From a virus: 64,000 nucleotides of DNA. Shown piece after piece: positions 1 through 64,000 of the stretch; the first letter of the stretch is position 1; the number at the start of each line of letters is the position of its first letter. Both the position numbers and the translations under genes were made by a program. The DNA lies in the IMG/VR virus record IMGVR_UViG_3300034073_002480, positions 32,001 to 96,000 of that record. The stretch is one strand, 5' to 3'. Below the pieces are notes generated by a model. The model was not told the origin of the DNA, searched no databases, and saw only the letters and a program-made list of their open reading frames with translations.

Positions 1-2
1 CA

Positions 3-3000
3 CCCTTAAAAGGTGTGGTCGATGCTCTAGGTGCAATATCTGATAAAGCAAAAGGTGTGGAAATCGCCCAAGCTATTGGTATTGACACATCAGGTATCCA
101 AAAGTTAGAGTTGTTTCGTGCTGGTATTTTTGGTAACACCGAAGCTTTACAACAATTTCGCACAGTCTCTCAGACTGCTGGTGTTACATTCACCCTCAAC
201 TTAACAAAGTTGAACACTATTCTTAAGGCATCAAAAGAAGAGTTACGAGATGTTGGGCAAGAGGCGCGTAAACTCTCAAAAGAACTTAACGGTGCGGTAT
301 CATCTGTTGACATTTTAGCTGGTCAATATCAGATTGCTTCTGCTGGTTTTACAAAAGCTATTGATTCTAATGCAATCGCTAAAGCTGCTGGTGTTTTGTC
401 AACAGTTGGCTTCAATGATTTCTTTTCTACGGCTGATCTTGTCACGAAGTCACTAAGAGCTTATGGTTTAGAAGCAAGCAAAGCTGGTGAAGTAGCTGCT
501 AAACTTAATGCTGTTGTTGAAGTTGGTATTACTACTATACCTGAACTTGCTGCTGGATTTGGTGAAACTGCTGTTGTGGCTAATGCATTTGGTATTAGTT
601 TAGATCAACTTGGTGCTGCTATTGCGACTATTACCACACAAGGTTCTTCTACACCTGAAGCTTTGACAGGTATCGAAGCTTTATTGAGAACTTTGGCAAA
701 CCAGTCACCTCAAGCAACAGAAGCTTTAGCTAAACTTACTTTAAATGGTCAGCGCGTAAAATTTGATATTGCCACTGTGCAAGCTAAAGGTTTGGGTGGA
801 GCTTTAACTGATGTCTTTAAAGCTGCTAACGGTAATGTAGAAATTCTGCGGGAAATCATACCAGAGTCTCGTGCTTTACAAGCTGCATTGGCACTAGCAG
901 CACAAGGTGGTTCTTTGTTTGCTAAATCTCTTAATGAAATATCTCAATCGTCACCAGAAAAACTAAGCAACATTTTTGGAGAGGTACAAGAAGATCCATC
1001 GATTAAACTAAAAGCTATTGCAACAAGAGCAGAAGAACTGGTATCATCTTTATCAGGTTCTTTTGATAATCTCACAAACTCTGCATTAGGATCTTTAGCT
1101 AACTTTGTATCTGTTACAGAGAGTATAGCTAATAACCCTGTGATTCAAAAGTTAGGTGAAGGTTTTCTTTTTGTTTCTGACATTATAAGTAAACTTACTG
1201 GGGTTTTTGGTGCATTAGGTGGTGCTGGTTTATCTGTATTAGGCACTCTGATATCTTTGAACCTCACCAATACATTGTTTGGCAAAGGTTTAGCTGGTAT
1301 TGCACAACAAGGTTCGTTGTTGAAAGAATCTATATTTGGTGTTCGTAATTTTGGTTTAGCTGTACAACAACTGGTGGGTATAGATACAACTAAATCTGTT
1401 ATTACAAACCTACAAACACAAATAGAGGATCTTGAAATAAAAGGTAAGGCTCTTCGATTACTGCCGTTAGCAGATCAAGATGCTGCACAAATACAAGAAG
1501 TTGATGACAGAGTTGAAACACTAAAAAATAAGATTGTTGAACTCCAACAACAAGCTAATAAACCCACAGAGTTAGCCTTACAAGGTGTAAAAGAAGCTAT
1601 TGCTGAAGTACAAGCCCTTGACCAAGAGTTAGAAGGATTAGCAGCAAATGATCCCAAACGTGCAGATCTACTCAACAAACAAGCTGATGCTATCGGTCGC
1701 GCTGGTGAAGAAAGACTGAAGCTAGAGCAAGAGATCAACAATCAACAGAAAGCTCAAACTATAACAGCAGCAGAAGCTGAAGCCCGTAGAAGAGAAGGTT
1801 CTGATTTGTTGGCATCTTTGGGTTCTAAAGGTCAAGGTATAGCGGCATTTGATACAGCTACCCAAACCACAACACTTAAAGATATACAACAAGAGCTTGA
1901 AAAAGAAAAAGCAAAAGGTACAGCCGCAGATGCAACACGTGTAGCTAACCTAGCAGCTTCTATAAAACAACTAGATAGCGGTGTTTTAGGCGTTCTAGAC
2001 AAGAATGGGCGGTTGACGGACACTTATAGGCGACAAGAGACAATCGGGCGTACAGCCGCGCTTACAGTGGCAAAAGCGTATGATTTTTTAACAGGACGGT
2101 TGGGACGTACACGTGCAGAGCTACAAGGTATAGATGCTGCACAAAGGGCAGTGCTAAGTTCTCAAAACATAAATAACGCGGGTGCTGCATTTGGTAAGTT
2201 ATTTTCTACGTTACCAAGTTTGACTATAGGTGCTTTTAATGGTTTGTGGAAACTCACAGGAGCTACTGTTCGATTTGGTGCGGATTTATTGTCACAGTTT
2301 CTTAACCCGTTGACATTAGGGCTTGCAGCTATTAGTCTAGCTTCATCAGCTTTCGATGCTTACAACAAAGGTCTGGCATTTCAACAATCAGTCACAGAGA
2401 AGTTAGCTGAAGCACAAAACAGAAGAACAGAGGCTATACGAGACACCACAAAAGCATTAGAAGATCAAGCTCGTGTACAGAAACTAGTTGCAAGTGGTTT
2501 CACAGAAAAACAAGCTACAAAGATAGTTGATGAAGATAACAAACGTGCAGAATTACGTGCTGGTTTGGAGTCTGGTGTATCAGCAGAAAGACAGTCTAGA
2601 ATATCAAAACAGTTAGCGACAAATGACCTTCGTAGTGCTGATGTGTTTTTAAGAGAAGAAACACTAAAAACATCAGCTAATAGGTTGGGGTTGGGTACAG
2701 ACAACGGTGAAGCTGTTGGTAAAACAACTGCACGTAACATCACAACCGCTTTGCTGACAGGTGGTGGTGCTATTGCTGTTGGTACAGCTTATGGTGGGGC
2801 TATTGCATCAGCTTTTGCCGCAGCAGGTACTGTTGTAGCGCCAGGTATCGGTACTATTATTGGTGGTGCTATAGGTGCGATAGCTGGTCTTGCTATAGCT
2901 GAAGCTGTAAGAAAAGCTCAAGGTGAAGCTGAGTCACAAGCTATTATTGCAGAAGCATCGGCACGTAAACGTCTAGAACTTGAGCAGAAATTCAAGCCAA

Positions 3001-6000
3001 ATGAAGCTGCAACAGCCCAAGAACGGACAGCAAGACAAGCTCGTGTTGACCAAGGTGTATCTTTATTTGAAGCACAAGCAAAGGCATTGCAAAGCCAAGC
3101 AGGTGCAGATGCTAACGTAATCGAACAACTTAAAAATAAAACGACTGGGTTTTTAGCTGGTCAAGGTGAAGTTGCAAAACAAATACAAAATGTAATAACT
3201 GCTAATAACAAGTTAATAGAAGATGTTAATACAAGCTTAGAAAAAAATCAAATACCAGAATCTCTGTTCAATGATGCAGATCTCACTAACAAAGTCAACA
3301 GTTTGTTAAAAGGTTCTTCAACTATTGATAACAATGCTTTAATACAAGTTGAAGCTAGACTGGAAGCTGAGAAAAAAGCACTACAAGACCAGAAACAAGC
3401 TGCACAACAGTTTTTAGATAAAGCTACAGAGGATGGTGACAAAGCGGCAATACAAGTAGCAAAATCCCAAGTTGAGAAACTGGTAGCACAAGAATCTGAG
3501 TTTGACAGAATCAGAAGAAACATAGATAAAAAAGTAAAAATAGCTAACACGCAGATCCAAAATGCTTTTGCCTTAGGGCAAGGTGCTGCTGAGTTGGTTA
3601 AAACTGACGAGATTAAATCTATAACAAGTGCTTTACAGGATTTCAACAAAGCTATTTCTTCTACGGCTACTGATGAAGATATAAACAAGCTGCCTAGTTT
3701 AGTACAAAGCTTAGGTTCTAGTTTTGAGCAATTGTCAGCTATCAGTACAGAAGATACTTTAGGCGCACTTGCTGAAATCCAAAAATTATTGGCGAACAAA
3801 GATATAGTTAATGCTGGTAAACAGCCTGTACTTGCATTACAGAATATTGTCACACAAACAACTCGTTCTGTAGCACAAAGACAGGTGGTGTTAGCTGAGA
3901 ATGCTGTACGTAGAATACAAGGGTTAGCAAATGCACAAGATGCATCTACAGCACGTGCAGGTCAAGAAGCACAGACACAAGCAGAGTTAAAAGTTATCGA
4001 GGCAAGAATACAAGCTGCTGAGAAAGAAGTTGCTATTGCCCAAGGTGCTAACCAAAAAGAAGTTGCAGCTAATGAACTAGCACTTGCACAACAAGAAAAG
4101 AAAAACAAACTTGCTGAACAGAAAGCACAGACAGAACTTAATGCAGCTAACCTAGTTTTTGAACGTCAGAAAGCTATATTTGACCTTGAGAAAGCACGGT
4201 TGGATCTCACAAGAACTGACCTTGAGTTAAAAAAACAAGTATTTGAAAAGTTTGGATTAGCCACAGAGTCCACTGACGTTGAGATAGCACGTAATCGTCT
4301 GGCACAGTTGGAGTCTGATGCTGGTAAACAAAGACTTGAGCTTGCTAAAGAACGTGCAGACCTGTTGCGTGTACAACAAGAAGGGTTGGCAAAGCAAAGA
4401 GCAGCACAGGAAACATTAGTGTCCACTGCTGTACAAAAGACAAACATAGAAAGAAAAGAGTTTGACCCCAAACAGTTTGCTGATGCTCGTGCGTCTATAA
4501 CAAAACAAGAACAAGAATCTATAGCTAAAGCCAGACAAAATACAACAAGTGGGATATCACCTGATGCTATAAAAGCTTCAACTGAAGGTGTAAATAGTAA
4601 TTATGCTGATGTAAGAAAAGCCTCACAATTTACACTTGATAAAGTAAAGAAAGCTGAAGAAGCTGCGGAACAAAAAGTAACAGCCATACGTAAACAAGCT
4701 GCTGCTGAACGTCAAAAAATTGATCTTGCGGAGTACAACGCACGATTAGATTTCAGTGATAAACAAGCAAAAGAAGAAAATGCACGTACAAACAAAAAAA
4801 GTTCTACAGCACAGAAATTAGGTGAGGGTAAAATCGTAGTAACTGTACGTGATAACCGTGTACAGCAAGAGCAATCTGAAGAACTGAAAAGACTAGATGA
4901 ACGCAACAAACTAATAGACGAAGGTTTAAAAAAGAAAAAAGCAGAAGCACAGTTACAAATTGACATCGCGGAAGCTTATGATGGTGTGCTAAATCCTCTT
5001 GACCGTCAATCAAAGAAATTAGTGGAGGTCAACACTAATACTACACAAGTATTGGCGGCGTTACAACAGATTAACCCTTTGTATGTATCACAAGAAGCTT
5101 TATTAGGTGGAATACAGTCTAGCGCTGGTTTACAAATACTTAATGCCAAGCGTACTCTTGACGTAGAAAAGCAAAAGCTAGATGTGCAAGAAAAACTGTT
5201 GAAGAAAAACGGTTTGTTAACAGCCGAAGCTAAAAAGCAAATTGATGACCAGAGGCAATTAATACAAACACAGTTCCAACAAGAAGTTGTGAGCATCCAA
5301 TTTGAAGCGCGACAAGCAAGTATTGATGCGTTTGCACGTAAAATAGCTGTTGGTATAGAACAGAAGATCAAAGGTTTGGACATCACACGTAATGCTTTAG
5401 GTGTGTTTGCTGAATCATTTGAAGACTCTGACAGTAAAGAAGCTGTTGATGCTAGAAAACAAGCTGCTGCCATTGGTATAGATATTGCTACAAGACAAGC
5501 TGCTCTTGCAGAACAGACACTAAAAATAGAGCAAGAAAAGACACTTAACCAGCTTAAACAAAATGATTTGCAGTTGCAGTTCCTTGACATCCAACTGAAG
5601 ATCCAAGGCACACAAACCAAAGATAAGGATCTACTAGATGCTATAACAAGCGCACGAGGTTCAATATCTGGTTTGAGGGCAAACATTGGTGCGGAAATAC
5701 AAAATGCACCTGCACGTTTTGCTGAAGAGCAGAAACTACAAAGACAACAATCTGTGTTAGATGTTTCTTCTACGGCTCTGAGATTCCAGTCACAGTTTGG
5801 AAAACCAGATGAACTCAAAAAAGCACAGGAAGAATTTAAACGTGTTAATAATTTGAACCTAAATCGTCCTGTGGGTAATACAGGTGTTAATAATGCTGTG
5901 CAAGTTCTACAGGAGCGTAGTACACAACAACAAGAACAGTTTACACAAGCTTTTGGTTCTGGTATTCAAAGACAACCTGTACAGCAAACACCTATACGTC

Positions 6001-6146
6001 GCCAAGCCGATGGCTCTATAACCAACCAACCACCAAATTATACGGTGAACATCAACGTTGCTGGTACAAATGCAACACCACAAGAAATTGGTAAAGTAGT
6101 GCGTGAGCAGATGCTTAATACCACAAAAGAGTTGCTACGTCGGTAG
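3..6146 (+). CDS. Tail tape measure protein (TP901-like core), 5'-truncated by the window edge
   Basis: ORF of more than 2040 aa, Ala/Gln/Leu-rich and helical, with a TMP core pattern (GQYQIASAG, TTIPELA, GISLDQLGAAIATIT), Gly/Ala hydrophobic stretches and a C-terminal VNINVAG. The frame is open back to the window start. Confidence 0.9.
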   Translation, partial: PLKGVVDALGAISDKAKGVEIAQAIGIDTSGIQKLELFRAGIFGNTEALQQFRTVSQTAGVTFTLNLTKLNTILKASKEELRDVGQEARKLSKELNGAVSSVDILAGQYQIASAGFTKAIDSNAIAKAAGVLSTVGFNDFFSTADLVTKSLRAYGLEASKAGEVAAKLNAVVEVGITTIPELAAGFGETAVVANAFGISLDQLGAAIATITTQGSSTPEALTGIEALLRTLANQSPQATEALAKLTLNGQRVKFDIATVQAKGLGGALTDVFKAANGNVEILREIIPESRALQAALALAAQGGSLFAKSLNEISQSSPEKLSNIFGEVQEDPSIKLKAIATRAEELVSSLSGSFDNLTNSALGSLANFVSVTESIANNPVIQKLGEGFLFVSDIISKLTGVFGALGGAGLSVLGTLISLNLTNTLFGKGLAGIAQQGSLLKESIFGVRNFGLAVQQLVGIDTTKSVITNLQTQIEDLEIKGKALRLLPLADQDAAQIQEVDDRVETLKNKIVELQQQANKPTELALQGVKEAIAEVQALDQELEGLAANDPKRADLLNKQADAIGRAGEERLKLEQEINNQQKAQTITAAEAEARRREGSDLLASLGSKGQGIAAFDTATQTTTLKDIQQELEKEKAKGTAADATRVANLAASIKQLDSGVLGVLDKNGRLTDTYRRQETIGRTAALTVAKAYDFLTGRLGRTRAELQGIDAAQRAVLSSQNINNAGAAFGKLFSTLPSLTIGAFNGLWKLTGATVRFGADLLSQFLNPLTLGLAAISLASSAFDAYNKGLAFQQSVTEKLAEAQNRRTEAIRDTTKALEDQARVQKLVASGFTEKQATKIVDEDNKRAELRAGLESGVSAERQSRISKQLATNDLRSADVFLREETLKTSANRLGLGTDNGEAVGKTTARNITTALLTGGGAIAVGTAYGGAIASAFAAAGTVVAPGIGTIIGGAIGAIAGLAIAEAVRKAQGEAESQAIIAEASARKRLELEQKFKPNEAATAQERTARQARVDQGVSLFEAQAKALQSQAGADANVIEQLKNKTTGFLAGQGEVAKQIQNVITANNKLIEDVNTSLEKNQIPESLFNDADLTNKVNSLLKGSSTIDNNALIQVEARLEAEKKALQDQKQAAQQFLDKATEDGDKAAIQVAKSQVEKLVAQESEFDRIRRNIDKKVKIANTQIQNAFALGQGAAELVKTDEIKSITSALQDFNKAISSTATDEDINKLPSLVQSLGSSFEQLSAISTEDTLGALAEIQKLLANKDIVNAGKQPVLALQNIVTQTTRSVAQRQVVLAENAVRRIQGLANAQDASTARAGQEAQTQAELKVIEARIQAAEKEVAIAQGANQKEVAANELALAQQEKKNKLAEQKAQTELNAANLVFERQKAIFDLEKARLDLTRTDLELKKQVFEKFGLATESTDVEIARNRLAQLESDAGKQRLELAKERADLLRVQQEGLAKQRAAQETLVSTAVQKTNIERKEFDPKQFADARASITKQEQESIAKARQNTTSGISPDAIKASTEGVNSNYADVRKASQFTLDKVKKAEEAAEQKVTAIRKQAAAERQKIDLAEYNARLDFSDKQAKEENARTNKKSSTAQKLGEGKIVVTVRDNRVQQEQSEELKRLDERNKLIDEGLKKKKAEAQLQIDIAEAYDGVLNPLDRQSKKLVEVNTNTTQVLAALQQINPLYVSQEALLGGIQSSAGLQILNAKRTLDVEKQKLDVQEKLLKKNGLLTAEAKKQIDDQRQLIQTQFQQEVVSIQFEARQASIDAFARKIAVGIEQKIKGLDITRNALGVFAESFEDSDSKEAVDARKQAAAIGIDIATRQAALAEQTLKIEQEKTLNQLKQNDLQLQFLDIQLKIQGTQTKDKDLLDAITSARGSISGLRANIGAEIQNAPARFAEEQKLQRQQSVLDVSSTALRFQSQFGKPDELKKAQEEFKRVNNLNLNRPVGNTGVNNAVQVLQERSTQQQEQFTQAFGSGIQRQPVQQTPIRRQADGSITNQPPNYTVNINVAGTNATPQEIGKVVREQMLNTTKELLRR

Positions 6147-6205
6147 TACACAAAACTTGCCGTCATGGTAAGATTATAATAGTAGAATAAAAAGGAAAAA
6201 CACAC

Positions 6206-6583
6206 ATGGCAATTTCGCTAGTATTTGATAAGTTTGGTACTCACCCTATTGATCCAGGTGATATAACCCAAAATAACGAATCTGTATATACTCTTAGAGC
6301 GCCCTCTGGAGATTATTTAACAGATCTCAATTTCGCACGGATCACTCAGCAGGTATCTTTAAAAGGTGTTCCTGCCGCATTAGCTGATACAATCGAAGGA
6401 TATCTTAGTGACTATGCAACGTCTGTTGTTACTGGTGCATTACCAACACCAAATGTCACCCTCGATGGTAAATCTTATGCTGTTAAAACTGTAGAAAAAG
6501 GTTCTAGTATCACAGTAAACTCGGCAAAAGTTTATCCAAATCTCACATTTACCTGCATCTCCAATGAGCTTACTATTGTATAA
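6206..6583 (+). CDS. Putative tail protein downstream of TMP
   Basis: 125 aa ORF with upstream AAGGA Shine-Dalgarno; position directly after TMP. Confidence 0.55.
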   Translation: MAISLVFDKFGTHPIDPGDITQNNESVYTLRAPSGDYLTDLNFARITQQVSLKGVPAALADTIEGYLSDYATSVVTGALPTPNVTLDGKSYAVKTVEKGSSITVNSAKVYPNLTFTCISNELTIV

Positions 6584-6622
6584 TTAAAGCTTATATAGTA
6601 AACCTTGTTTTATACCCTTACT

Positions 6623-6633
6623 TGTGCTATATT
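6623..6633 (+). promoter_or_regulatory. Extended -10 promoter (TGTGCTATATT) inside a 9 bp inverted repeat
   Basis: TGnTATAAT-like element; arms ATACCCTTA 6612-6620 and TAAGGGTAT 6649-6657. Confidence 0.55.
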
Positions 6634-6662
6634 ATGTTTATAGCTCATTAAGGGTATTTTTC

Positions 6663-7799
6663 ATGGTTGGTTACGATTTAGTTTGGTCAGATGCAGAGAT
6701 TGCTTTGCTGGAGACAACAGTTGGTCTGACTAATGATCAAAGCTTACAAGTTTTAGTGGACAGTGGTTTTACAGATAAAAATATTTATGGTGTAAAACGC
6801 AAACGCGCTAAGATGGGTATTACTAATAATAATAAGTGGTCTGTTGAAGATATTGCTTTACTTGAAGCAAATTATCAGGGTATGACTGATGAAGAGCTTG
6901 CAGCTACATTTTTCCCTAACAGGCATTGGCATGGTGTTGCAGCTAAACGTTTGAAACTAGGCTTGCTCAAAGAAGCTCAATGGACTAATGAAGAAATTGA
7001 AATTCTGAAAGCTGAGTACCACAAAGGTATAGAACACTGTATGACTTTGTTTCCTCAGTACAGTAAAGGGTCGATTAAATGGTTGGGTAAAACACTTAAT
7101 CTATCTGTCAACACAAGAGAACTTAGGCGCAAGTATGACTATAAACGAGATTATTTTACCGAACTAACACTAGAAAACTGCTACGTAGCTGGTTTTATTG
7201 CTGCTGATGGTTGTTTACATGAGAAAAAAGAAACTTTAACTATACAGCTTCACCAGCAAGATAAGATTATCTTGGAAAGATTTAAACAGTTTTTTGGATA
7301 TACAGGTAATATTATTGACAGCACCCCTGAAGAAAAAAGAGCAGATGGTTCTACAAGAACTGCTTTAAAAACAACACTATCTCTACATGGTGTTTTACCT
7401 TGGTTTAGAGATCTTAATAAACACTTCAACATCACCCCTGCAAAAACCAAAACTCTGCAAGCACCTAACCTTTCTTCTATGGATCACAAAATTGCATTTA
7501 TTACAGGTTATATAGATGGTGATGGAACTATTTTTGAATCAGATGGTAAGTTATATTTAGGCGTACTTGGTACAGAATCAGTTGTCAAGTTTATCAAAGA
7601 AGTTTTTGATGAGATTGTGCCTATACCAGAAAACGGTAAAGGTCGTGGTTCACTTACAAATATGGAAGGTAAGTATAGTTTTCCGTTATATAAATACACT
7701 TTATCTGGTGTAAGAGCAATCGCTATATGCCAATACATCAAACAATACGATCTCCCATTTCTAGAACGTAAATGGAATAAGGTTCCTAGCCTAGAATAA
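6663..7799 (+). CDS. Free-standing double-motif LAGLIDADG homing endonuclease with three N-terminal W-x-x-x-E/D-I-x-x-L repeats
   Basis: Motifs YVAGFIAADG and FITGYIDGDG, C-terminal LERKW; repeats WSDAEIALLE, WSVEDIALLE, WTNEEIEILK; ATG at 6663 follows AAGGG. Confidence 0.85.
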   Translation: MVGYDLVWSDAEIALLETTVGLTNDQSLQVLVDSGFTDKNIYGVKRKRAKMGITNNNKWSVEDIALLEANYQGMTDEELAATFFPNRHWHGVAAKRLKLGLLKEAQWTNEEIEILKAEYHKGIEHCMTLFPQYSKGSIKWLGKTLNLSVNTRELRRKYDYKRDYFTELTLENCYVAGFIAADGCLHEKKETLTIQLHQQDKIILERFKQFFGYTGNIIDSTPEEKRADGSTRTALKTTLSLHGVLPWFRDLNKHFNITPAKTKTLQAPNLSSMDHKIAFITGYIDGDGTIFESDGKLYLGVLGTESVVKFIKEVFDEIVPIPENGKGRGSLTNMEGKYSFPLYKYTLSGVRAIAICQYIKQYDLPFLERKWNKVPSLE

Positions 7800-7833
7800 T
7801 CAATTATGTTACTATAGTAACAGAAGACATAGT

Positions 7834-7858
7834 AGCATCTCGGAAGAGGTGCTTTTTT
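7834..7858 (+). terminator. Rho-independent terminator
   Basis: AGCATCTC-GGAA-GAGGTGCT hairpin followed by a T run. Confidence 0.75.
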
Positions 7859-7868
7859 GTGTTACTAT
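7858..7868 (+). promoter_or_regulatory. Extended -10 promoter candidate (TGTGTTACTAT)
   Basis: Lies right after the terminator, 25 nt upstream of ATG 7894. Confidence 0.4.
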
Positions 7869-7893
7869 AGAGAAAGAATCGTAGAAAAGAAAA

Positions 7894-10275
7894 ATGACAA
7901 CACAGTTTGCAAGTGGTCGAGATAGCGTTTTATCATTAGCTGTATACAATACAGGTAGTGGATCTGTAATGGGCGGCAACCAAGTATATTATTGGTGGTT
8001 ACAGTGTAGGAATCGACTAGGGTACAACAACCCATCGTTACCTTTTTCACTAATAGTCCCTGATAATTGTTCATTAGGTTGCGTTATACCTAATTTATCC
8101 TACCTCGACAGTGAAGATTGGCACGAGTTCCTTGTCTACACAAGCACCACAAATGATTTCACCACATCACGACTGGTCGGTGTCTACAAAGCTCTGCAAA
8201 GCGACCAAATCACACGTACAACTCTTGGCAGTGACACACCTCTCAGCACAGACCCTAAACAACTGGTCTTCACACTCGACAACCAAATCAACTTCTCTTC
8301 TACGGTAGCTACGCCATCTGCTTTACCTGCAACACCTATCAACGGTGCAAGACGATTTGTCACAAGCTTATCGCGTACTTATCGCTATGACTCTACAAGC
8401 ACAGCTACAGCAGATGGTGACACGGTTTTAACAGCCACTACAGGTCGTTGGCTTTACAGTGCTTCCTCGAACCTTATAGAAAACCCCACAAACTTAGCAA
8501 CGGATATCAATGGTTGCAACCAAAACATAAATCTTGCAGACGAAAGCCTTGACCTGATCTATGCTGTTTATGATGTGTCAGGGAATACAGGTACTCCTAT
8601 CAGGTATTACCTCAAGTCTGCTTCTAATACAACGGTAGCCAAAGGTACACGGATATCTTTGTCTGTTCGTGTTGATGGCGTTGACCGTACTGATGATTTT
8701 TCAGGTTTGTTGGATATTACTGTGGAAGGTAAAGTATCTACAAGCAATTACAGTCTCAGCACAACTAACATGCCCTCTGCTGGCTCTGTTGTACCATACG
8801 ACCATTTTGCTCGGAATATACTACTGGAGGATGATCTCCCACCAGACACTTATTTGTTGCTGTCGATTACACCTCGTTTTGCAGCCACTGACCTTGACAC
8901 ATCTTTGACACCATCAGTAGGGCTTTCGATTTACCCTTACTTTGACTCTAATACTTCTTCTTACAATGAAACTAATTTAGCTGTCGGGGATCTCATTTTT
9001 GCTGACTCTAACAGACGTTTGGTAGTGCCTTATGGTTTGGGTGTGTTACGAGCCTTGGAAGGGTCAGGATGTGTCAACCTCTACACGTTTCGCAATGCTG
9101 GTGTAGAGGATCTTACTGTGTCTGTTGAAAATACAGCTAACCAAACAGTGAGAATCGCCCGTACAGGTGTGTGTACTGTTGGTACACAGACAACAACACA
9201 ACCTCGACGTGCTTCTTTTTCTACGGTATCACGTTATACAAAACCATCGGCGTTCAGTACACCATCTACGTTGACGACAGGGCAGACCGTCCAATATACC
9301 ATAACCATAGAAAAAAATGGCTCAAGCAACCCTATTAACCCTCTGTATGCTGACGAAGCTCTTAGGGGTGTTGATAACCAAGCGCGGTTGAACACTGACA
9401 AAGTGCAAGTAGTAATCAATGCTGGTGGTGTATATAAAGGTTTCACTGTCGTGGTTGACCCTACACAAGCAGTCATATCTGGTACGATCTCTGACTGGTC
9501 ATCAGGTACAACGCTGACGCTAGAGACTCTACAAGCACGTGTGGAAGGTTTGTTCCGTTGTGCGTCTACTGCACACACAACATCTGGTACTGGCGGTAGT
9601 ATCCCTGCTGGCGCTGTATCTGTGGCATATTCTTTCTTTTATGATGGCACATCCGTGTCTGACATCTCACACTCAACAGACGATGGTTGCATCACCACAG
9701 AGTTCTTGCAATACAAAGATACTTATAACCGTGCGCTTTATTATGCTGAACCCACACCGACTTTGACAACCCTTAAAGCATTGGTCTACCCTGCGAGAAG
9801 CAATGAACAGCAAAGGAAAGTTATAGCGAATGGTTTGTCATACACTTATAAACAAACAGATACACGCACAGCCGATGGTTTGTATGTTGTAACACCTGAC
9901 GACCTACAAGGACGGTGGGTTCATGAATATTTCCAAGTTGATCAGTCACAGATCTTCACCAAACCACAGTATGTTTTACGCAATACAGTTACTCCTTCTT
10001 CTGTCTTATCTGTCTCTCTCAGCAATGGTAATTTGGATTTTGTCTTAACCAGCAATATGTCTCTCACACTTACAGACGTACAAGACGGTGGATGTTGGGT
10101 TTTGTTCTTTGAGCAAGGTGGTACAGGTGGTTATACGGTGGCTTTTACCAATGTGGACTTCGGTATTATCGGCACACCTTTTCTTTCTACGGCGGTTGGT
10201 GCTTTGGATATTGTGACTGTTATAGCTCGTGGTTCGTCTTTGTATGGTATATTAGGATTAGGTTTTACAGCATAA
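7894..10275 (+). CDS. Tail fibre / tail structural protein
   Basis: 793 aa, Thr/Ser-rich; two tailspike-like elements (YRYDSTSTATADGDTVLTATTGRW, YTYKQTDTRTADGLYVVTPDDLQGRW); C-terminal fibre-type domain (FEQGGTGGYTVAF...LSTAVGALDIVT). Confidence 0.65.
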   Translation: MTTQFASGRDSVLSLAVYNTGSGSVMGGNQVYYWWLQCRNRLGYNNPSLPFSLIVPDNCSLGCVIPNLSYLDSEDWHEFLVYTSTTNDFTTSRLVGVYKALQSDQITRTTLGSDTPLSTDPKQLVFTLDNQINFSSTVATPSALPATPINGARRFVTSLSRTYRYDSTSTATADGDTVLTATTGRWLYSASSNLIENPTNLATDINGCNQNINLADESLDLIYAVYDVSGNTGTPIRYYLKSASNTTVAKGTRISLSVRVDGVDRTDDFSGLLDITVEGKVSTSNYSLSTTNMPSAGSVVPYDHFARNILLEDDLPPDTYLLLSITPRFAATDLDTSLTPSVGLSIYPYFDSNTSSYNETNLAVGDLIFADSNRRLVVPYGLGVLRALEGSGCVNLYTFRNAGVEDLTVSVENTANQTVRIARTGVCTVGTQTTTQPRRASFSTVSRYTKPSAFSTPSTLTTGQTVQYTITIEKNGSSNPINPLYADEALRGVDNQARLNTDKVQVVINAGGVYKGFTVVVDPTQAVISGTISDWSSGTTLTLETLQARVEGLFRCASTAHTTSGTGGSIPAGAVSVAYSFFYDGTSVSDISHSTDDGCITTEFLQYKDTYNRALYYAEPTPTLTTLKALVYPARSNEQQRKVIANGLSYTYKQTDTRTADGLYVVTPDDLQGRWVHEYFQVDQSQIFTKPQYVLRNTVTPSSVLSVSLSNGNLDFVLTSNMSLTLTDVQDGGCWVLFFEQGGTGGYTVAFTNVDFGIIGTPFLSTAVGALDIVTVIARGSSLYGILGLGFTA

Positions 10276-10276
10276 T

Positions 10277-11110
10277 ATGTTTCCTCAATTACCTTTCTCT
10301 TATTTCGATAACACAGATTTTTGTTTTGCAAAGTTGATTACAAAAAACTATGCAGAACGTGATAACGGGGTATTCCTACGATTATTGAATCACAACTACG
10401 GTCTAGTAGCAGGATTAAAAGGATTAAATGACAAGATTTTAGCTTACTGGAATTTTCAATCAGTGAATCTAGATGGCGATTTTGAGAATCAGGTCAACAT
10501 TGCCGATCTGCCATTAGTCGCAACTACTTCTGATACTGTCGCGGGTATTATTGGCAATGGATTATGGGGGAATGGGAATAATTATGCTGAAAGCACCGAC
10601 ACCAGATTAGATCCTCAGGTAGCAAGGTTTTTAGGGTTCGGCGGATGGGTAAACACAGCTATAGATACAGGCAGTTTGTCCACATCTACAACTTACGAAG
10701 AGCCAATATTATCAGGATTTGCAACTAGCGGGTATTACTTGAGAGTCCGCGCCGTGACCGATGACCCCGTTGATATAGGCACTATTACCTATTCAGTTGT
10801 ACTGCAAATTGAATATGATAGCAGCCCCCTTGAAGTGGCGATTGCGACTGCGGCTGTCGGTTGGAATTTCTTCTATTTTGAGATTAATTTTGCGGCTGGA
10901 GAAGCAAAACTATCAGTAAATGCAGGGGCATTTAGCACCATATCATTCAGCGAAATAGATACTATTGTCAGCAATTTCTACGTTGGCGGCGATACAAGTA
11001 ACGATCTTATCCCCACTATAGATGAAATTTTTGTCTCCGATGAAGCGCTAGACTTAGCGGATCTAGCAGTAATTTATAATTCTGGCAGTGCCAATGCTTA
11101 CCCATTTTAG
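10277..11110 (+). CDS. LamG/concanavalin A-like lectin domain virion protein (possible receptor binding)
   Basis: LAYWNF...GIIGNGL...IDEIFVSDEAL...IYNSG pattern typical of LamG domains. Confidence 0.65.
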   Translation: MFPQLPFSYFDNTDFCFAKLITKNYAERDNGVFLRLLNHNYGLVAGLKGLNDKILAYWNFQSVNLDGDFENQVNIADLPLVATTSDTVAGIIGNGLWGNGNNYAESTDTRLDPQVARFLGFGGWVNTAIDTGSLSTSTTYEEPILSGFATSGYYLRVRAVTDDPVDIGTITYSVVLQIEYDSSPLEVAIATAAVGWNFFYFEINFAAGEAKLSVNAGAFSTISFSEIDTIVSNFYVGGDTSNDLIPTIDEIFVSDEALDLADLAVIYNSGSANAYPF

Positions 11111-11119
11111 GAGCGAAAA

Positions 11120-11896
11120 ATGACTCAATCAACTTACCTTAGAAACCAAGATGCAAACTGGGTAAAGGGGACTGCTTACCCCGCAGCCCCTACGGTTTAC
11201 ATCACCTTGCACACCGCCGATCCTGCTCTCACTGGAGCTAACGAACTAGCATTCAATGCTCGTATTGCAGTTTCTGTTTTTGGTGCAATCACAACTGTTG
11301 GTAATACAAGAGAGATGCCTGTTAATGAGACAATTACATTCACAAATGCACCTTCTACTGGCACTGCACCTTATTGGGGTGCTTGGGATTCATTAACAGG
11401 TGGTAATTTTTTAGGTGGTGGTATTTTTGTAGATGACACAGGAACACCAGATCCTATTACTTTTTCTATAACAGAATCTGTTGTGATTAATGAAGGCACA
11501 ATAAGATTTGCATATGCTATCGACGTTTTTTCTATTTATTTTGTAGATGCTAAGCTTAACTGGTTAGCAGGTACAGCAATGCCAACAGCACCTACTAATA
11601 TATATGCAATAGCAGGTTTTAATCTTACAATGACTACTGGTACTGAAGCTGTGTTACCACGAGAGCTTGTTAGTTGGGGTTCTATTATAACCATAGGTGC
11701 TTACAAAAGAATAAGAAATAGTGTTGATCTTGTCTTTGACTCGTTGACAGAGCCACCTCTAAGTTTTAATAGTTTACGTTTTTATGATGCAATAACTGCT
11801 GGTAATCTTTTGTTTATAGGTCGTGGAAAACAAAAAAACTATACTGTAGGGCAACAACCTTCTTGGTTAACAACACGTATTAATGTAGATTTTTAG
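11120..11896 (+). CDS. Minor tail protein made of two tandem homologous domains
   Basis: STYLRNQDANWVKGTAYPAAPTVYI...WDSLTGGNFL is repeated as SIYFVDAKLNWLAGTAMPTAPTNIYA...YDAITAGNLL. Confidence 0.6.
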   Translation: MTQSTYLRNQDANWVKGTAYPAAPTVYITLHTADPALTGANELAFNARIAVSVFGAITTVGNTREMPVNETITFTNAPSTGTAPYWGAWDSLTGGNFLGGGIFVDDTGTPDPITFSITESVVINEGTIRFAYAIDVFSIYFVDAKLNWLAGTAMPTAPTNIYAIAGFNLTMTTGTEAVLPRELVSWGSIITIGAYKRIRNSVDLVFDSLTEPPLSFNSLRFYDAITAGNLLFIGRGKQKNYTVGQQPSWLTTRINVDF

Positions 11897-11897
11897 T

Positions 11898-12599
11898 ATG
11901 TACAAAATCCCAACCATAGAAGAGAAAAATGACAAACGTAAACCGACTGTAACCTCTGCACATACAGCTACAGGTTTTGTGCGTTTGGAACCATCTGTCT
12001 ATACTGTGCAGCAATACCCTTTGGTAGAACTTTATGGTTATACTGTGTCGTTATTTAATCCTTTCACTGTCGTGCCGTCAAGTTGGCGATTGTTGTCTGT
12101 ACAAAACACCACAGATAGCTCTTTTTTGCCCTCTGTCGCGTCTTTATCTGGTTTAGGTACAAACACATATTACAAGAAACTAAATGCCTTGTACCCGTTG
12201 TTAAACGCCACTGGTGTGACAATACGCCTAGAGTTTGTTGTTTTTACAGATTTGGTTGGGCTTACGAACGATATCTCTATTTTTACTGACCGAGGTGCTG
12301 TTCTGACGCAAGTAAATATCACAGGGCATATAGCTACCTTTTCTTCTACGGTTCGAGAGTTCACGTTGGAGTCTCTGATAGCCACCAAGACAGAGTTCCC
12401 CGTACCAGCTGCTTTGACGTTTACTATGGATATTGACCTTGGTGCTTACACATACTACACTGTTTATAATGTGCCTGTAAGTATAGGTTCTGTAGATTAT
12501 GTTCTGTACAACAACAAGATGTACAATAGGTCACGCACAGTAATACCTGCTGCTGGTACTTTTACAACAAGATCTGGTGGAGGTTTACTGTGGATCTAA
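11898..12599 (+). CDS. Putative virion/tail protein
   Basis: 233 aa beta-rich ORF, translationally coupled within the tail operon. Confidence 0.5.
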   Translation: MYKIPTIEEKNDKRKPTVTSAHTATGFVRLEPSVYTVQQYPLVELYGYTVSLFNPFTVVPSSWRLLSVQNTTDSSFLPSVASLSGLGTNTYYKKLNALYPLLNATGVTIRLEFVVFTDLVGLTNDISIFTDRGAVLTQVNITGHIATFSSTVREFTLESLIATKTEFPVPAALTFTMDIDLGAYTYYTVYNVPVSIGSVDYVLYNNKMYNRSRTVIPAAGTFTTRSGGGLLWI

Positions 12600-15250
12600 G
12601 GAATGTCACACGTATTTTTGTTAACACCCCTGTAGTCAATGGTCGGAAACTAGCTACTGGGGTTCTGCCTGTGGGTGTGCCTACGCAAGTTGAAGGGTCG
12701 CTCAGTATCACCCATACAATCAATGAAGGGTCGGAAATCCGTTTGTCATTCACTACTGTACCTTCTTTTCGTATTGCCCAGTTACGTGCGGAGTTCAAAG
12801 AAGGGTCGTTGCACAGTTACGACTCTAACCAGTATATAGTCACGAACTACGGTGAAACAACTGACACCCAACCACTACAACAATTTGGCATTATCACAAC
12901 TTACACAGTAGAAGTTGTGTTGTTGGTCTACAGTTTTCTCAAAGCACAGATAGCGGTGCGATTACCTTTTCCTTCTACAGGTTCACCTTTTATACCTGCA
13001 CGTGACATCGCTACCAAAGCTGGTGTTGTCTACAACGGTTTTGATTTTCAGATCCCTGTGACGCGTGATTCTGCCGATACATTTTTTACTTTTGTTTTAC
13101 GCGACGAAATAGAGTCTCGTGCTTTTGAGTACCAACATTTTATCTTCTATGGTTCTGGCGTTGTCCAAACAAAACCTTTGCAGTACACACGACCTGTAAG
13201 TGGTGTCATCAGCCCTGTGCAAATATCAGGATCGCCACCTGTTCAGTACAAAAATGCTGTTGTGACATGGGCTAACAATACGCTAGACCCTTTTCGTAAC
13301 GACCCTGATTATCTCAAACCAACCCCGCAAGTATTATATCTAGTAGAGGGTGATCTTTCTGTTTCACAACCACCTGACAATATCACAGCTTTTCGCGATC
13401 AAAAAGGTAATTTTATATCTAGTGTTGGTCTAAACAACCCTGTATCACCTAAAGAAACACCGTTAGACAACCAAACAGGAACTTGGTATCAAGCTACTCG
13501 TGCCTTGCATTTAGTATTTGACAATGGTGGTCAGACAAAAGAAGTACGTATCACCAAAAAAGTAGATGGTGTGACCGAATATGTAGAATCTTACAAATAT
13601 GGATTTATGTTTACTGCTTTTAAATTTGCAACAGCAGGTGGTTCACCATCTAATTATTGGCTGCCTATAGAGTACAAGAAAACTGTCTATAACTACACAA
13701 AAGTAGATCGTGATTTCGACAGCATCAAATACCAAGATCGTAAAGGTATATGGCGTTCCACAGTAATAGCTCCCGAACTCAAAGCTCTGTTGCAAGCATC
13801 ACGTGTAGGTTATTTGACCTCAACTGTAACAACAGGCTACAAGTATTTACGTTTTCAGAACGAAAGCCAAGGTGGTTGGGACATAACCAAGGACACATCT
13901 ATCGCTGGTTCTGTGTTCTGGGGTAAAAGAGTCAAAGGTGGTATAAATGGTGGTACGGGTGGCAATAACACAGCCGAAGCCAATTATTGCCAAGATATGT
14001 TGCAGCTTTATTTGTTTAGGAAAGTACCTATCAACGGCAAAACGCAGTATTATCTAGTAGAATCTGAGTCTATTTACAATGATACATATACCAATACCAA
14101 TAAAGAAATCAACGCCAACATAGAAAAAATAGCATGGTCGGCATTACCTGAATCCCTCCGTAACACAACAACGCCTGATTCCGAAGGATTTGTTGGTATA
14201 GCACGACCTGACCCCGATTCATACAAAGAATATTTAGTGATTAGCGAACGTACTGAAGAGATTGCACTGGCATGGCGTACTAATCCTTTGGCGAAGCTAT
14301 ATGATGGTGAAAACCAAACAGTTGCGGAAAAAGCACCTGTGGTCAAACCTAATGCACTACCTTCGACTTATTTACCTTCGTTGGAACCATATGTGATAGG
14401 TGAAAACACAATAGCGACCGTAGAAAGAAAGGTTATCCCCAACCGTAATACAACAGGTAATCACAACAACATACTACAAGAAAACGATAAATATAAACTG
14501 CCACCTCAAGCTATCCAAAATGCCACTCGCTTCATAGGAACAAATAAGACATCTGATCGCATCGACAAATATGTAGAGTACACAACAACAAATACTAGCA
14601 GAGGCACTAACTTTGATGAGCAAGCGGCTTTAACAACTTTTGCTGAATACGAAGGTCGTCCCCCTCTGGCAACTGTCCAACGCACAGCAGCTTTACAATC
14701 TGACATCCAAGACGACCCCTTCTATAAGAAAGACAAAGAGTACTACTACACAGCTTTGTTGGACTCCGATTATCCTACAGATGACTCCACAGCTTCTTTT
14801 ACTTTACTCGAAACCAAACAGTCGGATCTTGCTGGTACACGAAGAGCGTTAGATTTTCGGTTGCAGTTAGAGAATGCTTCATCCACACAAGAATTAACAG
14901 TTGACCTTGGTTATTACCGACCTGAGTATAAGGTAGGTTCATTGACGACTATAGCTGAATACGATGGACAATGGTTGATTCGTAAAGTAGAACATGGTTT
15001 TGACTTTAGTGGTGCTTTCATGACGAACAAACCAACACGGTTGACACTTGGCTATTGGTACTTTGTACAGTCACAAATAACTACATCCGAGTTTACAAAG
15101 CAGTCACCTACAGCATTACCTTATAATCCTTCCCGTTATAATGTAATTGGTGGTAAGTACCCGTTAGATTTTCAGAAATTGCCTAACATGCCTTCTCTCA
15201 CAGGCTCTAGAGGTAACGAACAACCCTCATTAGCTTTCGTGGATTTTTAA
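12590..15250 (+). CDS. Large tail tip/baseplate-region protein
   Basis: 886 aa ORF; C-terminal DLGYYRPEYKVG...GQWLIRKVEHGF resembles hub-type ends; tail operon context. Confidence 0.55.
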   Translation: MDLRNVTRIFVNTPVVNGRKLATGVLPVGVPTQVEGSLSITHTINEGSEIRLSFTTVPSFRIAQLRAEFKEGSLHSYDSNQYIVTNYGETTDTQPLQQFGIITTYTVEVVLLVYSFLKAQIAVRLPFPSTGSPFIPARDIATKAGVVYNGFDFQIPVTRDSADTFFTFVLRDEIESRAFEYQHFIFYGSGVVQTKPLQYTRPVSGVISPVQISGSPPVQYKNAVVTWANNTLDPFRNDPDYLKPTPQVLYLVEGDLSVSQPPDNITAFRDQKGNFISSVGLNNPVSPKETPLDNQTGTWYQATRALHLVFDNGGQTKEVRITKKVDGVTEYVESYKYGFMFTAFKFATAGGSPSNYWLPIEYKKTVYNYTKVDRDFDSIKYQDRKGIWRSTVIAPELKALLQASRVGYLTSTVTTGYKYLRFQNESQGGWDITKDTSIAGSVFWGKRVKGGINGGTGGNNTAEANYCQDMLQLYLFRKVPINGKTQYYLVESESIYNDTYTNTNKEINANIEKIAWSALPESLRNTTTPDSEGFVGIARPDPDSYKEYLVISERTEEIALAWRTNPLAKLYDGENQTVAEKAPVVKPNALPSTYLPSLEPYVIGENTIATVERKVIPNRNTTGNHNNILQENDKYKLPPQAIQNATRFIGTNKTSDRIDKYVEYTTTNTSRGTNFDEQAALTTFAEYEGRPPLATVQRTAALQSDIQDDPFYKKDKEYYYTALLDSDYPTDDSTASFTLLETKQSDLAGTRRALDFRLQLENASSTQELTVDLGYYRPEYKVGSLTTIAEYDGQWLIRKVEHGFDFSGAFMTNKPTRLTLGYWYFVQSQITTSEFTKQSPTALPYNPSRYNVIGGKYPLDFQKLPNMPSLTGSRGNEQPSLAFVDF

Positions 15251-15253
15251 CCT

Positions 15254-15424
15254 ATGGACAATACACAAGCACAAGTTTTACATAATTTCCGTTCTTTATT
15301 TGGTCGTTACAAAGCTGTAGTAACACAAAATGAACGTACAACACGGATCACTGTTGATAACAAAACTGTAGAGGTCAATAAGATTCGTACAAGACAAACA
15401 CAGCAGCAGACTATAAGATTATGA
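15254..15424 (+). CDS. Small hypothetical protein (56 aa, not in ORF track)
   Basis: MDNTQAQVLHNFRSLFGRY...QTIRL fills the gap; stop overlaps the next start as ATGA. Confidence 0.6.
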   Translation: MDNTQAQVLHNFRSLFGRYKAVVTQNERTTRITVDNKTVEVNKIRTRQTQQQTIRL

Positions 15425-16941
15425 CACAACCTCAAGAAGTGCTGAGAAATTACCAACAGTTGTTATTAGATAACAACACTGTGCAACAAGGATCATTTTC
15501 TTCTGTGGTTTTGAATGACGCTGAGATACAAGGTGGTAATAATAAAGTAGCACAACAGACAAAAATAACTCAACGTAGAAAGAAAAATCCAATACAAAGA
15601 TTTGATGCGCCGCTTGTTGTTGTTTTTAAAGATATAGTTGAAGGTAGTCCATCTTACCTTAGGTATTTGATAAGTGATGGTGAAACAACACCTGAAGAAG
15701 TGCTTAATGATATAAACTCTAGTATTTTAACAGCTTCAAAAACTTTTGGGGGATATTATGTACATGCTTATAAAAATGATCCTGATTTGACTTTAGGATT
15801 ATTAACAGAAGGTAGTTTAGAGTTTACAAATTTTACAGCATTGTCAGGTAATAGTTTTCAAGTTTTTCAACATGGTTTATATGTAACTTTAGGGGTAGGT
15901 GTTGAAGTCGATTTCCCTATCCTCGGATGTTTAACTACATCTTTTTATTTTCGTGAAAAAGATAGTTCTGGTAATATAAATACTGGTGATACTTTAAGAA
16001 AAAATACCAGACTAGTCCAAACAGATCCAGAAGGTAACAAAAGACATTTTTTGATTTATTTACCATCTGATGCAAGTACATCTGTAACAATAACAAACTC
16101 CGAAATAACCGTAACTATAGATGGTTTTGACGAGATATTAGATTTAGAGGATATGATTGAAGTAAGAGTCGAAGGCTCTTTAGAAGAGTATTGGTACGGA
16201 GATTATAGTACAGAGCTTAACCCTGTAAGACTAGGAGATGAATACACATGGGAGATTATAACTTGCACATTTCCTGATGGTTGGCAATATCCAGCTCCTC
16301 CTGATTTCTCTACGCCAATATGGATACCTGCTAATCAAATTGGTGTATCTAAAGCAATAACCGCTACATATGATCTCACAGGTAATTTCTCATATGATGA
16401 TGAACAAGATGCCAGTTTTACAAGATCAGCTGCACCTGCACCACCATTCTCTATCCAATGGTCGCCACCATTACCATCATTTACTGTACCTTTAGCACTT
16501 TCTCCTGGTAATATCATAAATGTAAATACATCATCTGGTATTTTTCAGTTACTGTGCATAGGTTTGGATCAAGCTGATTTTATATTCCAAGAGTTATCAG
16601 GTGAAAATACTGTATATGCGTACTACAACGGGAGTAACAGAAAAGAGTTTGATGTTGAATCTTTTCGCACACCAGTTGATCTATTCCCTGAAGAAGATGA
16701 TCCTAGAAACGATGAATATATTGTTTTTAATCGTGTTTCTGGTATAAATTACACGCCTAACCTTGTAGATGGGGTTATATATGCGTTAACCAAGCACAGA
16801 AGTGAAGATGAAATAATCAAAAAACAGTGGGCTGCGATTGTAGTTAATCTATCTGGTTCAGCACCTTCCTTCAGTGTTGAATATTTTGACTACACTTTAA
16901 ATACAGACTTAGAAATAGAGGATATGAGCTGTATCTTGTAA
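15421..16941 (+). CDS. Acidic hypothetical virion-associated protein
   Basis: 506 aa ORF at the end of the tail operon. Confidence 0.5.
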   Translation: MTQPQEVLRNYQQLLLDNNTVQQGSFSSVVLNDAEIQGGNNKVAQQTKITQRRKKNPIQRFDAPLVVVFKDIVEGSPSYLRYLISDGETTPEEVLNDINSSILTASKTFGGYYVHAYKNDPDLTLGLLTEGSLEFTNFTALSGNSFQVFQHGLYVTLGVGVEVDFPILGCLTTSFYFREKDSSGNINTGDTLRKNTRLVQTDPEGNKRHFLIYLPSDASTSVTITNSEITVTIDGFDEILDLEDMIEVRVEGSLEEYWYGDYSTELNPVRLGDEYTWEIITCTFPDGWQYPAPPDFSTPIWIPANQIGVSKAITATYDLTGNFSYDDEQDASFTRSAAPAPPFSIQWSPPLPSFTVPLALSPGNIINVNTSSGIFQLLCIGLDQADFIFQELSGENTVYAYYNGSNRKEFDVESFRTPVDLFPEEDDPRNDEYIVFNRVSGINYTPNLVDGVIYALTKHRSEDEIIKKQWAAIVVNLSGSAPSFSVEYFDYTLNTDLEIEDMSCIL

Positions 16942-16952
16942 TGTGATATCAT
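16942..16952 (+). promoter_or_regulatory. Extended -10 promoter candidate (TGTGATATCAT) for portal
   Basis: TGnTAnnnT element in the 34 nt intergenic gap. Confidence 0.4.
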
Positions 16953-16975
16953 AAGATTATATATATACAAAAATT

Positions 16976-18481
16976 ATGGCACTATTCCCCCATGTAATCA
17001 CATCCAAGAACATAGAAAGAAGAGATGGCAATCCTCTGTATGAGGAGTTCCAGCCATCTTTATATGTACCTACTAATGCCCGTCTGACATCATCTGTACA
17101 GGCGTTGACAGGACGTTATATCACAGAGTTGTATTCACCGAAGCGTCGTGTGTATAACGAATGGATTAAGATGCTTGATAAAGATCCTATCGCGGCATTT
17201 TGTGCAGGTATCAAGGTGTTACGCGCACAGATTACTTTTGGGGAATATACACATCCTAACAAAGACTACCAGCAGTTCATACGCCAGAACTTTGCCAATA
17301 TGGAAGGTAGTTTCCGCAACGTATTGGCACGTCTTGCAAGCGCTATGACTTTTGGTTGTTCTGTAGCTGAGGTTAACTTCTCTTCTACGGTTCCAGGTTT
17401 TAGAGGCAAGTGGATGTTGAAAGACATCAATGTGCTGGATATCCGTAACTTATCTGCTCGTGGTAAATGTGGTCGTGTCACAGAATGGGGTTATAGAGAC
17501 AGATACAACAACACAGTATATATTGACCATCGCAAGTGCCTACATATTACAAATACAGATCTTATACCTTTTAATACAGACTTGATATGGGGATCTGCTG
17601 ATTGTGAACGTGCATTGAATTGGTATAAGCTGAGACAGTTGGTAGCTACTGAATTTGCTATTGCTGCGAAGAACAATGCTACAGGTATATTGTGGGGGCA
17701 GACTAGTAGTTCAGCAAAAATGCAGCTTTATGATGCAAATGATCAATTAAGATTAGATTCTTCGGGTAAAGCTTTAACTGTATCTAAACAGAAAGCATTA
17801 TATATGCAGTTGAAAGAACTTGACCAAAATGATTTAATTGTTACTGATCTTGATACAGATTTAAAAATCTTGCAAACCCAGACTGGGGAAGCTTTTTGGT
17901 CTTATGCTTTCGATTTAATTGAGAAGAACCTTGCCCTCAGCTTCCATGTCCCAGTTACGCTCTTTAGAGAGTCAGTGTCGGGTAGTTTTGGCAATACAGG
18001 TCTCTCACAGAATCATAAATCCATGTTAGATTCAGGAGTAGAAAGCGTAGTACAATGTATTAGAGAATCGATTCTAGAGCGTGTAGTTAAACCATTACTT
18101 ATATGGGAATTTGGAAAGATACCTGAAGATAATTATGGTTCCTTTGAGTTCTTAGTTCCTGAATCTGCTGTTGATAGGAACAGTTTGGTGAGTACGGCGC
18201 TAAGTGCGGTCGCGAGTGGGGTTATAGATGCCAATGACAAGGGACTACAAAACTTTGTAAGAAAATCTATTGGGCTAGATCCTCAAACAGATGCAGAGAA
18301 GGCTGACGCAGAAAAACTTCAGCAACTTGATATTGTCACGAAGTGGTTGAACAGCCATGCTAGTCAACAAGCAGCTAAATCTCAGATAGATGAAGCACAA
18401 GTGAAACAAAAAGAGTTACAACAAGTAGACCCTAACTTAGAAGAAAAGTCTGTTGATCCTGATAACCAGCAATATCCATAA
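16976..18481 (+). CDS. Portal protein (DUF935 / Mu gp29-like)
   Basis: 501 aa; MLDKDP and AMTFGCSVAEV pattern, GSFGNTG segment, and ERVVKPLLIWEFG typical of DUF935 portals. Confidence 0.7.
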   Translation: MALFPHVITSKNIERRDGNPLYEEFQPSLYVPTNARLTSSVQALTGRYITELYSPKRRVYNEWIKMLDKDPIAAFCAGIKVLRAQITFGEYTHPNKDYQQFIRQNFANMEGSFRNVLARLASAMTFGCSVAEVNFSSTVPGFRGKWMLKDINVLDIRNLSARGKCGRVTEWGYRDRYNNTVYIDHRKCLHITNTDLIPFNTDLIWGSADCERALNWYKLRQLVATEFAIAAKNNATGILWGQTSSSAKMQLYDANDQLRLDSSGKALTVSKQKALYMQLKELDQNDLIVTDLDTDLKILQTQTGEAFWSYAFDLIEKNLALSFHVPVTLFRESVSGSFGNTGLSQNHKSMLDSGVESVVQCIRESILERVVKPLLIWEFGKIPEDNYGSFEFLVPESAVDRNSLVSTALSAVASGVIDANDKGLQNFVRKSIGLDPQTDAEKADAEKLQQLDIVTKWLNSHASQQAAKSQIDEAQVKQKELQQVDPNLEEKSVDPDNQQYP

Positions 18482-18492
18482 TATGCTATAAT
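18482..18492 (+). promoter_or_regulatory. Extended -10 promoter (TATGCTATAAT)
   Basis: Perfect TGnTATAAT directly after the portal stop. Confidence 0.7.
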
Positions 18493-18602
18493 ATACTGAA
18501 GAGAGTAGGTGGAATTAATTACCCCACTGACAAGAAATCCCAGTTAAGTTTCTCTCTCTTTTCCTTATTAACTGAATCCCCACATCTTAACTGGTAACAA
18601 AA

Positions 18603-19736
18603 ATGCAATACAAGATTTGTGACTTTAATAATAAGCAAATTCTTCCTGAGCTTAAAAAACAAGGAATTTACAAGATCGAGACATCTGATAACAGATGTTA
18701 TGTAGGTAGCGCAGGACGTAATTTTAGACATAGATGGACTGGGCATCTACATTCCTTACGAAACAACAAACATCATTCTCAGTATTTGCAGAATATCTTC
18801 AATAAATATGGTGAAGATTTTCTACAGTTTTCTATTTTGGAAGTCGTTACTAAAGATAAAGAGCAGCTTATAAGTCGTGAACAGTATTGGATTGATTTGC
18901 TACAACCTTGTCTGAATATTTGCCCTAATGCTGGTAACAATCTTGGTTACAAACACACAGAAGAATTTAAATTAAATAGGTCAAAACAGTCTAGAGAAAA
19001 GAGTGATTTTGAAGGTGTTGTAATAACACAGACAGGTAGATTCAGCGCTCAAATCTATGTACGTGGTAACAGAGTAGGTCTAGGGTGCTATGGCACACGT
19101 GAGGAAGCATTACAAGCTAGAGAAGAAGGTAAACTAACTTTCTGGAATGACTCCGTAGATGCAATGTCTGAAGAAGAGTTGGCTGTTTTTATAAAGCAAC
19201 GTAAAGAAAGTAGAAATGGTTATCTGATGATGCCATCAAAAACTGGTGAGTACTATATAGATTTCCAGCGAAATAGGTATATTTTTAAACATACTAGACC
19301 TAAATACCACTGTAAGTATTTTAAAACTCTTGAAGAGGCAGTAATCTACAGGGATGCATATCTGGCTTCAGGTTGTAGTTTAGAAACACCTAAAAAAGTT
19401 GCAAACTCTGGCGAGAAGCATATTAGAGTTACTGATTGTGGTAACTATAGATTCTATATTAGAAAGCCTAATTATAGTCAGATTTTTAAGACATTAGAAG
19501 AAGCTGTTGCCGCGAGAGATGCTTATTTTGCAAAAGACTATAAAGAAACTAGCTCTAGAAAACCACCAAAATCTGGTCATAAACTTATAAGAGAGACTCG
19601 CTATAACACTTACGAGTTTAGGCACAGTCCAACTAAACATCATAAATACTTCCCAACACTTGAAGAAGCAGTCGCGTACAAACAACAGTACCTCGAAAAT
19701 CTAAAAGCCTCACACCAGAATCCAACTGATGACTAG
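18603..19736 (+). CDS. Free-standing GIY-YIG homing endonuclease with C-terminal AP2-like DNA-binding repeats
   Basis: GIYKI...CYVGSA, R and E catalytic positions (FRHRW, SREQYWI); AP2-like GV...GRFSAQI...LGCYGTREEA plus three F-x-TLEEAV repeats. Confidence 0.85.
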   Translation: MQYKICDFNNKQILPELKKQGIYKIETSDNRCYVGSAGRNFRHRWTGHLHSLRNNKHHSQYLQNIFNKYGEDFLQFSILEVVTKDKEQLISREQYWIDLLQPCLNICPNAGNNLGYKHTEEFKLNRSKQSREKSDFEGVVITQTGRFSAQIYVRGNRVGLGCYGTREEALQAREEGKLTFWNDSVDAMSEEELAVFIKQRKESRNGYLMMPSKTGEYYIDFQRNRYIFKHTRPKYHCKYFKTLEEAVIYRDAYLASGCSLETPKKVANSGEKHIRVTDCGNYRFYIRKPNYSQIFKTLEEAVAARDAYFAKDYKETSSRKPPKSGHKLIRETRYNTYEFRHSPTKHHKYFPTLEEAVAYKQQYLENLKASHQNPTDD

Positions 19737-19779
19737 GGATTACAAAACCCTTGTTTTAAGCACTAAACTAGTGAGGCAT

Positions 19780-19856
19780 TGGCTTGTCAGGAAGGATTTG
19801 AACCTTCGACATCCGAGGTAGAAGCTCGGTGTTCTTATCCGCTGAACTACTGACAA
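19780..19856 (-). tRNA. tRNA-Arg(TCT) with encoded CCA
   Basis: Cloverleaf: acceptor TTGTCAG/CTGACAA, D stem GTTC/GAAC, anticodon arm CCGAG-CTTCTAC-CTCGG, T arm GAAGG-TTCAAAT-CCTTC, then G-CCA. Confidence 0.92.
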
Positions 19857-19927
19857 TTCCTTCGCTACGGGTCGAACGTAGAATAGAAGATCCAAATTCT
19901 TCTGTGATACCATTTCACTACAAAGGA
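19857..19927 (-). tRNA. tRNA-Gln(TTG), no encoded CCA
   Basis: Acceptor TCCTTTG/CGAAGGA, D stem GTGA/TCAC, anticodon arm GAAGA-ATTTGGA-TCTTC, T arm CTACG-TTCGACC-CGTAG. Confidence 0.88.
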
Positions 19928-19928
19928 T

Positions 19929-20007
19929 TGGACGCAGGTGTTGGAATTGCACCAACTGATATCCAAGTTATGAGCATGGCAAGCCTGTCTGTCGCTCCGT
20001 ACCTGCT
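19929..20007 (-). tRNA. Atypical initiator-like tRNA-Met(CAT) with encoded CCA
   Basis: Acceptor AGCAGGT/ACCTGCG (1:72 mismatch), D stem GAGC/GCTT, loop CTCATAA, T arm GTTGG-TGCAATT-CCAAC, then T-CCA. Confidence 0.75.
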
Positions 20008-20015
20008 TGTCTATT

Positions 20016-20026
20016 ATCATAACACA
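20016..20026 (-). promoter_or_regulatory. Extended -10 promoter (TGTGTTATGAT) for the tRNA cluster
   Basis: Ends 8 nt upstream of the first tRNA. Confidence 0.6.
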
Positions 20027-20311
20027 CTATTTATCAATTTTAACAATATCAACCATCGAGAAGTCACGATAAGCTTTCTTTTCTACGTCCCAACAAGTTA
20101 ACAACCAGTTAGGTTTTGGATGGTACTCTGTCGTGCCATACCACACGTTGATTGGTATAATAACACGTTCACTGGTTTGCCCCTTGTAATTCTTGTATAA
20201 AATGTGCAGTCCTGATACCCAGCTCAAACCGTCAAAATAGTAGGTCTTAGTATCTTTATCGGTGAAAGAGTCACCTAGTTTGTAGTTAGCTTTATCTTGC
20301 ATTTTAATCAA
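20027..20311 (-). CDS. Stand-alone WYL domain protein
   Basis: ILYKNYKGQTSERVIIP...WLLTCWDVEKKAYRDFSMVDI matches the WYL Y..R.P..W.L...R.F pattern. Confidence 0.75.
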   Translation of the reverse strand: MIKMQDKANYKLGDSFTDKDTKTYYFDGLSWVSGLHILYKNYKGQTSERVIIPINVWYGTTEYHPKPNWLLTCWDVEKKAYRDFSMVDIVKIDK

Positions 20312-20460
20312 AATCTACACCTACTTGTTTGACCACTCTTTACGTGTACGTACCTTAGCAGTACCAGCCATAACTTCCTCTAGCTTTAGTTTTTTCATTA
20401 GGAAACATCTCTTCCAAATCTTCTACTGGTAGCCCTGTCAATACAGACATACACTCAATT

Positions 20461-20691
20461 TTACTTTGTGTCACGCAACAACCTCCGCAACTCTTCTGTT
20501 GGTGCAGGTGGATTTTCCATAAGCCCTACAAACTTCTCTGCATCTTTGGTGGACAAACGTAGCACAGAGTTATCTTTTAGAGGTGTAGTTTCTAACCATT
20601 CTTTATAACCAACAATCGCGTCAAGCTGACCACTGTGTATTGCCGAAGTCACGAATGATTCATACTGTAATCTGTTTTGTTCTTCTGTCAT
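20461..20691 (-). CDS. DUF1778 (TacA/AtaR antitoxin) C-terminal-like protein
   Basis: LRLSTKDAEKFVGLMENPPAPTEELRRLL matches the DUF1778 tail. Confidence 0.6.
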   Translation of the reverse strand: MTEEQNRLQYESFVTSAIHSGQLDAIVGYKEWLETTPLKDNSVLRLSTKDAEKFVGLMENPPAPTEELRRLLRDTK

Positions 20692-21191
20692 AGTTTTATT
20701 TTATGTTTGTCAACCAAGTAGGTCAAACCGATTGCCACTGCATCAGCAGCATGATTATGTGTTTTGGTAAAGACCGTAGAAGGAAAAACTAAACGGACTT
20801 TATCAATTATATCTTGCTTATCAGCAGTGGATTTACCTGTGATTACAAGTTTAATGTGTTTTGGTGTATAGGATTGTTCCGTAAGACCTTTCTTGTAAGC
20901 GATCAACCGTGTGATTCCAAGTGCCTGTTGAATACCGACCCCAACCCCAGCCGCATTCCTACCCTTAAATACTACAGATTCATAAGCGAATACTGAGGGT
21001 TTATGTGTGTCTATATACTGTTTCAAAAACTGGGCTAAACTATCTAACTGCTCAGGAATTGACACACCTTTACTGACAAAATGAGTTGCATCTAAACATT
21101 GCATTTCTTGTGTTTCAGTGTTGTAGTCTATAATAGCTAGACCCGTATTGCGACTTCCAATATCCTCAGATAAAACTCGTATAATAGACAC
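20688..21191 (-). CDS. ruvC: Holliday junction resolvase RuvC
   Basis: EDIGSRNTG, YESV, YTPKHIKLVITGKSTADK, AADAVAIG. Confidence 0.9.
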   Translation of the reverse strand: MSIIRVLSEDIGSRNTGLAIIDYNTETQEMQCLDATHFVSKGVSIPEQLDSLAQFLKQYIDTHKPSVFAYESVVFKGRNAAGVGVGIQQALGITRLIAYKKGLTEQSYTPKHIKLVITGKSTADKQDIIDKVRLVFPSTVFTKTHNHAADAVAIGLTYLVDKHKIKL

Positions 21192-21214
21192 GACATAAAC
21201 CTTATATCTTACTA

Positions 21215-21685
21215 CTATATTGTAGCACGATATAACTGCAACAAGTACTGGTTCGGTATAGCTTGTGGTCTTACACGCAGAACTTCTGCAATAGCTTCTT
21301 GTTCAGATAAACCTAACTCTTCTAAAATAATCTGTGCTGTAGCTGTTGACCTCGATATACCAACTTCACAATGCACAAGTACTATTGGTCTTGTCAAGCC
21401 ATCTATATAAGCAGGTCTGATATTATTCTGCACAAAAAACAAGATACGTTGCACATCCTCTACTGTAGGTGGATAAGGTTGCTGTGCAATTTGAGCATAA
21501 TCTTGTGGTTCACCTATATAGTCATAAAATGTTAACTTCAGTTTGCGTTCTGGTGGGAACCTGTGATATCCCGAAGGAGGATCACGGTCAGGACATCCGA
21601 TACTTACAAGAAAATCTATATGGCGATTAGGATTGTTCAGGATTTTACCTGCTAATGCTCTTGAACTAATAATAAGGTCAATCAT
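21215..21685 (-). CDS. Protein tyrosine / dual-specificity phosphatase-like protein
   Basis: VHCEVGISRS (HCxxGxxRS) P-loop and RPQAIPN. Confidence 0.85.
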   Translation of the reverse strand: MIDLIISSRALAGKILNNPNRHIDFLVSIGCPDRDPPSGYHRFPPERKLKLTFYDYIGEPQDYAQIAQQPYPPTVEDVQRILFFVQNNIRPAYIDGLTRPIVLVHCEVGISRSTATAQIILEELGLSEQEAIAEVLRVRPQAIPNQYLLQLYRATI

Positions 21686-21687
21686 AG

Positions 21688-22401
21688 TTAAACCGTAGAA
21701 AGAAAAAGGAGCAAATCTTGTAAAGGTTGTTTGTTATTGTAGTCACTGTTGTCAAGCACATAGTCAGCTTGGATACGACCATAATGCATATCCCAAACCA
21801 GCTTCTCACTTTGATGGATAATACCATTTTCTTTTTTGTGTTGATTAATAGCTGCATTACGATTATCAATATAAATAATAATACCACCGCTAGTTTTTAT
21901 AAACTCAAATTCATTCTGAAAACGTAAATCTGAAATAATGTGTAGTGTGTCAGGATCATTGTACTCACGAGCAAAAGCATCAACCCAAATATTATCACCT
22001 AATAACTGACGACAGATATCAGTCCCAATAATCTTTTGTGCTTCACGAGCAGAAATAAGCTTACCATTACCATCCAACCCGTCTACACACCCATACCATA
22101 AAAACTGTTGCTTTTCCTTCCATTCGCGGTTTTGAAACAACGAAAGATCATCAACACCTAAAATAGCACCAACAACTTCCGTCAACTTCGTTGCAAACTT
22201 TACAACCTCACATTTTCTTTCTAAGGTCTTCGCTAAATAATTAGCTACATAATCTTTACCTCCACCAATGTGGCTACACAATCCTACAAATCTCAGTTTA
22301 CTTTGTTTTTGCTGAGAGCGTGTTAATTCATCAATCTGTGTTTGTGATAATTCCAAACATCCTCGTGCAACAGAATCGATTATTGCTTTATTTCTTACCA
22401 T
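21688..22401 (-). CDS. Deoxynucleoside monophosphate kinase (T4 gp1-like)
   Basis: GGGKD, KFATKL, GTDICR...WV, ISDLRFQNE, HQSE. Confidence 0.85.
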   Translation of the reverse strand: MVRNKAIIDSVARGCLELSQTQIDELTRSQQKQSKLRFVGLCSHIGGGKDYVANYLAKTLERKCEVVKFATKLTEVVGAILGVDDLSLFQNREWKEKQQFLWYGCVDGLDGNGKLISAREAQKIIGTDICRQLLGDNIWVDAFAREYNDPDTLHIISDLRFQNEFEFIKTSGGIIIYIDNRNAAINQHKKENGIIHQSEKLVWDMHYGRIQADYVLDNSDYNNKQPLQDLLLFLSTV

Positions 22402-22478
22402 TCTTTGCCACCTCTAAGGCATTTTTCTATCTTTTACTTGGAAACATACGTACACAATATAAAACGTCTTGGTGCGTC

Positions 22479-22664
22479 TTACAGAGGCGTTACATCAATA
22501 GTCACCCATTTTTCAGTTTCTGTGGGTATGTAAAAAGAACAGTGTGAACCGTACAAAGGAAAATTACCCCAAGCTTGTCTATAAAGGTTAGATACAGCAG
22601 TTTTACGGTAACAACTACCTGCCAGTGGACAGTCGGGAGTAGAACATTTAGTTATATCAGCCAT
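22479..22664 (-). CDS. Small Cys-rich phage protein
   Basis: DITKC-x4-CP-x4-CYR motif. Confidence 0.55.
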   Translation of the reverse strand: MADITKCSTPDCPLAGSCYRKTAVSNLYRQAWGNFPLYGSHCSFYIPTETEKWVTIDVTPL

Positions 22665-23028
22665 TCTCTAACCTCTTCTTTATTGTAAGCTCATGAATCA
22701 ATCTGTTAACAACATCGCTAGATGTATGCCCATCCCATTCAGGTGCTTTTGACACCCAAACTGATGATGGTAAAAGATTCTCATATTTGTCTGGTAAATG
22801 ATATGTAATCATACCACCGTCTAGCTTAATACCAGCAATAAACCAACCATCCCAGACTGTCCCATCACTATGCCAATGTGAAGCAAAAGATAAGTCTTGA
22901 TAACACCACATCAAATGTGTAAACAACAAACAACGATGGTCATATAGTTCACCAAAAGTGTGATAACCATCTGACACTTCATTAGGGTTGCAAGCAATAA
23001 AGTTGCCATTAACTGTAATTCCTTCCAT
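22657..23028 (-). CDS. Conserved phage protein with WDGH motif
   Basis: SDGYHTFGELYDHR, WFIAG, ITYHLP, APEWDGHT. Confidence 0.7.
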   Translation of the reverse strand: MEGITVNGNFIACNPNEVSDGYHTFGELYDHRCLLFTHLMWCYQDLSFASHWHSDGTVWDGWFIAGIKLDGGMITYHLPDKYENLLPSSVWVSKAPEWDGHTSSDVVNRLIHELTIKKRLENG

Positions 23029-23297
23029 AATACTCCTTTAATTAGTTTCAAAATGTTCTATAACCAGCAACACACTTCTGTCTTACCTTGTGAGAGGGTT
23101 ATGTCTGCCATATTGTAACCTCTCAAATACAAAACCTTGATCTGTTTTTCTCCAAATTCTATAGTAGCGTTCAGAGGCTCTTTTGACTGCAAAATCTTCA
23201 ATATTATGCAAGATGTATATCAAAGTACCTAGACTTATACCCATGTATGTTTTTGATGTTTCTAGATATAAGCGGTCTTTTTGTAGTTGTTCTTGTG

Positions 23298-23552
23298 TTA
23301 CACTTTCTCGTTCGGTTTCAGCCATCTGTACTTCTTGTTGTATTGCCCTGTTGTGTTGATGCATTTGTGCAAAGCAAGAGGTTCAAGGTCAGTCTCACCT
23401 TCCTCGGTACGTTTCTTTTGTGCATTAATAGCGGAAATACATACTCTGGTATAAACAGCATCTTTGCTAATAGGTTGATCTGGTCGATACGAAAATCTGT
23501 AGCTACCATCAATAAACTCTACACCACACAACGAACAGACTTGATTATCCAT
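23298..23552 (-). CDS. Cys-rich hypothetical protein resembling a cyanobacterial family
   Basis: VCSLCGV...FSY...YTRVC...CIN pattern. Confidence 0.5.
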   Translation of the reverse strand: MDNQVCSLCGVEFIDGSYRFSYRPDQPISKDAVYTRVCISAINAQKKRTEEGETDLEPLALHKCINTTGQYNKKYRWLKPNEKV

Positions 23553-23553
23553 A

Positions 23554-24636
23554 CTAAAAGACCCTCGCAAATTCTTTTATAACACCAAATCTAGGTTTAC
23601 CAGCAGGTGTAAAACCATTATACTTCACAGTTGTTGGTTTACCAATGTACAGATGTTTGTTTGCTAAAATATCATGACATACAGACTGTGTATTGGCAAC
23701 CGAAGCCTCAAATTCCACACCATCTTCTGTAACTAACAATGCTTTCTTAGCTAAACCTGCCCAATTACCTTGACCTTCTTGTATGTCCAGTAACAAAAAT
23801 TCATCTGTGTTATCAACCTTGTATTTGAGGAGATTATTTGACCTTTTATTTTCATAGTAAGACTCAGTACGAACTATCACACCTTCATACCCTTGCTCTA
23901 AATACAAACCCAAAAAATCATCTACTTGTTGATGATCTAAAGCCTGAACTGTAGGTACAACTACTACATAGTCATAATCAACTAAACACTCCAAGAACTC
24001 TAGTCTTTCACTGTACACCACAGGTAAAAAACAGTCGTAACCATAGAAAAGAATTGTGTTTTGTGATTTGGTTATGTCCTCTGGTGTCGGTTTTAATTTC
24101 TTGACGACAGAACAGATAGTATTGAAATCATCTTTGTATTGGTGGTTGTATAGTTCACCGTCCAACACAAGATCGGGGTTTGTTGCAAACACAGGTGATA
24201 ACGACTGCAAAATGTGTGGCACAGTGATGATCGGTTCACCTTTACGTGACCAAGCTCCTTGTTTATTGATTACACAACGAATTCCATCGTATTTAGGTTG
24301 TACAAAAACAGGATATTTAATCTTGTGTACACAGTCTTTGTAGTTTTTAGCTAGCATAGGTTTGAAATAACCACTAACACCTATCTCTTCTATGTTAGTC
24401 GTGTATCCACCTGCTGTCAGTTTTTTCTGGTAGTTCGCTGCAACCTCTTTTTGACATTGTTGTTCTGCTGTTGTTGCGTTGGCTCTACCTTGGTTTTTAG
24501 GTGTACAGATATGCCACTCAGACGTTGTAAGTTGTCCGTTGACCTGCCCCGTGATTGTCCTGTATCTATCACCTTGGATCTCTTGTGACCATTGTTGAAT
24601 AGCACCTGTACCTGTTTTCTTATATAAAATCTGCAT
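23554..24636 (-). CDS. lig: ATP-dependent DNA ligase
   Basis: PMLA, QPKYDGIR, LDGELY, GYEGVIVR, LLKYK. Confidence 0.92.
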   Translation of the reverse strand: MQILYKKTGTGAIQQWSQEIQGDRYRTITGQVNGQLTTSEWHICTPKNQGRANATTAEQQCQKEVAANYQKKLTAGGYTTNIEEIGVSGYFKPMLAKNYKDCVHKIKYPVFVQPKYDGIRCVINKQGAWSRKGEPIITVPHILQSLSPVFATNPDLVLDGELYNHQYKDDFNTICSVVKKLKPTPEDITKSQNTILFYGYDCFLPVVYSERLEFLECLVDYDYVVVVPTVQALDHQQVDDFLGLYLEQGYEGVIVRTESYYENKRSNNLLKYKVDNTDEFLLLDIQEGQGNWAGLAKKALLVTEDGVEFEASVANTQSVCHDILANKHLYIGKPTTVKYNGFTPAGKPRFGVIKEFARVF

Positions 24637-25363
24637 TTCTTAATCTCTCTACAATAATGTCACAGTAACCACGATCTAATTCCACTCCGATAGCTCGTCT
24701 TTTATTTTGCTTAGCTGCAACTAAACTAGATCCTGAACCAGCGAAAGGATCAACCATTAACATATCGGCATTGGTATACGTTTTTATCATATACTCACAA
24801 AGCGCAACTGGTTTTTGTGTAGGATGCCATCTTTTGGTGTCATATTTGAAATCTAGAACCGACAAAGGATATCTATCACCTGTTGTATTCACTGTTTGAT
24901 TGACTTTAGATTTACCATATACACGATTCAACCGAGGATTATTAGTTGTTGTATAAGGTTTACCAGCAGTCATCTGTGGGTTATATACAGGTTGCTTGCC
25001 ATAGAAGATAAGTATGTTTTCATGGTTTTTCAAAGCCATACGTTTGCAATTCATATGACCTGTTCCTTGTGTTTTACGCCATATAAGTTCTTGTTTGAAC
25101 TCTTTGTAATTAGACGCTACAAGTTTGCTAGTGAAAGGTTGTGCGCCTGTAGCTATATAAACTGTATTAAGATGCCCTGTTTGATGCATTTGAAACCATA
25201 GAAGAGAAAGGTCTATGTGTTCAGAATCCCAGTCACAACGAACCATTTTGCCATAAGGCGCATCAAAAAAGTACATATCTACCTTTTCTTCTATGTTAGG
25301 TAGGATATCAAAGCAGTTGGCATTATACAACTGCACAAATTCATCTTGGTAGTATGGCTGCAT
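24620..25363 (-). CDS. Beta-class N6-adenine/N4-cytosine DNA methyltransferase
   Basis: DAPY catalytic motif, HPTQKP, DPFAGSGS. Confidence 0.88.
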   Translation of the reverse strand: MQPYYQDEFVQLYNANCFDILPNIEEKVDMYFFDAPYGKMVRCDWDSEHIDLSLLWFQMHQTGHLNTVYIATGAQPFTSKLVASNYKEFKQELIWRKTQGTGHMNCKRMALKNHENILIFYGKQPVYNPQMTAGKPYTTTNNPRLNRVYGKSKVNQTVNTTGDRYPLSVLDFKYDTKRWHPTQKPVALCEYMIKTYTNADMLMVDPFAGSGSSLVAAKQNKRRAIGVELDRGYCDIIVERLRNADFI

Positions 25364-25376
25364 TAATAAAAATCTG

Positions 25377-27269
25377 CTACTTTGTTTTTACTATTGTAGC
25401 ATAATACCAAGACATATCATTTTCAATACCTTTAAAAATTAAGTCTGGATTCTCACCTTTATTCAACAAATTCTCAATAAACTCTTCCTTAAACATAAAC
25501 CCTTCTTTAACACCATTACGCCACTCAGTAATATGCCAGTCTCGTAGTGTTTTCCCTTGTATATAACGAGCCAATAGTAATGGGTCTGTACAACTGTCAG
25601 GTATCTTTATACCTTGAGATTCCCAGTCACGCATAATAACTTCTGGTTGTAAAGCATTAGGATCTTCTTTTAATAAAGGTATAGGCATAAATAGATTATC
25701 ACAACCAATAGTCCATGCTAAATAACGATCAAGAACAGCTTGGTATTTAGGTTTAATTTTAGTCATTAAATATAAGTGGTACTTGTTTATCAAAAAACTC
25801 TGCAATTCTGTGCATAGCGATCAACGATGGTTGTTTATGTCGATTGCGACGTACCCATCTTTTTCTATGGTGTTTCATACAACCATCCTTTTTGAATACA
25901 AGCATCTGTATGTACGCCATGATCCATACCACTTACATCTAAACATTCACCATTAATCTCTATAGACAAGTATTTATCACCAAACCAAAATTCAGCTATA
26001 AGTTCATTGTTAAAACCTATATTTAACAAAGGTTCTGTATATAAACCTAATTCTTGCATAACAGCAAACAATCGTCTTACTTTATTCAGTGGAACCATAA
26101 ACCTCTCTTGCGACTACGGACATTAGATCAGCATCAGTTATTGCACACCAATAGTTTAAAATTGAGTCAGGTGTATCATTTTGTTTGTTGATACCCCAAT
26201 CTTCAGTTAAAAGTTTTTGAAATAAATCTAGAATATATTGTTTGTTGCCACTCTCGTAGAGAAGATATAATAAAGCACAACAAAACTCTACATCTAGCAA
26301 ACAGTTATTTTCACCATGAGCATCAGTAACTGCTTCATAGAGATAATTAGTTATAATCTCTAAATACACCATTTCGTCTCTTTTTTGTAACGTAAAGGTT
26401 TACCAACACGAGCATATTCACCTGTACAACGATTTACAGAGTACCATTTCTGGTCTGTCAGTTGAACTTCATATAAAGCAGGTCTGTTAAATACAACAGT
26501 TCTTTTTACAGAACATACTAATAATTGACCATAGATATTAGCACAAATAAAAGCTGAAATCATTTATGTACTCGCAAACAAATAAATAAAATTGGTAGAC
26601 TCAAATCGAACCGTAGAAGAGAAGTAAGAATTTCTGTTCTCAATTTACACTTTAGTAGCCATGCTTGTACAGGTCGAAAAGCTATATCAAGTGTACCCCA
26701 TTCAAACCAAAATTGCCAATAATCATGGTACTCAGGTATACTGTGAAAAGCACCAATCTGTAGCGTCTTGGTTGCATCCGCGTATATTGTGATCTCATTA
26801 TTAGGTTGAAAATCAAAGTATGGCATATTCTATATGTAAAGTAGGTAGAATTATTTCCCAACAATAATGAGCAAACCAAGGTGTACAACTATTCATTGTA
26901 ACTGGTTGTTTTTGTATATCAAATGACCAATGCCAACTCGACAGAGGATAAAAATACAAAGCTATACCTACATGACCACATCTAATGTCTATGATATCAG
27001 GTAACGAAAGAAGTCTTGCTGGTGTAAGCGGTAATAAGTCACGGACTTCTAACAATGGTGAGAATTTAGTTTCCATATTTATGTGCCTCAGCCACTACGG
27101 TATCACCTTCAGTTATATAAAATAGATCATCGGGTAAAACCAAGTCTCTGACCACCAATAACTCTAGCTCTGCGTAGGTGCGTACTTGTTGTGGAAAATG
27201 CAACACCACAGAGTATAGTTCAACAAGTCGTTTGCCTAAAGCAGACAACCATTTCAGTTGTATTTTCAT
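25377..27269 (-). other. Cluster of seven small coupled hypothetical ORFs
   Basis: ORFs 25377-25766, 25865-26098, 26082-26372, 26360-26563, 26560-26826, 26813-27076 and 27066-27269, most with overlapping start/stop codons. Confidence 0.6.
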
Positions 27270-27297
27270 AATAAACCTCTAAAAACAAAAGCAGAAA

Positions 27298-28050
27298 TTA
27301 ACATAATCTTTGTCTCCCTATTTCACAATATTGTAACTCTTTTTCGATACACAACCACCGTCTATTTGTATTTTCACAAGCCACACCTGTTGTACATGAA
27401 CCAGCACAGTTATCTAGAACCAAAGCACCTTCTTGTGTGTACGTTTGTATAAGATAGGCACATAATTCTACAGGTTTTTGTGTTGGGTGTAGTTGATCTT
27501 GTCTGCGCCATTTTTGTTGGAAAAATTGCACAGTCGTAGGATATCTAACACCAGTATTTGTTGTCATAGCTTCTTTTTTATTGAAGCCTAATTTATGGTT
27601 ATTAATATCCGTGTCTGCGACTCTATGTGTTCTTGTGTAAGGGTCACCTTCTGTCATCTGTGGGTAATAAGGTAAACGACCTTCACCAAACACCAGTATG
27701 TTCTCATGTTTATTAACAGGTCTATATTGTGCTGTGAAAGCAGAGCCAGATTTACTTTTATGCCAAATCCATTCATATTTAAACATCTTTATATTAGATG
27801 CAACTAACATAGAAGAAAAAGGTTGTGAGCCAAATAAAACGATAGGGTGATTAGGTTTGATTACTCTTTTATATTGAGTCCACAGTTGCTCAAAAGGTAT
27901 TATAGAATCCCAAGCACATTTTGTAGTCCCATAAGGTAAATCGCACAGGATCAAATATACACTGTGATCAGGAATATCAGACATCAAATGCAAACAATCC
28001 CCATGCCATATTTGCCCTAGTGCCGTAGAAAAGAAAGGTGTTACTGACAT
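27298..28050 (-). CDS. Beta-class N6-adenine/N4-cytosine DNA methyltransferase
   Basis: DLPYG, HENILVF, HPTQKPVEL, VLDNCAGS. Confidence 0.9.
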   Translation of the reverse strand: MSVTPFFSTALGQIWHGDCLHLMSDIPDHSVYLILCDLPYGTTKCAWDSIIPFEQLWTQYKRVIKPNHPIVLFGSQPFSSMLVASNIKMFKYEWIWHKSKSGSAFTAQYRPVNKHENILVFGEGRLPYYPQMTEGDPYTRTHRVADTDINNHKLGFNKKEAMTTNTGVRYPTTVQFFQQKWRRQDQLHPTQKPVELCAYLIQTYTQEGALVLDNCAGSCTTGVACENTNRRWLCIEKELQYCEIGRQRLC

Positions 28051-28213
28051 GTGATTTTTACCCCTTCTATCGGTTCTTCGATTAATTTGATACTACCATT
28101 ATGCAACTGTGTCAACAATGATAACACCCACTCCTCTTGATCTTTGGTTAGTGCAACTTGGTACACAAGATCGTTATCTGCTTGGATAATGATGCCGAGA
28201 GATTTAGTTTTCA

Positions 28214-28876
28214 TTATTCACCTATTTTAGTAAAATATTTTGTCCGACAAGTACCATACTGTGTAACTTTCCAACCTCTCTCTAACAAGAAACTTTCTAT
28301 TTCTTTCGAGGATAATCGCAAAGAAGGTAGTCTTTTTTTAATTTCAGGTATAGAGAATTTTCTAGTAAAAGAGTTAGCAATCTCGATAATAGCTGCATCA
28401 ACACTTATAGAAGCACTGTTTAAATCGGAATTTTCCCAATGATATGCTTTTAAAATAGCATTAGTAATAGTAGAGAATTTAATCTCAATAGCACCAAATA
28501 CAGGTAATAGTTTCTGTGTTAAAACGTTGTAAGCTTCTGTAATTGTTATGCGATCAGATTTACCATCAAAAGTTATTACCCAATTACAACTATCATCATC
28601 TCTTTCTACGTCAAAACCAGATAATACTTGAGGGTTATTTCTAAAGTATAAAGCTAGTTTAGAATCACTAAGTCTAATACCTTTTTCTTGTTGTGCAATA
28701 ATGTGATCCAACTTCATCTGTGCTTCAACTTGAAGTTGGATTAAAACAGGAAGCATTTCAGCAACTATTTTTTCAGTGTTTTCTCTACTACAGGCTGTTG
28801 CCTCAACTAAAACTTGAACTGCTAATTCTGTATCCACTGGCTTTCTGCTTAAAGCAGTTAGTAATTTATCACTCAT
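28214..28876 (-). CDS. Hypothetical protein with possible C-terminal winged-helix
   Basis: 220 aa ORF with its own promoter and AAGG Shine-Dalgarno. Confidence 0.55.
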   Translation of the reverse strand: MSDKLLTALSRKPVDTELAVQVLVEATACSRENTEKIVAEMLPVLIQLQVEAQMKLDHIIAQQEKGIRLSDSKLALYFRNNPQVLSGFDVERDDDSCNWVITFDGKSDRITITEAYNVLTQKLLPVFGAIEIKFSTITNAILKAYHWENSDLNSASISVDAAIIEIANSFTRKFSIPEIKKRLPSLRLSSKEIESFLLERGWKVTQYGTCRTKYFTKIGE

Positions 28877-28905
28877 CTAGTATACCTTAAAATCTGTATG
28901 ACTTT

Positions 28906-28916
28906 ATTATATCATA
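28906..28916 (-). promoter_or_regulatory. Extended -10 promoter (TATGATATAAT)
   Basis: Perfect TGnTATAAT about 30 nt upstream of ATG 28876. Confidence 0.65.
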
Positions 28917-29311
28917 CTTTTTTAAAATAAAAATCATACAAAAAATAAAAAGTATGTTTTGATATAGCTTCTAGCCTCAAAAGTATGAAATACTTATCAT
29001 AATTAATATATGTATGAGCTTGAAAACGTTGCAGTAAGCCAATATTGAAAAAGTATGATGGCTGGCTTTTATCTATTCTCTCTGAAAAAAACAAACATCC
29101 GTCCGATAGGACATCCTTGCCACAACAAACATAGTCTCATCCTAGTGCATAGTCCTCTAACTCATCATAAAAAGCAAAAGTACGTTCCAAAACTTCTGTA
29201 CCATCAGTACAAACCCAAATCAAATACCACATACCCATAAACCGAAACTGTGTAAGATAGGAAACTGTGTTCATAAATGCAAAGATCATAGAAAGGGAAG
29301 ATGAAGACAAC

Positions 29312-29568
29312 AAAGGGATAGCTTTTACACTACCCCTTCATTTTCTAAGCTGCTACCAAGGTGGATTTACGGGCTTTGAAAGATACGATATTGTTCGCAT
29401 TTACTTTTTGCTATCTAGTGATATTGCTCATAAAACTCACACATGAATCTAGTTTTAATTACCAGTCGAGACCCTTATACCCACTTATAAAAGTCCTAAC
29501 ACCTTGGTAGCTAATGTAGGTAGCTGGAGTCGAACCAGCGTGTTGCTAATCTCCCTAGATTCCTCAAT
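29312..29568 (-). ncRNA. ssrA: Circularly permuted (two-piece) tmRNA
   Basis: Order on the minus strand: T arm GCTGG-TTCGACT-CCAGC (29539-29523), 3' acceptor TACCTAC-A (29522-29515), 30 nt intervening segment, 5' acceptor GTGGGTA (29484-29478, giving G3:U70), D-loop GGGTCTCGAC, helix CTAGATTC/GAATCTAG, resume signal TAAAT-GCG, tag ANNIVSFKARKSTLVAA-stop (29398-29345), 3' hairpin 29338-29313. Confidence 0.93.
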
Positions 29569-29575
29569 AACACTA

Positions 29576-30220
29576 CTATATTAATTCTTTTTCTATGTTG
29601 GTGTCAATATCATAGAAAAAACAATCGGTGTCGGCAGAAACCCATCTATCACCCATAACTTCAACACTTAGGAAAGAAGTATCAACTTTCCATTTAGATA
29701 GTTTTTGTATATCCTTGTTAGTCACCCAATTACTATCGCGCCACAATAACCTGTTGTTAGGCATCAGATACAGCCGACCATCATCTCCAGCAAGCAAGTG
29801 TCCACACTTATAATCTTGAGGCTCATCACTGTAGCTATTATCGAACCAATCAATAGTGAACATATAAGTTGCTTCGATATACGTCCTGTCTTTAAGTGTG
29901 ATTTGGCACTTATGATACTTCAGAAAATCATAGGTAACAACATGAGCATTTTCACTAAACATATCCCATAGCTGGTGATAGTGGAAAGGTATGTCAGGGG
30001 TAGTGGGTACTTTAGTATAGACTTCAGAAATAGGTACTCTACTTCTCATAGCGCCATTATCGGCAAGCACATGGAACGTCAGTATCTTGCCACTGATGGA
30101 CTGTACAGCAAAGCATATAACTTCATACCAGTTATCTTTGTCCTGTTCATTCTTTGTGAACCAAGATTCACGTACCAAAGCACGAAAATGAGGGATGTTA
30201 AAGTTCATACTAAAATTCAA
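29576..30220 (-). CDS. Conserved hypothetical phage protein
   Basis: 214 aa with motifs TFHV...GA..SRVPIS, QLWD.FS, YMFTIDW, K.GH, PNNR. Confidence 0.65.
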   Translation of the reverse strand: MNFSMNFNIPHFRALVRESWFTKNEQDKDNWYEVICFAVQSISGKILTFHVLADNGAMRSRVPISEVYTKVPTTPDIPFHYHQLWDMFSENAHVVTYDFLKYHKCQITLKDRTYIEATYMFTIDWFDNSYSDEPQDYKCGHLLAGDDGRLYLMPNNRLLWRDSNWVTNKDIQKLSKWKVDTSFLSVEVMGDRWVSADTDCFFYDIDTNIEKELI

Positions 30221-30764
30221 AATCTTCTATATCTTGACTCAAACCAACAAAACCATAGTCAGGGAATTTCGCCCGTATTTTATCTATATAACCAACACCA
30301 AAGGCTTCTTGTACCTGTCTAATTGTTTTCTCTTCTACGGTCTTCAGAAATTCTGGTGTAAAATAAGTAGTTTGATTTTTATACCATATACGACAGATAG
30401 ATAAAGAAAAATGTGATAACACAGACTCAATGACAGGTTTACGCATTACCATAACTTGCACTTTTTGACTATCATAATAAAAAGTTAAGATCCACTTCAA
30501 TCTATCACTTTTTATATAATCATCATCGTCAATAAAGTCAGCACTGTGAGCTTGGCTATTATCAATTAAACCTAAGTCGTATAGTCTCCGATGTAATTCT
30601 GATAATGACATACTGCCTATATACATATAGAAGTCAAGATCGGTAGCTTCACGACCAAAATACCAGTCTCTAGGCGCACCACCAGCTAAAATACAGAAGG
30701 GGTCAATAGCTTCTAGTTTTGTCAGGAGAATATTAGCTATAAGTTGTTGTTTTTGGATGTCCAT
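30210..30764 (-). CDS. Class II nucleotidyltransferase head domain (CCA-adding / poly(A) polymerase-like)
   Basis: LAGGAPRD...TDLDFY motif; likely start MDIQK at 30764. Confidence 0.75.
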   Translation of the reverse strand: MDIQKQQLIANILLTKLEAIDPFCILAGGAPRDWYFGREATDLDFYMYIGSMSLSELHRRLYDLGLIDNSQAHSADFIDDDDYIKSDRLKWILTFYYDSQKVQVMVMRKPVIESVLSHFSLSICRIWYKNQTTYFTPEFLKTVEEKTIRQVQEAFGVGYIDKIRAKFPDYGFVGLSQDIEDFEF

Positions 30765-30765
30765 A

Positions 30766-30999
30766 TTAACCTGCATCATATAAACGATTACCAGCAAGAT
30801 CGAGAGATGGTTCAGCATCAGAAGATAGTGTAGAGTCCCATTTGAATTTTGGATGAAAATCACCATCACCATCAGCATATATAGCTACTTCTCTAGAAAT
30901 ACCTGCTCTGCCAAGTTTTTCCATATGTTTAAGCATCGATAGGAAATGTGGAATCCATCGGTTCTCCATTTCGATTTCAATTGTAAATTTAGTTACCAT
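30766..30999 (-). CDS. Hypothetical phage protein
   Basis: 77 aa, GISR...YADGDGDFHPKF. Confidence 0.6.
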   Translation of the reverse strand: MVTKFTIEIEMENRWIPHFLSMLKHMEKLGRAGISREVAIYADGDGDFHPKFKWDSTLSSDAEPSLDLAGNRLYDAG

Positions 31000-31008
31000 A
31001 GAAAAGAA

Positions 31009-31038
31009 AAAAGAGGCTAGTTGTTAGCTGCCTCTTTT
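31009..31038 (-). terminator. Rho-independent terminator (potentially bidirectional) after hsp20
   Basis: AAAAGAGGC...GCCTCTTTT inverted repeat flanked by A/T runs. Confidence 0.7.
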
Positions 31039-31058
31039 ATTGTATGTTGTGTGTTTGA

Positions 31059-31538
31059 TTATGCTAACGATTCGAGATCAGACAAACGTGCGCTGAGTGC
31101 CTGTTTTTTCGTTTGTACAGGGCGTTGCAAGGGAATTTCAACTACAAGTACACCTTGGGAATAATAGAGCTTTAGAGAGCCATCTAAAGCCACTTGTTGT
31201 GAGTACAAAATAAAATCCTGTTGATAAGGTTTAGCAGTCTCTTGTTTACTGTGATCTGGTACAGAATAGTTGCCCAAAGGTTCTTGTGTAGCTTTGATTG
31301 CAATTTTGTGAGCCGATGTTTTGTACTGGGATGTAGTTGGTTCTACAGTGACAGTGATAGAGTCTTTAATCAAACGTGGAATTTCAAAAGCAAGTGTGTA
31401 TCTAGCGCCATCACTGGATACCGAGCCTGTATATGTTAAAGCTTCTGTGAACGGTGCAAAAAATGCATCAAAAACATTAGGGATCGATGATGTGTTTTTG
31501 CGCTTGTCAGTAAAATCGGGGATTGATCCATAAATCAT
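31059..31538 (-). CDS. Small heat-shock protein (Hsp20/alpha-crystallin-like)
   Basis: FDAFF N-terminus, FEIPRLIKDSITV, YSQGVLVVEIP. Confidence 0.7.
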   Translation of the reverse strand: MIYGSIPDFTDKRKNTSSIPNVFDAFFAPFTEALTYTGSVSSDGARYTLAFEIPRLIKDSITVTVEPTTSQYKTSAHKIAIKATQEPLGNYSVPDHSKQETAKPYQQDFILYSQQVALDGSLKLYYSQGVLVVEIPLQRPVQTKKQALSARLSDLESLA

Positions 31539-31923
31539 AGTTATAATGTTCGTAGTGTTACGTTCATCTTTTATTCTACGGTCTTGGTCTGTAATATGGG
31601 TACGGTTGTTGCGAAATAATTTGTAGTGTTTACTCTACAAAGGGCTGTAGTAATCAAAAATACTTTCTGTGATTACACCATCCTCTAACATACGGTCGAG
31701 CAGCAGTTGTTCATAGTTGTCTTTTTGTTTGACTAGATGTTGTGCTTGTTCAATGTAATCCAGTATAATGTCACAAGCTATTCCGACAGACCTTTTATAA
31801 CGTTCAGCATCATTTCTAACGTCACTATAACCAGAGTTAAAAGTAAACTGTAGTTCAAATTCTTGGATAGCTTTTAATCTGCTTATAATAGTGTCAAGAA
31901 AGATGTCCTCTAACTCTCGATCT

Positions 31924-32301
31924 TTAGTCTTCCTCGTCACAGTACTCCTCCTTATATAATAAGTACAAACGATCCCAGTCTATGTTTACACATATAGGAC
32001 TAGCCTGAGATATAGCTGTTTTTTCTACCTGTTCTTTAGTTTTATCTTGACCAACATAATAAGTACTATTAAATAAAACTTGTGTATGGTCATAACCTAC
32101 ACGTTGATAAATAATGCTAGTCTCTTGCCAACTTTGCAGACCTTCAGAAGACTTTTTAACAGTTATAGTTTCATCTTGTGCTAAGTCGTATTTTATAGCA
32201 TATTCTATAGCTTTTTGTTCATCCAACCAAATAGCTACTATATGCTCTGAATGGTAGTCATCATAGGTATCTCGAAAATAAACTATATATAGGTTATTCA
32301 T
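31924..32301 (-). CDS. Hypothetical protein, tandem paralog B
   Basis: MNNLYIV...SPICVNIDWDRLY is similar to the neighbouring ORF. Confidence 0.65.
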   Translation of the reverse strand: MNNLYIVYFRDTYDDYHSEHIVAIWLDEQKAIEYAIKYDLAQDETITVKKSSEGLQSWQETSIIYQRVGYDHTQVLFNSTYYVGQDKTKEQVEKTAISQASPICVNIDWDRLYLLYKEEYCDEED

Positions 32302-32668
32302 AATACTTCACAGCCCTATTATACAACTGATCCCAGTCAACATCTACACACATTGGTGAATAGTTATTGATAACAAGTCTGATGAACTGTTCTTGTTTCA
32401 TATTTGGAGAGTAAAACCATCTAGCCTCTTGCCACAAAGCTTCTTGAGGATCATAATGTTCTCTCCTGTAGACATAATCATGTTTAAAATATTTTGGAGT
32501 GAAACAAACACCGATCTCTTCTTTAGTTACAAACACAGCACCGTTATGTGGTAAATACGCAAAAGAAGCATAATCCACAGCATCTTTCTTATCTGCAAAA
32601 ATGATCTGCAAATGGGGACAAGAATCATTGTAACCATCCCAAATCCATACTAAATACAAGTTACTCAT
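32294..32668 (-). CDS. Hypothetical protein, tandem paralog A
   Basis: MSNLYLV...SPMCVDVDWDQLY. Confidence 0.65.
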   Translation of the reverse strand: MSNLYLVWIWDGYNDSCPHLQIIFADKKDAVDYASFAYLPHNGAVFVTKEEIGVCFTPKYFKHDYVYRREHYDPQEALWQEARWFYSPNMKQEQFIRLVINNYSPMCVDVDWDQLYNRAVKYYE

Positions 32669-32821
32669 ACACTACTCTCCCTGTCTTACAGCATACAACT
32701 TTTGGCTTAGATCGAACACCATTACGAAAAGTATTAAAGAACTCAACTTTTTTAATTAAAAATTCCAGATTGTCACTGTAAAACCAGAAATCATTTGACC
32801 TTAGCATCATTTTATATTGTT

Positions 32822-33436
32822 TCATGATAATATTTTACGCATCATTTTTTTGTACTTAGGATGCTCAAGATAGTAGTCCAAACAACGATCCAGCAACCGT
32901 GTCTGTACCTGTGTACCTTTTGTCTTGTATGTTGCTTTGAGCATACGCAGTGCCTCTTTGGTGTTGTAAGCCTCCAACACAGTTATAGGATAACCAGTGA
33001 CAACCTCATAGCCCAAATATAGATGAGTAGGTTTTTTCAAAGCTGGTGGTTCTAGTTGCCATAAGTCACGCTCCTCTACTACATAACCTCGCTTGGCATA
33101 TATCTTGTACCAGTACTTAGCTATCTGCAAAGCCCGTCTGTAAAGAAACACAGGATCATATCGCTTCTGGTCAGTAACGTCGCCTGTTTTAACACACAGA
33201 TACCAGTTATGTGGCGACCAGAACTTCAGACGCTCTCTTTCTAGTGTGACATCATCCTTGGCGAACAACACGAAGCCCCATAGAAAATAAGGTCTTGATG
33301 TTGGTCTATCTTCGTCATAACAAATAAGCTCGATCATATATGCGCCTAATCGCCCTGATGGATACCGTTTGTAGGCATAGGGCAACCGTATATGTTCACC
33401 GTGTGACTTAAGTAGTTGTGGATGTACAAGTTCCAT
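32822..33436 (-). CDS. Basic hypothetical protein
   Basis: 204 aa, Lys/Arg/Tyr-rich ORF. Confidence 0.55.
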   Translation of the reverse strand: MELVHPQLLKSHGEHIRLPYAYKRYPSGRLGAYMIELICYDEDRPTSRPYFLWGFVLFAKDDVTLERERLKFWSPHNWYLCVKTGDVTDQKRYDPVFLYRRALQIAKYWYKIYAKRGYVVEERDLWQLEPPALKKPTHLYLGYEVVTGYPITVLEAYNTKEALRMLKATYKTKGTQVQTRLLDRCLDYYLEHPKYKKMMRKILS

Positions 33437-34295
33437 ATCTATCTTTTATTCATTTCTTTGTAAGCATAGTCATAACCGCACATAATAGCGTTGGCAAACC
33501 AAGTTGTCATAAAATCTTCATCAAAAACTAAGGGGATATTATTTGCTTGGATGGTTTTAATGAACTCTTTAGCCCACTCTCTTGCATCAGGATTATCGTT
33601 TAAATGCATTTTTTACCTACTACTTTGTGCTGGAAATTGCCATGTTGTGTATATGGGTTCTTCATTAACAAACATGATGTTATATTTATTATAACCCTCA
33701 CGATCATACCAATTATCGCTATGTTCATCTTTTTTGTGATATAGTACGTCATTTTTGCTGATACCCTTGTATAGATTTCAGAGGTAAAGGCGCACGAGGT
33801 GCAGTTGTGTCGATGTGAGACATATTAACCACAAGCTTTGTCATACGGTTGACTACCCAGTTATGACAAGCTGGTTGTTTACTTTCAGACTTAATATGCA
33901 ACACACCTTGGATCTGGTAAATCGCTGGTTGGTCGCCAGTAAACATTATAAAATCGCCTTTGTGAACTTGTAAATCAGTTGCCAGAATTTGATCTACAAT
34001 CTCACCTTGATGGTCATAAAAATAGTGGTTCATGCCTCTCCTGTCAATAATTTACCAAGCAGTTTATATACTATACCAGCTTCTTCCAGACCGAGACTGA
34101 TACTATCTTTAGCCTCATACTTCTGGGTTTCGGGTGATCTCTCTTGATATGAAATTGTAACACCTTTTCTATCAATGTCAGACATTTCGTTGGTCAATAC
34201 ATATCTGTAATCATCACAACATCCTTCTGGGTATATGTGGTAAACTGTAACAATATCTGTCATACTATTTATAGCCCTTTCTTTCTACGGTATTT

Positions 34296-34550
34296 ATGGA
34301 AATTGATATTCTCGATTCGTTCACACCTTCTCAGATGCATGACCCTTACACAGCTATAGATATGCTAGTAAAGGTTACAGATTTGTTACATAGAATAAAA
34401 GCAGATCCTCAGAAGGTTGACTCATTGGTTGATGATCTCTACACGTTGTCATCTTTCATTGCTAACATTAATATCCGTGACCTAGAGATCGATGTGGATG
34501 AACGTACACTAGATATGTTGGACGATGAGATAGAAGATCCCTATAAGTAA
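34296..34550 (+). CDS. Small acidic protein, lone plus-strand gene
   Basis: 84 aa with 21 D/E vs 7 K/R; no minus-strand ORF of 60 aa or more overlaps it. Confidence 0.55.
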   Translation: MEIDILDSFTPSQMHDPYTAIDMLVKVTDLLHRIKADPQKVDSLVDDLYTLSSFIANINIRDLEIDVDERTLDMLDDEIEDPYK

Positions 34551-34669
34551 TAAGTCATGCACTAACACCAGCCAGAAGCCTGATTTTGTTACTCTGGCTT
34601 CGTGTTCTGCAATAGCGAGATCGATTTGTTTTTGGTCAATCATAAATTTGTGTATATCTTGTGCTGTAA

Positions 34670-35017
34670 TCATAGTGGATATGCCTCTTTATTTATAGTC
34701 CATAAACGACCTTGTTCTTTATGAAAATGCCATAAAGAATCAAGACGTACTTCTGACCAACTTTGTCTCTCCCGTAGATCCAGAGTTTCATGATTATCAA
34801 AAATAACTACAAAATGTTCTGGATCACAATAACCTTCAGAATCACAGTATTCTCGTTCATGGTATTTGTCGATAACGTGGACATTGGTATCTGTTGTTAC
34901 AATATATAACTGGTTATATTGCCCGAAACACCATAGAAAGAAAATAATGATAGTCAACAAAAAAGCGCCAGCCACCAAGTTAAATGTATCTTGGTCTAAA
35001 TCCCAGATTCTACGCAT
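34670..35017 (-). CDS. Membrane-anchored hypothetical protein
   Basis: N-terminal hydrophobic helix LVAGAFLLTIIIFFLWCF. Confidence 0.55.
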   Translation of the reverse strand: MRRIWDLDQDTFNLVAGAFLLTIIIFFLWCFGQYNQLYIVTTDTNVHVIDKYHEREYCDSEGYCDPEHFVVIFDNHETLDLRERQSWSEVRLDSLWHFHKEQGRLWTINKEAYPL

Positions 35018-35278
35018 AATTCCTCGTCTATTAAATACTGATCAAATACTGCTTTGTTAATCATAGTAGCTGCTATATCTCTCTGTTCATCAATAATACA
35101 CTGGTGGCAAGCTATAGCATGATTAGTGCAATCTCCAAAGTGTTTTGAGCCATCATTTTCTTTCATATAATTATAAAACCAGTTGAAGTAATGTTTTAAA
35201 TCACTAGCTTTGTTAGCTTCTAATGAGTCAGTAGTTTCTACTACAGCGTATAGGGAAGCTGCCATAAAATCCACAAGC

Positions 35279-35872
35279 TCAGAGTACATTCGATTGCCAA
35301 TCTGTTGCATATATCTGTTCGGGGTTTCCATAGAATCCTTTGTCATACACAATAAACATGGAGGTCACATTGTCACTACCTTTGCTGTCATAGCGAGGTC
35401 GTGGGTTGTAGATGATTTGGTAACGACAATGTTTTGCATTTTCTTGTAGAAATTGCGCTCTTGTTCGTGTTGGTTCTAGCCATGTTAAGCGTGGTATGAA
35501 AGCGAGTAACTCTACATGTTGCCACACCAAAGGTAGGATAGCGTCTTGCACATTATAGGGGAAATTAGTGATGCAACAATCCCACCACCTATCTCTTACA
35601 AAACCTTCGTAGTCAAAGTACTGGTACAATGCCTTTTGTTGGTTGTTATTAGATTTGTAAGTTGCATCATAATGTGAATCAGCATCTTTCGTAAGGTCAA
35701 TATCGTTGGTTGTATATACTAAATGTGGGTACTTCTGTTGCACCACATCTCGAATATGACCATCACCGACACAAGGTTCCAGCGCTGTTCGGTACTTGGT
35801 GAGATCTAAATACTTCAGCAACTCTAAAGTCAACCCTTGCTCTGTGTAGTAAGCATCATGTTGTCTACGCAT
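35279..35872 (-). CDS. SAM-dependent DNA methyltransferase (adenine-type)
   Basis: DAYYT, LEPCVGDGHI (motif I), ITNFPY (NPPY-like). Confidence 0.75.
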   Translation of the reverse strand: MRRQHDAYYTEQGLTLELLKYLDLTKYRTALEPCVGDGHIRDVVQQKYPHLVYTTNDIDLTKDADSHYDATYKSNNNQQKALYQYFDYEGFVRDRWWDCCITNFPYNVQDAILPLVWQHVELLAFIPRLTWLEPTRTRAQFLQENAKHCRYQIIYNPRPRYDSKGSDNVTSMFIVYDKGFYGNPEQIYATDWQSNVL

Positions 35873-36174
35873 CTGTGGTATCCTCAAACTCTACTTGGTC
35901 TGCCAAAATGCTGTAGTCTGTGGTCAACAACGACTTGAACTTCTGCCATACGAGGCGTTGACCAGTTCTGTGTGTAAGTGCCAACATAGGTCTTTTCCTG
36001 AGTCTTTCCAAAACACTGCAACAAGATTGTTCGATCAGATGGTCAGGTAAACCATAATCAACATTCTCGGAGAAAATAATCTTTAGCATAGTAACCAACC
36101 TAAAATAACAACAACAAATATACAGCCCCAAACATAGAAGAAAAAGTACGTCAGGACTGTATATAACACGGTAA

Positions 36175-37005
36175 TTAGACCGTAACTACCGTTTCATTAT
36201 GTTCAAGCTTATATCGCTTAGATTGCCAACCTTGTAGATTAGCATACATCTGGTCGTCATCCATATTCTGTGCAACGTGTTCAAATGGTGATAAATGAGG
36301 TGGTTGTGCAGTAGCAAGGTAGTCATGTAATGCAACATCTTTCTCAGAATCACGAGTACCATCATGTTGTAAATATGATACTCTTGCACACCGCCCTACA
36401 GATATTGCAATTAGTTTAGCAAAATCATCTAGATGATGCATTATCTCAACTTCAGATACAAAAGGTAAATGCCAACCACACTTGTTAAACTCAGCAGGTA
36501 AGGAGTCATTGTATGCAGCTTGCATGGTTTCAGCCAATACACGAATCTCTGGCTGCGCGGCAGGATGACATCTCTGTGCAAAGAAATTACTGTAATCTGT
36601 TGCTGTCACTAGAGTAGTAATAGTGTTGAAAGGCTCAAGCAAACGATTAACTACTTGCTTATGAACACCAAGCTCTACTAACTTTCTGGCAGAGGCTAGT
36701 GCATTTTCACGAGCATAATCCCATGCTAGTATAGCTTGTTGCTTAGTTATTGCATCGACTTCAGAATAAGCTTGCATCCCTTTTTGGTTAGCACCCCAAT
36801 GTAAAGGATACAAACCCAAATCCTCAACATATTTAATATTCTTTTCTACGGGGATTGCACGACTACTACTAGCATTGCGTGACCACATTCTGTAAGTCAT
36901 CACTTCCGAATGAATGTAACGATGATATGTCAATGCAAATGTAGTTAATCTACAACCATTACTATTTATAGAATCAGCAATGATTTCTGCTTTTGGTTGG
37001 AACAT
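36175..37005 (-). CDS. thyX: FAD-dependent thymidylate synthase
   Basis: RYIHSEVMTYRMWSRNASSSRAIP, HKQVVNRLLEP, AQPEI, CARVSY, HLSPFEH. Confidence 0.9.
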   Translation of the reverse strand: MFQPKAEIIADSINSNGCRLTTFALTYHRYIHSEVMTYRMWSRNASSSRAIPVEKNIKYVEDLGLYPLHWGANQKGMQAYSEVDAITKQQAILAWDYARENALASARKLVELGVHKQVVNRLLEPFNTITTLVTATDYSNFFAQRCHPAAQPEIRVLAETMQAAYNDSLPAEFNKCGWHLPFVSEVEIMHHLDDFAKLIAISVGRCARVSYLQHDGTRDSEKDVALHDYLATAQPPHLSPFEHVAQNMDDDQMYANLQGWQSKRYKLEHNETVVTV

Positions 37006-37758
37006 TATAAAGCACCTAAAAAACAATAAGATGGTAAACCAGCATAGTCCGTGGTAAGCAGATTATTAGCGGCAATCCACTCACGACATTTTTCTTCTAC
37101 GGGAAAGCCCAGATGGATCTCACCTCGTATATTTCCTTTTTTGACAAAACCAACTTTAAATAACTGCATATTTTTCTCGTATTAAACCTTGTAATGTACC
37201 AAAAATAAAACAAGCAACATCGTTATTAGCACCAGTTCTTATGTTACCTTTTGAATCCATTGTATTTTGTAATGGTTTACCTTCTTTTAACAACTTCTCT
37301 ACATAATCATCTAATCTAGGATCAAACTCATACTGTAAAATTTGTTTATAAAATAGTGCAATCTCACTATCTAACCAGCCTTCTGTAGGTATAAATACTT
37401 GGTATGGTTTACCTTTTGTTGAGTAATCAGCAGCGCAACCTTCACTTCGTTTAGTAATGTACACACCTTGTTTTTGTAAGATACCAAGCCCCCATAGTGT
37501 TTCATGAATAATCATCTCACACTGTCGTTTTTGTAGAGGTTCTTGTAACCATTGTTTTATGTGCATTTTACAACCTCTTTCTCTGTAAAACATTCACAAA
37601 AACCGTCAGCGTGATCCATGAATACCGCTACATTATTATCCTCTTGAAACAAAAGACAAGCAAAACCCATATGGTCACGCATACTACCTTTACTGTGTTT
37701 GAGGTTGTTCCAAGGGTGTTTTCTTACTTCCACACAGTATTGGCAATCAGCGCAAGTT

Positions 37759-38556
37759 CTACCATTTGTCCAGTCTTCCATATTCTTTATATTCTATGGG
37801 TAAAGATTCATATGTGATATATAGTGAAGGATAAGCTTGTTCTATAGAGTCCAAGTAAGGTAAAAACCATTCGTTAGGTGGTATATAGTCATGAGAGTCA
37901 CGTACACCTCTATTGCTTGAAAGATGAATTTCTCTAGCTCTTGTCGTTGCCAGCAAACACTGTGCTATTGTCTGTTCACGGTTATTGCGAGTCCAAATAT
38001 TCACATGGCTGTAGTCGATACAAAAACCGTGTCGAGCAATATCAGCTTGCAATATAGACTCCAAATTATTATAACATGGTGCATTAGGCAACATATTTTC
38101 TAGTACAATATCGAAGTATCTGTTGTCACATAGTTCCCAATCGGAAGGATCATCTTTAGCTAAAGTATAATCAAGCTCATACCAGTTATCATGTTTAAAA
38201 TTAGTAAAAGAAGCATCTGTCCACATAGCTGTGGGTTTATGGCTCTTGTACGAGTGTATCGACCACAAAGGTACATTTATATCCTCAGCACAGAAAAGCT
38301 TGTGTAAGGCGAAATACTCCGCAATGCACGAAGGGTAAGTTTCTTGTTTACGACCATCAACAAACCAAAATGCATCATGCCAAAGCACTGTGTCAATATT
38401 GTGGTGTTTGATCTTCGGGATGTCATCTGTTGTGAAGTTGATGCCTACCGCCAACTCTAGCCCCGATAGAGACAAGGGTTCTTTCAAGATTTGGTAGATT
38501 TCCAAAAATTCGTCGAAGCTACGACCTGTACAAGCTGTTGCACTTAGAACTCGCAT
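37759..38556 (-). CDS. TIM-barrel (xylose isomerase / AP endonuclease 2-like) protein
   Basis: LENM, CIDYSH, EIHLSSN...DSH, YE metal-ligand pattern. Confidence 0.6.
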   Translation of the reverse strand: MRVLSATACTGRSFDEFLEIYQILKEPLSLSGLELAVGINFTTDDIPKIKHHNIDTVLWHDAFWFVDGRKQETYPSCIAEYFALHKLFCAEDINVPLWSIHSYKSHKPTAMWTDASFTNFKHDNWYELDYTLAKDDPSDWELCDNRYFDIVLENMLPNAPCYNNLESILQADIARHGFCIDYSHVNIWTRNNREQTIAQCLLATTRAREIHLSSNRGVRDSHDYIPPNEWFLPYLDSIEQAYPSLYITYESLPIEYKEYGRLDKW

Positions 38557-38557
38557 A

Positions 38558-39383
38558 CTAACCTCTTACTAAACCCGCACTATTTTTAGATGTATTTAAC
38601 ACTAATTCTGTTAGTTCTTCTTGTGTTGACAGACTATTAAGAATAGTGTCGATTCGTGCTTGGATTTCAGCATCTGTTGGGTATGGTCTGTAGATACGTT
38701 CATAGTGTGACTCGTTAATGTCTACAGGATAGTAAGTTTTTGTACTGAAATCAGGATGCATACAGTAGTCAAAAAAACTACTATTCATTTCATATTCATC
38801 ATCATGATCGAGGTCACTATTTAAAACATCAGAATCTGTGGTGAGTCGATAGGATCTATTTTCAACCTCCACAAAATAATTACCATTATCGTCACCAGTA
38901 GCTTCAGACCGTAGAAAGAAAGATTTGATAGTAGGGTTCTGTAGCCACCATTCTAACTGACTGACTTCTAATACTTTTTCTTGCAATTCTTTAACCAGCA
39001 TAGTTAGGATTCCTCATTGTTTCGTTGTCGTAGTCAGTAAAGTTAGGGTATTCATAGCACCAATGACTTGCATTGATGTCACGCATATAGTAATCATAGT
39101 CATCATCAACACTACCATCATCATCGGGATACATGTTTATATTATATGAATTACAGAAAGACTCCCATTTTGCAAGGTTAGCATACAACCAATCTTCGTT
39201 CAGTTTAATATGTGAAGGGTAGAAATTGTTATAGTGACCGCCCTCATCATTATAGTTACTACTAACTACACACTTAAACTCCAGAATATGAGGTCTTGCT
39301 GCCCACCATTCTTTCACCTCAATTTCGTGTAACTCCGCCTGTAGTTTGGTGATTTTCTCTTGTAGCTTTTCTTTCTTATTCAT
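38558..39383 (-). other. Pair of paralogous acidic hypothetical proteins (38558-39001 and 38991-39383)
   Basis: Both start LQEK...WW..P.I..F followed by D.G.Y segments. Confidence 0.55.
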
Positions 39384-39384
39384 A

Positions 39385-39927
39385 TCACACCTTCTTATCT
39401 GTTGAACCAAAAGAACCTGCACCACGTTCTGTAGTGTCATGTGCAGTGACAATAAATGTGCGATCAATCTGTCTGAAAACGGGACAAATTATCTGTACAA
39501 GACGCATACCCTTGGGCAACACAGAGTACTGAAAACCTGTTTCTGGTTCGGTGTACAAAGGTAATGGCTGCTCGACACGTAAATCATGATAGTCCAACGC
39601 TACAGCTAAACTACCCCTATAATTCTTGTCGATAGTGCCTATAGAATTAGACAACCTGACGGCTAGTTTCTTAATAGAGCTACGAGGAACAATTAAAAAG
39701 TCAATAGATTCCTGATCTTCAAAATATTGTCCCATATAATCACAATCAGTTGTCGTTTCCCAAGCTGTAATAATAACTTGTAGGTTCACAGTTGTCTGAG
39801 CTTTGAAATAAACCTTTGTGTCCTCTGGTAAACCTAAATCATAACCACAATCACCTGCGTAATTATAATCGTGGTCGCCATAGAAAGAGAGGGTTTGAGG
39901 GGTTAATGGTTGGATGTTAAGTTGCAT
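39385..39927 (-). CDS. dut: Trimeric dUTPase
   Basis: GYDL, PRSS, GTIDKNYRG, RLVQ, RGAGSFGST. Confidence 0.92.
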   Translation of the reverse strand: MQLNIQPLTPQTLSFYGDHDYNYAGDCGYDLGLPEDTKVYFKAQTTVNLQVIITAWETTTDCDYMGQYFEDQESIDFLIVPRSSIKKLAVRLSNSIGTIDKNYRGSLAVALDYHDLRVEQPLPLYTEPETGFQYSVLPKGMRLVQIICPVFRQIDRTFIVTAHDTTERGAGSFGSTDKKV

Positions 39928-41249
39928 TATAAATCTCTGATGGTTGTTGTTGTGTGGAAAATGCTGTGTCTGTTGTGATACAGATGTTTGATTGATGTAC
40001 GGATCAATTCTTCGTAACTAACACCTGTTTCTTCACTCATAATCTGCAATAAACCAAGATCAGTGAAGTTAAGCTCTATTGTTTCAGGTAAAGATAGAGG
40101 CTCAAAAGGTCGTGTGTAAGTAATCGGTTCAGGCATCTGGTTCTACCAAATAACGACAAAAATGGTGGTCTTCAATGTGCTGGTCTTCAAGGCGTATAAC
40201 CCAAGTATAGCAGTCAACACGTTTGCCTAACTTAGCAGGAAGATCAAGTTTACGTCTGACAATCTCTATATAATCCCAAGGTTCATAGTTGTTACAGGAC
40301 TGTAAGTCCTCTACTGTTACTTCTACTTCTAAGGTCTGTGACCATTTACCCGATGGTTTGAATAGGTCAACCACAAGCTTACCTACAATTTCAGTCCCAG
40401 TCATTGTACCAAATCTCCGTTTCTTTTTCTTTTGTACCAGACTTTCTTGAAGCAGGTGTTGGTTTTTTGCCAAAACAATAGTATTGTACAGCAACAACTA
40501 TAAGATCAAACACAGCTTTGCAGATAATAAAAGCTATATACACAAGATAGCAGATAAATACAAACCGAAAAAATTGCATTAGAATTTCAAACATAGTACC
40601 TACCAATTGTCATAGTCACTAATGTCAACTTCATACTTGACAATATAGCCTAATCCAGTAGGTGTAACTCTGTAAATTCCATCAGCACTAATACTCAACG
40701 GCTCTGTAAGCCAAATAGGTTTGCTGTCACGATATTGATACTGCACAGCATACTGCCCTGTACCTTTACAGATGTCATGTATAATGTAACGATCTCCACC
40801 ACCAATAGCACCAAGATAAGGTTCATACACATCTTGATCTAAAAGGTCAGCAACATAACCCAAACTCCTATGTTTGTCAGGGTCTCTTCTGTACTTAGCG
40901 GCTTGTTCTTCCGCCAGCGCACGTTTCAGTGGTTGTCGGTATAGCCGTGCCAACTCTTCTTGTTCTGGCGTGGCTAACCAGTCTATAACATGCTCACCAT
41001 TAGTGAACTCAATATGTAGCATAGATGAACCCTTTTAGTAATAGTTCTTGTTTTGTGTGTTGTTGTGATTGCAATTCTAGCATAACGTCATCTATTATAG
41101 TTGTCTTGCACGAAAAATCACATTGGTACATAGAACGCATAAGACTGCAATGTAGTTTTACACGTACTGTCTGGTTATCATACAGAAAGACCGTAGAAGA
41201 GAGTAATGATGGTCAACTATAAGTCTTTGTTGTTACCAACGTTCTTTTT

Positions 41250-41810
41250 CTACGGTTTATATTCTCTATAAATGTTTTGCCAAGGTTTACCCACTTTTTT
41301 ACAATACCGCAAAGCATTGTATGTCCCTCCCTTCTGCGATGCAGGGTTTAGATAAAAAACAGTTGCATCACTGTTGTCAATCATATACTGGTTACGCCAT
41401 TGTAGTTTGGAGACATGATACTGACCCACTGGCAACCCATATTTTGTTTTGTAATAAGGTTCAGTGTCTACAACAGTGATATCTGTCGCATAGTCCATAT
41501 GCTGCAACAAAATCTGACGAAACTTATTAGAGTCCCATCGTTCTGTGAATAAATCATAGCTATACGGCAAACAAATATGCAATGGCAAACCTACCTCAAT
41601 AGCAAACTGTTGTGCAGCAAGGTCAAAACCAATCTGACCACCACATACAAAACCAGCGATGTTAGAAAGGTGGTATTTACCAGCAGACTCGGTGCTGAAA
41701 AATATATGCAGTTTCTGTTTCAAGAAAGACAAGAAGCCTAGCATTTCAGACTCGCCTAGCTTCTCTGTAGATGGGAATCTATGACCACTAAACGCTATAA
41801 TTTGTGCCAT
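41250..41810 (-). CDS. SLOG-family (YspA/DUF1273-like) protein
   Basis: IAFSGHR, GGQIGFD, RNQYMIDNSD, GGTYN. Confidence 0.75.
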   Translation of the reverse strand: MAQIIAFSGHRFPSTEKLGESEMLGFLSFLKQKLHIFFSTESAGKYHLSNIAGFVCGGQIGFDLAAQQFAIEVGLPLHICLPYSYDLFTERWDSNKFRQILLQHMDYATDITVVDTEPYYKTKYGLPVGQYHVSKLQWRNQYMIDNSDATVFYLNPASQKGGTYNALRYCKKVGKPWQNIYREYKP

Positions 41811-42250
41811 CAGAAATCAGCCTCGTAGCCAGATAATGCTAACCAAAAACAATCTTGTGCCACAGCTTGCAGGTTTTCACCACACCAATTTGTTTCTTCT
41901 GTTTTGGTTAGCGCACGTTTGTACTCATACCTCAGTGTGTAGAGAAATAAACGCCAGCCTTGTTGCATACTCTGTGTTTTTGTGAACCACCAAGTCTGCT
42001 GTGGATTCTGTATGTTTTCATGCATAATATTGTTGACCCGTTAATTCATCTGTAATCAAACCAAACATTGAGTTATCATCGATAAATCTACGCTCTTGCG
42101 GTGTCATGGAATTATAACAGTCGCGCATATCAGCCTCAGCTTCCTCAACATACTCTATAGCCATCATGTACAATCTATACACAAGAGGATTACAGGATAA
42201 CACTAGGAAAGGTATGTTGATCAATTCTACAGAATGACCTAAACCTAAAC

Positions 42251-43327
42251 TCATAAAGAAAAGTCTCCAAGCTCTACAGTTTTAGTTTTATCGATACCAC
42301 CACCAGTAAGATAGGAAGTTAGCTCCGTTTCTTGTGGTGCTGGTTGACTATCACCAGAATTTAACCATTTAGAAATCCAAGGTATAGGATTGTTTGTAGG
42401 TACATCATATAAAGACTCCAAACCAATAGCTCGTAACCTGTGATTACACAACCACTTAATATATAAGGTAAGAATCTCAGGATTAATACCCAACATATTA
42501 CCTTTCACAAACAAATATCTAGCCCACTCAACTTCTTGGTTTACAGCTTCCTGAAACATAGAAATAACTGTAGGTTGCTGCTCTTGAATAACTTCTTGGA
42601 ACAAACCGTCTTCTTGTTTTAACGAGTTTAGTAAATACTGGCTTACTTGTAAATGGCAGTTCTCATCCTGTGCGATCTTAGATAGGATTTTAGCACTTCC
42701 TAACATCTTGCCAAGTTCACCAAATGCAAATGAACAAGCAAAGGATACGTAAAAGCGTAGTCCTTCCAAAATATTTGTTGAAACTAAGGTCAAATATAAA
42801 GAGGTATAAAGAGCCTTTTTTTCTATGGTATCTGAGATATTTATAAGTTTGTTATATTGTTCACAAACAGTTAATGATCTTGCAAGAATTTCTTTTGTTG
42901 TCAAAATATCATCAAAAACAAGACTGGGGTTGGTATACACATTTTTTATTATGTATGTGTAACTACGACTATGGATGTTCTCAAAAAACTGCCAGATATT
43001 TAAGCAAGATTCAAGTTCAGGTAAAGAGGCATATTGTCCTAATGATTGTAATATAGCTCGTCCTTGCACACTATCCAACAAAATCTGATACTGTAGATTA
43101 GACGTGAAGATATGACGTTCACCTTCAGAAAAATCTGCAAAATCTGATACATCTTTAGTAAGATCAAACTCTTCGGGAATCCAGAAATAACTTAACTGTC
43201 TCTTAGACAACACCTCTAACTTAGGATGTTTTTGAACATCATAACGTTGTAAACCTAGATCAGCCCCGAAAAATAGAGGCTGATTTAGATAATCGTTAGT
43301 GTTCTTGTAATTAATAACACTACGCAT
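42251..43327 (-). CDS. nrdB: Ribonucleotide reductase class Ia beta subunit
   Basis: FWIPEE, LLDSVQGR, ENIHSRSYT, EGLRFYVSF, DENCH, APQETE..SY. Confidence 0.95.
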   Translation of the reverse strand: MRSVINYKNTNDYLNQPLFFGADLGLQRYDVQKHPKLEVLSKRQLSYFWIPEEFDLTKDVSDFADFSEGERHIFTSNLQYQILLDSVQGRAILQSLGQYASLPELESCLNIWQFFENIHSRSYTYIIKNVYTNPSLVFDDILTTKEILARSLTVCEQYNKLINISDTIEKKALYTSLYLTLVSTNILEGLRFYVSFACSFAFGELGKMLGSAKILSKIAQDENCHLQVSQYLLNSLKQEDGLFQEVIQEQQPTVISMFQEAVNQEVEWARYLFVKGNMLGINPEILTLYIKWLCNHRLRAIGLESLYDVPTNNPIPWISKWLNSGDSQPAPQETELTSYLTGGGIDKTKTVELGDFSL

Positions 43328-43328
43328 A

Positions 43329-45557
43329 TTAGATTGCACAAGCTCCTGAATCACATCCTGATTCTGTTTGGTCTGAGTTCATGTCATAAGTATTGTGATA
43401 ATACAAAGTTTTGATACCCCACTTGTAAGCATTGAGAATGTCACGCAATACAATTTCCAACGGAATTTGTTGGTTATCATAGAAAAGAGGGTTATAATTA
43501 AGATTAGTAGAAATCGCTTGGTCAAAGAATTTCTGCATAATAGCTACAACTTTAAGATAACCTTCATTATTAGGGATAGACCACAAATACTGATACTCTA
43601 ACGTATTATATTCAGGTGTCAAGATTTTAATAACAGAAGATTTGGAACCTTTGTTCGTAAGAGCCTGTCTTGGTGGTTCAATACCATTAGTAGCATTAGC
43701 GCAAATTGCAGAACTTTCACTGGGCATAATTGCTGTGAGCGTTGAATTACGCAAACCATCCACAGCAATTCTGTGCCTAAGTTCCTCCCAATCATGTTGC
43801 AAATCAAAAGAAGCAAAAGAGTCTACATCTTTTTTGTAAGTATCTATTGGTAGCAATCCATGTGCGTACTTGGTTTCAGCAAATAAATCACAAGCACCTC
43901 TCTCTCTAGCAAGATTATTAGATGCTATTAACAACCAATACTGAGTAGATTCCGCAATTTGATGTACTTTTTCTCTGGTATGATTAGAGTCCCATTTTAA
44001 TCCATTTTTAGCTAACCAGTAAGCAAAATTGATGTACCCAACACCAATATTGCGCCGTAGAAGAGAAGATTTAGCTGCCATTGTAAATGGATACTCTTGG
44101 AGATCCACAATAGAATCAAGAGAACGCACAATAAGATCAGCAAGCTCTGGCATCTCTTTTTCTATGTTTGGATAACCAAGATTAAAAGCTGATAAAATAC
44201 AAGTTGCAATTTCACCGTTTGGATCATCTAGTGATTGGAAAGTCTCTGTTGGTAGCGTAATTTCGAGGCAGAGGTTGGATTGCCAAATCTTTCTAATAAA
44301 AGAACTGTGATAATTAGCATGATCAATGTTGAAAATATACAACCGACCTGTCTCTGATCTCTCCGTTACAATTTGCAGTAACAAGTCATAAGCATTTATA
44401 GTTGTGCGTGGTACAGAGGACTGCTCGTACTTCAAATATAAATCCTCAAATTCTGGCAAACCGAAAGCAGCTAATAAATCCTGTACATCATTAGGGTTAA
44501 ACAGACTTATATCTTGTTTTTTCAACGCACGGTCATAAAACAATCGTGATAATGCAATACCGTAGTCTAATTTCCTAGCACGATTCTCATCATTACCTTT
44601 ATTATTTTTGAGTACAAGGTATTGATCTACATCTGAATGCCAGAAAGGGTAGAAGAGAGTCGCTGACCCTTTTCTTAAACCACCTTGTGAGCATGAACCA
44701 ATAGTTGATTCAAACATCTTTACAAAACCAACAGCACCAGTATGTTTTACTTCACCATTACGAACAGTGGAACCTAAAGCTCTGATAGCACTGAAGTCCA
44801 AACCAATGCCAGCACGTTGAGCTACATATTTACCAAGCACAGTATTTGATGCAAAAATAGAATCTAAAGAATCATCTACACGAATCAACACACAACTTGA
44901 ATACTGCTTTGTTGGTGTTCGTACACCAGCAAGAATAGGAGTTGCAAGACTGATTTTGTGTAGTGAAATAGCGTCATAGTAGCGCCTTACATAGTCCAAT
45001 CTTGTCTCTTTTGGGTACTGTGAAAACAAGACAGCAGCAATCAAAATGTAAGCTACTTGTGGTGTTTCATGATAAGTTTGGTGTACACGATGACGAACCA
45101 AATATTTGTCGTAAACTTGCTTCAAACCAGCGTAGGTAAAATTGAAATCTCGTGTGTGGTCAATAAATGATTCAATTTCCAACCACTCGTCCATAGAATA
45201 AAGGGTTAGTAAGTCATCCTGATATAATTTCTCTTCTACGTTCTTGGTGATTAAACCCACCAAAGATGTTGGTTCAAATTGTTTATAGACTTTCTTACGA
45301 ATAGAGGTTAACAACAACCGTGCTGCTGCCCATTGATAATCAGGAGTACGCGGAGTTATAAGATCAACTGCTGATCTAATTAATAGATCTTGTATGGCAT
45401 CTGTTGTAATACCATCTGTAAACTGTAGACGTGCATTCATTTCGATCTGTGAAATTGATACGTTTTCCACACCAGCACAACATACGGAAAGCATTGAATG
45501 TATCTTTTCTACGTTGAGGTTTTCTGTAGTACCGTCTCGCTTCGTTACAGTTAGCAT
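43329..45557 (-). CDS. nrdA: Ribonucleotide reductase class Ia alpha subunit with ATP cone
   Basis: VTKRDG, SSC, QGGLRKG, SNLCLEI, TCIL, KTLYY, C-terminal CDSGAC. Confidence 0.95.
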   Translation of the reverse strand: MLTVTKRDGTTENLNVEKIHSMLSVCCAGVENVSISQIEMNARLQFTDGITTDAIQDLLIRSAVDLITPRTPDYQWAAARLLLTSIRKKVYKQFEPTSLVGLITKNVEEKLYQDDLLTLYSMDEWLEIESFIDHTRDFNFTYAGLKQVYDKYLVRHRVHQTYHETPQVAYILIAAVLFSQYPKETRLDYVRRYYDAISLHKISLATPILAGVRTPTKQYSSCVLIRVDDSLDSIFASNTVLGKYVAQRAGIGLDFSAIRALGSTVRNGEVKHTGAVGFVKMFESTIGSCSQGGLRKGSATLFYPFWHSDVDQYLVLKNNKGNDENRARKLDYGIALSRLFYDRALKKQDISLFNPNDVQDLLAAFGLPEFEDLYLKYEQSSVPRTTINAYDLLLQIVTERSETGRLYIFNIDHANYHSSFIRKIWQSNLCLEITLPTETFQSLDDPNGEIATCILSAFNLGYPNIEKEMPELADLIVRSLDSIVDLQEYPFTMAAKSSLLRRNIGVGYINFAYWLAKNGLKWDSNHTREKVHQIAESTQYWLLIASNNLARERGACDLFAETKYAHGLLPIDTYKKDVDSFASFDLQHDWEELRHRIAVDGLRNSTLTAIMPSESSAICANATNGIEPPRQALTNKGSKSSVIKILTPEYNTLEYQYLWSIPNNEGYLKVVAIMQKFFDQAISTNLNYNPLFYDNQQIPLEIVLRDILNAYKWGIKTLYYHNTYDMNSDQTESGCDSGACAI

Positions 45558-46873
45558 TTATACCTCTTGTTCTAGTGTAAGTTCTTGTGGGATATCGGAG
45601 TCAGGTGTAAGTAGCAAAACACGACCACCTTGTGCCAGTACTTGTTTGATTTGAATAGCAATATCAAACTCTTCTCGTGAAAAAGGTAGATTATAGTACA
45701 GAGTTTTATCTGGTGTATAGTCTAAAACCTGATCCAAATTACCTTCTGTGATTAAACGTAAATATTCAAGTTCATCGCCAGTAGGTTGTAATGTAATAGT
45801 TAGATAATCATGTATCATATTTGTTGATTCTTGAGATTAGTTGTTCGATGATAGGCACATACATACAGCCAGCTTTGTAATAACCATCAACATACGCTTT
45901 GGCAAACGCAAGATCTGGTGACGCACGAAAAATAGTTGCATAGTGCTGCAACTGTTCGTGTGATGGGCTTATACCTTTTATTCTGTTATTGAACTCTATC
46001 TCTGGCAACATACTTAGCGGTTGGATATAGTTTCTTTATTATACCATCTATTTTGGTAATATCAACTGTGCTAGGTAGTTTGTCAGTAAGGACTTCAATG
46101 TAGTTATTAGGTATAAACCGTAACCACAAAAACGGTGACTCTTTTCGGGACTCTTGGTGTTTATAGAATCTAGACATGAGAAAAGTATATCACACAAACA
46201 TACACTCTTCAATATACAGAGAATCAAAAGTGTCAAGATAGTCAATCTTAAGCTCTTCTAACCTAACTCGGTCAAAAGAAGTTAATATTGATTGCAATGG
46301 CTGGTCACTACCTATCCTTCTACCAACAAGAATATATAACCGTTCAGTAGATTCAAGCTGAGTCCGAAGTTTATCAAAATATGTAATTTTAAGATTATTT
46401 ATAATGCGAAAAACAGCTTCAGGAGATTGGTAATTGTTAATACTCCTTGCTAATGCCTCATCGTACTCTTTAAATATTTTCATTGCTCTCTACCATTTGT
46501 TATAACATAGGTTCTAACCATTCAACTTTTAGTCTTAGATCATCAAAGTGAGTATATTTTGCAGACTCTAAAGATTTTATAATCAAAAGACCTGTTTGTT
46601 CAGAGAACTCGTCTTCGAGGTCAAACCATTCATACCCATCATCAGAAAACTGAATAACGTAAGCTTCCTGTGTATGTTTACTACCTTTAAAGGGCTGATA
46701 ATCTAGACGGTATTGTATCATTATTATCCTACCATGTGTTTATCTAGTTTCCACTCAGTGTTCAGCACAACAACCAGATTCTCCAATGTATCTGCAAAGT
46801 ACATATAACCTTCACAGATACAACAGTAGACTGGTTCATCAAAGCTTGTAGAGTCATAAAAGATGTTCATATG

Positions 46874-47692
46874 TCAACTCATTACAAATTTAGTAAAAGA
46901 TACAGTAAGAATAGGAAAATCCTTCTTACTATAGACAGCAACCTTAGCTTGATTACCATTGACAATACGGTAGTCTTTCATAATAGGTTCTTGAGTCATA
47001 GCTTTGTAGGTTTCAGCGACTACTCTACCAAAGCCTTTCATCTTGTTGGAGTCAAGTTTAACACCTTTGAACTCAGCAAGCCACTCAGTTAGCGACCATG
47101 TTTGGATATCTGCTGGTGCAAGAATGTACTCTTCTTCAAGACGATCAGCTTCAGATTTTTCGATCTCTTTAATCAACAAAGTCACACCGTTCATAGATTC
47201 ATCAGCAACACGTTTTACTGTGCGCCACGACTTAACCTCTTGCGTCAAACTATCAACACTGTTAATCAAGGAATTGACTGTAGTTGTGAGAGATCGGATG
47301 TCACTGTCTTCAGCAAAACCAGTAACTTGCTTGATCCAATTGTGTAGACCTATACTTGCAAACTGTCTTGCTGTAAATTTAGCGGTGTCATTAGCAGCAG
47401 ATGACTCGAATGCATAGTAGAAAATGATGTGTGATGCAGCCTCCGTTGTAACAATTCTAGCTTGTTGCTCCGAGGTTAGCCCCAAGTGGAAAAGCTCACC
47501 CTCAAACGTTTTCAGGATTTTTGAGGCTTGTTTTGCCCTATCGCCCGTCAGCATTTTTCTCACAGTGCTTACATCAACACCACACAATCTTGCCAACCCA
47601 GAGATAGATACACCCGTTTGTGCGCCATCTTTTGACACATAAAACTCAATACCATTCTCATCAACTACAGGCTTTACGATTTCAGTTTGCAT
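46874..47692 (-). CDS. HTH DNA-binding / antirepressor-like protein of cyanobacterial mobile-element type
   Basis: GIEFYV...SISGLARLCGV (HTH), YYAFES, IGLHNWIK, coiled coil. Confidence 0.6.
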   Translation of the reverse strand: MQTEIVKPVVDENGIEFYVSKDGAQTGVSISGLARLCGVDVSTVRKMLTGDRAKQASKILKTFEGELFHLGLTSEQQARIVTTEAASHIIFYYAFESSAANDTAKFTARQFASIGLHNWIKQVTGFAEDSDIRSLTTTVNSLINSVDSLTQEVKSWRTVKRVADESMNGVTLLIKEIEKSEADRLEEEYILAPADIQTWSLTEWLAEFKGVKLDSNKMKGFGRVVAETYKAMTQEPIMKDYRIVNGNQAKVAVYSKKDFPILTVSFTKFVMS

Positions 47693-47722
47693 AATTTTTT
47701 GTCGTTTTTAATTTACTTCTTT

Positions 47723-47733
47723 AGTATAACACA
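47723..47733 (-). promoter_or_regulatory. Extended -10 promoter (TGTGTTATACT)
   Basis: In the intergenic gap about 30 nt upstream of ATG 47692. Confidence 0.55.
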
Positions 47734-47758
47734 CTTTTTGAAGTTAAGTGCATTAAGT

Positions 47759-50491
47759 TTAGTGAACATCTGCCCAAGTCTTGCCAATCATATATTCCGC
47801 AGTTAAAGGTACGTTAAGTTTATAATACTGACCAGCTTTTTCAACAGCTTGAAGTGCTAAATCTCCTGCTATAGAATAATAAATCTCATAACCGTCTTGA
47901 ATCTGATGTGTAGCTGACCAGTTAGGGTTATCAACACGAAACTCACGAATTTCTTGCAAAACCGTAGAAGAGAAAGGTTTACCTTTTTTATTATATTCCC
48001 ATTCAGTTACAGGAAAAAACTTGTGCGTGACTAAATCAACCGTTAGTTCATGCTCGGCTTCATCATGCATAGAGATGGTTTGCTGTGCATAGGATTTGTT
48101 TCTGTAATCTTCACTCCAAAAATCACAAATCAAACCTACTGTTCTCAGCATACGATCATGTATAACCATTGCACGTTTAGCACAGATAACACCTGCTGAT
48201 TGAAACAAAGCATTGATCAGTGAAGATTTAGAACGTGTTGGGATTTTACGACCATCAAGACCTAAAATAAACTTTTGCTGACCAATCTTTTGCCAATATT
48301 CTTCAAGCTTAGTTTTAAGTAAAGCTAAAGGTTTGGCGGATTCCCAGTAGGTTTCATGCACAAGTTTACCTGTATCTACATCTACACCAATAGTCTGCGC
48401 TACTTTTTTAGGACTACCTCCATATGCACAACAGTAGGCAACGGATTTTGCAGGATCTCTTTTAAACTCATAACCAATAACCTCTGATATTTTTCTAGCT
48501 GTAATAGTATGACAATCTTGCCCTAAATCTTTATCACCTAGTAACGAATTGCAGTAAGGTTGTCCCTCAGTGTCATATCTAAATACATAGTGAGCTTGGA
48601 TTCTAGACTCAAGCGCTCCGAAGTCGTATCCCTGTAAATAACAGTTATCCTCTACACCAAATAAAGATCTCATGTTCTCACCATACAAAGATGAAACTCT
48701 TGGGATATTGCATATCACACGATGCTTCATGCGAGAAGTATTACAACCGTTAGAGTCTGCTGGCGAGGGAATCCTACCATCCTCATAGATACGAGAACTA
48801 GCTAGAAAACCTGCATCTGGTTCATCATCATCATTAAAATCATCATCAGGATCATAGGTATCAAACACAAAACCATTAGATGCAATACTGTTTCTTCTAT
48901 GATTGTAGGTCAGATATTCTGACACTTGTTTTGCATACGGAAACTTATCTGCAATCGCAGAAATAGCAGGATCAATTTCTTTTGACATACCAACCGTTAA
49001 AGAAGGGTTAGTATATACTTTCAAAGGTCGGTCTAACCTATGATTGAGTACCTTATTAATAAACTGTGTATTACTACGAACATCCAATTTCTCGAATCTA
49101 AACTTCTTGAATGGTGACACCAATGTCTGATCAATATATCGTTGAGCAGTTTCTTGATATTTTTCAGGTGTTAATTTCTTCTTTTTGGTATCAACTGTAA
49201 GGTCTTTTTCTTTCCACTGTGTAGGTATCCAGCCCATACTACATAACCAACCTTTAAGATGAGTTACGTCTTGGATCGAAGCTGGTTCTTGCTGACGCAA
49301 AGGTTCTGTTGCTATAGGCAAAGCATAATCATTCCCTTCTATGTTGGCGTACCATTGGTCATTATTGTAGTGTAAAAAACCGTTATGCTTTTGTACCCAA
49401 TTCTCAATGTTCACAGATAAAGTTGGTATGCAAGAAAACGGCACTGTATCTTGCTCTAATGGAACCGTAGAAGAAAATGAGTATAATGAGTCATCAATAC
49501 GCAACCACAATACACCACTAGTATCTTCAACAGGTACGTCACTGTAATCCTCTATAATCCCACCAACGGCTTCTGCATACCGCAACATAGCTTGTGATGG
49601 TGAGCCGTCTTTCTTGATTTGTACTTTAGGTACTTGTGGTGCTTTCTCGTAGATTAATTGTCGTGCAGGTGGAGTCCACAGTTTCAGTTTAGCTTGTGTT
49701 AATGGTTTAGCTGGTATTACAGGTTCTACAAGTTCCCTGAGAGTTTGCATTTTACCGTCAAGATCTACAAGAAGTTCCTGCGCTAACTTAATGTCAAACT
49801 TGAAACCTCTATGTGATTGCTTGGTAATAATATCACGTACAGCTTGTTCTAACAACAAAGCAGAGTGCCAATTCCAGCCTTCCATCTCTCTTTCTAAGTG
49901 TAAAAACAATCGTGCAGTAATAGCAACGTCTGTCCTACAATAGACAAGCATCTCAGGATGGTAGACACGGAACTCTGCACCTTTGGGGTCGGACTTTATA
50001 ATCAGCCCTAAGTCTATAGCTTTTTGTCGCCAGTTGATTTTAGGGAAACCAAATTCTTCACCCCAAGATTCCAAACTATGACCACCATATCGTTCAGAGT
50101 TGAGCAGTTTAGACATCACCAATGTGTCACGAAACACAATAGGTTTGCCATTGAACATATCTTGTTCAGATGGATCACCAGCTACAAAATAGTCAATACC
50201 GAAGTAAGCTTTCAAAACTAACCAGTCATAATCTAAACCATTTTGTGCAATAAAAAGTTCAACATCTGCATCTATAAAACAAAGCACATCATATGCAAAG
50301 TCTTCATGTGTTGCATAATCTGTACGAACAAAATTTACTTGCTGACCTGTATCAAGGTCAAGAAAACAGATACAGTGGATAACAAAGTTGTCTTTGATTT
50401 TATAAGGTGATTGTGTATAGTCTACTGATGTGTGATCCAAAAGCCCAGACGCTTCAATATCGAACGCCCATCTACCTTGTGTTTGTATCAT
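47759..50491 (-). CDS. Family A DNA polymerase with 3'-5' exonuclease
   Basis: FDIEASGL (ExoI), NGLDYD, YCRTD, YDFGALESR (motif A), RDPAKSVAY (motif B), MHDE (motif C). Confidence 0.93.
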   Translation of the reverse strand: MIQTQGRWAFDIEASGLLDHTSVDYTQSPYKIKDNFVIHCICFLDLDTGQQVNFVRTDYATHEDFAYDVLCFIDADVELFIAQNGLDYDWLVLKAYFGIDYFVAGDPSEQDMFNGKPIVFRDTLVMSKLLNSERYGGHSLESWGEEFGFPKINWRQKAIDLGLIIKSDPKGAEFRVYHPEMLVYCRTDVAITARLFLHLEREMEGWNWHSALLLEQAVRDIITKQSHRGFKFDIKLAQELLVDLDGKMQTLRELVEPVIPAKPLTQAKLKLWTPPARQLIYEKAPQVPKVQIKKDGSPSQAMLRYAEAVGGIIEDYSDVPVEDTSGVLWLRIDDSLYSFSSTVPLEQDTVPFSCIPTLSVNIENWVQKHNGFLHYNNDQWYANIEGNDYALPIATEPLRQQEPASIQDVTHLKGWLCSMGWIPTQWKEKDLTVDTKKKKLTPEKYQETAQRYIDQTLVSPFKKFRFEKLDVRSNTQFINKVLNHRLDRPLKVYTNPSLTVGMSKEIDPAISAIADKFPYAKQVSEYLTYNHRRNSIASNGFVFDTYDPDDDFNDDDEPDAGFLASSRIYEDGRIPSPADSNGCNTSRMKHRVICNIPRVSSLYGENMRSLFGVEDNCYLQGYDFGALESRIQAHYVFRYDTEGQPYCNSLLGDKDLGQDCHTITARKISEVIGYEFKRDPAKSVAYCCAYGGSPKKVAQTIGVDVDTGKLVHETYWESAKPLALLKTKLEEYWQKIGQQKFILGLDGRKIPTRSKSSLINALFQSAGVICAKRAMVIHDRMLRTVGLICDFWSEDYRNKSYAQQTISMHDEAEHELTVDLVTHKFFPVTEWEYNKKGKPFSSTVLQEIREFRVDNPNWSATHQIQDGYEIYYSIAGDLALQAVEKAGQYYKLNVPLTAEYMIGKTWADVH

Positions 50492-51126
50492 ATTTTTCTC
50501 TTGTACGTGCTAGAAAACATTCAGCATCAAATAGATCAAAATCAAAAAAGATAGCTCTAAAAACTTGACGAACAGATCTACGATCTATAATCTTTTTATC
50601 AGGGTTTTTCTTTTCATGTTCAAAGATTTTAGATTGAAAATACTCACAAACCTCCTCGTAACGATTAACCTTATGCTGCCAAATATCTGCATCTACTTGG
50701 TTGTCAAAGAAACGATCATCTGATGTTTTATAACCAGTAACCACAGATACTTGCTTGTAAACTGGTCTTGCAATGTTACTCATATACTTTTATATCTCTT
50801 TTTCTAGCTTGTTCTGTTCTACTCTTGGTTTTACATACAGGACAGATTTCATTGTCTGAAACTAAACTTGCATCACAAGCATAGCACCAGTATTTTTTAG
50901 AATACCGAGGTTTTTTCTTTTTCTCACGATTTGTGAGTGGTATTTGTAATTCATCATCCATTCTCTTCTTCAGATATAATCTCAAAATCTTCAACATCGT
51001 AGTCATCAATAAAAGCAACAGAAAAATCAGAAAATATCTGTTTCTTTAAATCTTTTTGGTTCTCGGCTTCATACTCTTTAGTAACTACACCAGTAAATAT
51101 GACACGGACTTTGTATGTTTTCATAG

Positions 51127-52776
51127 TTAAAAAGAATCAGGACTTTGTGGATCGATCTCTTTTTCTTCTACGGTCACAGGTGTTTCCACCACAGGAACAT
51201 AGAAAGAAAGGTTGTCTTCTGATACCCATTCATCACCATTGTCAGCTAGTTGAAAATAGAATAGTTTTTCTTTTTCTTCTAACTTAGTGGCAACAACATC
51301 AACAACTAAACCATTATAAACAACAGAGTCACCTACAGCATAAGGACAAGTTGTAGATAGTGCAACAACAAGATTACGTTCATCTTGTGACAACAAACGC
51401 ATCACATTTTGTTTGAGTTGCAAAGACCAATCTTTTGTAAGGATACGAAGATCCTGTCTAGTTTTACACCGCACTAATGCATCTGCAAGTCGTGATTCAT
51501 TGCTTATATGAACTAACAATGATGATTCGTTGTCAAACCATGCACTGTTTTCAGGTATAGAATACACAAACTCTTTGTTTACACGATCAACCTCAATAAT
51601 ACACATTTCTCGTAGCTTGATTAGTGCATCCTCGTATTCAGAGCATTTGTTTATACCTAATTTAGCGCGTAATTCTTTATTAGTATATTTTTGGTGTGGT
51701 CGTGATGTTAATACACGGATGATTTTATTTGACCATCCTTCGATAACAGGGTCAGCATCTTTTTCAGATTCGATCTCCATATGCCATCTACCACCTTCAC
51801 CACGAACCATAGCTAAAACTAAAGTACGTGGTAAACCGTTACGAGGATAAGACTGCATTTCTGTTCTAGTTTGACCTTGTTCATTTTTAATCTTTGCAAA
51901 CTTAAATAAACCATCATTTGCAGATGCAATAGAAGAGTGTCCTGAAGCACCACCAACATCCTTAGCACTCTTATTAGCATGGTGAATACAGATCCCTGTA
52001 CAAAAGCCAGATTTAATAAACACCTGTTGTAGACGATACATTAGTGGCGCTACTTCTGCACTGTTTTCAGATATACCAGTACCTGATAACATCATACGCA
52101 AACTATCAAAAGTTACAAGAGATGGTTTGAAATCATAAATCATCTGCTCTAGCCTTGGAATATCTTCTAGAATATTAAATGACTTCTCAATCCTATATAC
52201 ATCACTGTATTTAAGGAAGGTAGCATTATCATCATCAAAACCCCGTTCAACCATCTTCATTGCAGCTAAAGACGCACCTTCCTCTAAATTAAAATCAAGT
52301 ACTTTACCCTTTCTAACAGGTATACCTAAAAAACTACCAGAGACAAGAATTGAATACTTTAAGTCTAGAATGTATGTTGACTTGCCACTTTTGCCAGATC
52401 CGAAGAAAAGATAAAAAGCAGCAGGTTGAAAAAATGATGGAACTAACCACTCACCTGCTTCACGACCTGCTTCAAGTATTTCACGAAAACTATAGGAACT
52501 TTTAAAGTTAGCGTCTAAAGTTGACTCTTCAAAGTCTAAATGCTCTTTGATCTGTTTTTCTTTGAATCCAAATTTTTCTACCCAACGCTCATATAATTGC
52601 ACAATAATCTGGTCAGTAACAATCTTACGTTGCAAACCTTTATATTGAGCAATAGTGGCTCTCGCCTTTGCTAAATCCGCAGTATAAGCATCTAGAAAAC
52701 TATGTGTTGGCACAGTCTGTATAATAGGTTCTTCTTCATAAACTTGTTCAGAATAATCAATAAATTCTTCATCCAC
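51127..52776 (-). CDS. RecA-like replicative helicase (AAA_25 / RepA-type)
   Basis: GSGKSGKST Walker A, VTFDSL Walker B, HHANK, GHSSI. Confidence 0.8.
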   Translation of the reverse strand: MDEEFIDYSEQVYEEEPIIQTVPTHSFLDAYTADLAKARATIAQYKGLQRKIVTDQIIVQLYERWVEKFGFKEKQIKEHLDFEESTLDANFKSSYSFREILEAGREAGEWLVPSFFQPAAFYLFFGSGKSGKSTYILDLKYSILVSGSFLGIPVRKGKVLDFNLEEGASLAAMKMVERGFDDDNATFLKYSDVYRIEKSFNILEDIPRLEQMIYDFKPSLVTFDSLRMMLSGTGISENSAEVAPLMYRLQQVFIKSGFCTGICIHHANKSAKDVGGASGHSSIASANDGLFKFAKIKNEQGQTRTEMQSYPRNGLPRTLVLAMVRGEGGRWHMEIESEKDADPVIEGWSNKIIRVLTSRPHQKYTNKELRAKLGINKCSEYEDALIKLREMCIIEVDRVNKEFVYSIPENSAWFDNESSLLVHISNESRLADALVRCKTRQDLRILTKDWSLQLKQNVMRLLSQDERNLVVALSTTCPYAVGDSVVYNGLVVDVVATKLEEKEKLFYFQLADNGDEWVSEDNLSFYVPVVETPVTVEEKEIDPQSPDSF

Positions 52777-53659
52777 GATAATCCATCCACAAATACACTA
52801 AATCTTGAATCTCGTACTCACAATCAGCAATATCAAACCCATCATCAGGTGAAGCACCAGACCGTAGAAAAGAAGGATTGATGACTGTACACTCTAGCCC
52901 ATTACGCCAGCAAGCATTAGCAACCATATGTGATTTTTTCCGACCAGCAGTGTCGTTGTCCTCGAAGTATAGCACACCTCGCAAACCGTAGGAAACCAAT
53001 CTCCGAGCTGCATTGTCTAAATACTCTGGTGTAAAACAAAAACCAGCAGGTGTAAGACATTCATATGTCTGGTTGGTTACTGATACACAACATTTTTCAC
53101 CTTCAGCCATCATAATATGGTTGCCTTCTAAGTCAGCTTTAGGCAGTTCACCACTTATTTCTTCGTTGTAGGTAAATAGATGCTGTTCATTAAATAACAA
53201 CCATTGTTGTGAACCCGTACCTGACACATAGTTACTGTTTTTTAGATACTGTGGAGCTACAATCTTCTTACCATCTTTACTGATAAATCTAACTGTCTGG
53301 TGATAAGCAGTATAAACATAGTATTTACGATCAATCTCCTCATCACGCGCACAACGCACGAAATGGCTCTCCAAGGCAAGCAAAACATCACTAGGTATGT
53401 ACAGAGGTTCAGAGTCTAAATAACGTCTAGCGGCGCGTCTAGGTGTACGTAAATTAGTTTTTATATAGGGCGTGTAACGCGCCACAGAATCACGTATCTT
53501 TCTAGTAGAGCAGTCATTAGCGTAGCATTTATAAGCACCTGTAGAAGCATTGATTTTCAGCTTGTGTGTATGACAAACAGGGCAGTCAACCAACAACCAA
53601 CTACCTTTTTCTTCTACGTTCTCTAGTTTTTCTGTGTAGTCAAGGATGTTGAAAGTCAT
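52769..53659 (-). CDS. DNA primase (zinc finger + TOPRIM)
   Basis: CPVC...CYANDC, AEGEK, EDNDTAG, FDIAD. Confidence 0.8.
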   Translation of the reverse strand: MTFNILDYTEKLENVEEKGSWLLVDCPVCHTHKLKINASTGAYKCYANDCSTRKIRDSVARYTPYIKTNLRTPRRAARRYLDSEPLYIPSDVLLALESHFVRCARDEEIDRKYYVYTAYHQTVRFISKDGKKIVAPQYLKNSNYVSGTGSQQWLLFNEQHLFTYNEEISGELPKADLEGNHIMMAEGEKCCVSVTNQTYECLTPAGFCFTPEYLDNAARRLVSYGLRGVLYFEDNDTAGRKKSHMVANACWRNGLECTVINPSFLRSGASPDDGFDIADCEYEIQDLVYLWMDYRG

Positions 53660-55026
53660 ATATAAGACTCAGTTGTACAGTAAGTGTGATCAGGCATTGC
53701 AAACTTTTCTTCTGTCTCCGAAAAACCATATGTTTGTAGTACAGAATATAGTTTATCTGTGTCTTCCTTTGAAGGATTCAACAACATTATGCCTACAAAA
53801 AAGCGTCTAACAGGTTCTGGTGGTTTTTCAGCAGCAACATATTCTATAGATTCAATACCATCAAAAAAGTAGATATCGTCACCAATGTCAACTCTTTGTG
53901 AGCCAATATAAGCTTTAATGGTAAATAACCAGTATGCAGTACCAATCTTCAAGTATATTTGAAGAGTATCTTGATAGTAACCTTGACCACAATCAAAATA
54001 ACCAGTATCGTACAAGCCATACTTCTTGATATCATTTGCAAATTGTTCTGGTGTTGTTACAGTCTCGTTCTCATAAATGTCAATCATACAGCTACACCTT
54101 CATCTAAATCTTCTAAAGCAGCGTTGTAACCTTCATCAAAACCATCCATCCAACCTATTCTGACACCTGCTAGAAAAGCTTGCTCCATAGTAGTGTGAGG
54201 GTTTCCCAACAGATACAAACGATAGCGAAACTCTGGTGTCCATATATCGTTGTACACAGCATGGTAATCGTCCCACTCTGCAAAACCTAACATCTGATAC
54301 ACTTCTTGTTCAGTAGGACAACCTTGTGCATGGTAGGCTAATAATTTATCTTGTAGTTGTTGTATGTTGTATTCTACCATCTTATACTCTTTGTTGGTAA
54401 ATTTTATAACTGCACAGCATCACATTCTAGAAAGTAGTCAAAATAATCAAGAGCTATATTTTCTTTGAAAAAGTGGTGGTGAATGTAATCAACTTGATCT
54501 CCAGTAAGTTCTGTAAGTCCATACAGAAGAGGGTCGATTTCATCTTGCAAAAAGTCAACCGTAGAAAGGAAGGTTAGTGCATCTGGTGGTAGTTGTATTT
54601 CAAACCCCAAAGCCTCTGTTTGCTTGTAATAAGCACGTATATATCTATCAACTTGCATATATTTTCTCCAATAAAGATTCTACTTTTCCTATTAGTAATA
54701 GTAAAGTAATGTTTTGATAAAGTTCTAGATTTTCAGACTGTTCTTCATACAAACGGTTAGCTTTTGATAACCAAGTTTCATAATGCTTTGAATTAGATGT
54801 TTGAAACAAAATATCATAGAAACAGAGTAGATCTTGTTCTGTAACTAATCTATTGACTTGTAATTGTCGGTAAGCATTGTCAATTTCTTCCTGTGTCCAC
54901 TCTTTTTCTATGGTCATATATTTCTATTGTTATATCTGGTTTTTTCTTCTCTTCCTTCTTCTTTTCTGGTTTTGATTGAGCATACCATAAACAAGCTGCC
55001 ACTACCAAACCACCTATGATCTCCAC

Positions 55027-55854
55027 TTATTTCTCATTCAAATACACCTGTTTTGGTAAATAATCAGCAATCAAACCGTCCTCTGTAAGGTGACCTATAC
55101 TGTGTGCTTTAAAAGCTTCATAGTCAAATTCTTCTTTATAAGCATAGCAACGCGCAATCTCACGAAAATTCTGCCAATACCACATAATGCAACGTTTATC
55201 TAAATATACAAGTTTTAGAGTACGTGCTGTAGTAAAGACGATAAGAGACTCACAGACTGCATGTTGTTTATTAGTAGCACGGTTGAATCCAGCAGCATAG
55301 GCAGCAGCTTGCAAATAGTAGCCAATATAGAAATCAAGATCATAAAAGGTCTTGACGTTTTTCCAATCGAGAATTACATTTGTAGAACCTGTACCAATCT
55401 GCACATCTTGTTCGTTAGTAAAACGAGAGCGATCCATGACAGCTACTGCATCCAGAGTACCTCCAAATCCAACTCTTTGGTCACTAGGATCTATCCACAA
55501 GATCTTCTTTTCTTGTAGAGGTAGATCAATCTTACATACAACTTTCTGTATATTGTTATAACGTGTGATTTCTTTCTTGTCTAATTTTGTGAGATCACCA
55601 GTCTCAATAGCTTCGTGAATTTTAGTGCCAGACTTCGCACCTTTTCTTCTATGGATCTCCGCTTCTTCAGCACCCATTTTCTCTACGTTTTTCTGATGCC
55701 AAGCACGGATAGCCTCTATGCCCTTCACGTTGTAGTGATCTTTTAATTTTGTCACAGAGGGGTATCGCATATCTGGTTGGCTGTTATGTATATAGAAACG
55801 GGAGTCAGTTGCAGTGTCATTTATCTGCGTGATCTGAGAATCATCTAGGAACAT
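55027..55854 (-). CDS. PD-(D/E)XK exonuclease
   Basis: YPSVT, GTKIH, GTLD, ILDWK, LQAAAYA. Confidence 0.85.
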   Translation of the reverse strand: MFLDDSQITQINDTATDSRFYIHNSQPDMRYPSVTKLKDHYNVKGIEAIRAWHQKNVEKMGAEEAEIHRRKGAKSGTKIHEAIETGDLTKLDKKEITRYNNIQKVVCKIDLPLQEKKILWIDPSDQRVGFGGTLDAVAVMDRSRFTNEQDVQIGTGSTNVILDWKNVKTFYDLDFYIGYYLQAAAYAAGFNRATNKQHAVCESLIVFTTARTLKLVYLDKRCIMWYWQNFREIARCYAYKEEFDYEAFKAHSIGHLTEDGLIADYLPKQVYLNEK

Positions 55855-55877
55855 AGAAGAAAAGGTGAAGTGTTTAT

Positions 55878-56482
55878 TTATTCTAGCACATCGGGACTTA
55901 TTTCATCTACTAGTTCTTCTTTGGTGGCAAACAAATGATAATCTTCTATAATCTGTGATCCGTATTTGGTCTTGACACGGTATAATGAGTACCAACCTTC
56001 AACCCCATATTCCTCTTCTTGCAGAACAATACCTTTGTGTATTCTGTTGTTGCTTATAAACCAAACTTCATCTTGTGGTTCTATAACCATTGCTTTAACT
56101 CCAGAGCTTTTGCTACAGCATCTTGTGGGTTATCGAAAACAATATTGAGATCAACGTTAAAAAGTGGCACAGATGGAAGTGGCACACGAATTTCTACAGT
56201 TTCATTTGTTGTAGAAATTACACAAGCTTTTTCGATACGTAAAGTGTCACGGTTATCTGCTTCTTCTATATACCACACAGTTTGACCAACAACAAAATTA
56301 TGTAGTGGTGGATCAATAGCTGCTAACAAAGCTTCTTTTGTTGGAAAAAGTTTATTTGTGCATATGGATTTTTGACTCTCATATAGTTCAACATCGTCTG
56401 TACTTGCATAACGTACAGTACCTCTTCTGATTTTCGGTGTAGAGTCTATATACCACACGATATCGCCAGTTTTATACTTCAT
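55878..56482 (-). other. Two ORFs (55878-56090, 56081-56482) built from three copies of a small SH3-like module
   Basis: GDIVWYI...LFPTKEALL, GQTVWYI...VFDNPQDAV, QDEVWFI...LFATKEELV. Confidence 0.55.
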
Positions 56483-56530
56483 CTTCAACCTCAACAATAA
56501 AATCAATTACTTTCACAGACAGAATTAATG

Positions 56531-57204
56531 TCATATAGGTAACTCCATTAACGGTTGCCAGTAACAATCAGTCAAATCTTGTTCGTCACAGCAGATATGG
56601 TAGTCATTGAAGTCAGCAGCTAAGAGATGCCAACATTGATAAACTACAACCTCTTGTGGCACTCCATCTATAATACCTTCGTATTTGTAACCATACTTGC
56701 GTTCATAATAAGCTGTGCAGACACAACCACGAAGACCATAGAAAAGAAGGAAATGAGTACCATCCCTTGGTGCTGTGTCTAGTGTTTGCCAGTTATGTGT
56801 TGTTGTCATAGTTGTGGTGGTTGTGGTAAAGGTTGCCAATACAAGGGAGCAGGGTTTAGCATAGGTTGGCAACCAAAGTAATGGTCTGGATAAAAAATCC
56901 ACCATGTAGGTGCATCGTATTTTGCGTGTTGCACACCATAAGTAGGATGGTAGACCAACACATACTTTTTGCTCGGTGCTGTAGTTATTGGTTGCCAAGG
57001 ACTGAATAATTCGGGTAGTTTGTGTTGTATAAGTAGTTTACGTCCCACTGTATCAGGATCATCAACCCAAGCTTTATGTATGTTAGTTATATAACTCAAT
57101 ACATTGTAAGAAGTTCTCAACCTTCCTATCAATCTTGTAATACCATGTTCACCAACATCATCATAGTCAACAACTACAACTTCAATTTTATATACGTTTG
57201 TCAT
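56531..57204 (-). other. Two DUF551-like proteins (56531-56809 and 56806-57204)
   Basis: WQTLDTAPRDG...YWQPLMELP and WQPITTAP...YWQPLPQPP. Confidence 0.65.
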
Positions 57205-57272
57205 TATTTTCTTCCATATGTTTGATTAGTTTTTGACAGTGAGTTCGCTATCACAGCAGTAAGTAACGTCTG

Positions 57273-57905
57273 TTAAGACATCGATATCAAGTTACGCACA
57301 ACCTGTTTTTGTTTCCAATGCTTTGCAGTGTCTTGTATATGCCCTTGCCTTACAAACTTACCTATGTTCAAACGAAAGTCCTCATAACCAAAAGAACCAG
57401 CATTGCGTATGACATAACCTTCAGTCACAGAGAAATCCAACTTTCTTTCTATGTCTCGTATCTTCTGGCGATCATACAACCCATAGTATAAAACAGGTAC
57501 AGGGGTAACGCCTAACAACGCAAACCAGTCTAAAGTGTCAGACCATGATAAACATTGATTAGAATCGTTCCATATAGAAAAACCGTAGAAATAAGTGGTG
57601 AGGTTATTATAAAAAATACTGTGTTTAGCATATACGTTTTCACCGCAAAGTCGCCAATTTACAGGGATATCATGTTGGAAGCCAGTGAATAACTGTTTAA
57701 CCCAATCTCTACTTTCATGACTAGCAGAGTCTATACTCCTAGCATGAGAATAGTTAGAGTAAACTGTTGTATTTTCACCATCTAGTTTCTCAGTAACAAC
57801 TACTGTCATACTTTCAAACTGTGTATCTGTTTGTAATGTTTTGTCATCACTAGTTGCACTTTGTGACCAAGGTAGATGATAAGTGCGTGGGTATTTAGTA
57901 TACAT
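57273..57905 (-). CDS. RNA ligase (Rnl2-like nucleotidyltransferase domain)
   Basis: KYPRTYHLPWS, TEKLDGEN, GEN, EGYVIR. Confidence 0.85.
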   Translation of the reverse strand: MYTKYPRTYHLPWSQSATSDDKTLQTDTQFESMTVVVTEKLDGENTTVYSNYSHARSIDSASHESRDWVKQLFTGFQHDIPVNWRLCGENVYAKHSIFYNNLTTYFYGFSIWNDSNQCLSWSDTLDWFALLGVTPVPVLYYGLYDRQKIRDIERKLDFSVTEGYVIRNAGSFGYEDFRLNIGKFVRQGHIQDTAKHWKQKQVVRNLISMS

Positions 57906-57906
57906 T

Positions 57907-60900
57907 TTATTTACCTAATACACGTAATCTATGTAAAACCACAGGGAATTTAGAATCCCACTCAGCAGATCCGTAGTATAAATCTTTGTATAAGTTGTAA
58001 TAAGCTTCAACTTGCTTCAGTATCTCTTGTGGATCAGTATTATTATGTTTAAGCACAGAAATAAGTTCCAAAAAACCAGCAGTACGTTCTTTATATATAG
58101 ATGATTCTAAGGTAAGTTTAAAATGTAACCCAAACAAAAAACCTACAATTACACGATGAGCAAAAGGTCGTGTACCCCATGTACACCAACCGATTTTGTT
58201 GAGTAAACCCCAAAAGTAATCACACATACTATAAGTCCCATATACGTTCTAAACATTTCAATTGATAACAAGGGTACATAGGAGGATAAGGATCTAAATG
58301 ACCATCAGAATCAAGAGTACATTCAAAATCCTCAACATAGAAAAGAACATAAGGCAGTAGATGCCTGTACTCACTACATAACAATGATTGCATGGTGGAT
58401 AATACTAATTCTTGTGCTGTGTGGAACACAAAAATAAAACCAGTATCTTTGCACTCTACAAGTTTTTCTAACCAACTACGGCATTCTGCTTCTATGTCAC
58501 AATCGCGATATAGTTGTACAGATTTATCTTGCTCTGTATATAGAATTTCTAGTTTAGCCATGTATAATCCACACTAGTAAAGATAAAACTACAAATTTTT
58601 CAAACATATCGGCTCTGGTGCAGGTGGCATATCATCAATAGGTGGTAGAGAAGGAATAGTATCATCGTCATCGCCCATATTATTATAACCTCACAGTTTT
58701 TGTTTTTAAATAGTCGTATATATCAAAACCATCTGGTGATACCCATTGAACCCAGTATGCTTCGCCATCATCTTCAGTCGGGTATACCCAATTATTTAAT
58801 GCAGCATATACAGCAAGTTCTTCTTGTGGTCTTGCTTTGTATAAATAACCTCTACATATTTCTCTTGCCAGTAGAAAGTCTCTATGTTCCAACAAAGCAT
58901 GAAAGACACGTATAGCTTCTTGTTCATTTCCAAGATCATAAATAAAAGGTTGTGGTGTCCAATTATCATACCAAAATACAATGCGGTATTTACCCATAGT
59001 CATATTCTGTAGCTCCTAATTCCTTGGTTATCTGTAAAAAGTATCTATGTGTGAAGCACAACCAACAATCAAAATCATTTGTAGCTCTTGGTGTCAGCAA
59101 CTCATGTATTGAAGACCATAGAAGAGAAAGCGTTTGCTCTGTAATAGGTAGTATAGCTCTCCACCAACCATCATCTATACTGTACAATGAAAGACATTGC
59201 CAAGGTTCTTTATGACGACCACCACCCAAATGATGTCGTGTCAGCGCTAGTTCATTGTATTGTCTGTTATATAAATGCAAAGCATCAGATGGTGTAACTT
59301 TTACCACACAAGCATATGTTTCACTGTACACATCACCAGAATTACCTATTCTTTTTCTATGGTATGTTTGTCCTAACAAAGGATCTAATTCTTCAGGAGA
59401 CATTGTGTATAAGTTGTACATATTCTCTTCAATGAGTTGTAGGTTACTCATACAACTACCTCTTTCTGCCAATAACAAACACCAATTACACCTATATATG
59501 ATTCCTGTTGTTTAGAGTCTACGCCTAGAGTGTCATCAAACAAACGGCATCTCTTATGCCCACCATCGTTGTAGAAATAAGGGCAGATATGCATCTTGTA
59601 ATCCCAACACACGGACTCAGGTGGTACTTGCGTTAGTTTTATAATCATACTCAGGCTCCATCAAGTTTATCAACCATCTTACACGAAATGAACACTGCCA
59701 ACGATCAGAAATATAGGACAGATCACCTTTGATAGATTCTTCGTCAGTCATCTCTAACAAACCCAAACCATCACCATGATCTACAGGTGGAGAAGCTGTG
59801 TAACCATAAGTCTCGAAACCCGACCTATAATCAGGATCTCTAGCCAACAATACAAGCTCGTAATGTCGCTTGAGCCATAGAAGAAAAGGTTGGAGCTTCT
59901 GTTTGATTTGTTGTAGAGACAGTGGTTCCAGTACAGCATTATAACCAAAAGAATCCATCAACACACAGAAGTCTTTGTGTTTCTTACAACTATATCTAGG
60001 TCTGCGGTTACGTCTTTTGTAGCGTATAGACAACTGGTTGTATTCGTCACTTCTTTTTCTTCTACGGTTCTTGCACTTACGTTTGTAAAAGTAAGTAAAC
60101 CAAGGATCGTTACAGGACATATTACCGACCTCTGTATAATTTATTTATAATAGGTACACACGATAAGAAGTAGTGGTTAGCTCTTACAACAGAATTATCT
60201 ACATCGTATAATTCTTTATGTAGATCCAACAACTGCTCATGGTTTAAACCAGCTTCTATATCTAAATGTCTAATAAAGTCTCTGTCATAAGATCTGATAG
60301 CATCACCAAAATACATCTCTAGCAACACTGCATCAGCTAGGCTTTGAAAATACATAGCTATACCTTTTTCTCTGCACATTGTTGTTTCATAGGAACCTCG
60401 GATCGGTGCATCTTTCGTAAGATCCTTGAAGTAAACAGAATATTGTGTAAGACGAGTAACTAGATCCTTACCTTTGTTACTGACAGGATCATCTTGATTT
60501 ACTATAGCTATATTGTTTAAGGCAGGTGATTTCAGATTGTATTTGTCTGTATTTCTTTCTATGTATAGTTTTACAAGAACAGAAGATAGTATACCGACAA
60601 GAAAATAATCATCTGTGATCTCATGGATCTCCAAACGTCCTTTTCTCCAACCATAGTGTTTCTTTAGCTCCAGTATGAACCCTTTTGGTTTGTTACCTTT
60701 TATATACTGCTCTAGAGTTATTACAGGTGTGGTAAAATCCATACCTTGCTTAAGTAACCAATCATACATCATAATTAATTCACAGGTACTAATATTAAAT
60801 GTGTATCTTCGTCTTCTATGGTTTCACCAGACCATGTGTTATAAGGTTCATAACCAGCTAAGCCTATACATGCTAGAGGGCTGTAAGCATTACCTTCAGC

Positions 60901-61985
60901 ATCTTTTTGTATAATGATTTCTTTGTCGAGATCAGCTTCAGTTGTTTCTGCTAATAAATCACGTAGTGTCATATTACACCTCTATATCTGGTTCATGGTT
61001 AGCAACCCATTGTGCGTACCACTCTGGGTTTGTTTTTAATTCTTGATGTATAATCTGCCAACACTGGTATATACGATCTCTTACGTCTGTACCATTGCTA
61101 TCGGTGTCAAAGTCTTCGTAATCAAAACAAGCGCCCCAAATAGCGTTCTGTATATCTTTCGGCGGTACATTGCCATACTTCATGGGTTGATCCATAACAC
61201 TTGTGAGATGTTTAGCTTGATTTCTTGACATGTTTATATAACCAATCTATATATTTAAAAGATTCCCCTCCGAAATCAACTAGTCCTTGATGACTAGAGT
61301 GTAGGGCTTCGTGGGCAGGTGCATATAGCGCAGGGTGTCGTTGCAAAAAAGATGACAAATCTTCTTCATATCTCTGACAAAAAGGTATCTCGTAGTTGTA
61401 GGTATAATGCCAATAACCACCAAGAAATCGGTCAGATACACGAGCTACATAGATGTAACCGTTATCTAAAACCCATACAGTTATACGAGGTTTACTTAAC
61501 ATTTTTTCTATGGCTCTAATATATATGACCAATGTGTAGGTTTATTGAACCGTTCTATTTTGCAAGTAACCCAACCTGTTAAATCCCACTTTTCAGGATC
61601 ATTAGAATCAAACCATCTACTCACTTCTACAACAGGTATTGTGTGGTCTAAAAAAGATGCTAATAATATCCATTCACCATCTTTAGGTGCAGTTTCAATA
61701 GGTTGCCAATTCATGATTTACCTCAAAATAAACTAATATATTATTGTCAATATCATAATCAAGGCTTACAAAATTCTGCGTTATTACAATAATTTGTGTA
61801 ATAGCATGAAGTAATTTATCCTGATTACCAAGACTTATACGACAATAGTTTGGTTCTTCGTACTCGCACGAAAAATCATTTTTGAGAAAACATTTTTTCA
61901 AAGTAGGTAGTAGTGTTTTCTCTAAATACTCTTTTTCTTCTGCTGACTCGAATACAAGTACAATACTTTGATAGTTTAACGGCAT
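57907..61985 (-). other. Dense run of small coupled hypothetical ORFs, including a third DUF551-like ORF (61508-61714)
   Basis: About 12 abutting ORFs of 65-216 aa; 61508-61714 begins WQPIETAPKDG. Confidence 0.6.
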
Positions 61986-62046
61986 AATAACACCATAGAA
62001 AAAACAAAAGACGCTGCCGAAACAACATCTTTCTTTTATTTATAAA

Positions 62047-62118
62047 TAGGCGCGGTTGGATTCTAACCAACATACCATCTGTTATGAGCAGAGTTCCTTG
62101 ACTGTCGGACACGCGCCC
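62047..62118 (-). tRNA. tRNA with CAT anticodon (elongator Met or lysidine-Ile2), no encoded CCA
   Basis: Acceptor GGGCGCG/CGCGCCT, D stem TCC/GGA, anticodon arm TCTG-CTCATAA-CAGA, T arm GTTGG-TTAGAAT-CCAAC. Confidence 0.8.
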
Positions 62119-62150
62119 AAATGAAGGTTATACGTTACCTACAAACGTGA

Positions 62151-62300
62151 AATGTCGAACCGATCCTAGCAAGAGAGGTGTTCTCGTCCACGCCAACTGT
62201 ACCGAGATTATGATCCACAAGGCTATTATTGGCAGCCCTTATGCTACTTCCTGAAGAGTGTTTTTCATACAAGATCGCTTTTTTCATGTCAGCCGACATT
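62151..62300 (-). ncRNA. Putative multi-helix structured RNA of unknown class
   Basis: ORF-free, GC-richer gap with nested helices AATGTCGG/TCGACATT, CGATCTT/AGGATCG, TAGCA/TGCTA, GGGCT/AGCCT, TCTCG/CGAGA. Confidence 0.5.
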
Positions 62301-62349
62301 GGTTTTAACAGGGGACTCCTAAGAGCGCGTAGCTGTTATTGTGTATAGG

Positions 62350-62790
62350 TTAGAAAGGCACATCTAGGTCTGAAGATGGTGGTGCTGCTGGTGCTGAAGG
62401 ACGTTTGGTTGTTGCTGTAGATTCAACAGCAGACTCATTATCAAACTTACGATCCAATAATACAATATCTGAAGGATTCTTGATTAAGAGTTCAGTTTTA
62501 GTAGAACCATCATTGGCTTGATAGGTACGAGTTACCAGATTGCCAAGCACAAACAAACGGCAAGGATTTTCAGCAGTATGTTTATGGATTTTCTCTGCCA
62601 GAGCTATACCAAGTTTATTCCAGATTTCAACAGTGATCCATTCAGCAGGAGCATATTGTTCACCTTCTGCTTTCTTTTCACCGTTTAAAGCACGAACTTT
62701 AACCTTTAAAACAGCACTACCTGAGTCAAAATACTTAAGCTCAGGATCTTGTGAAACAGTAGCATCAGAAAGTGTAATTTTGATAGACAT
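62350..62790 (-). CDS. ssb: Single-stranded DNA-binding protein
   Basis: DPELKYFDSG, W.VEIW, GNL, acidic DLDVPF tail. Confidence 0.9.
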   Translation of the reverse strand: MSIKITLSDATVSQDPELKYFDSGSAVLKVKVRALNGEKKAEGEQYAPAEWITVEIWNKLGIALAEKIHKHTAENPCRLFVLGNLVTRTYQANDGSTKTELLIKNPSDIVLLDRKFDNESAVESTATTKRPSAPAAPPSSDLDVPF

Positions 62791-62810
62791 AGTTTTTTGT
62801 TAGTTATTGT

Positions 62811-63131
62811 TTAGATTTGATGTGTACCTTCAACATTACGTTGTTCACGTTGTTGAGTGCGATGATTTAACCAGTGTAATGCTTCTTCAAGCTTGGTGAT
62901 AGCAAGTGCATTTTCACGACAGGCAAACTTAGAAGATTGGTAGTATTGAATCCTTTGCAAAGCGGCAGCAATTACAGTTTCAACAAAAGCACCATTAGGT
63001 TGTTGGCGTTCAGCACCACGACCTAAAGCACCATCTTGCCAATCGATCCGTAATCCAGTTCCAACTACATAACCACCAGCAGGATTTCCATCAGGATCAT
63101 TATAGTTTTTAAATTCAAATGTATCAATCAT
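62811..63131 (-). CDS. tad1: Tad1-like anti-Thoeris / anti-CBASS signalling-molecule sponge
   Basis: WQDG...NG...R..YYQ..KFACRENALAITKLEEALHWLNHRT..R..RNVEGT matches the Tad1 signature. Confidence 0.8.
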   Translation of the reverse strand: MIDTFEFKNYNDPDGNPAGGYVVGTGLRIDWQDGALGRGAERQQPNGAFVETVIAAALQRIQYYQSSKFACRENALAITKLEEALHWLNHRTQQREQRNVEGTHQI

Positions 63132-63172
63132 TATAATCTCTTTAGTGGTTTATTTTTCCATAGTGTGTAGTT

Positions 63173-63183
63173 ATTATAGCATA
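63173..63183 (-). promoter_or_regulatory. Extended -10 promoter (TATGCTATAAT) upstream of tad1-ssb
   Basis: Perfect TGnTATAAT, identical to 18482-18492. Confidence 0.7.
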
Positions 63184-63196
63184 CTGATAGTGGTTG

Positions 63197-63972
63197 TCAA
63201 GCGTAAGCATCCATTTCTGGGTAAATAGGTTCATCATCTGGTTGTACAGCAATATCTGGTACATAGAAATCAGTACCTAATAACCAATCTAGAATTGGTA
63301 CATTACCAGCTTGAGGTTCAAATTTAGTCATAAACAAATTAATATCTATTTCTGACACTTGATAATCAACCAACCATTCTTGGTAAGAGTAGTAAGATAC
63401 TACCCCAAAAGAAAGTTCAGCATCATCAGTAGGTAAATAATAGAAATAGTTATCTACAGATACACACAAAGATGCCCAATCTTCTTTATTATATAATCGC
63501 CAACCTCTAGATGTAGGCAACTCAGGATTATTGCTAGGATTAGAGTTGTAAATAACAAGGAGCATATTAAGTACCACACAACAACAAGTAGTAATTAGAA
63601 GGGTACTACCAATCCTTGTGATTACACGGTCAAACCAGCTTCTTTAGCTTTAGCACCCAAAGAAACACCCAGAGCTTTAAGGTCATCAGTCGCCATAGAA
63701 AGAAAAATAGTAGGATCTCTCTCTTCTATGGCTTTGATTTCGGTATCAGTTAACAGACCAGCACCTAATAGCGCACCTTCGATCTCACGAATCCTAGCAG
63801 CATACTTTTTCTTAGTCTCTGTTTCAGGGTCTACACCATCAGACAGATATTGTGCCAACACAATACCAGTTTGAGGTGTAATCACAAACAAAGGTTCAGT
63901 GAACAAACCACCTTCTGATTTATCGCAGACGCAGTTATGTGCGCGATCTTGGATATCAAATACAAAATCCAT
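63197..63972 (-). other. Two hypothetical ORFs (63197-63577, 63622-63972)
   Basis: ORF track; acidic proteins with no recognisable motif. Confidence 0.5.
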
Positions 63973-64000
63973 TTCGTAAGGAAAATTACTATTTTGTTGT

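Follow-up and report, generated by a model that had tools for sequence, protein, structure and literature searches.

A 16-base asymmetric word dispersed through a lytic cyanophage genome: support for selection at the DNA level and a possible role in lagging-strand priming

Results

Genes and word sites in the window

The window, that is, the whole 64-kb stretch of DNA analysed here, belongs to the 138,722-bp (139 kb) genome of a lytic freshwater cyanophage and has a GC content of 37.8%, against the approximately 36% given in an earlier, sequence-only reading. Its genes for the portal protein, ThyX, NrdB, NrdA, a family-A DNA polymerase, a replicative helicase and a primase all carry copies of a 16-base word, A-[C/A]-C-R-T-A-G-A-A-R-A-R-A-A-R-G, with an information content of ~ 18 bits; the presence of the word in the NrdA, NrdB, polymerase, portal and ThyX genes had been claimed before and was confirmed in every case. 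Sites were scored with a refined weight matrix of 19 columns and a threshold of at least 11 bits. The genome-wide scores are bimodal, and 200 sites (105 on the plus and 95 on the minus strand) are distinct from the background; 94 of them lie in the window (46 plus, 48 minus). The exact 8-mer core HCRTAGAA is present in 84 of these 94 sites, and the other 10 hold one-base variants (e.g., CTTAGAA and CGTACAA). The core alone has 94 matches in the window, 10 of which score below 11 bits, and 199 over the whole genome. The copies recognised previously are real, since all 65 listed positions hold the core and 64 of them are also matrix sites of at least 11 bits (the reverse copy near 60552 is the only one that fails), but the count of about 65 copies and about 15 near matches was too low. 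Core density is 9-17 per 10 kb with both strands summed in all bins, and sites of the two strands are equally frequent in all 10-kb bins. Near-copies of the word also adjoin A-tracts at the start of the assembly.

In the named genes (matrix scores in bits are given in brackets throughout), the word occurs in the portal gene at 17009-17024 (plus, 17.6; also present in L116 and L130-L132) and 17376-17391 (minus, 22.7; common to the relative G001), in the ThyX gene (Thy1 family, 36175-37026) at 36837-36852 (minus, 17.5) and in the NrdB gene at 42814-42829 (minus, 22.4). The NrdA gene contains plus-strand sites at 43476-43491 (15.6), 44054-44069 (21.1) and 45190-45205 (13.3, weak) and minus-strand sites at 44153-44168 (18.7), 45227-45242 (21.2) and 45500-45515 (14.1), and the DNA polymerase gene contains those at 47961-47976 (24.4) and 49464-49479 (21.3) on the plus strand and at 48888-48903 (14.1) and 49330-49345 (18.1) on the minus strand. 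Both sites of the helicase gene, 51159-51174 (minus, 24.0) and 51196-51211 (plus, 21.7), are common to G001, as is one site of the primase gene (53605-53620, minus, 23.3) alongside a second at 52861-52876 (plus, 24.0). One site lies directly ahead of a start codon (7878-7893, plus, 15.9; ORF start 7894), and two others converge (63692-63707, plus, 17.7; 63717-63732, minus, 18.9).

Elsewhere in the window, sites common to G001 are found on the plus strand at 9304-9319 (19.4, orthologous), 11913-11928 (21.4), 14417-14432 (23.6), 20773-20788 (21.2), 24040-24055 (19.7), 24998-25013 (16.5), 26610-26625 (21.7), 33277-33292 (16.6), 34930-34945 (18.6) and 39877-39892 (18.9), and on the minus strand at 12337-12352 (24.1), 20074-20089 (20.3), 24381-24396 (18.1), 25282-25297 (21.6) and 30326-30341 (21.8). 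Variant cores occupy 3519-3534 (14.4, a one-base variant), 18434-18449 (16.4) and 22548-22563 (14.8) on the plus strand and 12966-12981 (15.9) and 22212-22227 (17.7), both common to G001, 15494-15509 (15.0), 40320-40335 (14.4), 49885-49900 (12.0, weak), 50494-50509 (12.7, identical in G001) and 55674-55689 (12.7, weak) on the minus strand. Weak sites are also located at 5160-5175 (plus, 12.4) and, on the minus strand, at 2197-2212 (12.9), 37785-37800 (12.3) and 58483-58498 (11.2, the weakest kept).

The remaining plus-strand sites are those at 1783-1798 (23.6), 4443-4458 (19.7), 14117-14132 (16.1), 15572-15587 (16.9), 19875-19890 (15.4), 21692-21707 (20.6), 25195-25210 (24.2), 27806-27821 (21.8), 28022-28037 (21.4), 29285-29300 (15.2), 30995-31010 (19.5), 36131-36146 (21.8), 38908-38923 (21.8), 41190-41205 (17.6), 54558-54573 (23.1), 55850-55865 (23.6), 56735-56750 (23.1), 57582-57597 (14.3), 58334-58349 (16.1), 59115-59130 (24.1), 59874-59889 (22.9) and 61992-62007 (15.4). 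The minus strand carries the others, at 418-433 (19.0), 3652-3667 (18.0), 5761-5776 (16.0), 7468-7483 (15.3), 8291-8306 (22.7), 9212-9227 (19.8), 10178-10193 (20.4), 13138-13153 (19.1), 25856-25871 (19.2), 28597-28612 (13.7), 29584-29599 (17.3), 31567-31582 (18.7), 34276-34291 (20.5), 37088-37103 (19.9), 41241-41256 (18.9), 54899-54914 (21.1), 55640-55655 (20.4), 57440-57455 (17.8), 59348-59363 (18.4), 60053-60068 (22.7), 60807-60822 (16.2) and 61499-61514 (16.0).

Selection at the DNA level and placement in genes

An important question is whether the copies exceed what base composition and the encoded proteins would produce. None of 100 dinucleotide shuffles of the window reached the 94 observed core matches (13.9 ± 3.8, largest 22). 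In 200 synonymous-codon shuffles, performed within greedy ORF calls (207 ORFs, 91% coding) with proteins and codon usage preserved, the core occurred 78.6 ± 5.5 times (maximum 92) versus 199 in the real genome, and CRTAGAARRRAA occurred 27.2 ± 2.4 times (maximum 35) versus 110. In the shuffles, ~ 40% of the copies persist, as the encoded proteins have been shaped to carry the word. In G001, whose proteins are ~ 61% identical, 46 of 95 sites are retained at exactly the orthologous position, and around them the flanks drift at the background rate while the word is kept. These shuffles and the ortholog comparison had been set beforehand as possible refutations of selection at the DNA level, and neither refuted it; such selection, suggested in the sequence-only reading, is thus supported.

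Genome-wide, 83 sites are in the sense orientation, 84 are antisense and the remaining 33 lie between genes or at their edges. Sense sites are read as T/N-V/I-E-x-x in 68 cases and in the next frame in 15, and none falls in the frame in which TAG would be a stop; the antisense sites are divided 47/21/16 among the frames. The word is therefore written in several reading frames, as had been proposed, and equally often on the two strands. Mycobacteriophage cluster A stoperators likewise consist of many copies of an asymmetric word (13-17 bp) across a phage genome, but they are oriented with transcription, whereas the near-equality of sense and antisense sites agrees with the earlier view that the word has no such orientation.

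Spacing on the two strands

The mean same-strand gap is 1.33-1.46 kb (1332 and 1458 bp) and not about 2 kb as first estimated; it is 2.1 kb in G001 and ~ 1.7 kb in the relative G002. The coefficient of variation (CV) of the gaps on the plus and minus strands is 0.57/0.64 in this genome, 0.69/0.65 in G001 and 0.48/0.67 in G002, compared with 0.96-0.99 ± 0.10-0.14 for random placement, and same-strand gaps below 300 bp are scarce (6 vs 21 expected, and 7 vs 17). Strand labels alternate 126 times versus 99 ± 7 in permuted labels. Sliding the sites of one strand over those of the other reproduces both this alternation and the combined-strand CV (0.78 in the real data, 0.74 ± 0.03 in the shift control), and because this control matches the real data, the two strands are independent. 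That the sites of each strand, taken alone, are spaced more evenly than chance would give, with the strands mutually independent, is an observation new to this study. Nine adjacent pairs of sites, counted irrespective of strand, lie within 40 bp of each other, which is about the chance expectation; some close pairs are on opposite strands, such as 51159 (minus)/51196 (plus) and 63692 (plus)/63717 (minus).

Evenness per strand together with strand independence points to a reader of one strand or a tracker moving in one direction (a priming, nicking or tracking enzyme) and speaks against an orientation-blind coat on double-stranded DNA. The possibility that the words are double-stranded DNA binding sites, at which a phage protein would organise, condense or silence the chromosome, is decidedly improbable in our judgement. 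Many dispersed high-information sites with conserved positions would suit it, as would the near-copies next to A-tracts at the assembly's start. If orientation were irrelevant, however, the combined set should be evenly spaced, which is not what the comparison with the shift control indicates; moreover, we found no clustering of sites, six purine-only positions in a row are not what a sequence-specific binder of duplex DNA usually reads, and no conserved DNA-binding candidate emerged (see below for the Pyr_excise-like and 46874-47692 proteins).

Alternatively, the words could be sites at which a putative phage nickase cuts one strand of the DNA in a programmed manner, during replication or in the packaged form, a possibility that by analogy with known phages is conceivable but on balance unlikely. 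WACTRTGAC marks 13 nicks in phage Rembedalsseter and is enriched in 60 relatives (PMC11780129), and the nick words of tf/Rembedalsseter, phiKMV and T5 are, like the present word, short, asymmetric, intragenic and conserved in related phages. A nick is also a one-strand event, which fits strand-independent spacing, and a DNA ligase and two proteins of the RNA ligase family are among the phage's gene products. Nevertheless, the candidate nick sites would be ~ 6 times denser (200 per 139 kb vs about 9-13 per 45 kb), evenly spaced and equal on both strands, whereas the known case is one-sided and mostly on the coding strand (PMC11780129); the purine tract is a further difference. Nicking of the opposite-strand close pairs would leave only a short duplex between nicks, and no lineage-conserved nickase was identified. 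The GIY-YIG genes of the phage resemble mobile homing endonucleases and lack reciprocal best hits in G001.

Related phages and cyanobacterial genomes

The word also has "dialects" that differ among more distant relatives, the cultured Pseudanabaena phages PA-SR01 and Pam2 among them. All follow a common design, a pyrimidine followed by a purine tract, and the invariant core across six dialects is one pyrimidine with purines after it. The junction is T|AG in this genome and in the phage of G003, C|AG in PA-SR01/Pam2, T|AA in L153-L158 and C|GA in G002 and L159. At the 46 sites shared with G001, positions 2-13 show 54 transitions to 10 transversions and the flanks 14 to 33, a count that is partly circular because the same matrix chose both site sets.

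The word is private to the phage. The 301 cyanobacterial genomes that were searched show no excess: the 0.139 Mb of phage DNA contain 110 copies of CRTAGAARRRAA, versus 0-42 per cyanobacterial genome, where the counts are mostly equal to or below those of a reversed-pattern control, and the density of the word in the phage exceeds that of every one of these genomes by a factor of ~ 80. The idea that the word is the Chi sequence of the host was rejected on the same grounds.

A phage-private, Chi-like signal for an enzyme tracking one strand, such as a helicase-nuclease or translocase switched or stopped at the words, would mean that phage DNA is spared or processed at them and word-free host DNA is not. 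In its favour, the signal is directional and strand-specific, is needed in both orientations and is even on each strand, with the strands independent. The density difference fits, a 6-Mb host should at ~ 18 bits hold, by our own arithmetic, no more than tens of sites by chance, and dialects that differ by lineage are expected of self-marks. Even so, we think it quite improbable: no tracking nuclease was identified, and only the primase and helicase are conserved alongside the word. Chi sites of RecBCD/AddAB are similarly strand-specific, directional and dispersed marks of self. They are over-represented in the host chromosome, where their strand bias is related to replication, in contrast to the ~ 16-nt word, which is not host-enriched and has no strand bias.

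Sequence-specific modification of the words by a phage methyltransferase or base-replacing enzyme earns hardly any credence from us. Two N6/N4 methyltransferase genes are present in the window (27298-28050 and 24620-25363), and the invariant core has a single G between A residues, but modification gives no reason for target enrichment or even spacing, and 16 bases far exceed the length of a methyltransferase site. Restriction palindromes are nearly absent (GGCC, 0 vs 80 expected; CCGG, 0 vs 77.5; CTGCAG, 0 vs 32); such avoidance is a strategy of unmodified DNA and thus speaks against protective bulk modification. Hypermodification genes were not seen among the ORFs scanned in six overlapping family searches of 10 ORFs each, which covered part of the proteome. 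The list of functions first proposed is thereby narrowed: one-strand and tracking readers are favoured, while a double-stranded coat and protective bulk modification are disfavoured.

Candidate proteins and lagging-strand priming

The candidate reader of the word is a primase of 296 aa (52769-53659, minus strand) with a zinc-binding domain and TOPRIM, of the T7-gp4/DnaG type. It contains a four-Cys ribbon and the EGEK and DNDxxG motifs and belongs to family PHROG 47; its AF2 model (pLDDT 89.9) has T7 primase 1NUI, Twinkle and DnaG as best folds. It is conserved in G001, G002, PA-SR01, Pam2 and the G003 phage contig. Its putative partner is the replicative helicase of 549 aa encoded directly downstream (51127-52776, minus strand), assigned from AAA_25 and primase/helicase PHROGs and conserved in the same lineages. 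A tblastn comparison of the 207 ORFs gave 9 matches in G002, 32 in PA-SR01 and 23 in the G003 phage contig. The three sets overlap only in the portal protein, a single tail protein, the primase and its helicase, and DNA polymerases were not detectably shared in these comparisons. Among the proteins suggested earlier, the primase is therefore favoured by cross-lineage conservation. The 46874-47692 protein is 74% identical in PA-SR01, where the word differs, and is therefore a poor candidate for the specificity reader. The Pyr_excise-like "DNA binding" protein has no tblastn hit in the G003 phage contig.

Our tentative best explanation, held with well under even confidence and drawn from sequence features, is that the words may be selected lagging-strand start sites for the T7-gp4/DnaG-type primase and the helicase that the phage itself encodes. 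The template would be the pyrimidine-rich complement of the word, in which CTA, opposite the invariant T-A-G, would act as the initiation trinucleotide, with its 3' nucleotide recognised but uncopied ("cryptic"). The primer would begin with pppA-G and extend ~ 11 nucleotides across the purine tract, giving a purine-rich RNA on a pyrimidine template, and the four upstream bases, A-M-C-R, would provide a flanking contact for the primase. We infer from this arrangement that the primase reads the word and where its primer starts and ends. If the primase required the long word, one would be kept about every 1.3-2 kb per strand, and the need for it on each strand would force it through coding sequence in any tolerant frame.

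Several findings are consistent with priming. The evenness of spacing acts per strand, with the strands independent, and the same-strand gaps fall in the size range of Okazaki fragments, which in T7 are ~ 1-6 kb (PMC12839067). The primase is of the right family, and primase and helicase are two of only four proteins common to G002, PA-SR01 and the G003 phage. The implied template triplets CTA, CTG and TTA match the initiation triplets of DnaG primases, which begin at the middle base and make pppAG primers (PMC2978363). The information in the word ends 11 nt past the proposed primer start, close to the ~ 10 nt reported for DnaG primers (PMC6163395). T7 primase makes primers from only two NTPs (PMC2910064), and flanks outside its triplet matter (PMC6136900 and PMC12839067). 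Transitions dominate at the shared sites (54:10 at positions 2-13, a partly circular count), and the word is private to the phage relative to the 301 cyanobacterial genomes.

Other observations weigh against priming. We know of no primase of the T7-gp4/DnaG family for which more than 3-5 bases must be specified; triplets arise by chance once in every few dozen bases, and given this abundance, selection for 16 bases is unexpected. The nearest solved fold, T7 gp4, makes primers of 4 nt, not 11 nt. Equal strands in all 10-kb bins would require the extra assumption that forks cross every region both ways. The triplet match is weak evidence, as any purine tract has, by definition, a pyrimidine at its edge; the probability that three of four distinct junctions fit three of eight possible ones by chance is, by our own estimate, ~ 0.15, and the C|GA dialects imply TCG, which is not named as a primase start in the primase literature examined. 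Much of the information lies in the upstream A-M-C-R, which priming would account for only by analogy. A separate dialect for each primase clade would likewise be expected for any gene from phylogeny alone. The G003 phage contig, despite its orthologous primase, shows only a modest 7-mer excess (TAGAAAA, 101 vs 30.9; 62 plus, 39 minus), L161, with a more distant fused primase-helicase, has no word within 20.6 kb, and the spacing in PA-SR01 shows no significant evenness (CV 0.90 and 0.83, P 0.20 and 0.07).

How does the word compare with known dispersed signals? The template sites of DnaG (CTG, CTA and TTA) and T7 gp4 (GTC, extended to (G/T)2GTC) are the closest if priming applies (PMC2978363, PMC2910064, PMC6136900 and PMC12839067). 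They share one-strand reading and a core compatible with a triplet whose 3' base is not copied and with a pppAG purine start; the flank effects described for T7 and Okazaki-size spacing are also alike, and the phage has a primase of the same family. They differ in comprising 3-5 bases that occur by chance without visible selection, whereas the candidate priming word has ~ 16 bases and ~ 200 evenly spaced copies at orthologous positions, with an 11-nt purine tract. A second comparison is offered by the DUS of Neisseria and the USS of Haemophilus, which mark bacterial chromosomes for uptake machinery; they occur ~ 1 per kb in both orientations, run through genes in several frames and form lineage dialects, and even spacing has been reported for the USS. 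The phage word, unlike these, labels the genome of a lytic phage and is not over-represented in the 301 cyanobacterial genomes, but it shares with them the density of ~ 1 per kb, both orientations, several gene frames and the lineage dialects.

Abundance of the word and selection at the DNA level

The window contains 94 copies of the core HCRTAGAA, where dinucleotide shuffles yield 13.9 ± 3.8, and the whole phage genome (G000) contains 199, with 9-17 core matches in each 10-kb bin and copies on both strands. Alignment of the copies revealed a 16-base word consisting of A, C/A, C, A/G, the invariant T-A-G-A-A and then R-A-R-A-A-R-G, with no information outside these positions. With a weight matrix tuned to this genome, the scores were bimodal, and 200 sites reached at least 11 bits (105 on the plus strand and 95 on the minus strand; 94 in the window). 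Pieces of the word also ranked top in an unbiased 8-mer scan; the z-scores of the top 8-mers were not relied on alone, since unrelated loci and T7 gave similar values in short stretches (T7 promoter pieces, z 13.8).

Protein sequence and codon usage could in principle account for this excess. However, synonymous-codon shuffles within genes yielded only 78.6 ± 5.5 core copies, far below the observed number; therefore, they do not explain the excess, and parts of the proteins have evidently been adapted to accommodate the word. Every reading frame is used except that in which TAG would be a stop codon. Relative to genes, 83 sites are sense, 84 are antisense and 33 are intergenic or lie at gene edges. 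Thus, the word has no orientation relative to transcription, as the sequence-only reading had noticed, and it differs in this respect from stoperators, which keep a single orientation. A search for origin-like clusters of sites or near-sites revealed no region that stood out.

The phage genome and its close relatives

The virus record is a single contig of 138,722 bp (the window being bases 32001-96000), and its two ends repeat each other. The first 240 bases, repeated at the end of the assembly, contain A-tract units and near-copies of the word that lack the G (C-R-T-A-A-A-A-A / C-A-T-A-T-A-A), followed by one full copy and one reverse copy of the word; this stretch may be an end or origin region. 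Genes were called by our own greedy ORF calling rather than by a gene finder, which gave 207 ORFs. The window encodes a Mu-type portal, NrdA, NrdB, a family-A DNA polymerase, an AAA_25 helicase, ThyX, dUTPase, dNMP kinase, RuvC and two N6/N4 DNA methyltransferases, and DNA ligase and RNA-ligase-family proteins are also encoded. One ORF is very long, at 2047 aa inside the window and 2163 aa in the full genome, and matches the tape-measure gene region of Pseudanabaena phage PA-SR01.

Among GenBank phages, a related portal or primase could be recognised only in the Pseudanabaena phages Pam2 and PA-SR01 (about 31% and 27% identity), and near-identical DNA is present in contigs from lake, wetland, aquatic and subsurface metagenome runs (24 runs, 10 studies). 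Because of these two observations, the genome can be read, from its sequence matches, as that of an uncultured freshwater cyanophage. Other searches for relatives returned little: megablast of 24 kb against GenBank phages gave only two matches of ~ 65 bp, the portal profile matched nothing in the species genomes, and the DNA polymerase recovered no relative in IMG/VR and only 38-47% identical polymerases from unrelated phages in GenBank. The 115 IMG/VR stretches with a single exact match to the word each were rejected as chance hits, tblastn kinship being confined to scattered single genes. Using the portal, we found five long contigs (105-137 kb) encoding portals 69-86% identical to that of the window, and the word is also present in three short metagenome contigs with portals 71-83% identical.

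The relative G001, a 131,991-bp IMG/VR contig with a 70% identical portal and 102 reciprocal best hits (median amino-acid identity of 61%), carries 122 sites of the same word, 62 on the plus and 60 on the minus strand. Orthologous coding sequence aligned over 70.3 kb contained 95 sites in G000 and 71 in G001, of which 46 lay at the identical column and strand, compared with ~ 0.05 by chance (our own arithmetic), while identity directly outside the word equals the background of 0.64. Only 3 of the 95 sites fall at alignment gaps and the others differ from G001 by substitutions; therefore, sites are gained and lost by substitution, and the insertion of a mini-element as their source was ruled out. 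In the shared sites, the R positions switch between A and G, including switches that change an amino acid, and positions 2-13 contain 54 transitions and 10 transversions, compared with 14 and 33 in the flanks, a contrast that is partly circular because one matrix picked both sets of sites. Among strains, none of the 40 listed differences (of 812) between contigs of four runs and window positions 40001-60000 fell in a matrix site, where only ~ 1 was expected.

No excess of the word in cyanobacterial genomes, and avoidance of palindromes

The phage genome (0.139 Mb) contains 110 copies of CRTAGAARRRAA, while 301 cyanobacterial genomes of 1.6-8.5 Mb, a sample that may omit the host of this phage, contain 0-42 copies each, mostly no more than the reversed control. 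The densities are about 790 per Mb and at most about 10 per Mb, respectively. With no excess in the cyanobacterial genomes searched, a host signal such as HIP1 was ruled out as the nature of the word. The HIP1 word GCGATCGC itself occurs 90 times, versus 8 expected, in a related phage contig (G003; L142-L148, C155) and is absent from G000, as is CGATCG; thus, related phages go opposite ways on one host word.

The same comparison bears on a phage-private control of a strand-tracking enzyme, similar to that exerted by Chi. Such control is consistent with the geometry of the sites and with their absence from hosts; Chi, however, is enriched in the host chromosome, no candidate enzyme is at hand, and we regard this reading as decidedly unlikely.

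Several restriction-type palindromes are missing from the genome: GGCC (0, 80 expected), CCGG (0, 77.5), CTGCAG (0, 32), GGTACC (0, 26), GGATCC (0, 21), CCATGG (0) and CGATCG (0), while GATC is common (517). The list is similar in G001 and different in G002, a more distant IMG/VR fragment (GATC 37 versus 230; TTTAAA 0 versus 23). This pattern suggests heavy, lineage-specific restriction pressure from hosts. The word as a target of DNA modification fits poorly with such near-total avoidance and is very improbable.

Even spacing on each strand

In the three genomes G000, G001 and G002, same-strand sites are more evenly spaced than expected by chance. The coefficients of variation (CV) of same-strand gaps were 0.57 / 0.64, 0.69 / 0.65 and 0.48 / 0.67, respectively, compared with 0.96-0.99 ± 0.10-0.14 for random placement, and short same-strand gaps are depleted. 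The mean gaps of 1.33-2.14 kb match the length of Okazaki fragments, which are about 1-6 kb in T7 (PMC12839067). In PA-SR01, evenness was not significant (CV 0.90 and 0.83).

Permutation of the strand labels abolished the evenness (mean CV of 0.60 observed versus 0.85 ± 0.06). The labels also alternate above chance; when the minus-strand sites were shifted relative to those on the plus strand, both this alternation and the combined CV were reproduced, which ruled out coordination between the strands. Therefore, there is one even series per strand, each ignoring the other. Such independent evenness is a prediction of a process confined to one strand or one direction and is not predicted by an orientation-blind duplex binder. 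Binding sites for a duplex-binding organiser of the chromosome consequently fit this strand-wise evenness poorly and are an improbable explanation.

Dialects of the word in distant lineages

More distant phages carry versions of the word that differ between lineages. The 71-kb fragment G002 (portal about 33% identical) has Y-A-A-C-G-A-A-A-G-R-A-A-A; its 7-base core ACGAAAG occurs 83 times (39 on the plus and 44 on the minus strand), and the 8-mer AACGAAAG occurs 52 times versus 3 for the reversed control. A distinct version is found in two cultured relatives, both phages of Pseudanabaena: in PA-SR01 (portal about 31% identical), about 156 sites of K-R-C-A-G-A-A-A-R-R-R-A were counted (80 plus and 76 minus), and the same word was seen in 40.9 kb of Pam2 (primase about 27% identical). 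A term search of the main texts of PMC10286775 and PMC9837993, outside their reference lists, revealed no mention of such a word in these phages. Six IMG/VR loci (L153-L158) with primases about 26% identical have R-T-A-A-G-A-A-A, with 12-27 copies of GTAAGAAA per 10.6-20.8 kb on both strands. Locus L159 (primase 28% identical) has A-G-T-C-C-G-A-A-A-T-A-A, its 8-mer GTCCGAAA occurring 22 times versus 0.49 expected. The G003 phage contig (126.5 kb, binned with a Chroococcidiopsis MAG; portal 35% identical) shows a modest excess of TAGAAAA (101 versus 30.9 expected).

A common design unites all dialects: one pyrimidine followed by 7-11 purines beginning with AG, AA or GA, with a few specific bases often preceding the pyrimidine. 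Two other loci were rejected as dialects, namely L162, in which TAAAGAA is found 39 times on the plus and 3 times on the minus strand, and L160, whose hairpin-bearing repeat lies almost entirely on one strand. The latter repeat, in 10.5 kb of an IMG/VR contig, is a unit of ~ 30 bases with an internal inverted repeat, present eight times with seven copies on one strand; it resembles a terminator or a repeat with a regulatory role and not the dispersed word.

A primase encoded beside the helicase

Among the 207 ORFs, tblastn found matches for 9 in G002 (an incomplete genome), 32 in PA-SR01 and 23 in the G003 phage contig. Only four match all three: the portal, one tail protein, the AAA_25 helicase (window 51127-52776) and a 296-aa protein (52769-53659) encoded directly upstream of the helicase gene. 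In the 296-aa protein, we identified a zinc ribbon with four cysteines and, as TOPRIM motifs, EGEK and DNDxxG; it also has a weak PHROG primase match and 909 homologues in a representative library. A profile search matched it to the T7 primase 1NUI (E 0.004). Its AF2 model, built on an 81-sequence alignment, reached a pLDDT of 89.9, and the top Foldseek matches were 1NUI (E 8.9e-6), Twinkle, T7 gp4 and DnaG cores, with TM values of just 0.31-0.37, the two domains being placed differently. A single-sequence fold was discarded (pLDDT 33.6), and a single-sequence PDB search gave chance hits only. By its motifs and predicted structure, the protein is a T7-gp4/DnaG-type primase that is encoded separately from its helicase; with it, the genome encodes a member of the ZBD-TOPRIM (DnaG / T7 gp4) family. 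Its zinc-domain residues could be set against the dialects in too few lineages, and this comparison is confounded by phylogeny.

Proposed lagging-strand priming and its alternatives

Primases of the DnaG/T7 gp4 family are described in PMC6163395 and PMC2910064 as recognising a template triplet, starting at its middle base and leaving the 3' base uncopied, and DnaG, according to PMC2978363, starts on CTA, TTA or CTG, most E. coli primers beginning with pppAG. Read as the complement, the invariant T-A-G of the word gives CTA, the C-A-G of PA-SR01 gives CTG and the T-A-A of L153-L158 gives TTA. A primer starting there would begin at A and run on through the purine tract; the information in the word stops 11 nt past this proposed start, and DnaG primers are ~ 10 nt long (PMC6163395). 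T7 primase is also influenced by flanking sequence (PMC6136900, PMC12839067), and only two NTPs are used in T7 primers (PMC2910064). From the triplet match, the tract length and these properties of T7, including its Okazaki fragments, we tentatively propose, as the likeliest reading though one with less than an even chance, that the words could be the preferred lagging-strand start sites of the phage. They would be kept on both strands since forks can cross any region either way.

Several observations weigh against priming. The triplet match is weakly better than chance (probability about 0.15 by our own estimate) and fails for the two C-G-A dialects, which imply TCG. Of the relatives encoding related primases, the G003 phage contig has a weak word and L161 has none, the spacing in PA-SR01 is not clearly even, and phylogeny confounds the link between dialects and primase clades. 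We know of no primase of the DnaG/T7 gp4 kind that requires 16 bases. Should the words prove to be priming sites, we know of no earlier case in which the template preference of a primase is visibly written into a genome: about 200 selected sites, even on each strand, would constrain the amino acids of essential proteins and diverge into lineage dialects, and sequence alone would tell where and how the phage begins its lagging strands.

Single-strand nick sites are the closest described phenomenon (PMC11780129), and the words may conceivably be of this nature, although we consider it unlikely. Their density is sixfold higher, with 200 sites per genome, opposite-strand neighbours are as close as about 20-40 bp, and the spread over both strands is even, whereas in tf and Rembedalsseter about 9-13 sites per 45 kb are concentrated at one side, according to PMC11780129. 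More generally, the nick motifs of T5, phiKMV and tf/Rembedalsseter, as far as described there, amount to a few to about a dozen unevenly placed sites per genome, from which the word in G000 differs. Our search for published work on comparable words or nick motifs in phage genomes surfaced only papers on the T7 primase and the one on nicks in Rembedalsseter.

A further reading, to which we give a rather small chance, is that the words form a phage-private, per-strand 'self' code, read by a strand-tracking machine to tell phage from host DNA. The reader could be the primase-helicase, priming only at the code and producing purine-only, RNase-H-resistant primers, or alternatively a helicase-nuclease, and dialect and reader would co-evolve in each phage lineage, as uptake sequences do in bacteria. 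DNA uptake sequences mark the chromosome of a competent bacterium, and the carrier here is a 138.7-kb virus with portal, tail and replication genes. A self code would add a further level of information to viral coding sequence across the whole genome. Even as nick sites or self marks, the words would still be denser and more evenly placed than what has been described.

Other features of the genome

The set of nucleic-acid repair and sealing genes in the genome is sizeable. Its members lie at window positions 23554-24636 and 57273-57905 and at genome positions 112991-114370 and 99861-100955, and comprise one ATP-dependent DNA ligase, two RNA-ligase-family proteins (one of the PHA02142 type) and one RlaP-type nucleotidyltransferase. 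Two GIY-YIG endonuclease genes (window 18603-19736 and genome 104082-104879, both on the plus strand, the second also with HNH/AP2-like PHROG matches) have no reciprocal best hit in G001 and are probably mobile homing endonucleases.

The 272-aa protein encoded on the minus strand at window 46874-47692, for which neither Pfam nor PHROG gave a family, shares 74% identity with a hypothetical protein of PA-SR01 (61013-61834), while most other proteins common to both phages are 20-40% identical and NrdA/NrdB about 51-52%. Such similarity suggests that its gene was recently exchanged or is under unusually strong constraint. The contigs of two runs (X5, X14) skip 428 bp at window 53655-54084, matching a 143-aa ORF at 53656-54087 that seems to be carried by some strains and missing from others, and in three runs window 50805-51122 is replaced by 42 other letters.

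Follow-up and report, generated by a model that had tools for sequence, protein, structure and literature searches.

On the minus strand of the 64,000-nt stretch of DNA analysed here (the window), which is part of a 138.7-kb uncultivated phage genome, positions ~29575-29303 hold a circularly permuted tmRNA gene. We consider it probable that this is a genuine two-piece tmRNA gene of a freshwater cyanophage, belonging to or descended from the cyanobacterial-cyanophage two-piece lineage and pared down to a minimal form. The gene displays the sequence and structure signature of a tmRNA, conservation and covariation; that it is also transcribed, processed, charged and used for tagging, to the benefit of the phage, is what we infer from these features. 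The Rfam model RF04321 (tmRNA_permuted) matches positions 29572-29345 over the full model (1-213) with 54.7 bits, against a gathering score of 47, and an E value of 6.6e-08 for a search space of the 64-kb window, which is more than chance would give; this copy is the only RF04321 match in the whole genome. A sequence-only reading of the same DNA had described a circularly permuted tmRNA, encoded by a phage and bearing an ANNIV tag of cyanobacterial style, and all the elements that it listed lie at the minus-strand positions that it gave. Of the two programs it had proposed for checking, the covariance-model search returned the RF04321 match and ARAGORN did not call the gene in the window.

The sole clade-specific tmRNA model among the matches reported for the window, RF01851 (cyano_tmRNA, cyanobacterial two-piece), scored 35.5 bits and did not reach its cut-off of 70. 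Its alignment lacks the 5' hairpin and leaves the 3' domain, the final 92 positions of the model, almost empty, which bears out the earlier description of the RNA as compact. The matches listed for the window, a list that omits one overlapping clan match of lower score, include none to RF00023 (one-piece tmRNA), and the colinear layout of that model, with tRNA-like halves at both gene ends, is not what the gene displays: the order is permuted, the T-arm and the 3' acceptor strand coming ahead of the 5' acceptor strand, with P2 pairing both halves. The elements of the gene are the following.

29578-29607, minus strand: promoter-like site, TTGACA - 18 nt - TAATAT, 10 of 12 consensus matches, within the 3'-terminal part of the ORF upstream
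29515-29575, minus strand: acceptor piece (from Rfam alignment, co-fold of the halves, pair table and sequence)
29575-29565, minus strand: outer-helix strand UAGUG-U-UAUUG of the acceptor piece
29562-29555, minus strand: P2 strand GAAUCUAG of the acceptor piece, partner CUAGAUUC
29551-29544, minus strand: P2 strand GAUUA-G-CA of the acceptor piece, in which AUUAGCA (29550-29544) pairs with UGGUAAU (29464-29458)
29539-29523, minus strand: canonical T-arm GCUGG-UUCGACU-CCAGC with a 7-nt T-loop
29522-29516, minus strand: 3' acceptor strand UACCUAC (from sequence)
29515, minus strand: discriminator A73 (from sequence)
29485-29514, minus strand: 30-nt spacer between the two pieces
29445-29484, minus strand: start of the coding piece (from Rfam alignment, co-fold and pair table)
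29484-29478, minus strand: 5' acceptor strand GUGGGUA (from sequence)
29477-29465, minus strand: D-loop region UAAGGGUCUCGAC, with the D-loop proper GGGUCUCGAC at 29474-29465
29464-29457, minus strand: P2 5' strand UG-G-UAAUU of the coding piece
29452-29445, minus strand: P2 5' strand CUAGAUUC of the coding piece, partner GAAUCUAG
29399-29444, minus strand: region usually occupied by PK1 (from co-fold and conservation in homologue alignments)
29444-29427, minus strand: 18-nt loop in the usual PK1 region, with the family-invariant AGUUUUAUGA
29426-29416, minus strand: strand CAAUA-U-CACUA, predicted to pair with the extreme 5' end of the RNA
29415-29399, minus strand: A-rich single strand GAUAGCAAAAAGUAAAU ahead of the resume codon
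29345-29398, minus strand: tag reading frame (from script translation and Rfam alignment)
29398-29396, minus strand: resume codon GCG, an Ala codon
29347-29345, minus strand: stop UAG closing the tag ANNIVSFKARKSTLVAA of 17 codons (from translation)
29303-29344, minus strand: post-tag hairpin region (from folding), with the hairpin core AAGGGGUAG / CUAUCCCUU at 29338-29313, then U-rich UGUUGUCUUC

By script, the acceptor stem pairs at 7 of 7 positions with G3:U70 and A73 in place, exactly as had been read from the letters. The alanine identity set (G3:U70 plus A73), a T-loop of 7 nt and the UCGA of the D-loop are all present; U2:A71, in place of the usual G2:C71, is atypical. Co-folding of the halves yields the T-arm and a nested P2, and the whole RNA folds better than shuffled versions, of which 1 in 200 did as well (z -3.67). 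In the PK1 region, the Rfam hairpin is poorly aligned, and the co-fold gives an extra helix with the 5' end of the RNA together with the 18-nt loop. No canonical PK1 could be drawn from the co-fold and the three homologues, and alternative pairings are possible in this region, given the repeated palindrome CUAG and only three homologues. The tag frame comprises an Ala resume codon, a hydrophobic, Ala-rich C-terminus and the stop UAG. It is followed by a hairpin of up to 14 bp (-17.8 kcal/mol), which together with the U-rich stretch likely forms the 3' end of the coding piece; downstream of this hairpin there is no further pseudoknot domain.

CCA is not encoded (UUA follows A73), and the same is true of 3 of the 4 tRNA genes of the phage. 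At genome positions 117639-118529, the phage codes for a PolyA_pol-head enzyme, the best NCBIfam match of which is a CCA tRNA nucleotidyltransferase; the score of 75.8 bits, where the family cut-off is 290, indicates superfamily membership only. The spacer contains GCUACCAAGGUG (29511-29500), a perfect complement to the 3' end of the tag (29363-29352); of 1000 dinucleotide shuffles, 4 contained a perfect inverted repeat of at least 12 nt. For the 3' end to receive CCA and be charged, the spacer would have to be excised. The promoter-like site would set the transcript start near 29573-29570, and is to be taken as a consensus match, not as functional evidence, because such sites number only 4 in the 1.5-kb region against a shuffle mean of 6.4.

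Homologues were found in two cultured phages. In PA-SR01 (MT234670, ~116300-116640), the homologue matches RF04321 at 31.9 bits and lies inside an unannotated 632-nt gap; the one in Pam2 (ON014754, ~110880-111130), also unannotated, was detected by blastn from PA-SR01 (E 3e-15) and has no Rfam match at E <= 1. A profile built from the three genes scores 145-170 bits on each. Common to all three are AGUUUUAUGA, CUAG, the A-rich resume context, the permuted order and G3:U70. The acceptor stem pairs at 7 of 7 positions in every gene, with two-sided changes at 2:71, 5:68, 6:67 and 7:66 (4 of the 7 pairs, from three sequences only), whereas G1:C72, G3:U70, G4:C69 and A73 are invariant; the pairs were tabulated by coordinates, as MAFFT was unable to align the acceptor halves over spacers of 30 nt versus 6 nt. 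In all three genes, the resume codon is one for Ala, the tag has VAA or VAV as its last residues before a stop, and a hairpin of -17.8 to -20.7 kcal/mol comes after the stop. The tags of the PA-SR01 and Pam2 homologues are AKNNICQFSRKAAPVAA and AKNQIVKFARKSTPVAVAV, respectively, and their spacers measure 6-8 nt, compared to 30 nt in the window gene. CCA is encoded in the Pam2 homologue, unlike in the window gene. Furthermore, whereas the T-arm of the window gene is canonical, that of PA-SR01 is absent in the Rfam alignment and that of Pam2 has an 11-nt T-loop. Given these deviant tRNA-like domains, the family may not all act as classical tmRNA. The genes that precede the tmRNA differ within the family, those of the window and of PA-SR01 being non-homologous.

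None of the three family members was called by ARAGORN, and the clade-specific Rfam model stayed under its threshold for two of them and did not match Pam2. In the papers of PA-SR01 and Pam2, tmRNA is mentioned zero times (PMC10286775) or only in the title of the ARAGORN reference (PMC9382816). With the family missed or under threshold, and unannotated in both published genomes, surveys based on ARAGORN and clade-specific Rfam models undercount phage tmRNAs.

Near-identical DNA is present in freshwater and lake metagenomes from about a dozen studies. One lake-type contig has no listed differences over 29302-29469 and 4 over 29243-29301; the conservation of the former interval shows what, at the sequence level, appears to be purifying selection. 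Conservation is highest in the mRNA-like half; the tRNA-like half is hypervariable between close variants, and metagenome contigs have 67 nt in place of 56 and 128 nt in place of 119. In one metagenome, the hairpin has a different stem sequence, with pairing still possible as read by eye. A variant with G to A at 29573 breaks a predicted outer-helix pair unless the partner, which lies beyond the reach of the contigs, co-varies. Contigs of three RNA-type runs (at least 88% likeness) cover 29100-29244 and parts of 29581-29632, none of them spanning the RNA, and one run, probably DNA, additionally covers 29341-29409.

Among 50,697 phage records, the capsid protein matches only those of PA-SR01 and Pam2, at 33% identity, and at 227 bits both also rank with the top terminase matches. 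With a capsid only 33% identical to those of the Pseudanabaena phages, Pseudanabaena is no more than a candidate host genus. The carrier phage is not T4-like, and its DNA polymerase is of family A; its genome also encodes a Thg1-like enzyme, RNA ligases and RlaP. The absence of smpB from the window, noted earlier, was confirmed and extends to the whole genome (PF01668, six frames, no match at E <= 0.1); the function of the tmRNA would therefore depend on the host. No riboswitch family matches the window at gathering scores.

Searches for other close relatives were negative. Distant-mode blastn with 501 nt found no relative among the 50,697 phage records, the exact 22-mer of T-arm and acceptor strand is found in no viral contig, and the acceptor-stem pattern in permuted order is found in no viral or metagenome contig. 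The lone viral locus with the permuted layout and this D-loop variant (L272) was rejected, ARAGORN finding no tmRNA there; the D-loop pattern matches many phyla among the cellular matches listed, which is uninformative, and its 5 viral matches were judged to be due to chance. The resume-context motif does not define the family either, since alphaproteobacterial-type phage tmRNAs dominate the matches listed. At 25 viral loci sharing the upstream gene, no permuted tmRNA was found nearby by blastn, ARAGORN (25 of 25) or the nhmmer profile of the family; Rfam was applied to L002-L021 at gathering scores and to L022-L026 and L002-L004 at E <= 0.01, and the whole records of 5 of these loci hold no RF04321 match above the cut-off.

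We envisage that transcription, starting from the promoter-like site (29607-29578) or reading through from the ORF upstream, would yield a single precursor of ~270 nt. RNase P would cut 5' of G29484 and a 3' processing enzyme after A29515, freeing the 30-nt spacer, and CCA would be supplied by the host enzyme or by the CCA-adding-type enzyme of the phage. The acceptor piece (~61 nt) and the coding piece (~180 nt) would then be held together by the acceptor stem and the long P2, and the host AlaRS would charge the RNA with alanine via G3:U70 and A73. Host SmpB and EF-Tu would bring it to stalled ribosomes, where translation would resume at GCG and append ANNIVSFKARKSTLVAA, marking the protein for host proteases. 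The likely gain for the phage would be extra ribosome-rescue capacity while mRNAs and tRNAs are being cut during infection.

The hypervariable tRNA-like half of the metagenome variants, the missing T-arm of PA-SR01 and the odd one of Pam2, the absence of pseudoknots and the unusual U2:A71 could also be expected of an RNA that does not work in rescue, either because it is a relic in decay or because it serves as a decoy, titrating host SmpB, AlaRS or EF-Tu and so inhibiting host trans-translation. For the decoy there is a precedent in mycobacteriophage DS6A, the gene of which consists of the tRNA-like domain only and has been proposed, in a passage of PMC4131195, to act in this way. We nevertheless regard such a reading as quite improbable: in the window copy, the T-arm is canonical, the alanine identity set is present and the tag frame is intact; this frame, the hydrophobic C-terminus and the stop codon are preserved in 3 of 3 homologues; and the best conserved part is the mRNA-like half, for which a decoy would have no use and which would be lost from a relic. 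Far less credible still is a fragment of a host tmRNA gene serving as attP, or a chance tRNA-like sequence beside a short ORF. It is true that tmRNA genes are common integration sites, as stated in parts of PMC9004378 and PMC11915505, but both halves of the gene are complete, the 146 ORFs scanned against Pfam include no integrase family, the covariance-model E value stands at 6.6e-08, and the homologues carry compensatory changes.

A different question is where the permutation came from. The sequence-only reading had suggested that it may have arisen independently in a phage lineage. On this view, a one-piece cyanobacterial or phage tmRNA gene would have been duplicated and rearranged in that lineage, apart from the picocyanobacterial two-piece genes; Gaudin reportedly described two-piece tmRNA in picocyanobacteria in 2002, and the cultured relatives of the phage infect Pseudanabaena, outside that group. 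The resume context and tag start are nearly identical to those of the one-piece cyanobacterial-type L351 (31 nt at 90%), the ARK...LVAA portion of the tag resembles the L351 tag ANNIVPFARKQALVAA, and one-piece tmRNAs occur in the related phage contigs L009, L010, L014 and G004. Their tag is a different one (ANMNKVFSLLGEEVAVAA), however, and they have no match to the family profile at E <= 1. The earlier claim that the tag is nearer to one-piece cyanobacterial ones thus holds for the L351 likeness, but ANNIV tags occur on two-piece phage tmRNAs as well, so the tag cannot separate the two origins. Of its ~185 positions, the profile of the family's coding piece aligns over 2-167 with L362 (E 1.5e-7) and over 10-169 with L347 (E 1.3e-6), both of the two-piece picocyanobacterial type, and with L351 over 74-140 only, the resume and tag part, in a comparison that is lopsided, with one one-piece cyanobacterial-type sequence against ~30 two-piece ones. 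Moreover, the region from P2 to the resume codon is like the two-piece type and unlike the PK1 of L351, and the short spacer of PA-SR01 with its flanking letters resembles the two-piece type. With RF01851 the only clade-specific model reported and the profile nearly full-length on L362 and L347, independent permutation is not supported, and we deem it unlikely. It is conceivable, if doubtful, that in freshwater cyanosiphoviruses the window, PA-SR01 and Pam2 genes form a separate lineage of minimal two-piece tmRNAs free of pseudoknots, in which the tRNA-like half is rapidly swapped or remodelled, even to the loss of the T-arm, and the mRNA-like half is kept. Such a lineage would imply a permutation of its own or a non-classical mode of action, for example with a relaxed need for the T-arm or with the excised 30-nt spacer serving as antisense partner to the 3' end of the tag.

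If the gene is, as we favour, a reduced member of the known two-piece lineage, its ~240 nt in two pieces, lacking a recognisable pseudoknot domain, would constitute a natural experiment on the minimum needed for trans-translation. This question can be taken to the bench, since PA-SR01 and Pam2 are culturable on Pseudanabaena. The CCA-adding-type enzyme, the Thg1-like enzyme, RNA ligases and RlaP, together with the fast turnover of the tRNA-like half, suggest that an arms race may be taking place around the host translation apparatus.

The existence of the gene is not in itself a surprise, because phage two-piece tmRNAs, including cyanomyovirus ones with ANNIV-type tags, have been published previously; S-CAM1, S-CAM3, S-CRM01 and S-SSM7 are entered as 'Permuted' in a supplementary table of PMC9004378. 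Sections of the same paper propose that phage two-piece tmRNA sustains the hijacked translation machinery and report that some alphaproteobacterial-type phage tmRNAs carry a glutamine riboswitch. The latter tmRNAs (Melnitz, pelagimyophages, phiCbK-like) are two-piece and have a similar UAAAUGC resume context, but their tags are of the ANDE..ALAA type, in contrast to the ANNIV type of the window gene. In one supplementary file of PMC11915505, neither Pseudanabaena nor ANNIV occurs. The tmRNAs of T4-like cyanomyoviruses (S-CAM1, S-CAM3, S-CRM01, AG-345-P14 and many uncultivated contigs) are likewise phage-borne, with the same permuted order and ANNIV-type tags (e.g., ANNIVAFSRSKSTALV), and the cyanomyovirus-type L278, read by eye, has G3:U70 too. 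However, they are ~300-350 nt long with a structured post-tag domain and spacers of 5-8 nt, belong to tRNA clusters and are detected by ARAGORN, whereas the window gene lacks the 3' domain, stands alone among protein genes with its 30-nt spacer and was missed by that program; blastn detected no similarity between the window gene and cyanomyovirus two-piece tmRNAs. With the Prochlorococcus and marine Synechococcus family RF01851, the window gene shares a similar D-loop, the ANNIV tag start and the lack of an encoded CCA in the consensus, but has no 5' hairpin, no 3' domain and an acceptor stem starting with GUGGGUA. Structural reduction has a parallel in the cyanobacterial two-piece family, which, according to a portion of PMC1242208, has one transient pseudoknot versus five in one-piece tmRNA. 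The new element is a tmRNA subfamily, reduced and fast-evolving, in a siphovirus-like lineage of freshwater cyanophages.

On the minus strand, positions 29575-29303 of the window read as the complete set of parts of a circularly permuted tmRNA gene, in which an acceptor piece (T-arm and 3' acceptor strand) precedes a coding piece that extends from the 5' acceptor strand through the tag and a hairpin.

Parts of the window's tmRNA gene, read from the sequence (all minus strand)
29539-29523: T-arm, GCUGG-UUCGACU-CCAGC
29522-29516: 3' acceptor strand, UACCUAC
29515: discriminator A (A73)
29514-29485: spacer, 30 nt
29484-29478: 5' acceptor strand, GUGGGUA
29474-29465: D-loop, GGGUCUCGAC
P2: two helices joining both halves of the tmRNA
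Before the resume codon: A-rich segment, 3' end GUAAAU
29398-29396: resume codon, GCG
Tag ANNIVSFKARKSTLVAA, with stop codon UAG at 29347-29345
29338-29313: hairpin, then a U-rich tail

The coordinates and pairings of the sequence-only reading all proved correct, and the covariance model for permuted tmRNA (Rfam RF04321) aligns over its full length to 29572-29345 (54.7 bits against a gathering score of 47; E 6.6e-08 in the window), which is its only match in the genome. ARAGORN left the gene uncalled, though it called dozens of permuted tmRNAs at other loci compared. CCA is absent from the gene, as it is from the consensus of RF01851, the cyanobacterial two-piece model.

Co-folding the two sides recovered the T-arm, a nested P2 (GAUUA-G-CA/UG-G-UAAUU plus the 8-bp GAAUCUAG/CUAGAUUC) and an extra 5+5-bp helix joining 29426-29416 to the extreme 5' end, 29575-29565; no canonical PK1 could be established in this co-fold. 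The outer helix begins, at 29575, immediately 3' of the upstream ORF's stop codon, its predicted 18-nt inner loop holds the family-invariant AGUUUUAUGA, and a variant letter at 29573 would disrupt one of its pairs, barring a change in the partner too. The earlier claim that the RNA is compact and has lost its downstream pseudoknots is correct, because a single hairpin is all the structure 3' of the tag and the 3' end of RF01851 goes unfilled (35.5 bits against a cut-off of 70, with the last 92 model positions essentially empty). Cyanobacterial two-piece tmRNA is itself much reduced, having one transient pseudoknot versus five in one-piece forms (excerpt of PMC1242208). The unconstrained precursor fold (z -3.67; 1 of 200 shuffles equally good) pairs spacer GCUACCAAGGUG (29511-29500) with the tag frame's 3' end, CACCUUGGUAGC (29363-29352), both on the minus strand. 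This complement is perfect over 12 nt, and perfect inverted repeats of at least 12 nt arose in 4 of 1000 dinucleotide shuffles; the 5' acceptor strand and D-loop are potential pairing partners for the remaining spacer.

Unannotated homologues lie in two cultured Pseudanabaena phages, making the function of the tmRNA testable.

Homologues of the window's tmRNA gene
MT234670 ~116300-116640 (-), comparison locus L377:1455-1800 (-): PA-SR01 homologue, RF04321
ON014754 ~110880-111130 (-), comparison locus L500:480-752 (+): Pam2 homologue, by homology to the PA-SR01 element

RF04321 matches the former at full length yet below threshold (31.9 bits), inside a 632-nt unannotated gap; Rfam missed the Pam2 gene, and ARAGORN called neither. 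Alignment of the three genes is good (mean column identity 74%) over the coding piece, 5' acceptor strand through terminal hairpin, and AGUUUUAUGA, CUAG and the A-rich resume context are among its invariant blocks. When acceptor stems were tabulated by coordinates with a script, all three had 7 of 7 pairs, with G1:C72, G3:U70, G4:C69 and A73 unchanged and both sides altered at 2:71, 5:68, 6:67 and 7:66. Each gene also keeps an alanine resume codon, a hydrophobic tag end, a stop codon and a post-stop hairpin (-17.8 to -20.7 kcal/mol), the tags being AKNNICQFSRKAAPVAA in PA-SR01 and AKNQIVKFARKSTPVAVAV in Pam2. Such conservation and covariation, modest evidence from three sequences, is the pattern expected under selection for alanine charging and tagging. 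The spacer-tag complement is peculiar to the window's gene, because the PA-SR01 and Pam2 spacers are only 6-8 nt long. Long tag frames after the same resume context were read by script alone in L390, L415, L456, L495 and other viral contigs; examples among the matches listed are ANVNKTVTVSGKNVKFSARTAKEALAV or ANADTFDFSAMSFTGN...KVALAA.

Natural variants, read from aquatic-metagenome contigs aligned to the region and a contig of another run, show a conserved mRNA-like half beside a tRNA-like half that turns over. One contig has five differences over 29133-29469; four are listed, all downstream of the RNA at 29243-29301, and 29302-29469 has none listed. A second changes one letter, turning a C:G pair of the spacer-tag complement into U:G. 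In a third, 29470-29525 (56 nt; 5' acceptor strand, spacer, 3' acceptor strand and start of the T-arm) is swapped for 67 other letters, and in the contig of the other run 29470-29588 (119 nt) for 128. The contrast recurs in PA-SR01 and Pam2: the two phages are 94.69% identical across 57% of the genome (PMC9382816, in part), yet their acceptor stems and T-arms differ markedly, PA-SR01 having no T-arm in the Rfam alignment (17 model positions reduced to 1) and Pam2 an 11-nt T-loop and an encoded CCA.

The carrier is most likely a freshwater cyanophage, distant kin of the PA-SR01 and Pam2 siphoviruses, because its capsid and terminase match theirs and it occurs in freshwater metagenomes. The IMG/VR source record (138,722 bases, of which the window is 32001-96000; rated complete by CheckV) encodes a tailed-phage set of terminase, portal, capsid, tape measure, family A DNA polymerase, ribonucleotide reductase and ligase. 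Only 2 of 50,697 phage records match the capsid protein, both at 33% identity: PA-SR01 (137 kb) and Pam2 (143 kb). With 227 bits each, they also rank among the top terminase matches. About a dozen studies, a possible source study excluded, have near-identical DNA in their freshwater, lake and aquatic metagenomes. Contigs of ~125-145 nt, one in each of three RNA-type runs from different studies, match 29100-29244, small ORFs downstream of the tmRNA, with at least 95% likeness and a 1-nt deletion; this could reflect an element in the stretch that is conserved or transcribed, or else DNA carry-over in those libraries.

The absence of smpB noted for the window extends to the whole genome. Other RNA-related genes comprise a PolyA_pol-head nucleotidyltransferase (best NCBIfam match CCA tRNA nucleotidyltransferase, 75.8 bits, far under the 290-bit family cut-off), a Thg1-like enzyme, two RNA ligases, RlaP and a kinase-like AAA_33 protein.

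RNA-related genes of the carrier phage (L372 and L373 are parts of its genome outside the window; all minus strand)
L373:1639-2529, L373:2985-3668, L372:3861-4952, L372:16991-18367, L372:12570-12992 (-): RNA repair/tRNA maturation
Window 57273-57902 (-): RNA repair/tRNA maturation
Window 19706-19927 and 62046-62119 (-): four tRNA genes (Thr, Arg, Gln, Met)

Together with the tmRNA, the repair and maturation set suggests a contest over host tRNAs and ribosomes. CCA is encoded in tRNA-Arg only, and absent from the other three of the four tRNA genes. A small protein at 62811-63128 (-) matches the Acb2/Tad1 hairpin domain barely above cut-off (28.3 versus 27 bits) and may be an anti-defence nucleotide sponge.

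Sequence features aside, we infer every step of the mode of action. Transcription may start from a promoter-like TTGACA-18-TAATAT (10/12) ending at 29578, a kind of site no commoner here than in shuffles. As the 3' acceptor end is internal to the transcript, charging would follow only after cleavage behind A29515 had freed it, and RNase P would cut before G29484; the RNA, if functional at all, would thus function as two pieces. CCA would be supplied after transcription, the PolyA_pol-head nucleotidyltransferase being a candidate, and because the phage lacks SmpB, host SmpB, AlaRS, EF-Tu and proteases would serve its tmRNA.

The proposal that the permutation arose independently in a phage lineage found no support and is improbable. 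No clade-specific tmRNA model other than RF01851 was reported for the window's gene, and a family profile of the coding piece, run with nhmmer over 500 loci, found its best outside matches in the two-piece picocyanobacterial-type L362 (E 1.5e-7) and L347 (E 1.3e-6), nearly whole profile covered, whereas the one-piece cyanobacterial-type L351 (E 3.1e-7) matched only in the resume/tag part. The tag had been placed nearer to one-piece cyanobacterial tmRNAs; this stands for the resume context and tag start, which align nearest to L351 and favour an independent origin, but the stretch from P2 to the resume codon is two-piece-like, unlike L351's PK1. A small chance is kept for that origin because the comparison rests on L351 as its one one-piece cyanobacterial-type sequence.

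Relatives of the window's phage hold different tmRNA forms: a standard one-piece tmRNA is present in viral contigs that have the window tmRNA's upstream gene in common (RF00023, 89-92 bits; L009, L010 and L014 at 202-523 (+), and L271, G004:C1:148338-148724). ARAGORN gives the first three the tag ANMNKVFSLLGEEVAVAA, unlike the window's, and makes no call in L271; the family profile matches none of these one-piece tmRNAs, which also speaks against an independent permutation.

Two-piece tmRNA in phages is not new as a kind. Buchholz et al. (2022) reported that 402 of 18,146 phage genomes carry tmRNA genes, representing 133 unique structures, 53 of them two-piece by ARAGORN's suggestion and 50 of those 53 from marine or aquatic phages (PMC9004378, in part); S-CAM1, S-CAM3, S-CRM01 and S-SSM7 are tabulated as permuted (PMC9004378 supplement), and a 2025 tmRNA database holds 79 bacteriophage sequences (PMC11915505, in part). 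Among 118 viral loci picked by layout pattern, ARAGORN found 42 permuted tmRNAs, and all of these lacked an ANNIV tag. A pattern built on the tag gave 10 viral loci whose two-piece tmRNAs bear the tag ANNIVAFSRSK[S/T]TALV; these are homologous to stretches of S-CAM1, S-CAM3, S-CRM01 and AG-345-P14, and 19 of 22 selected metagenome loci have permuted tmRNAs with ANNIV tags. We found no published description of the reduced three-gene family in the sources searched: the Buchholz table contains no Pseudanabaena phage (PMC9004378 supplement), tmRNA does not occur in the PA-SR01 paper (PMC10286775) and occurs in the Pam paper once, in the title of the ARAGORN reference (PMC9382816), and one supplementary file of the database paper does not name Pseudanabaena (PMC11915505). 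The window's gene is a real cyanobacterial-type two-piece tmRNA gene in a freshwater cyanophage, and its RNA is a new, strongly reduced variant among known two-piece tmRNAs.
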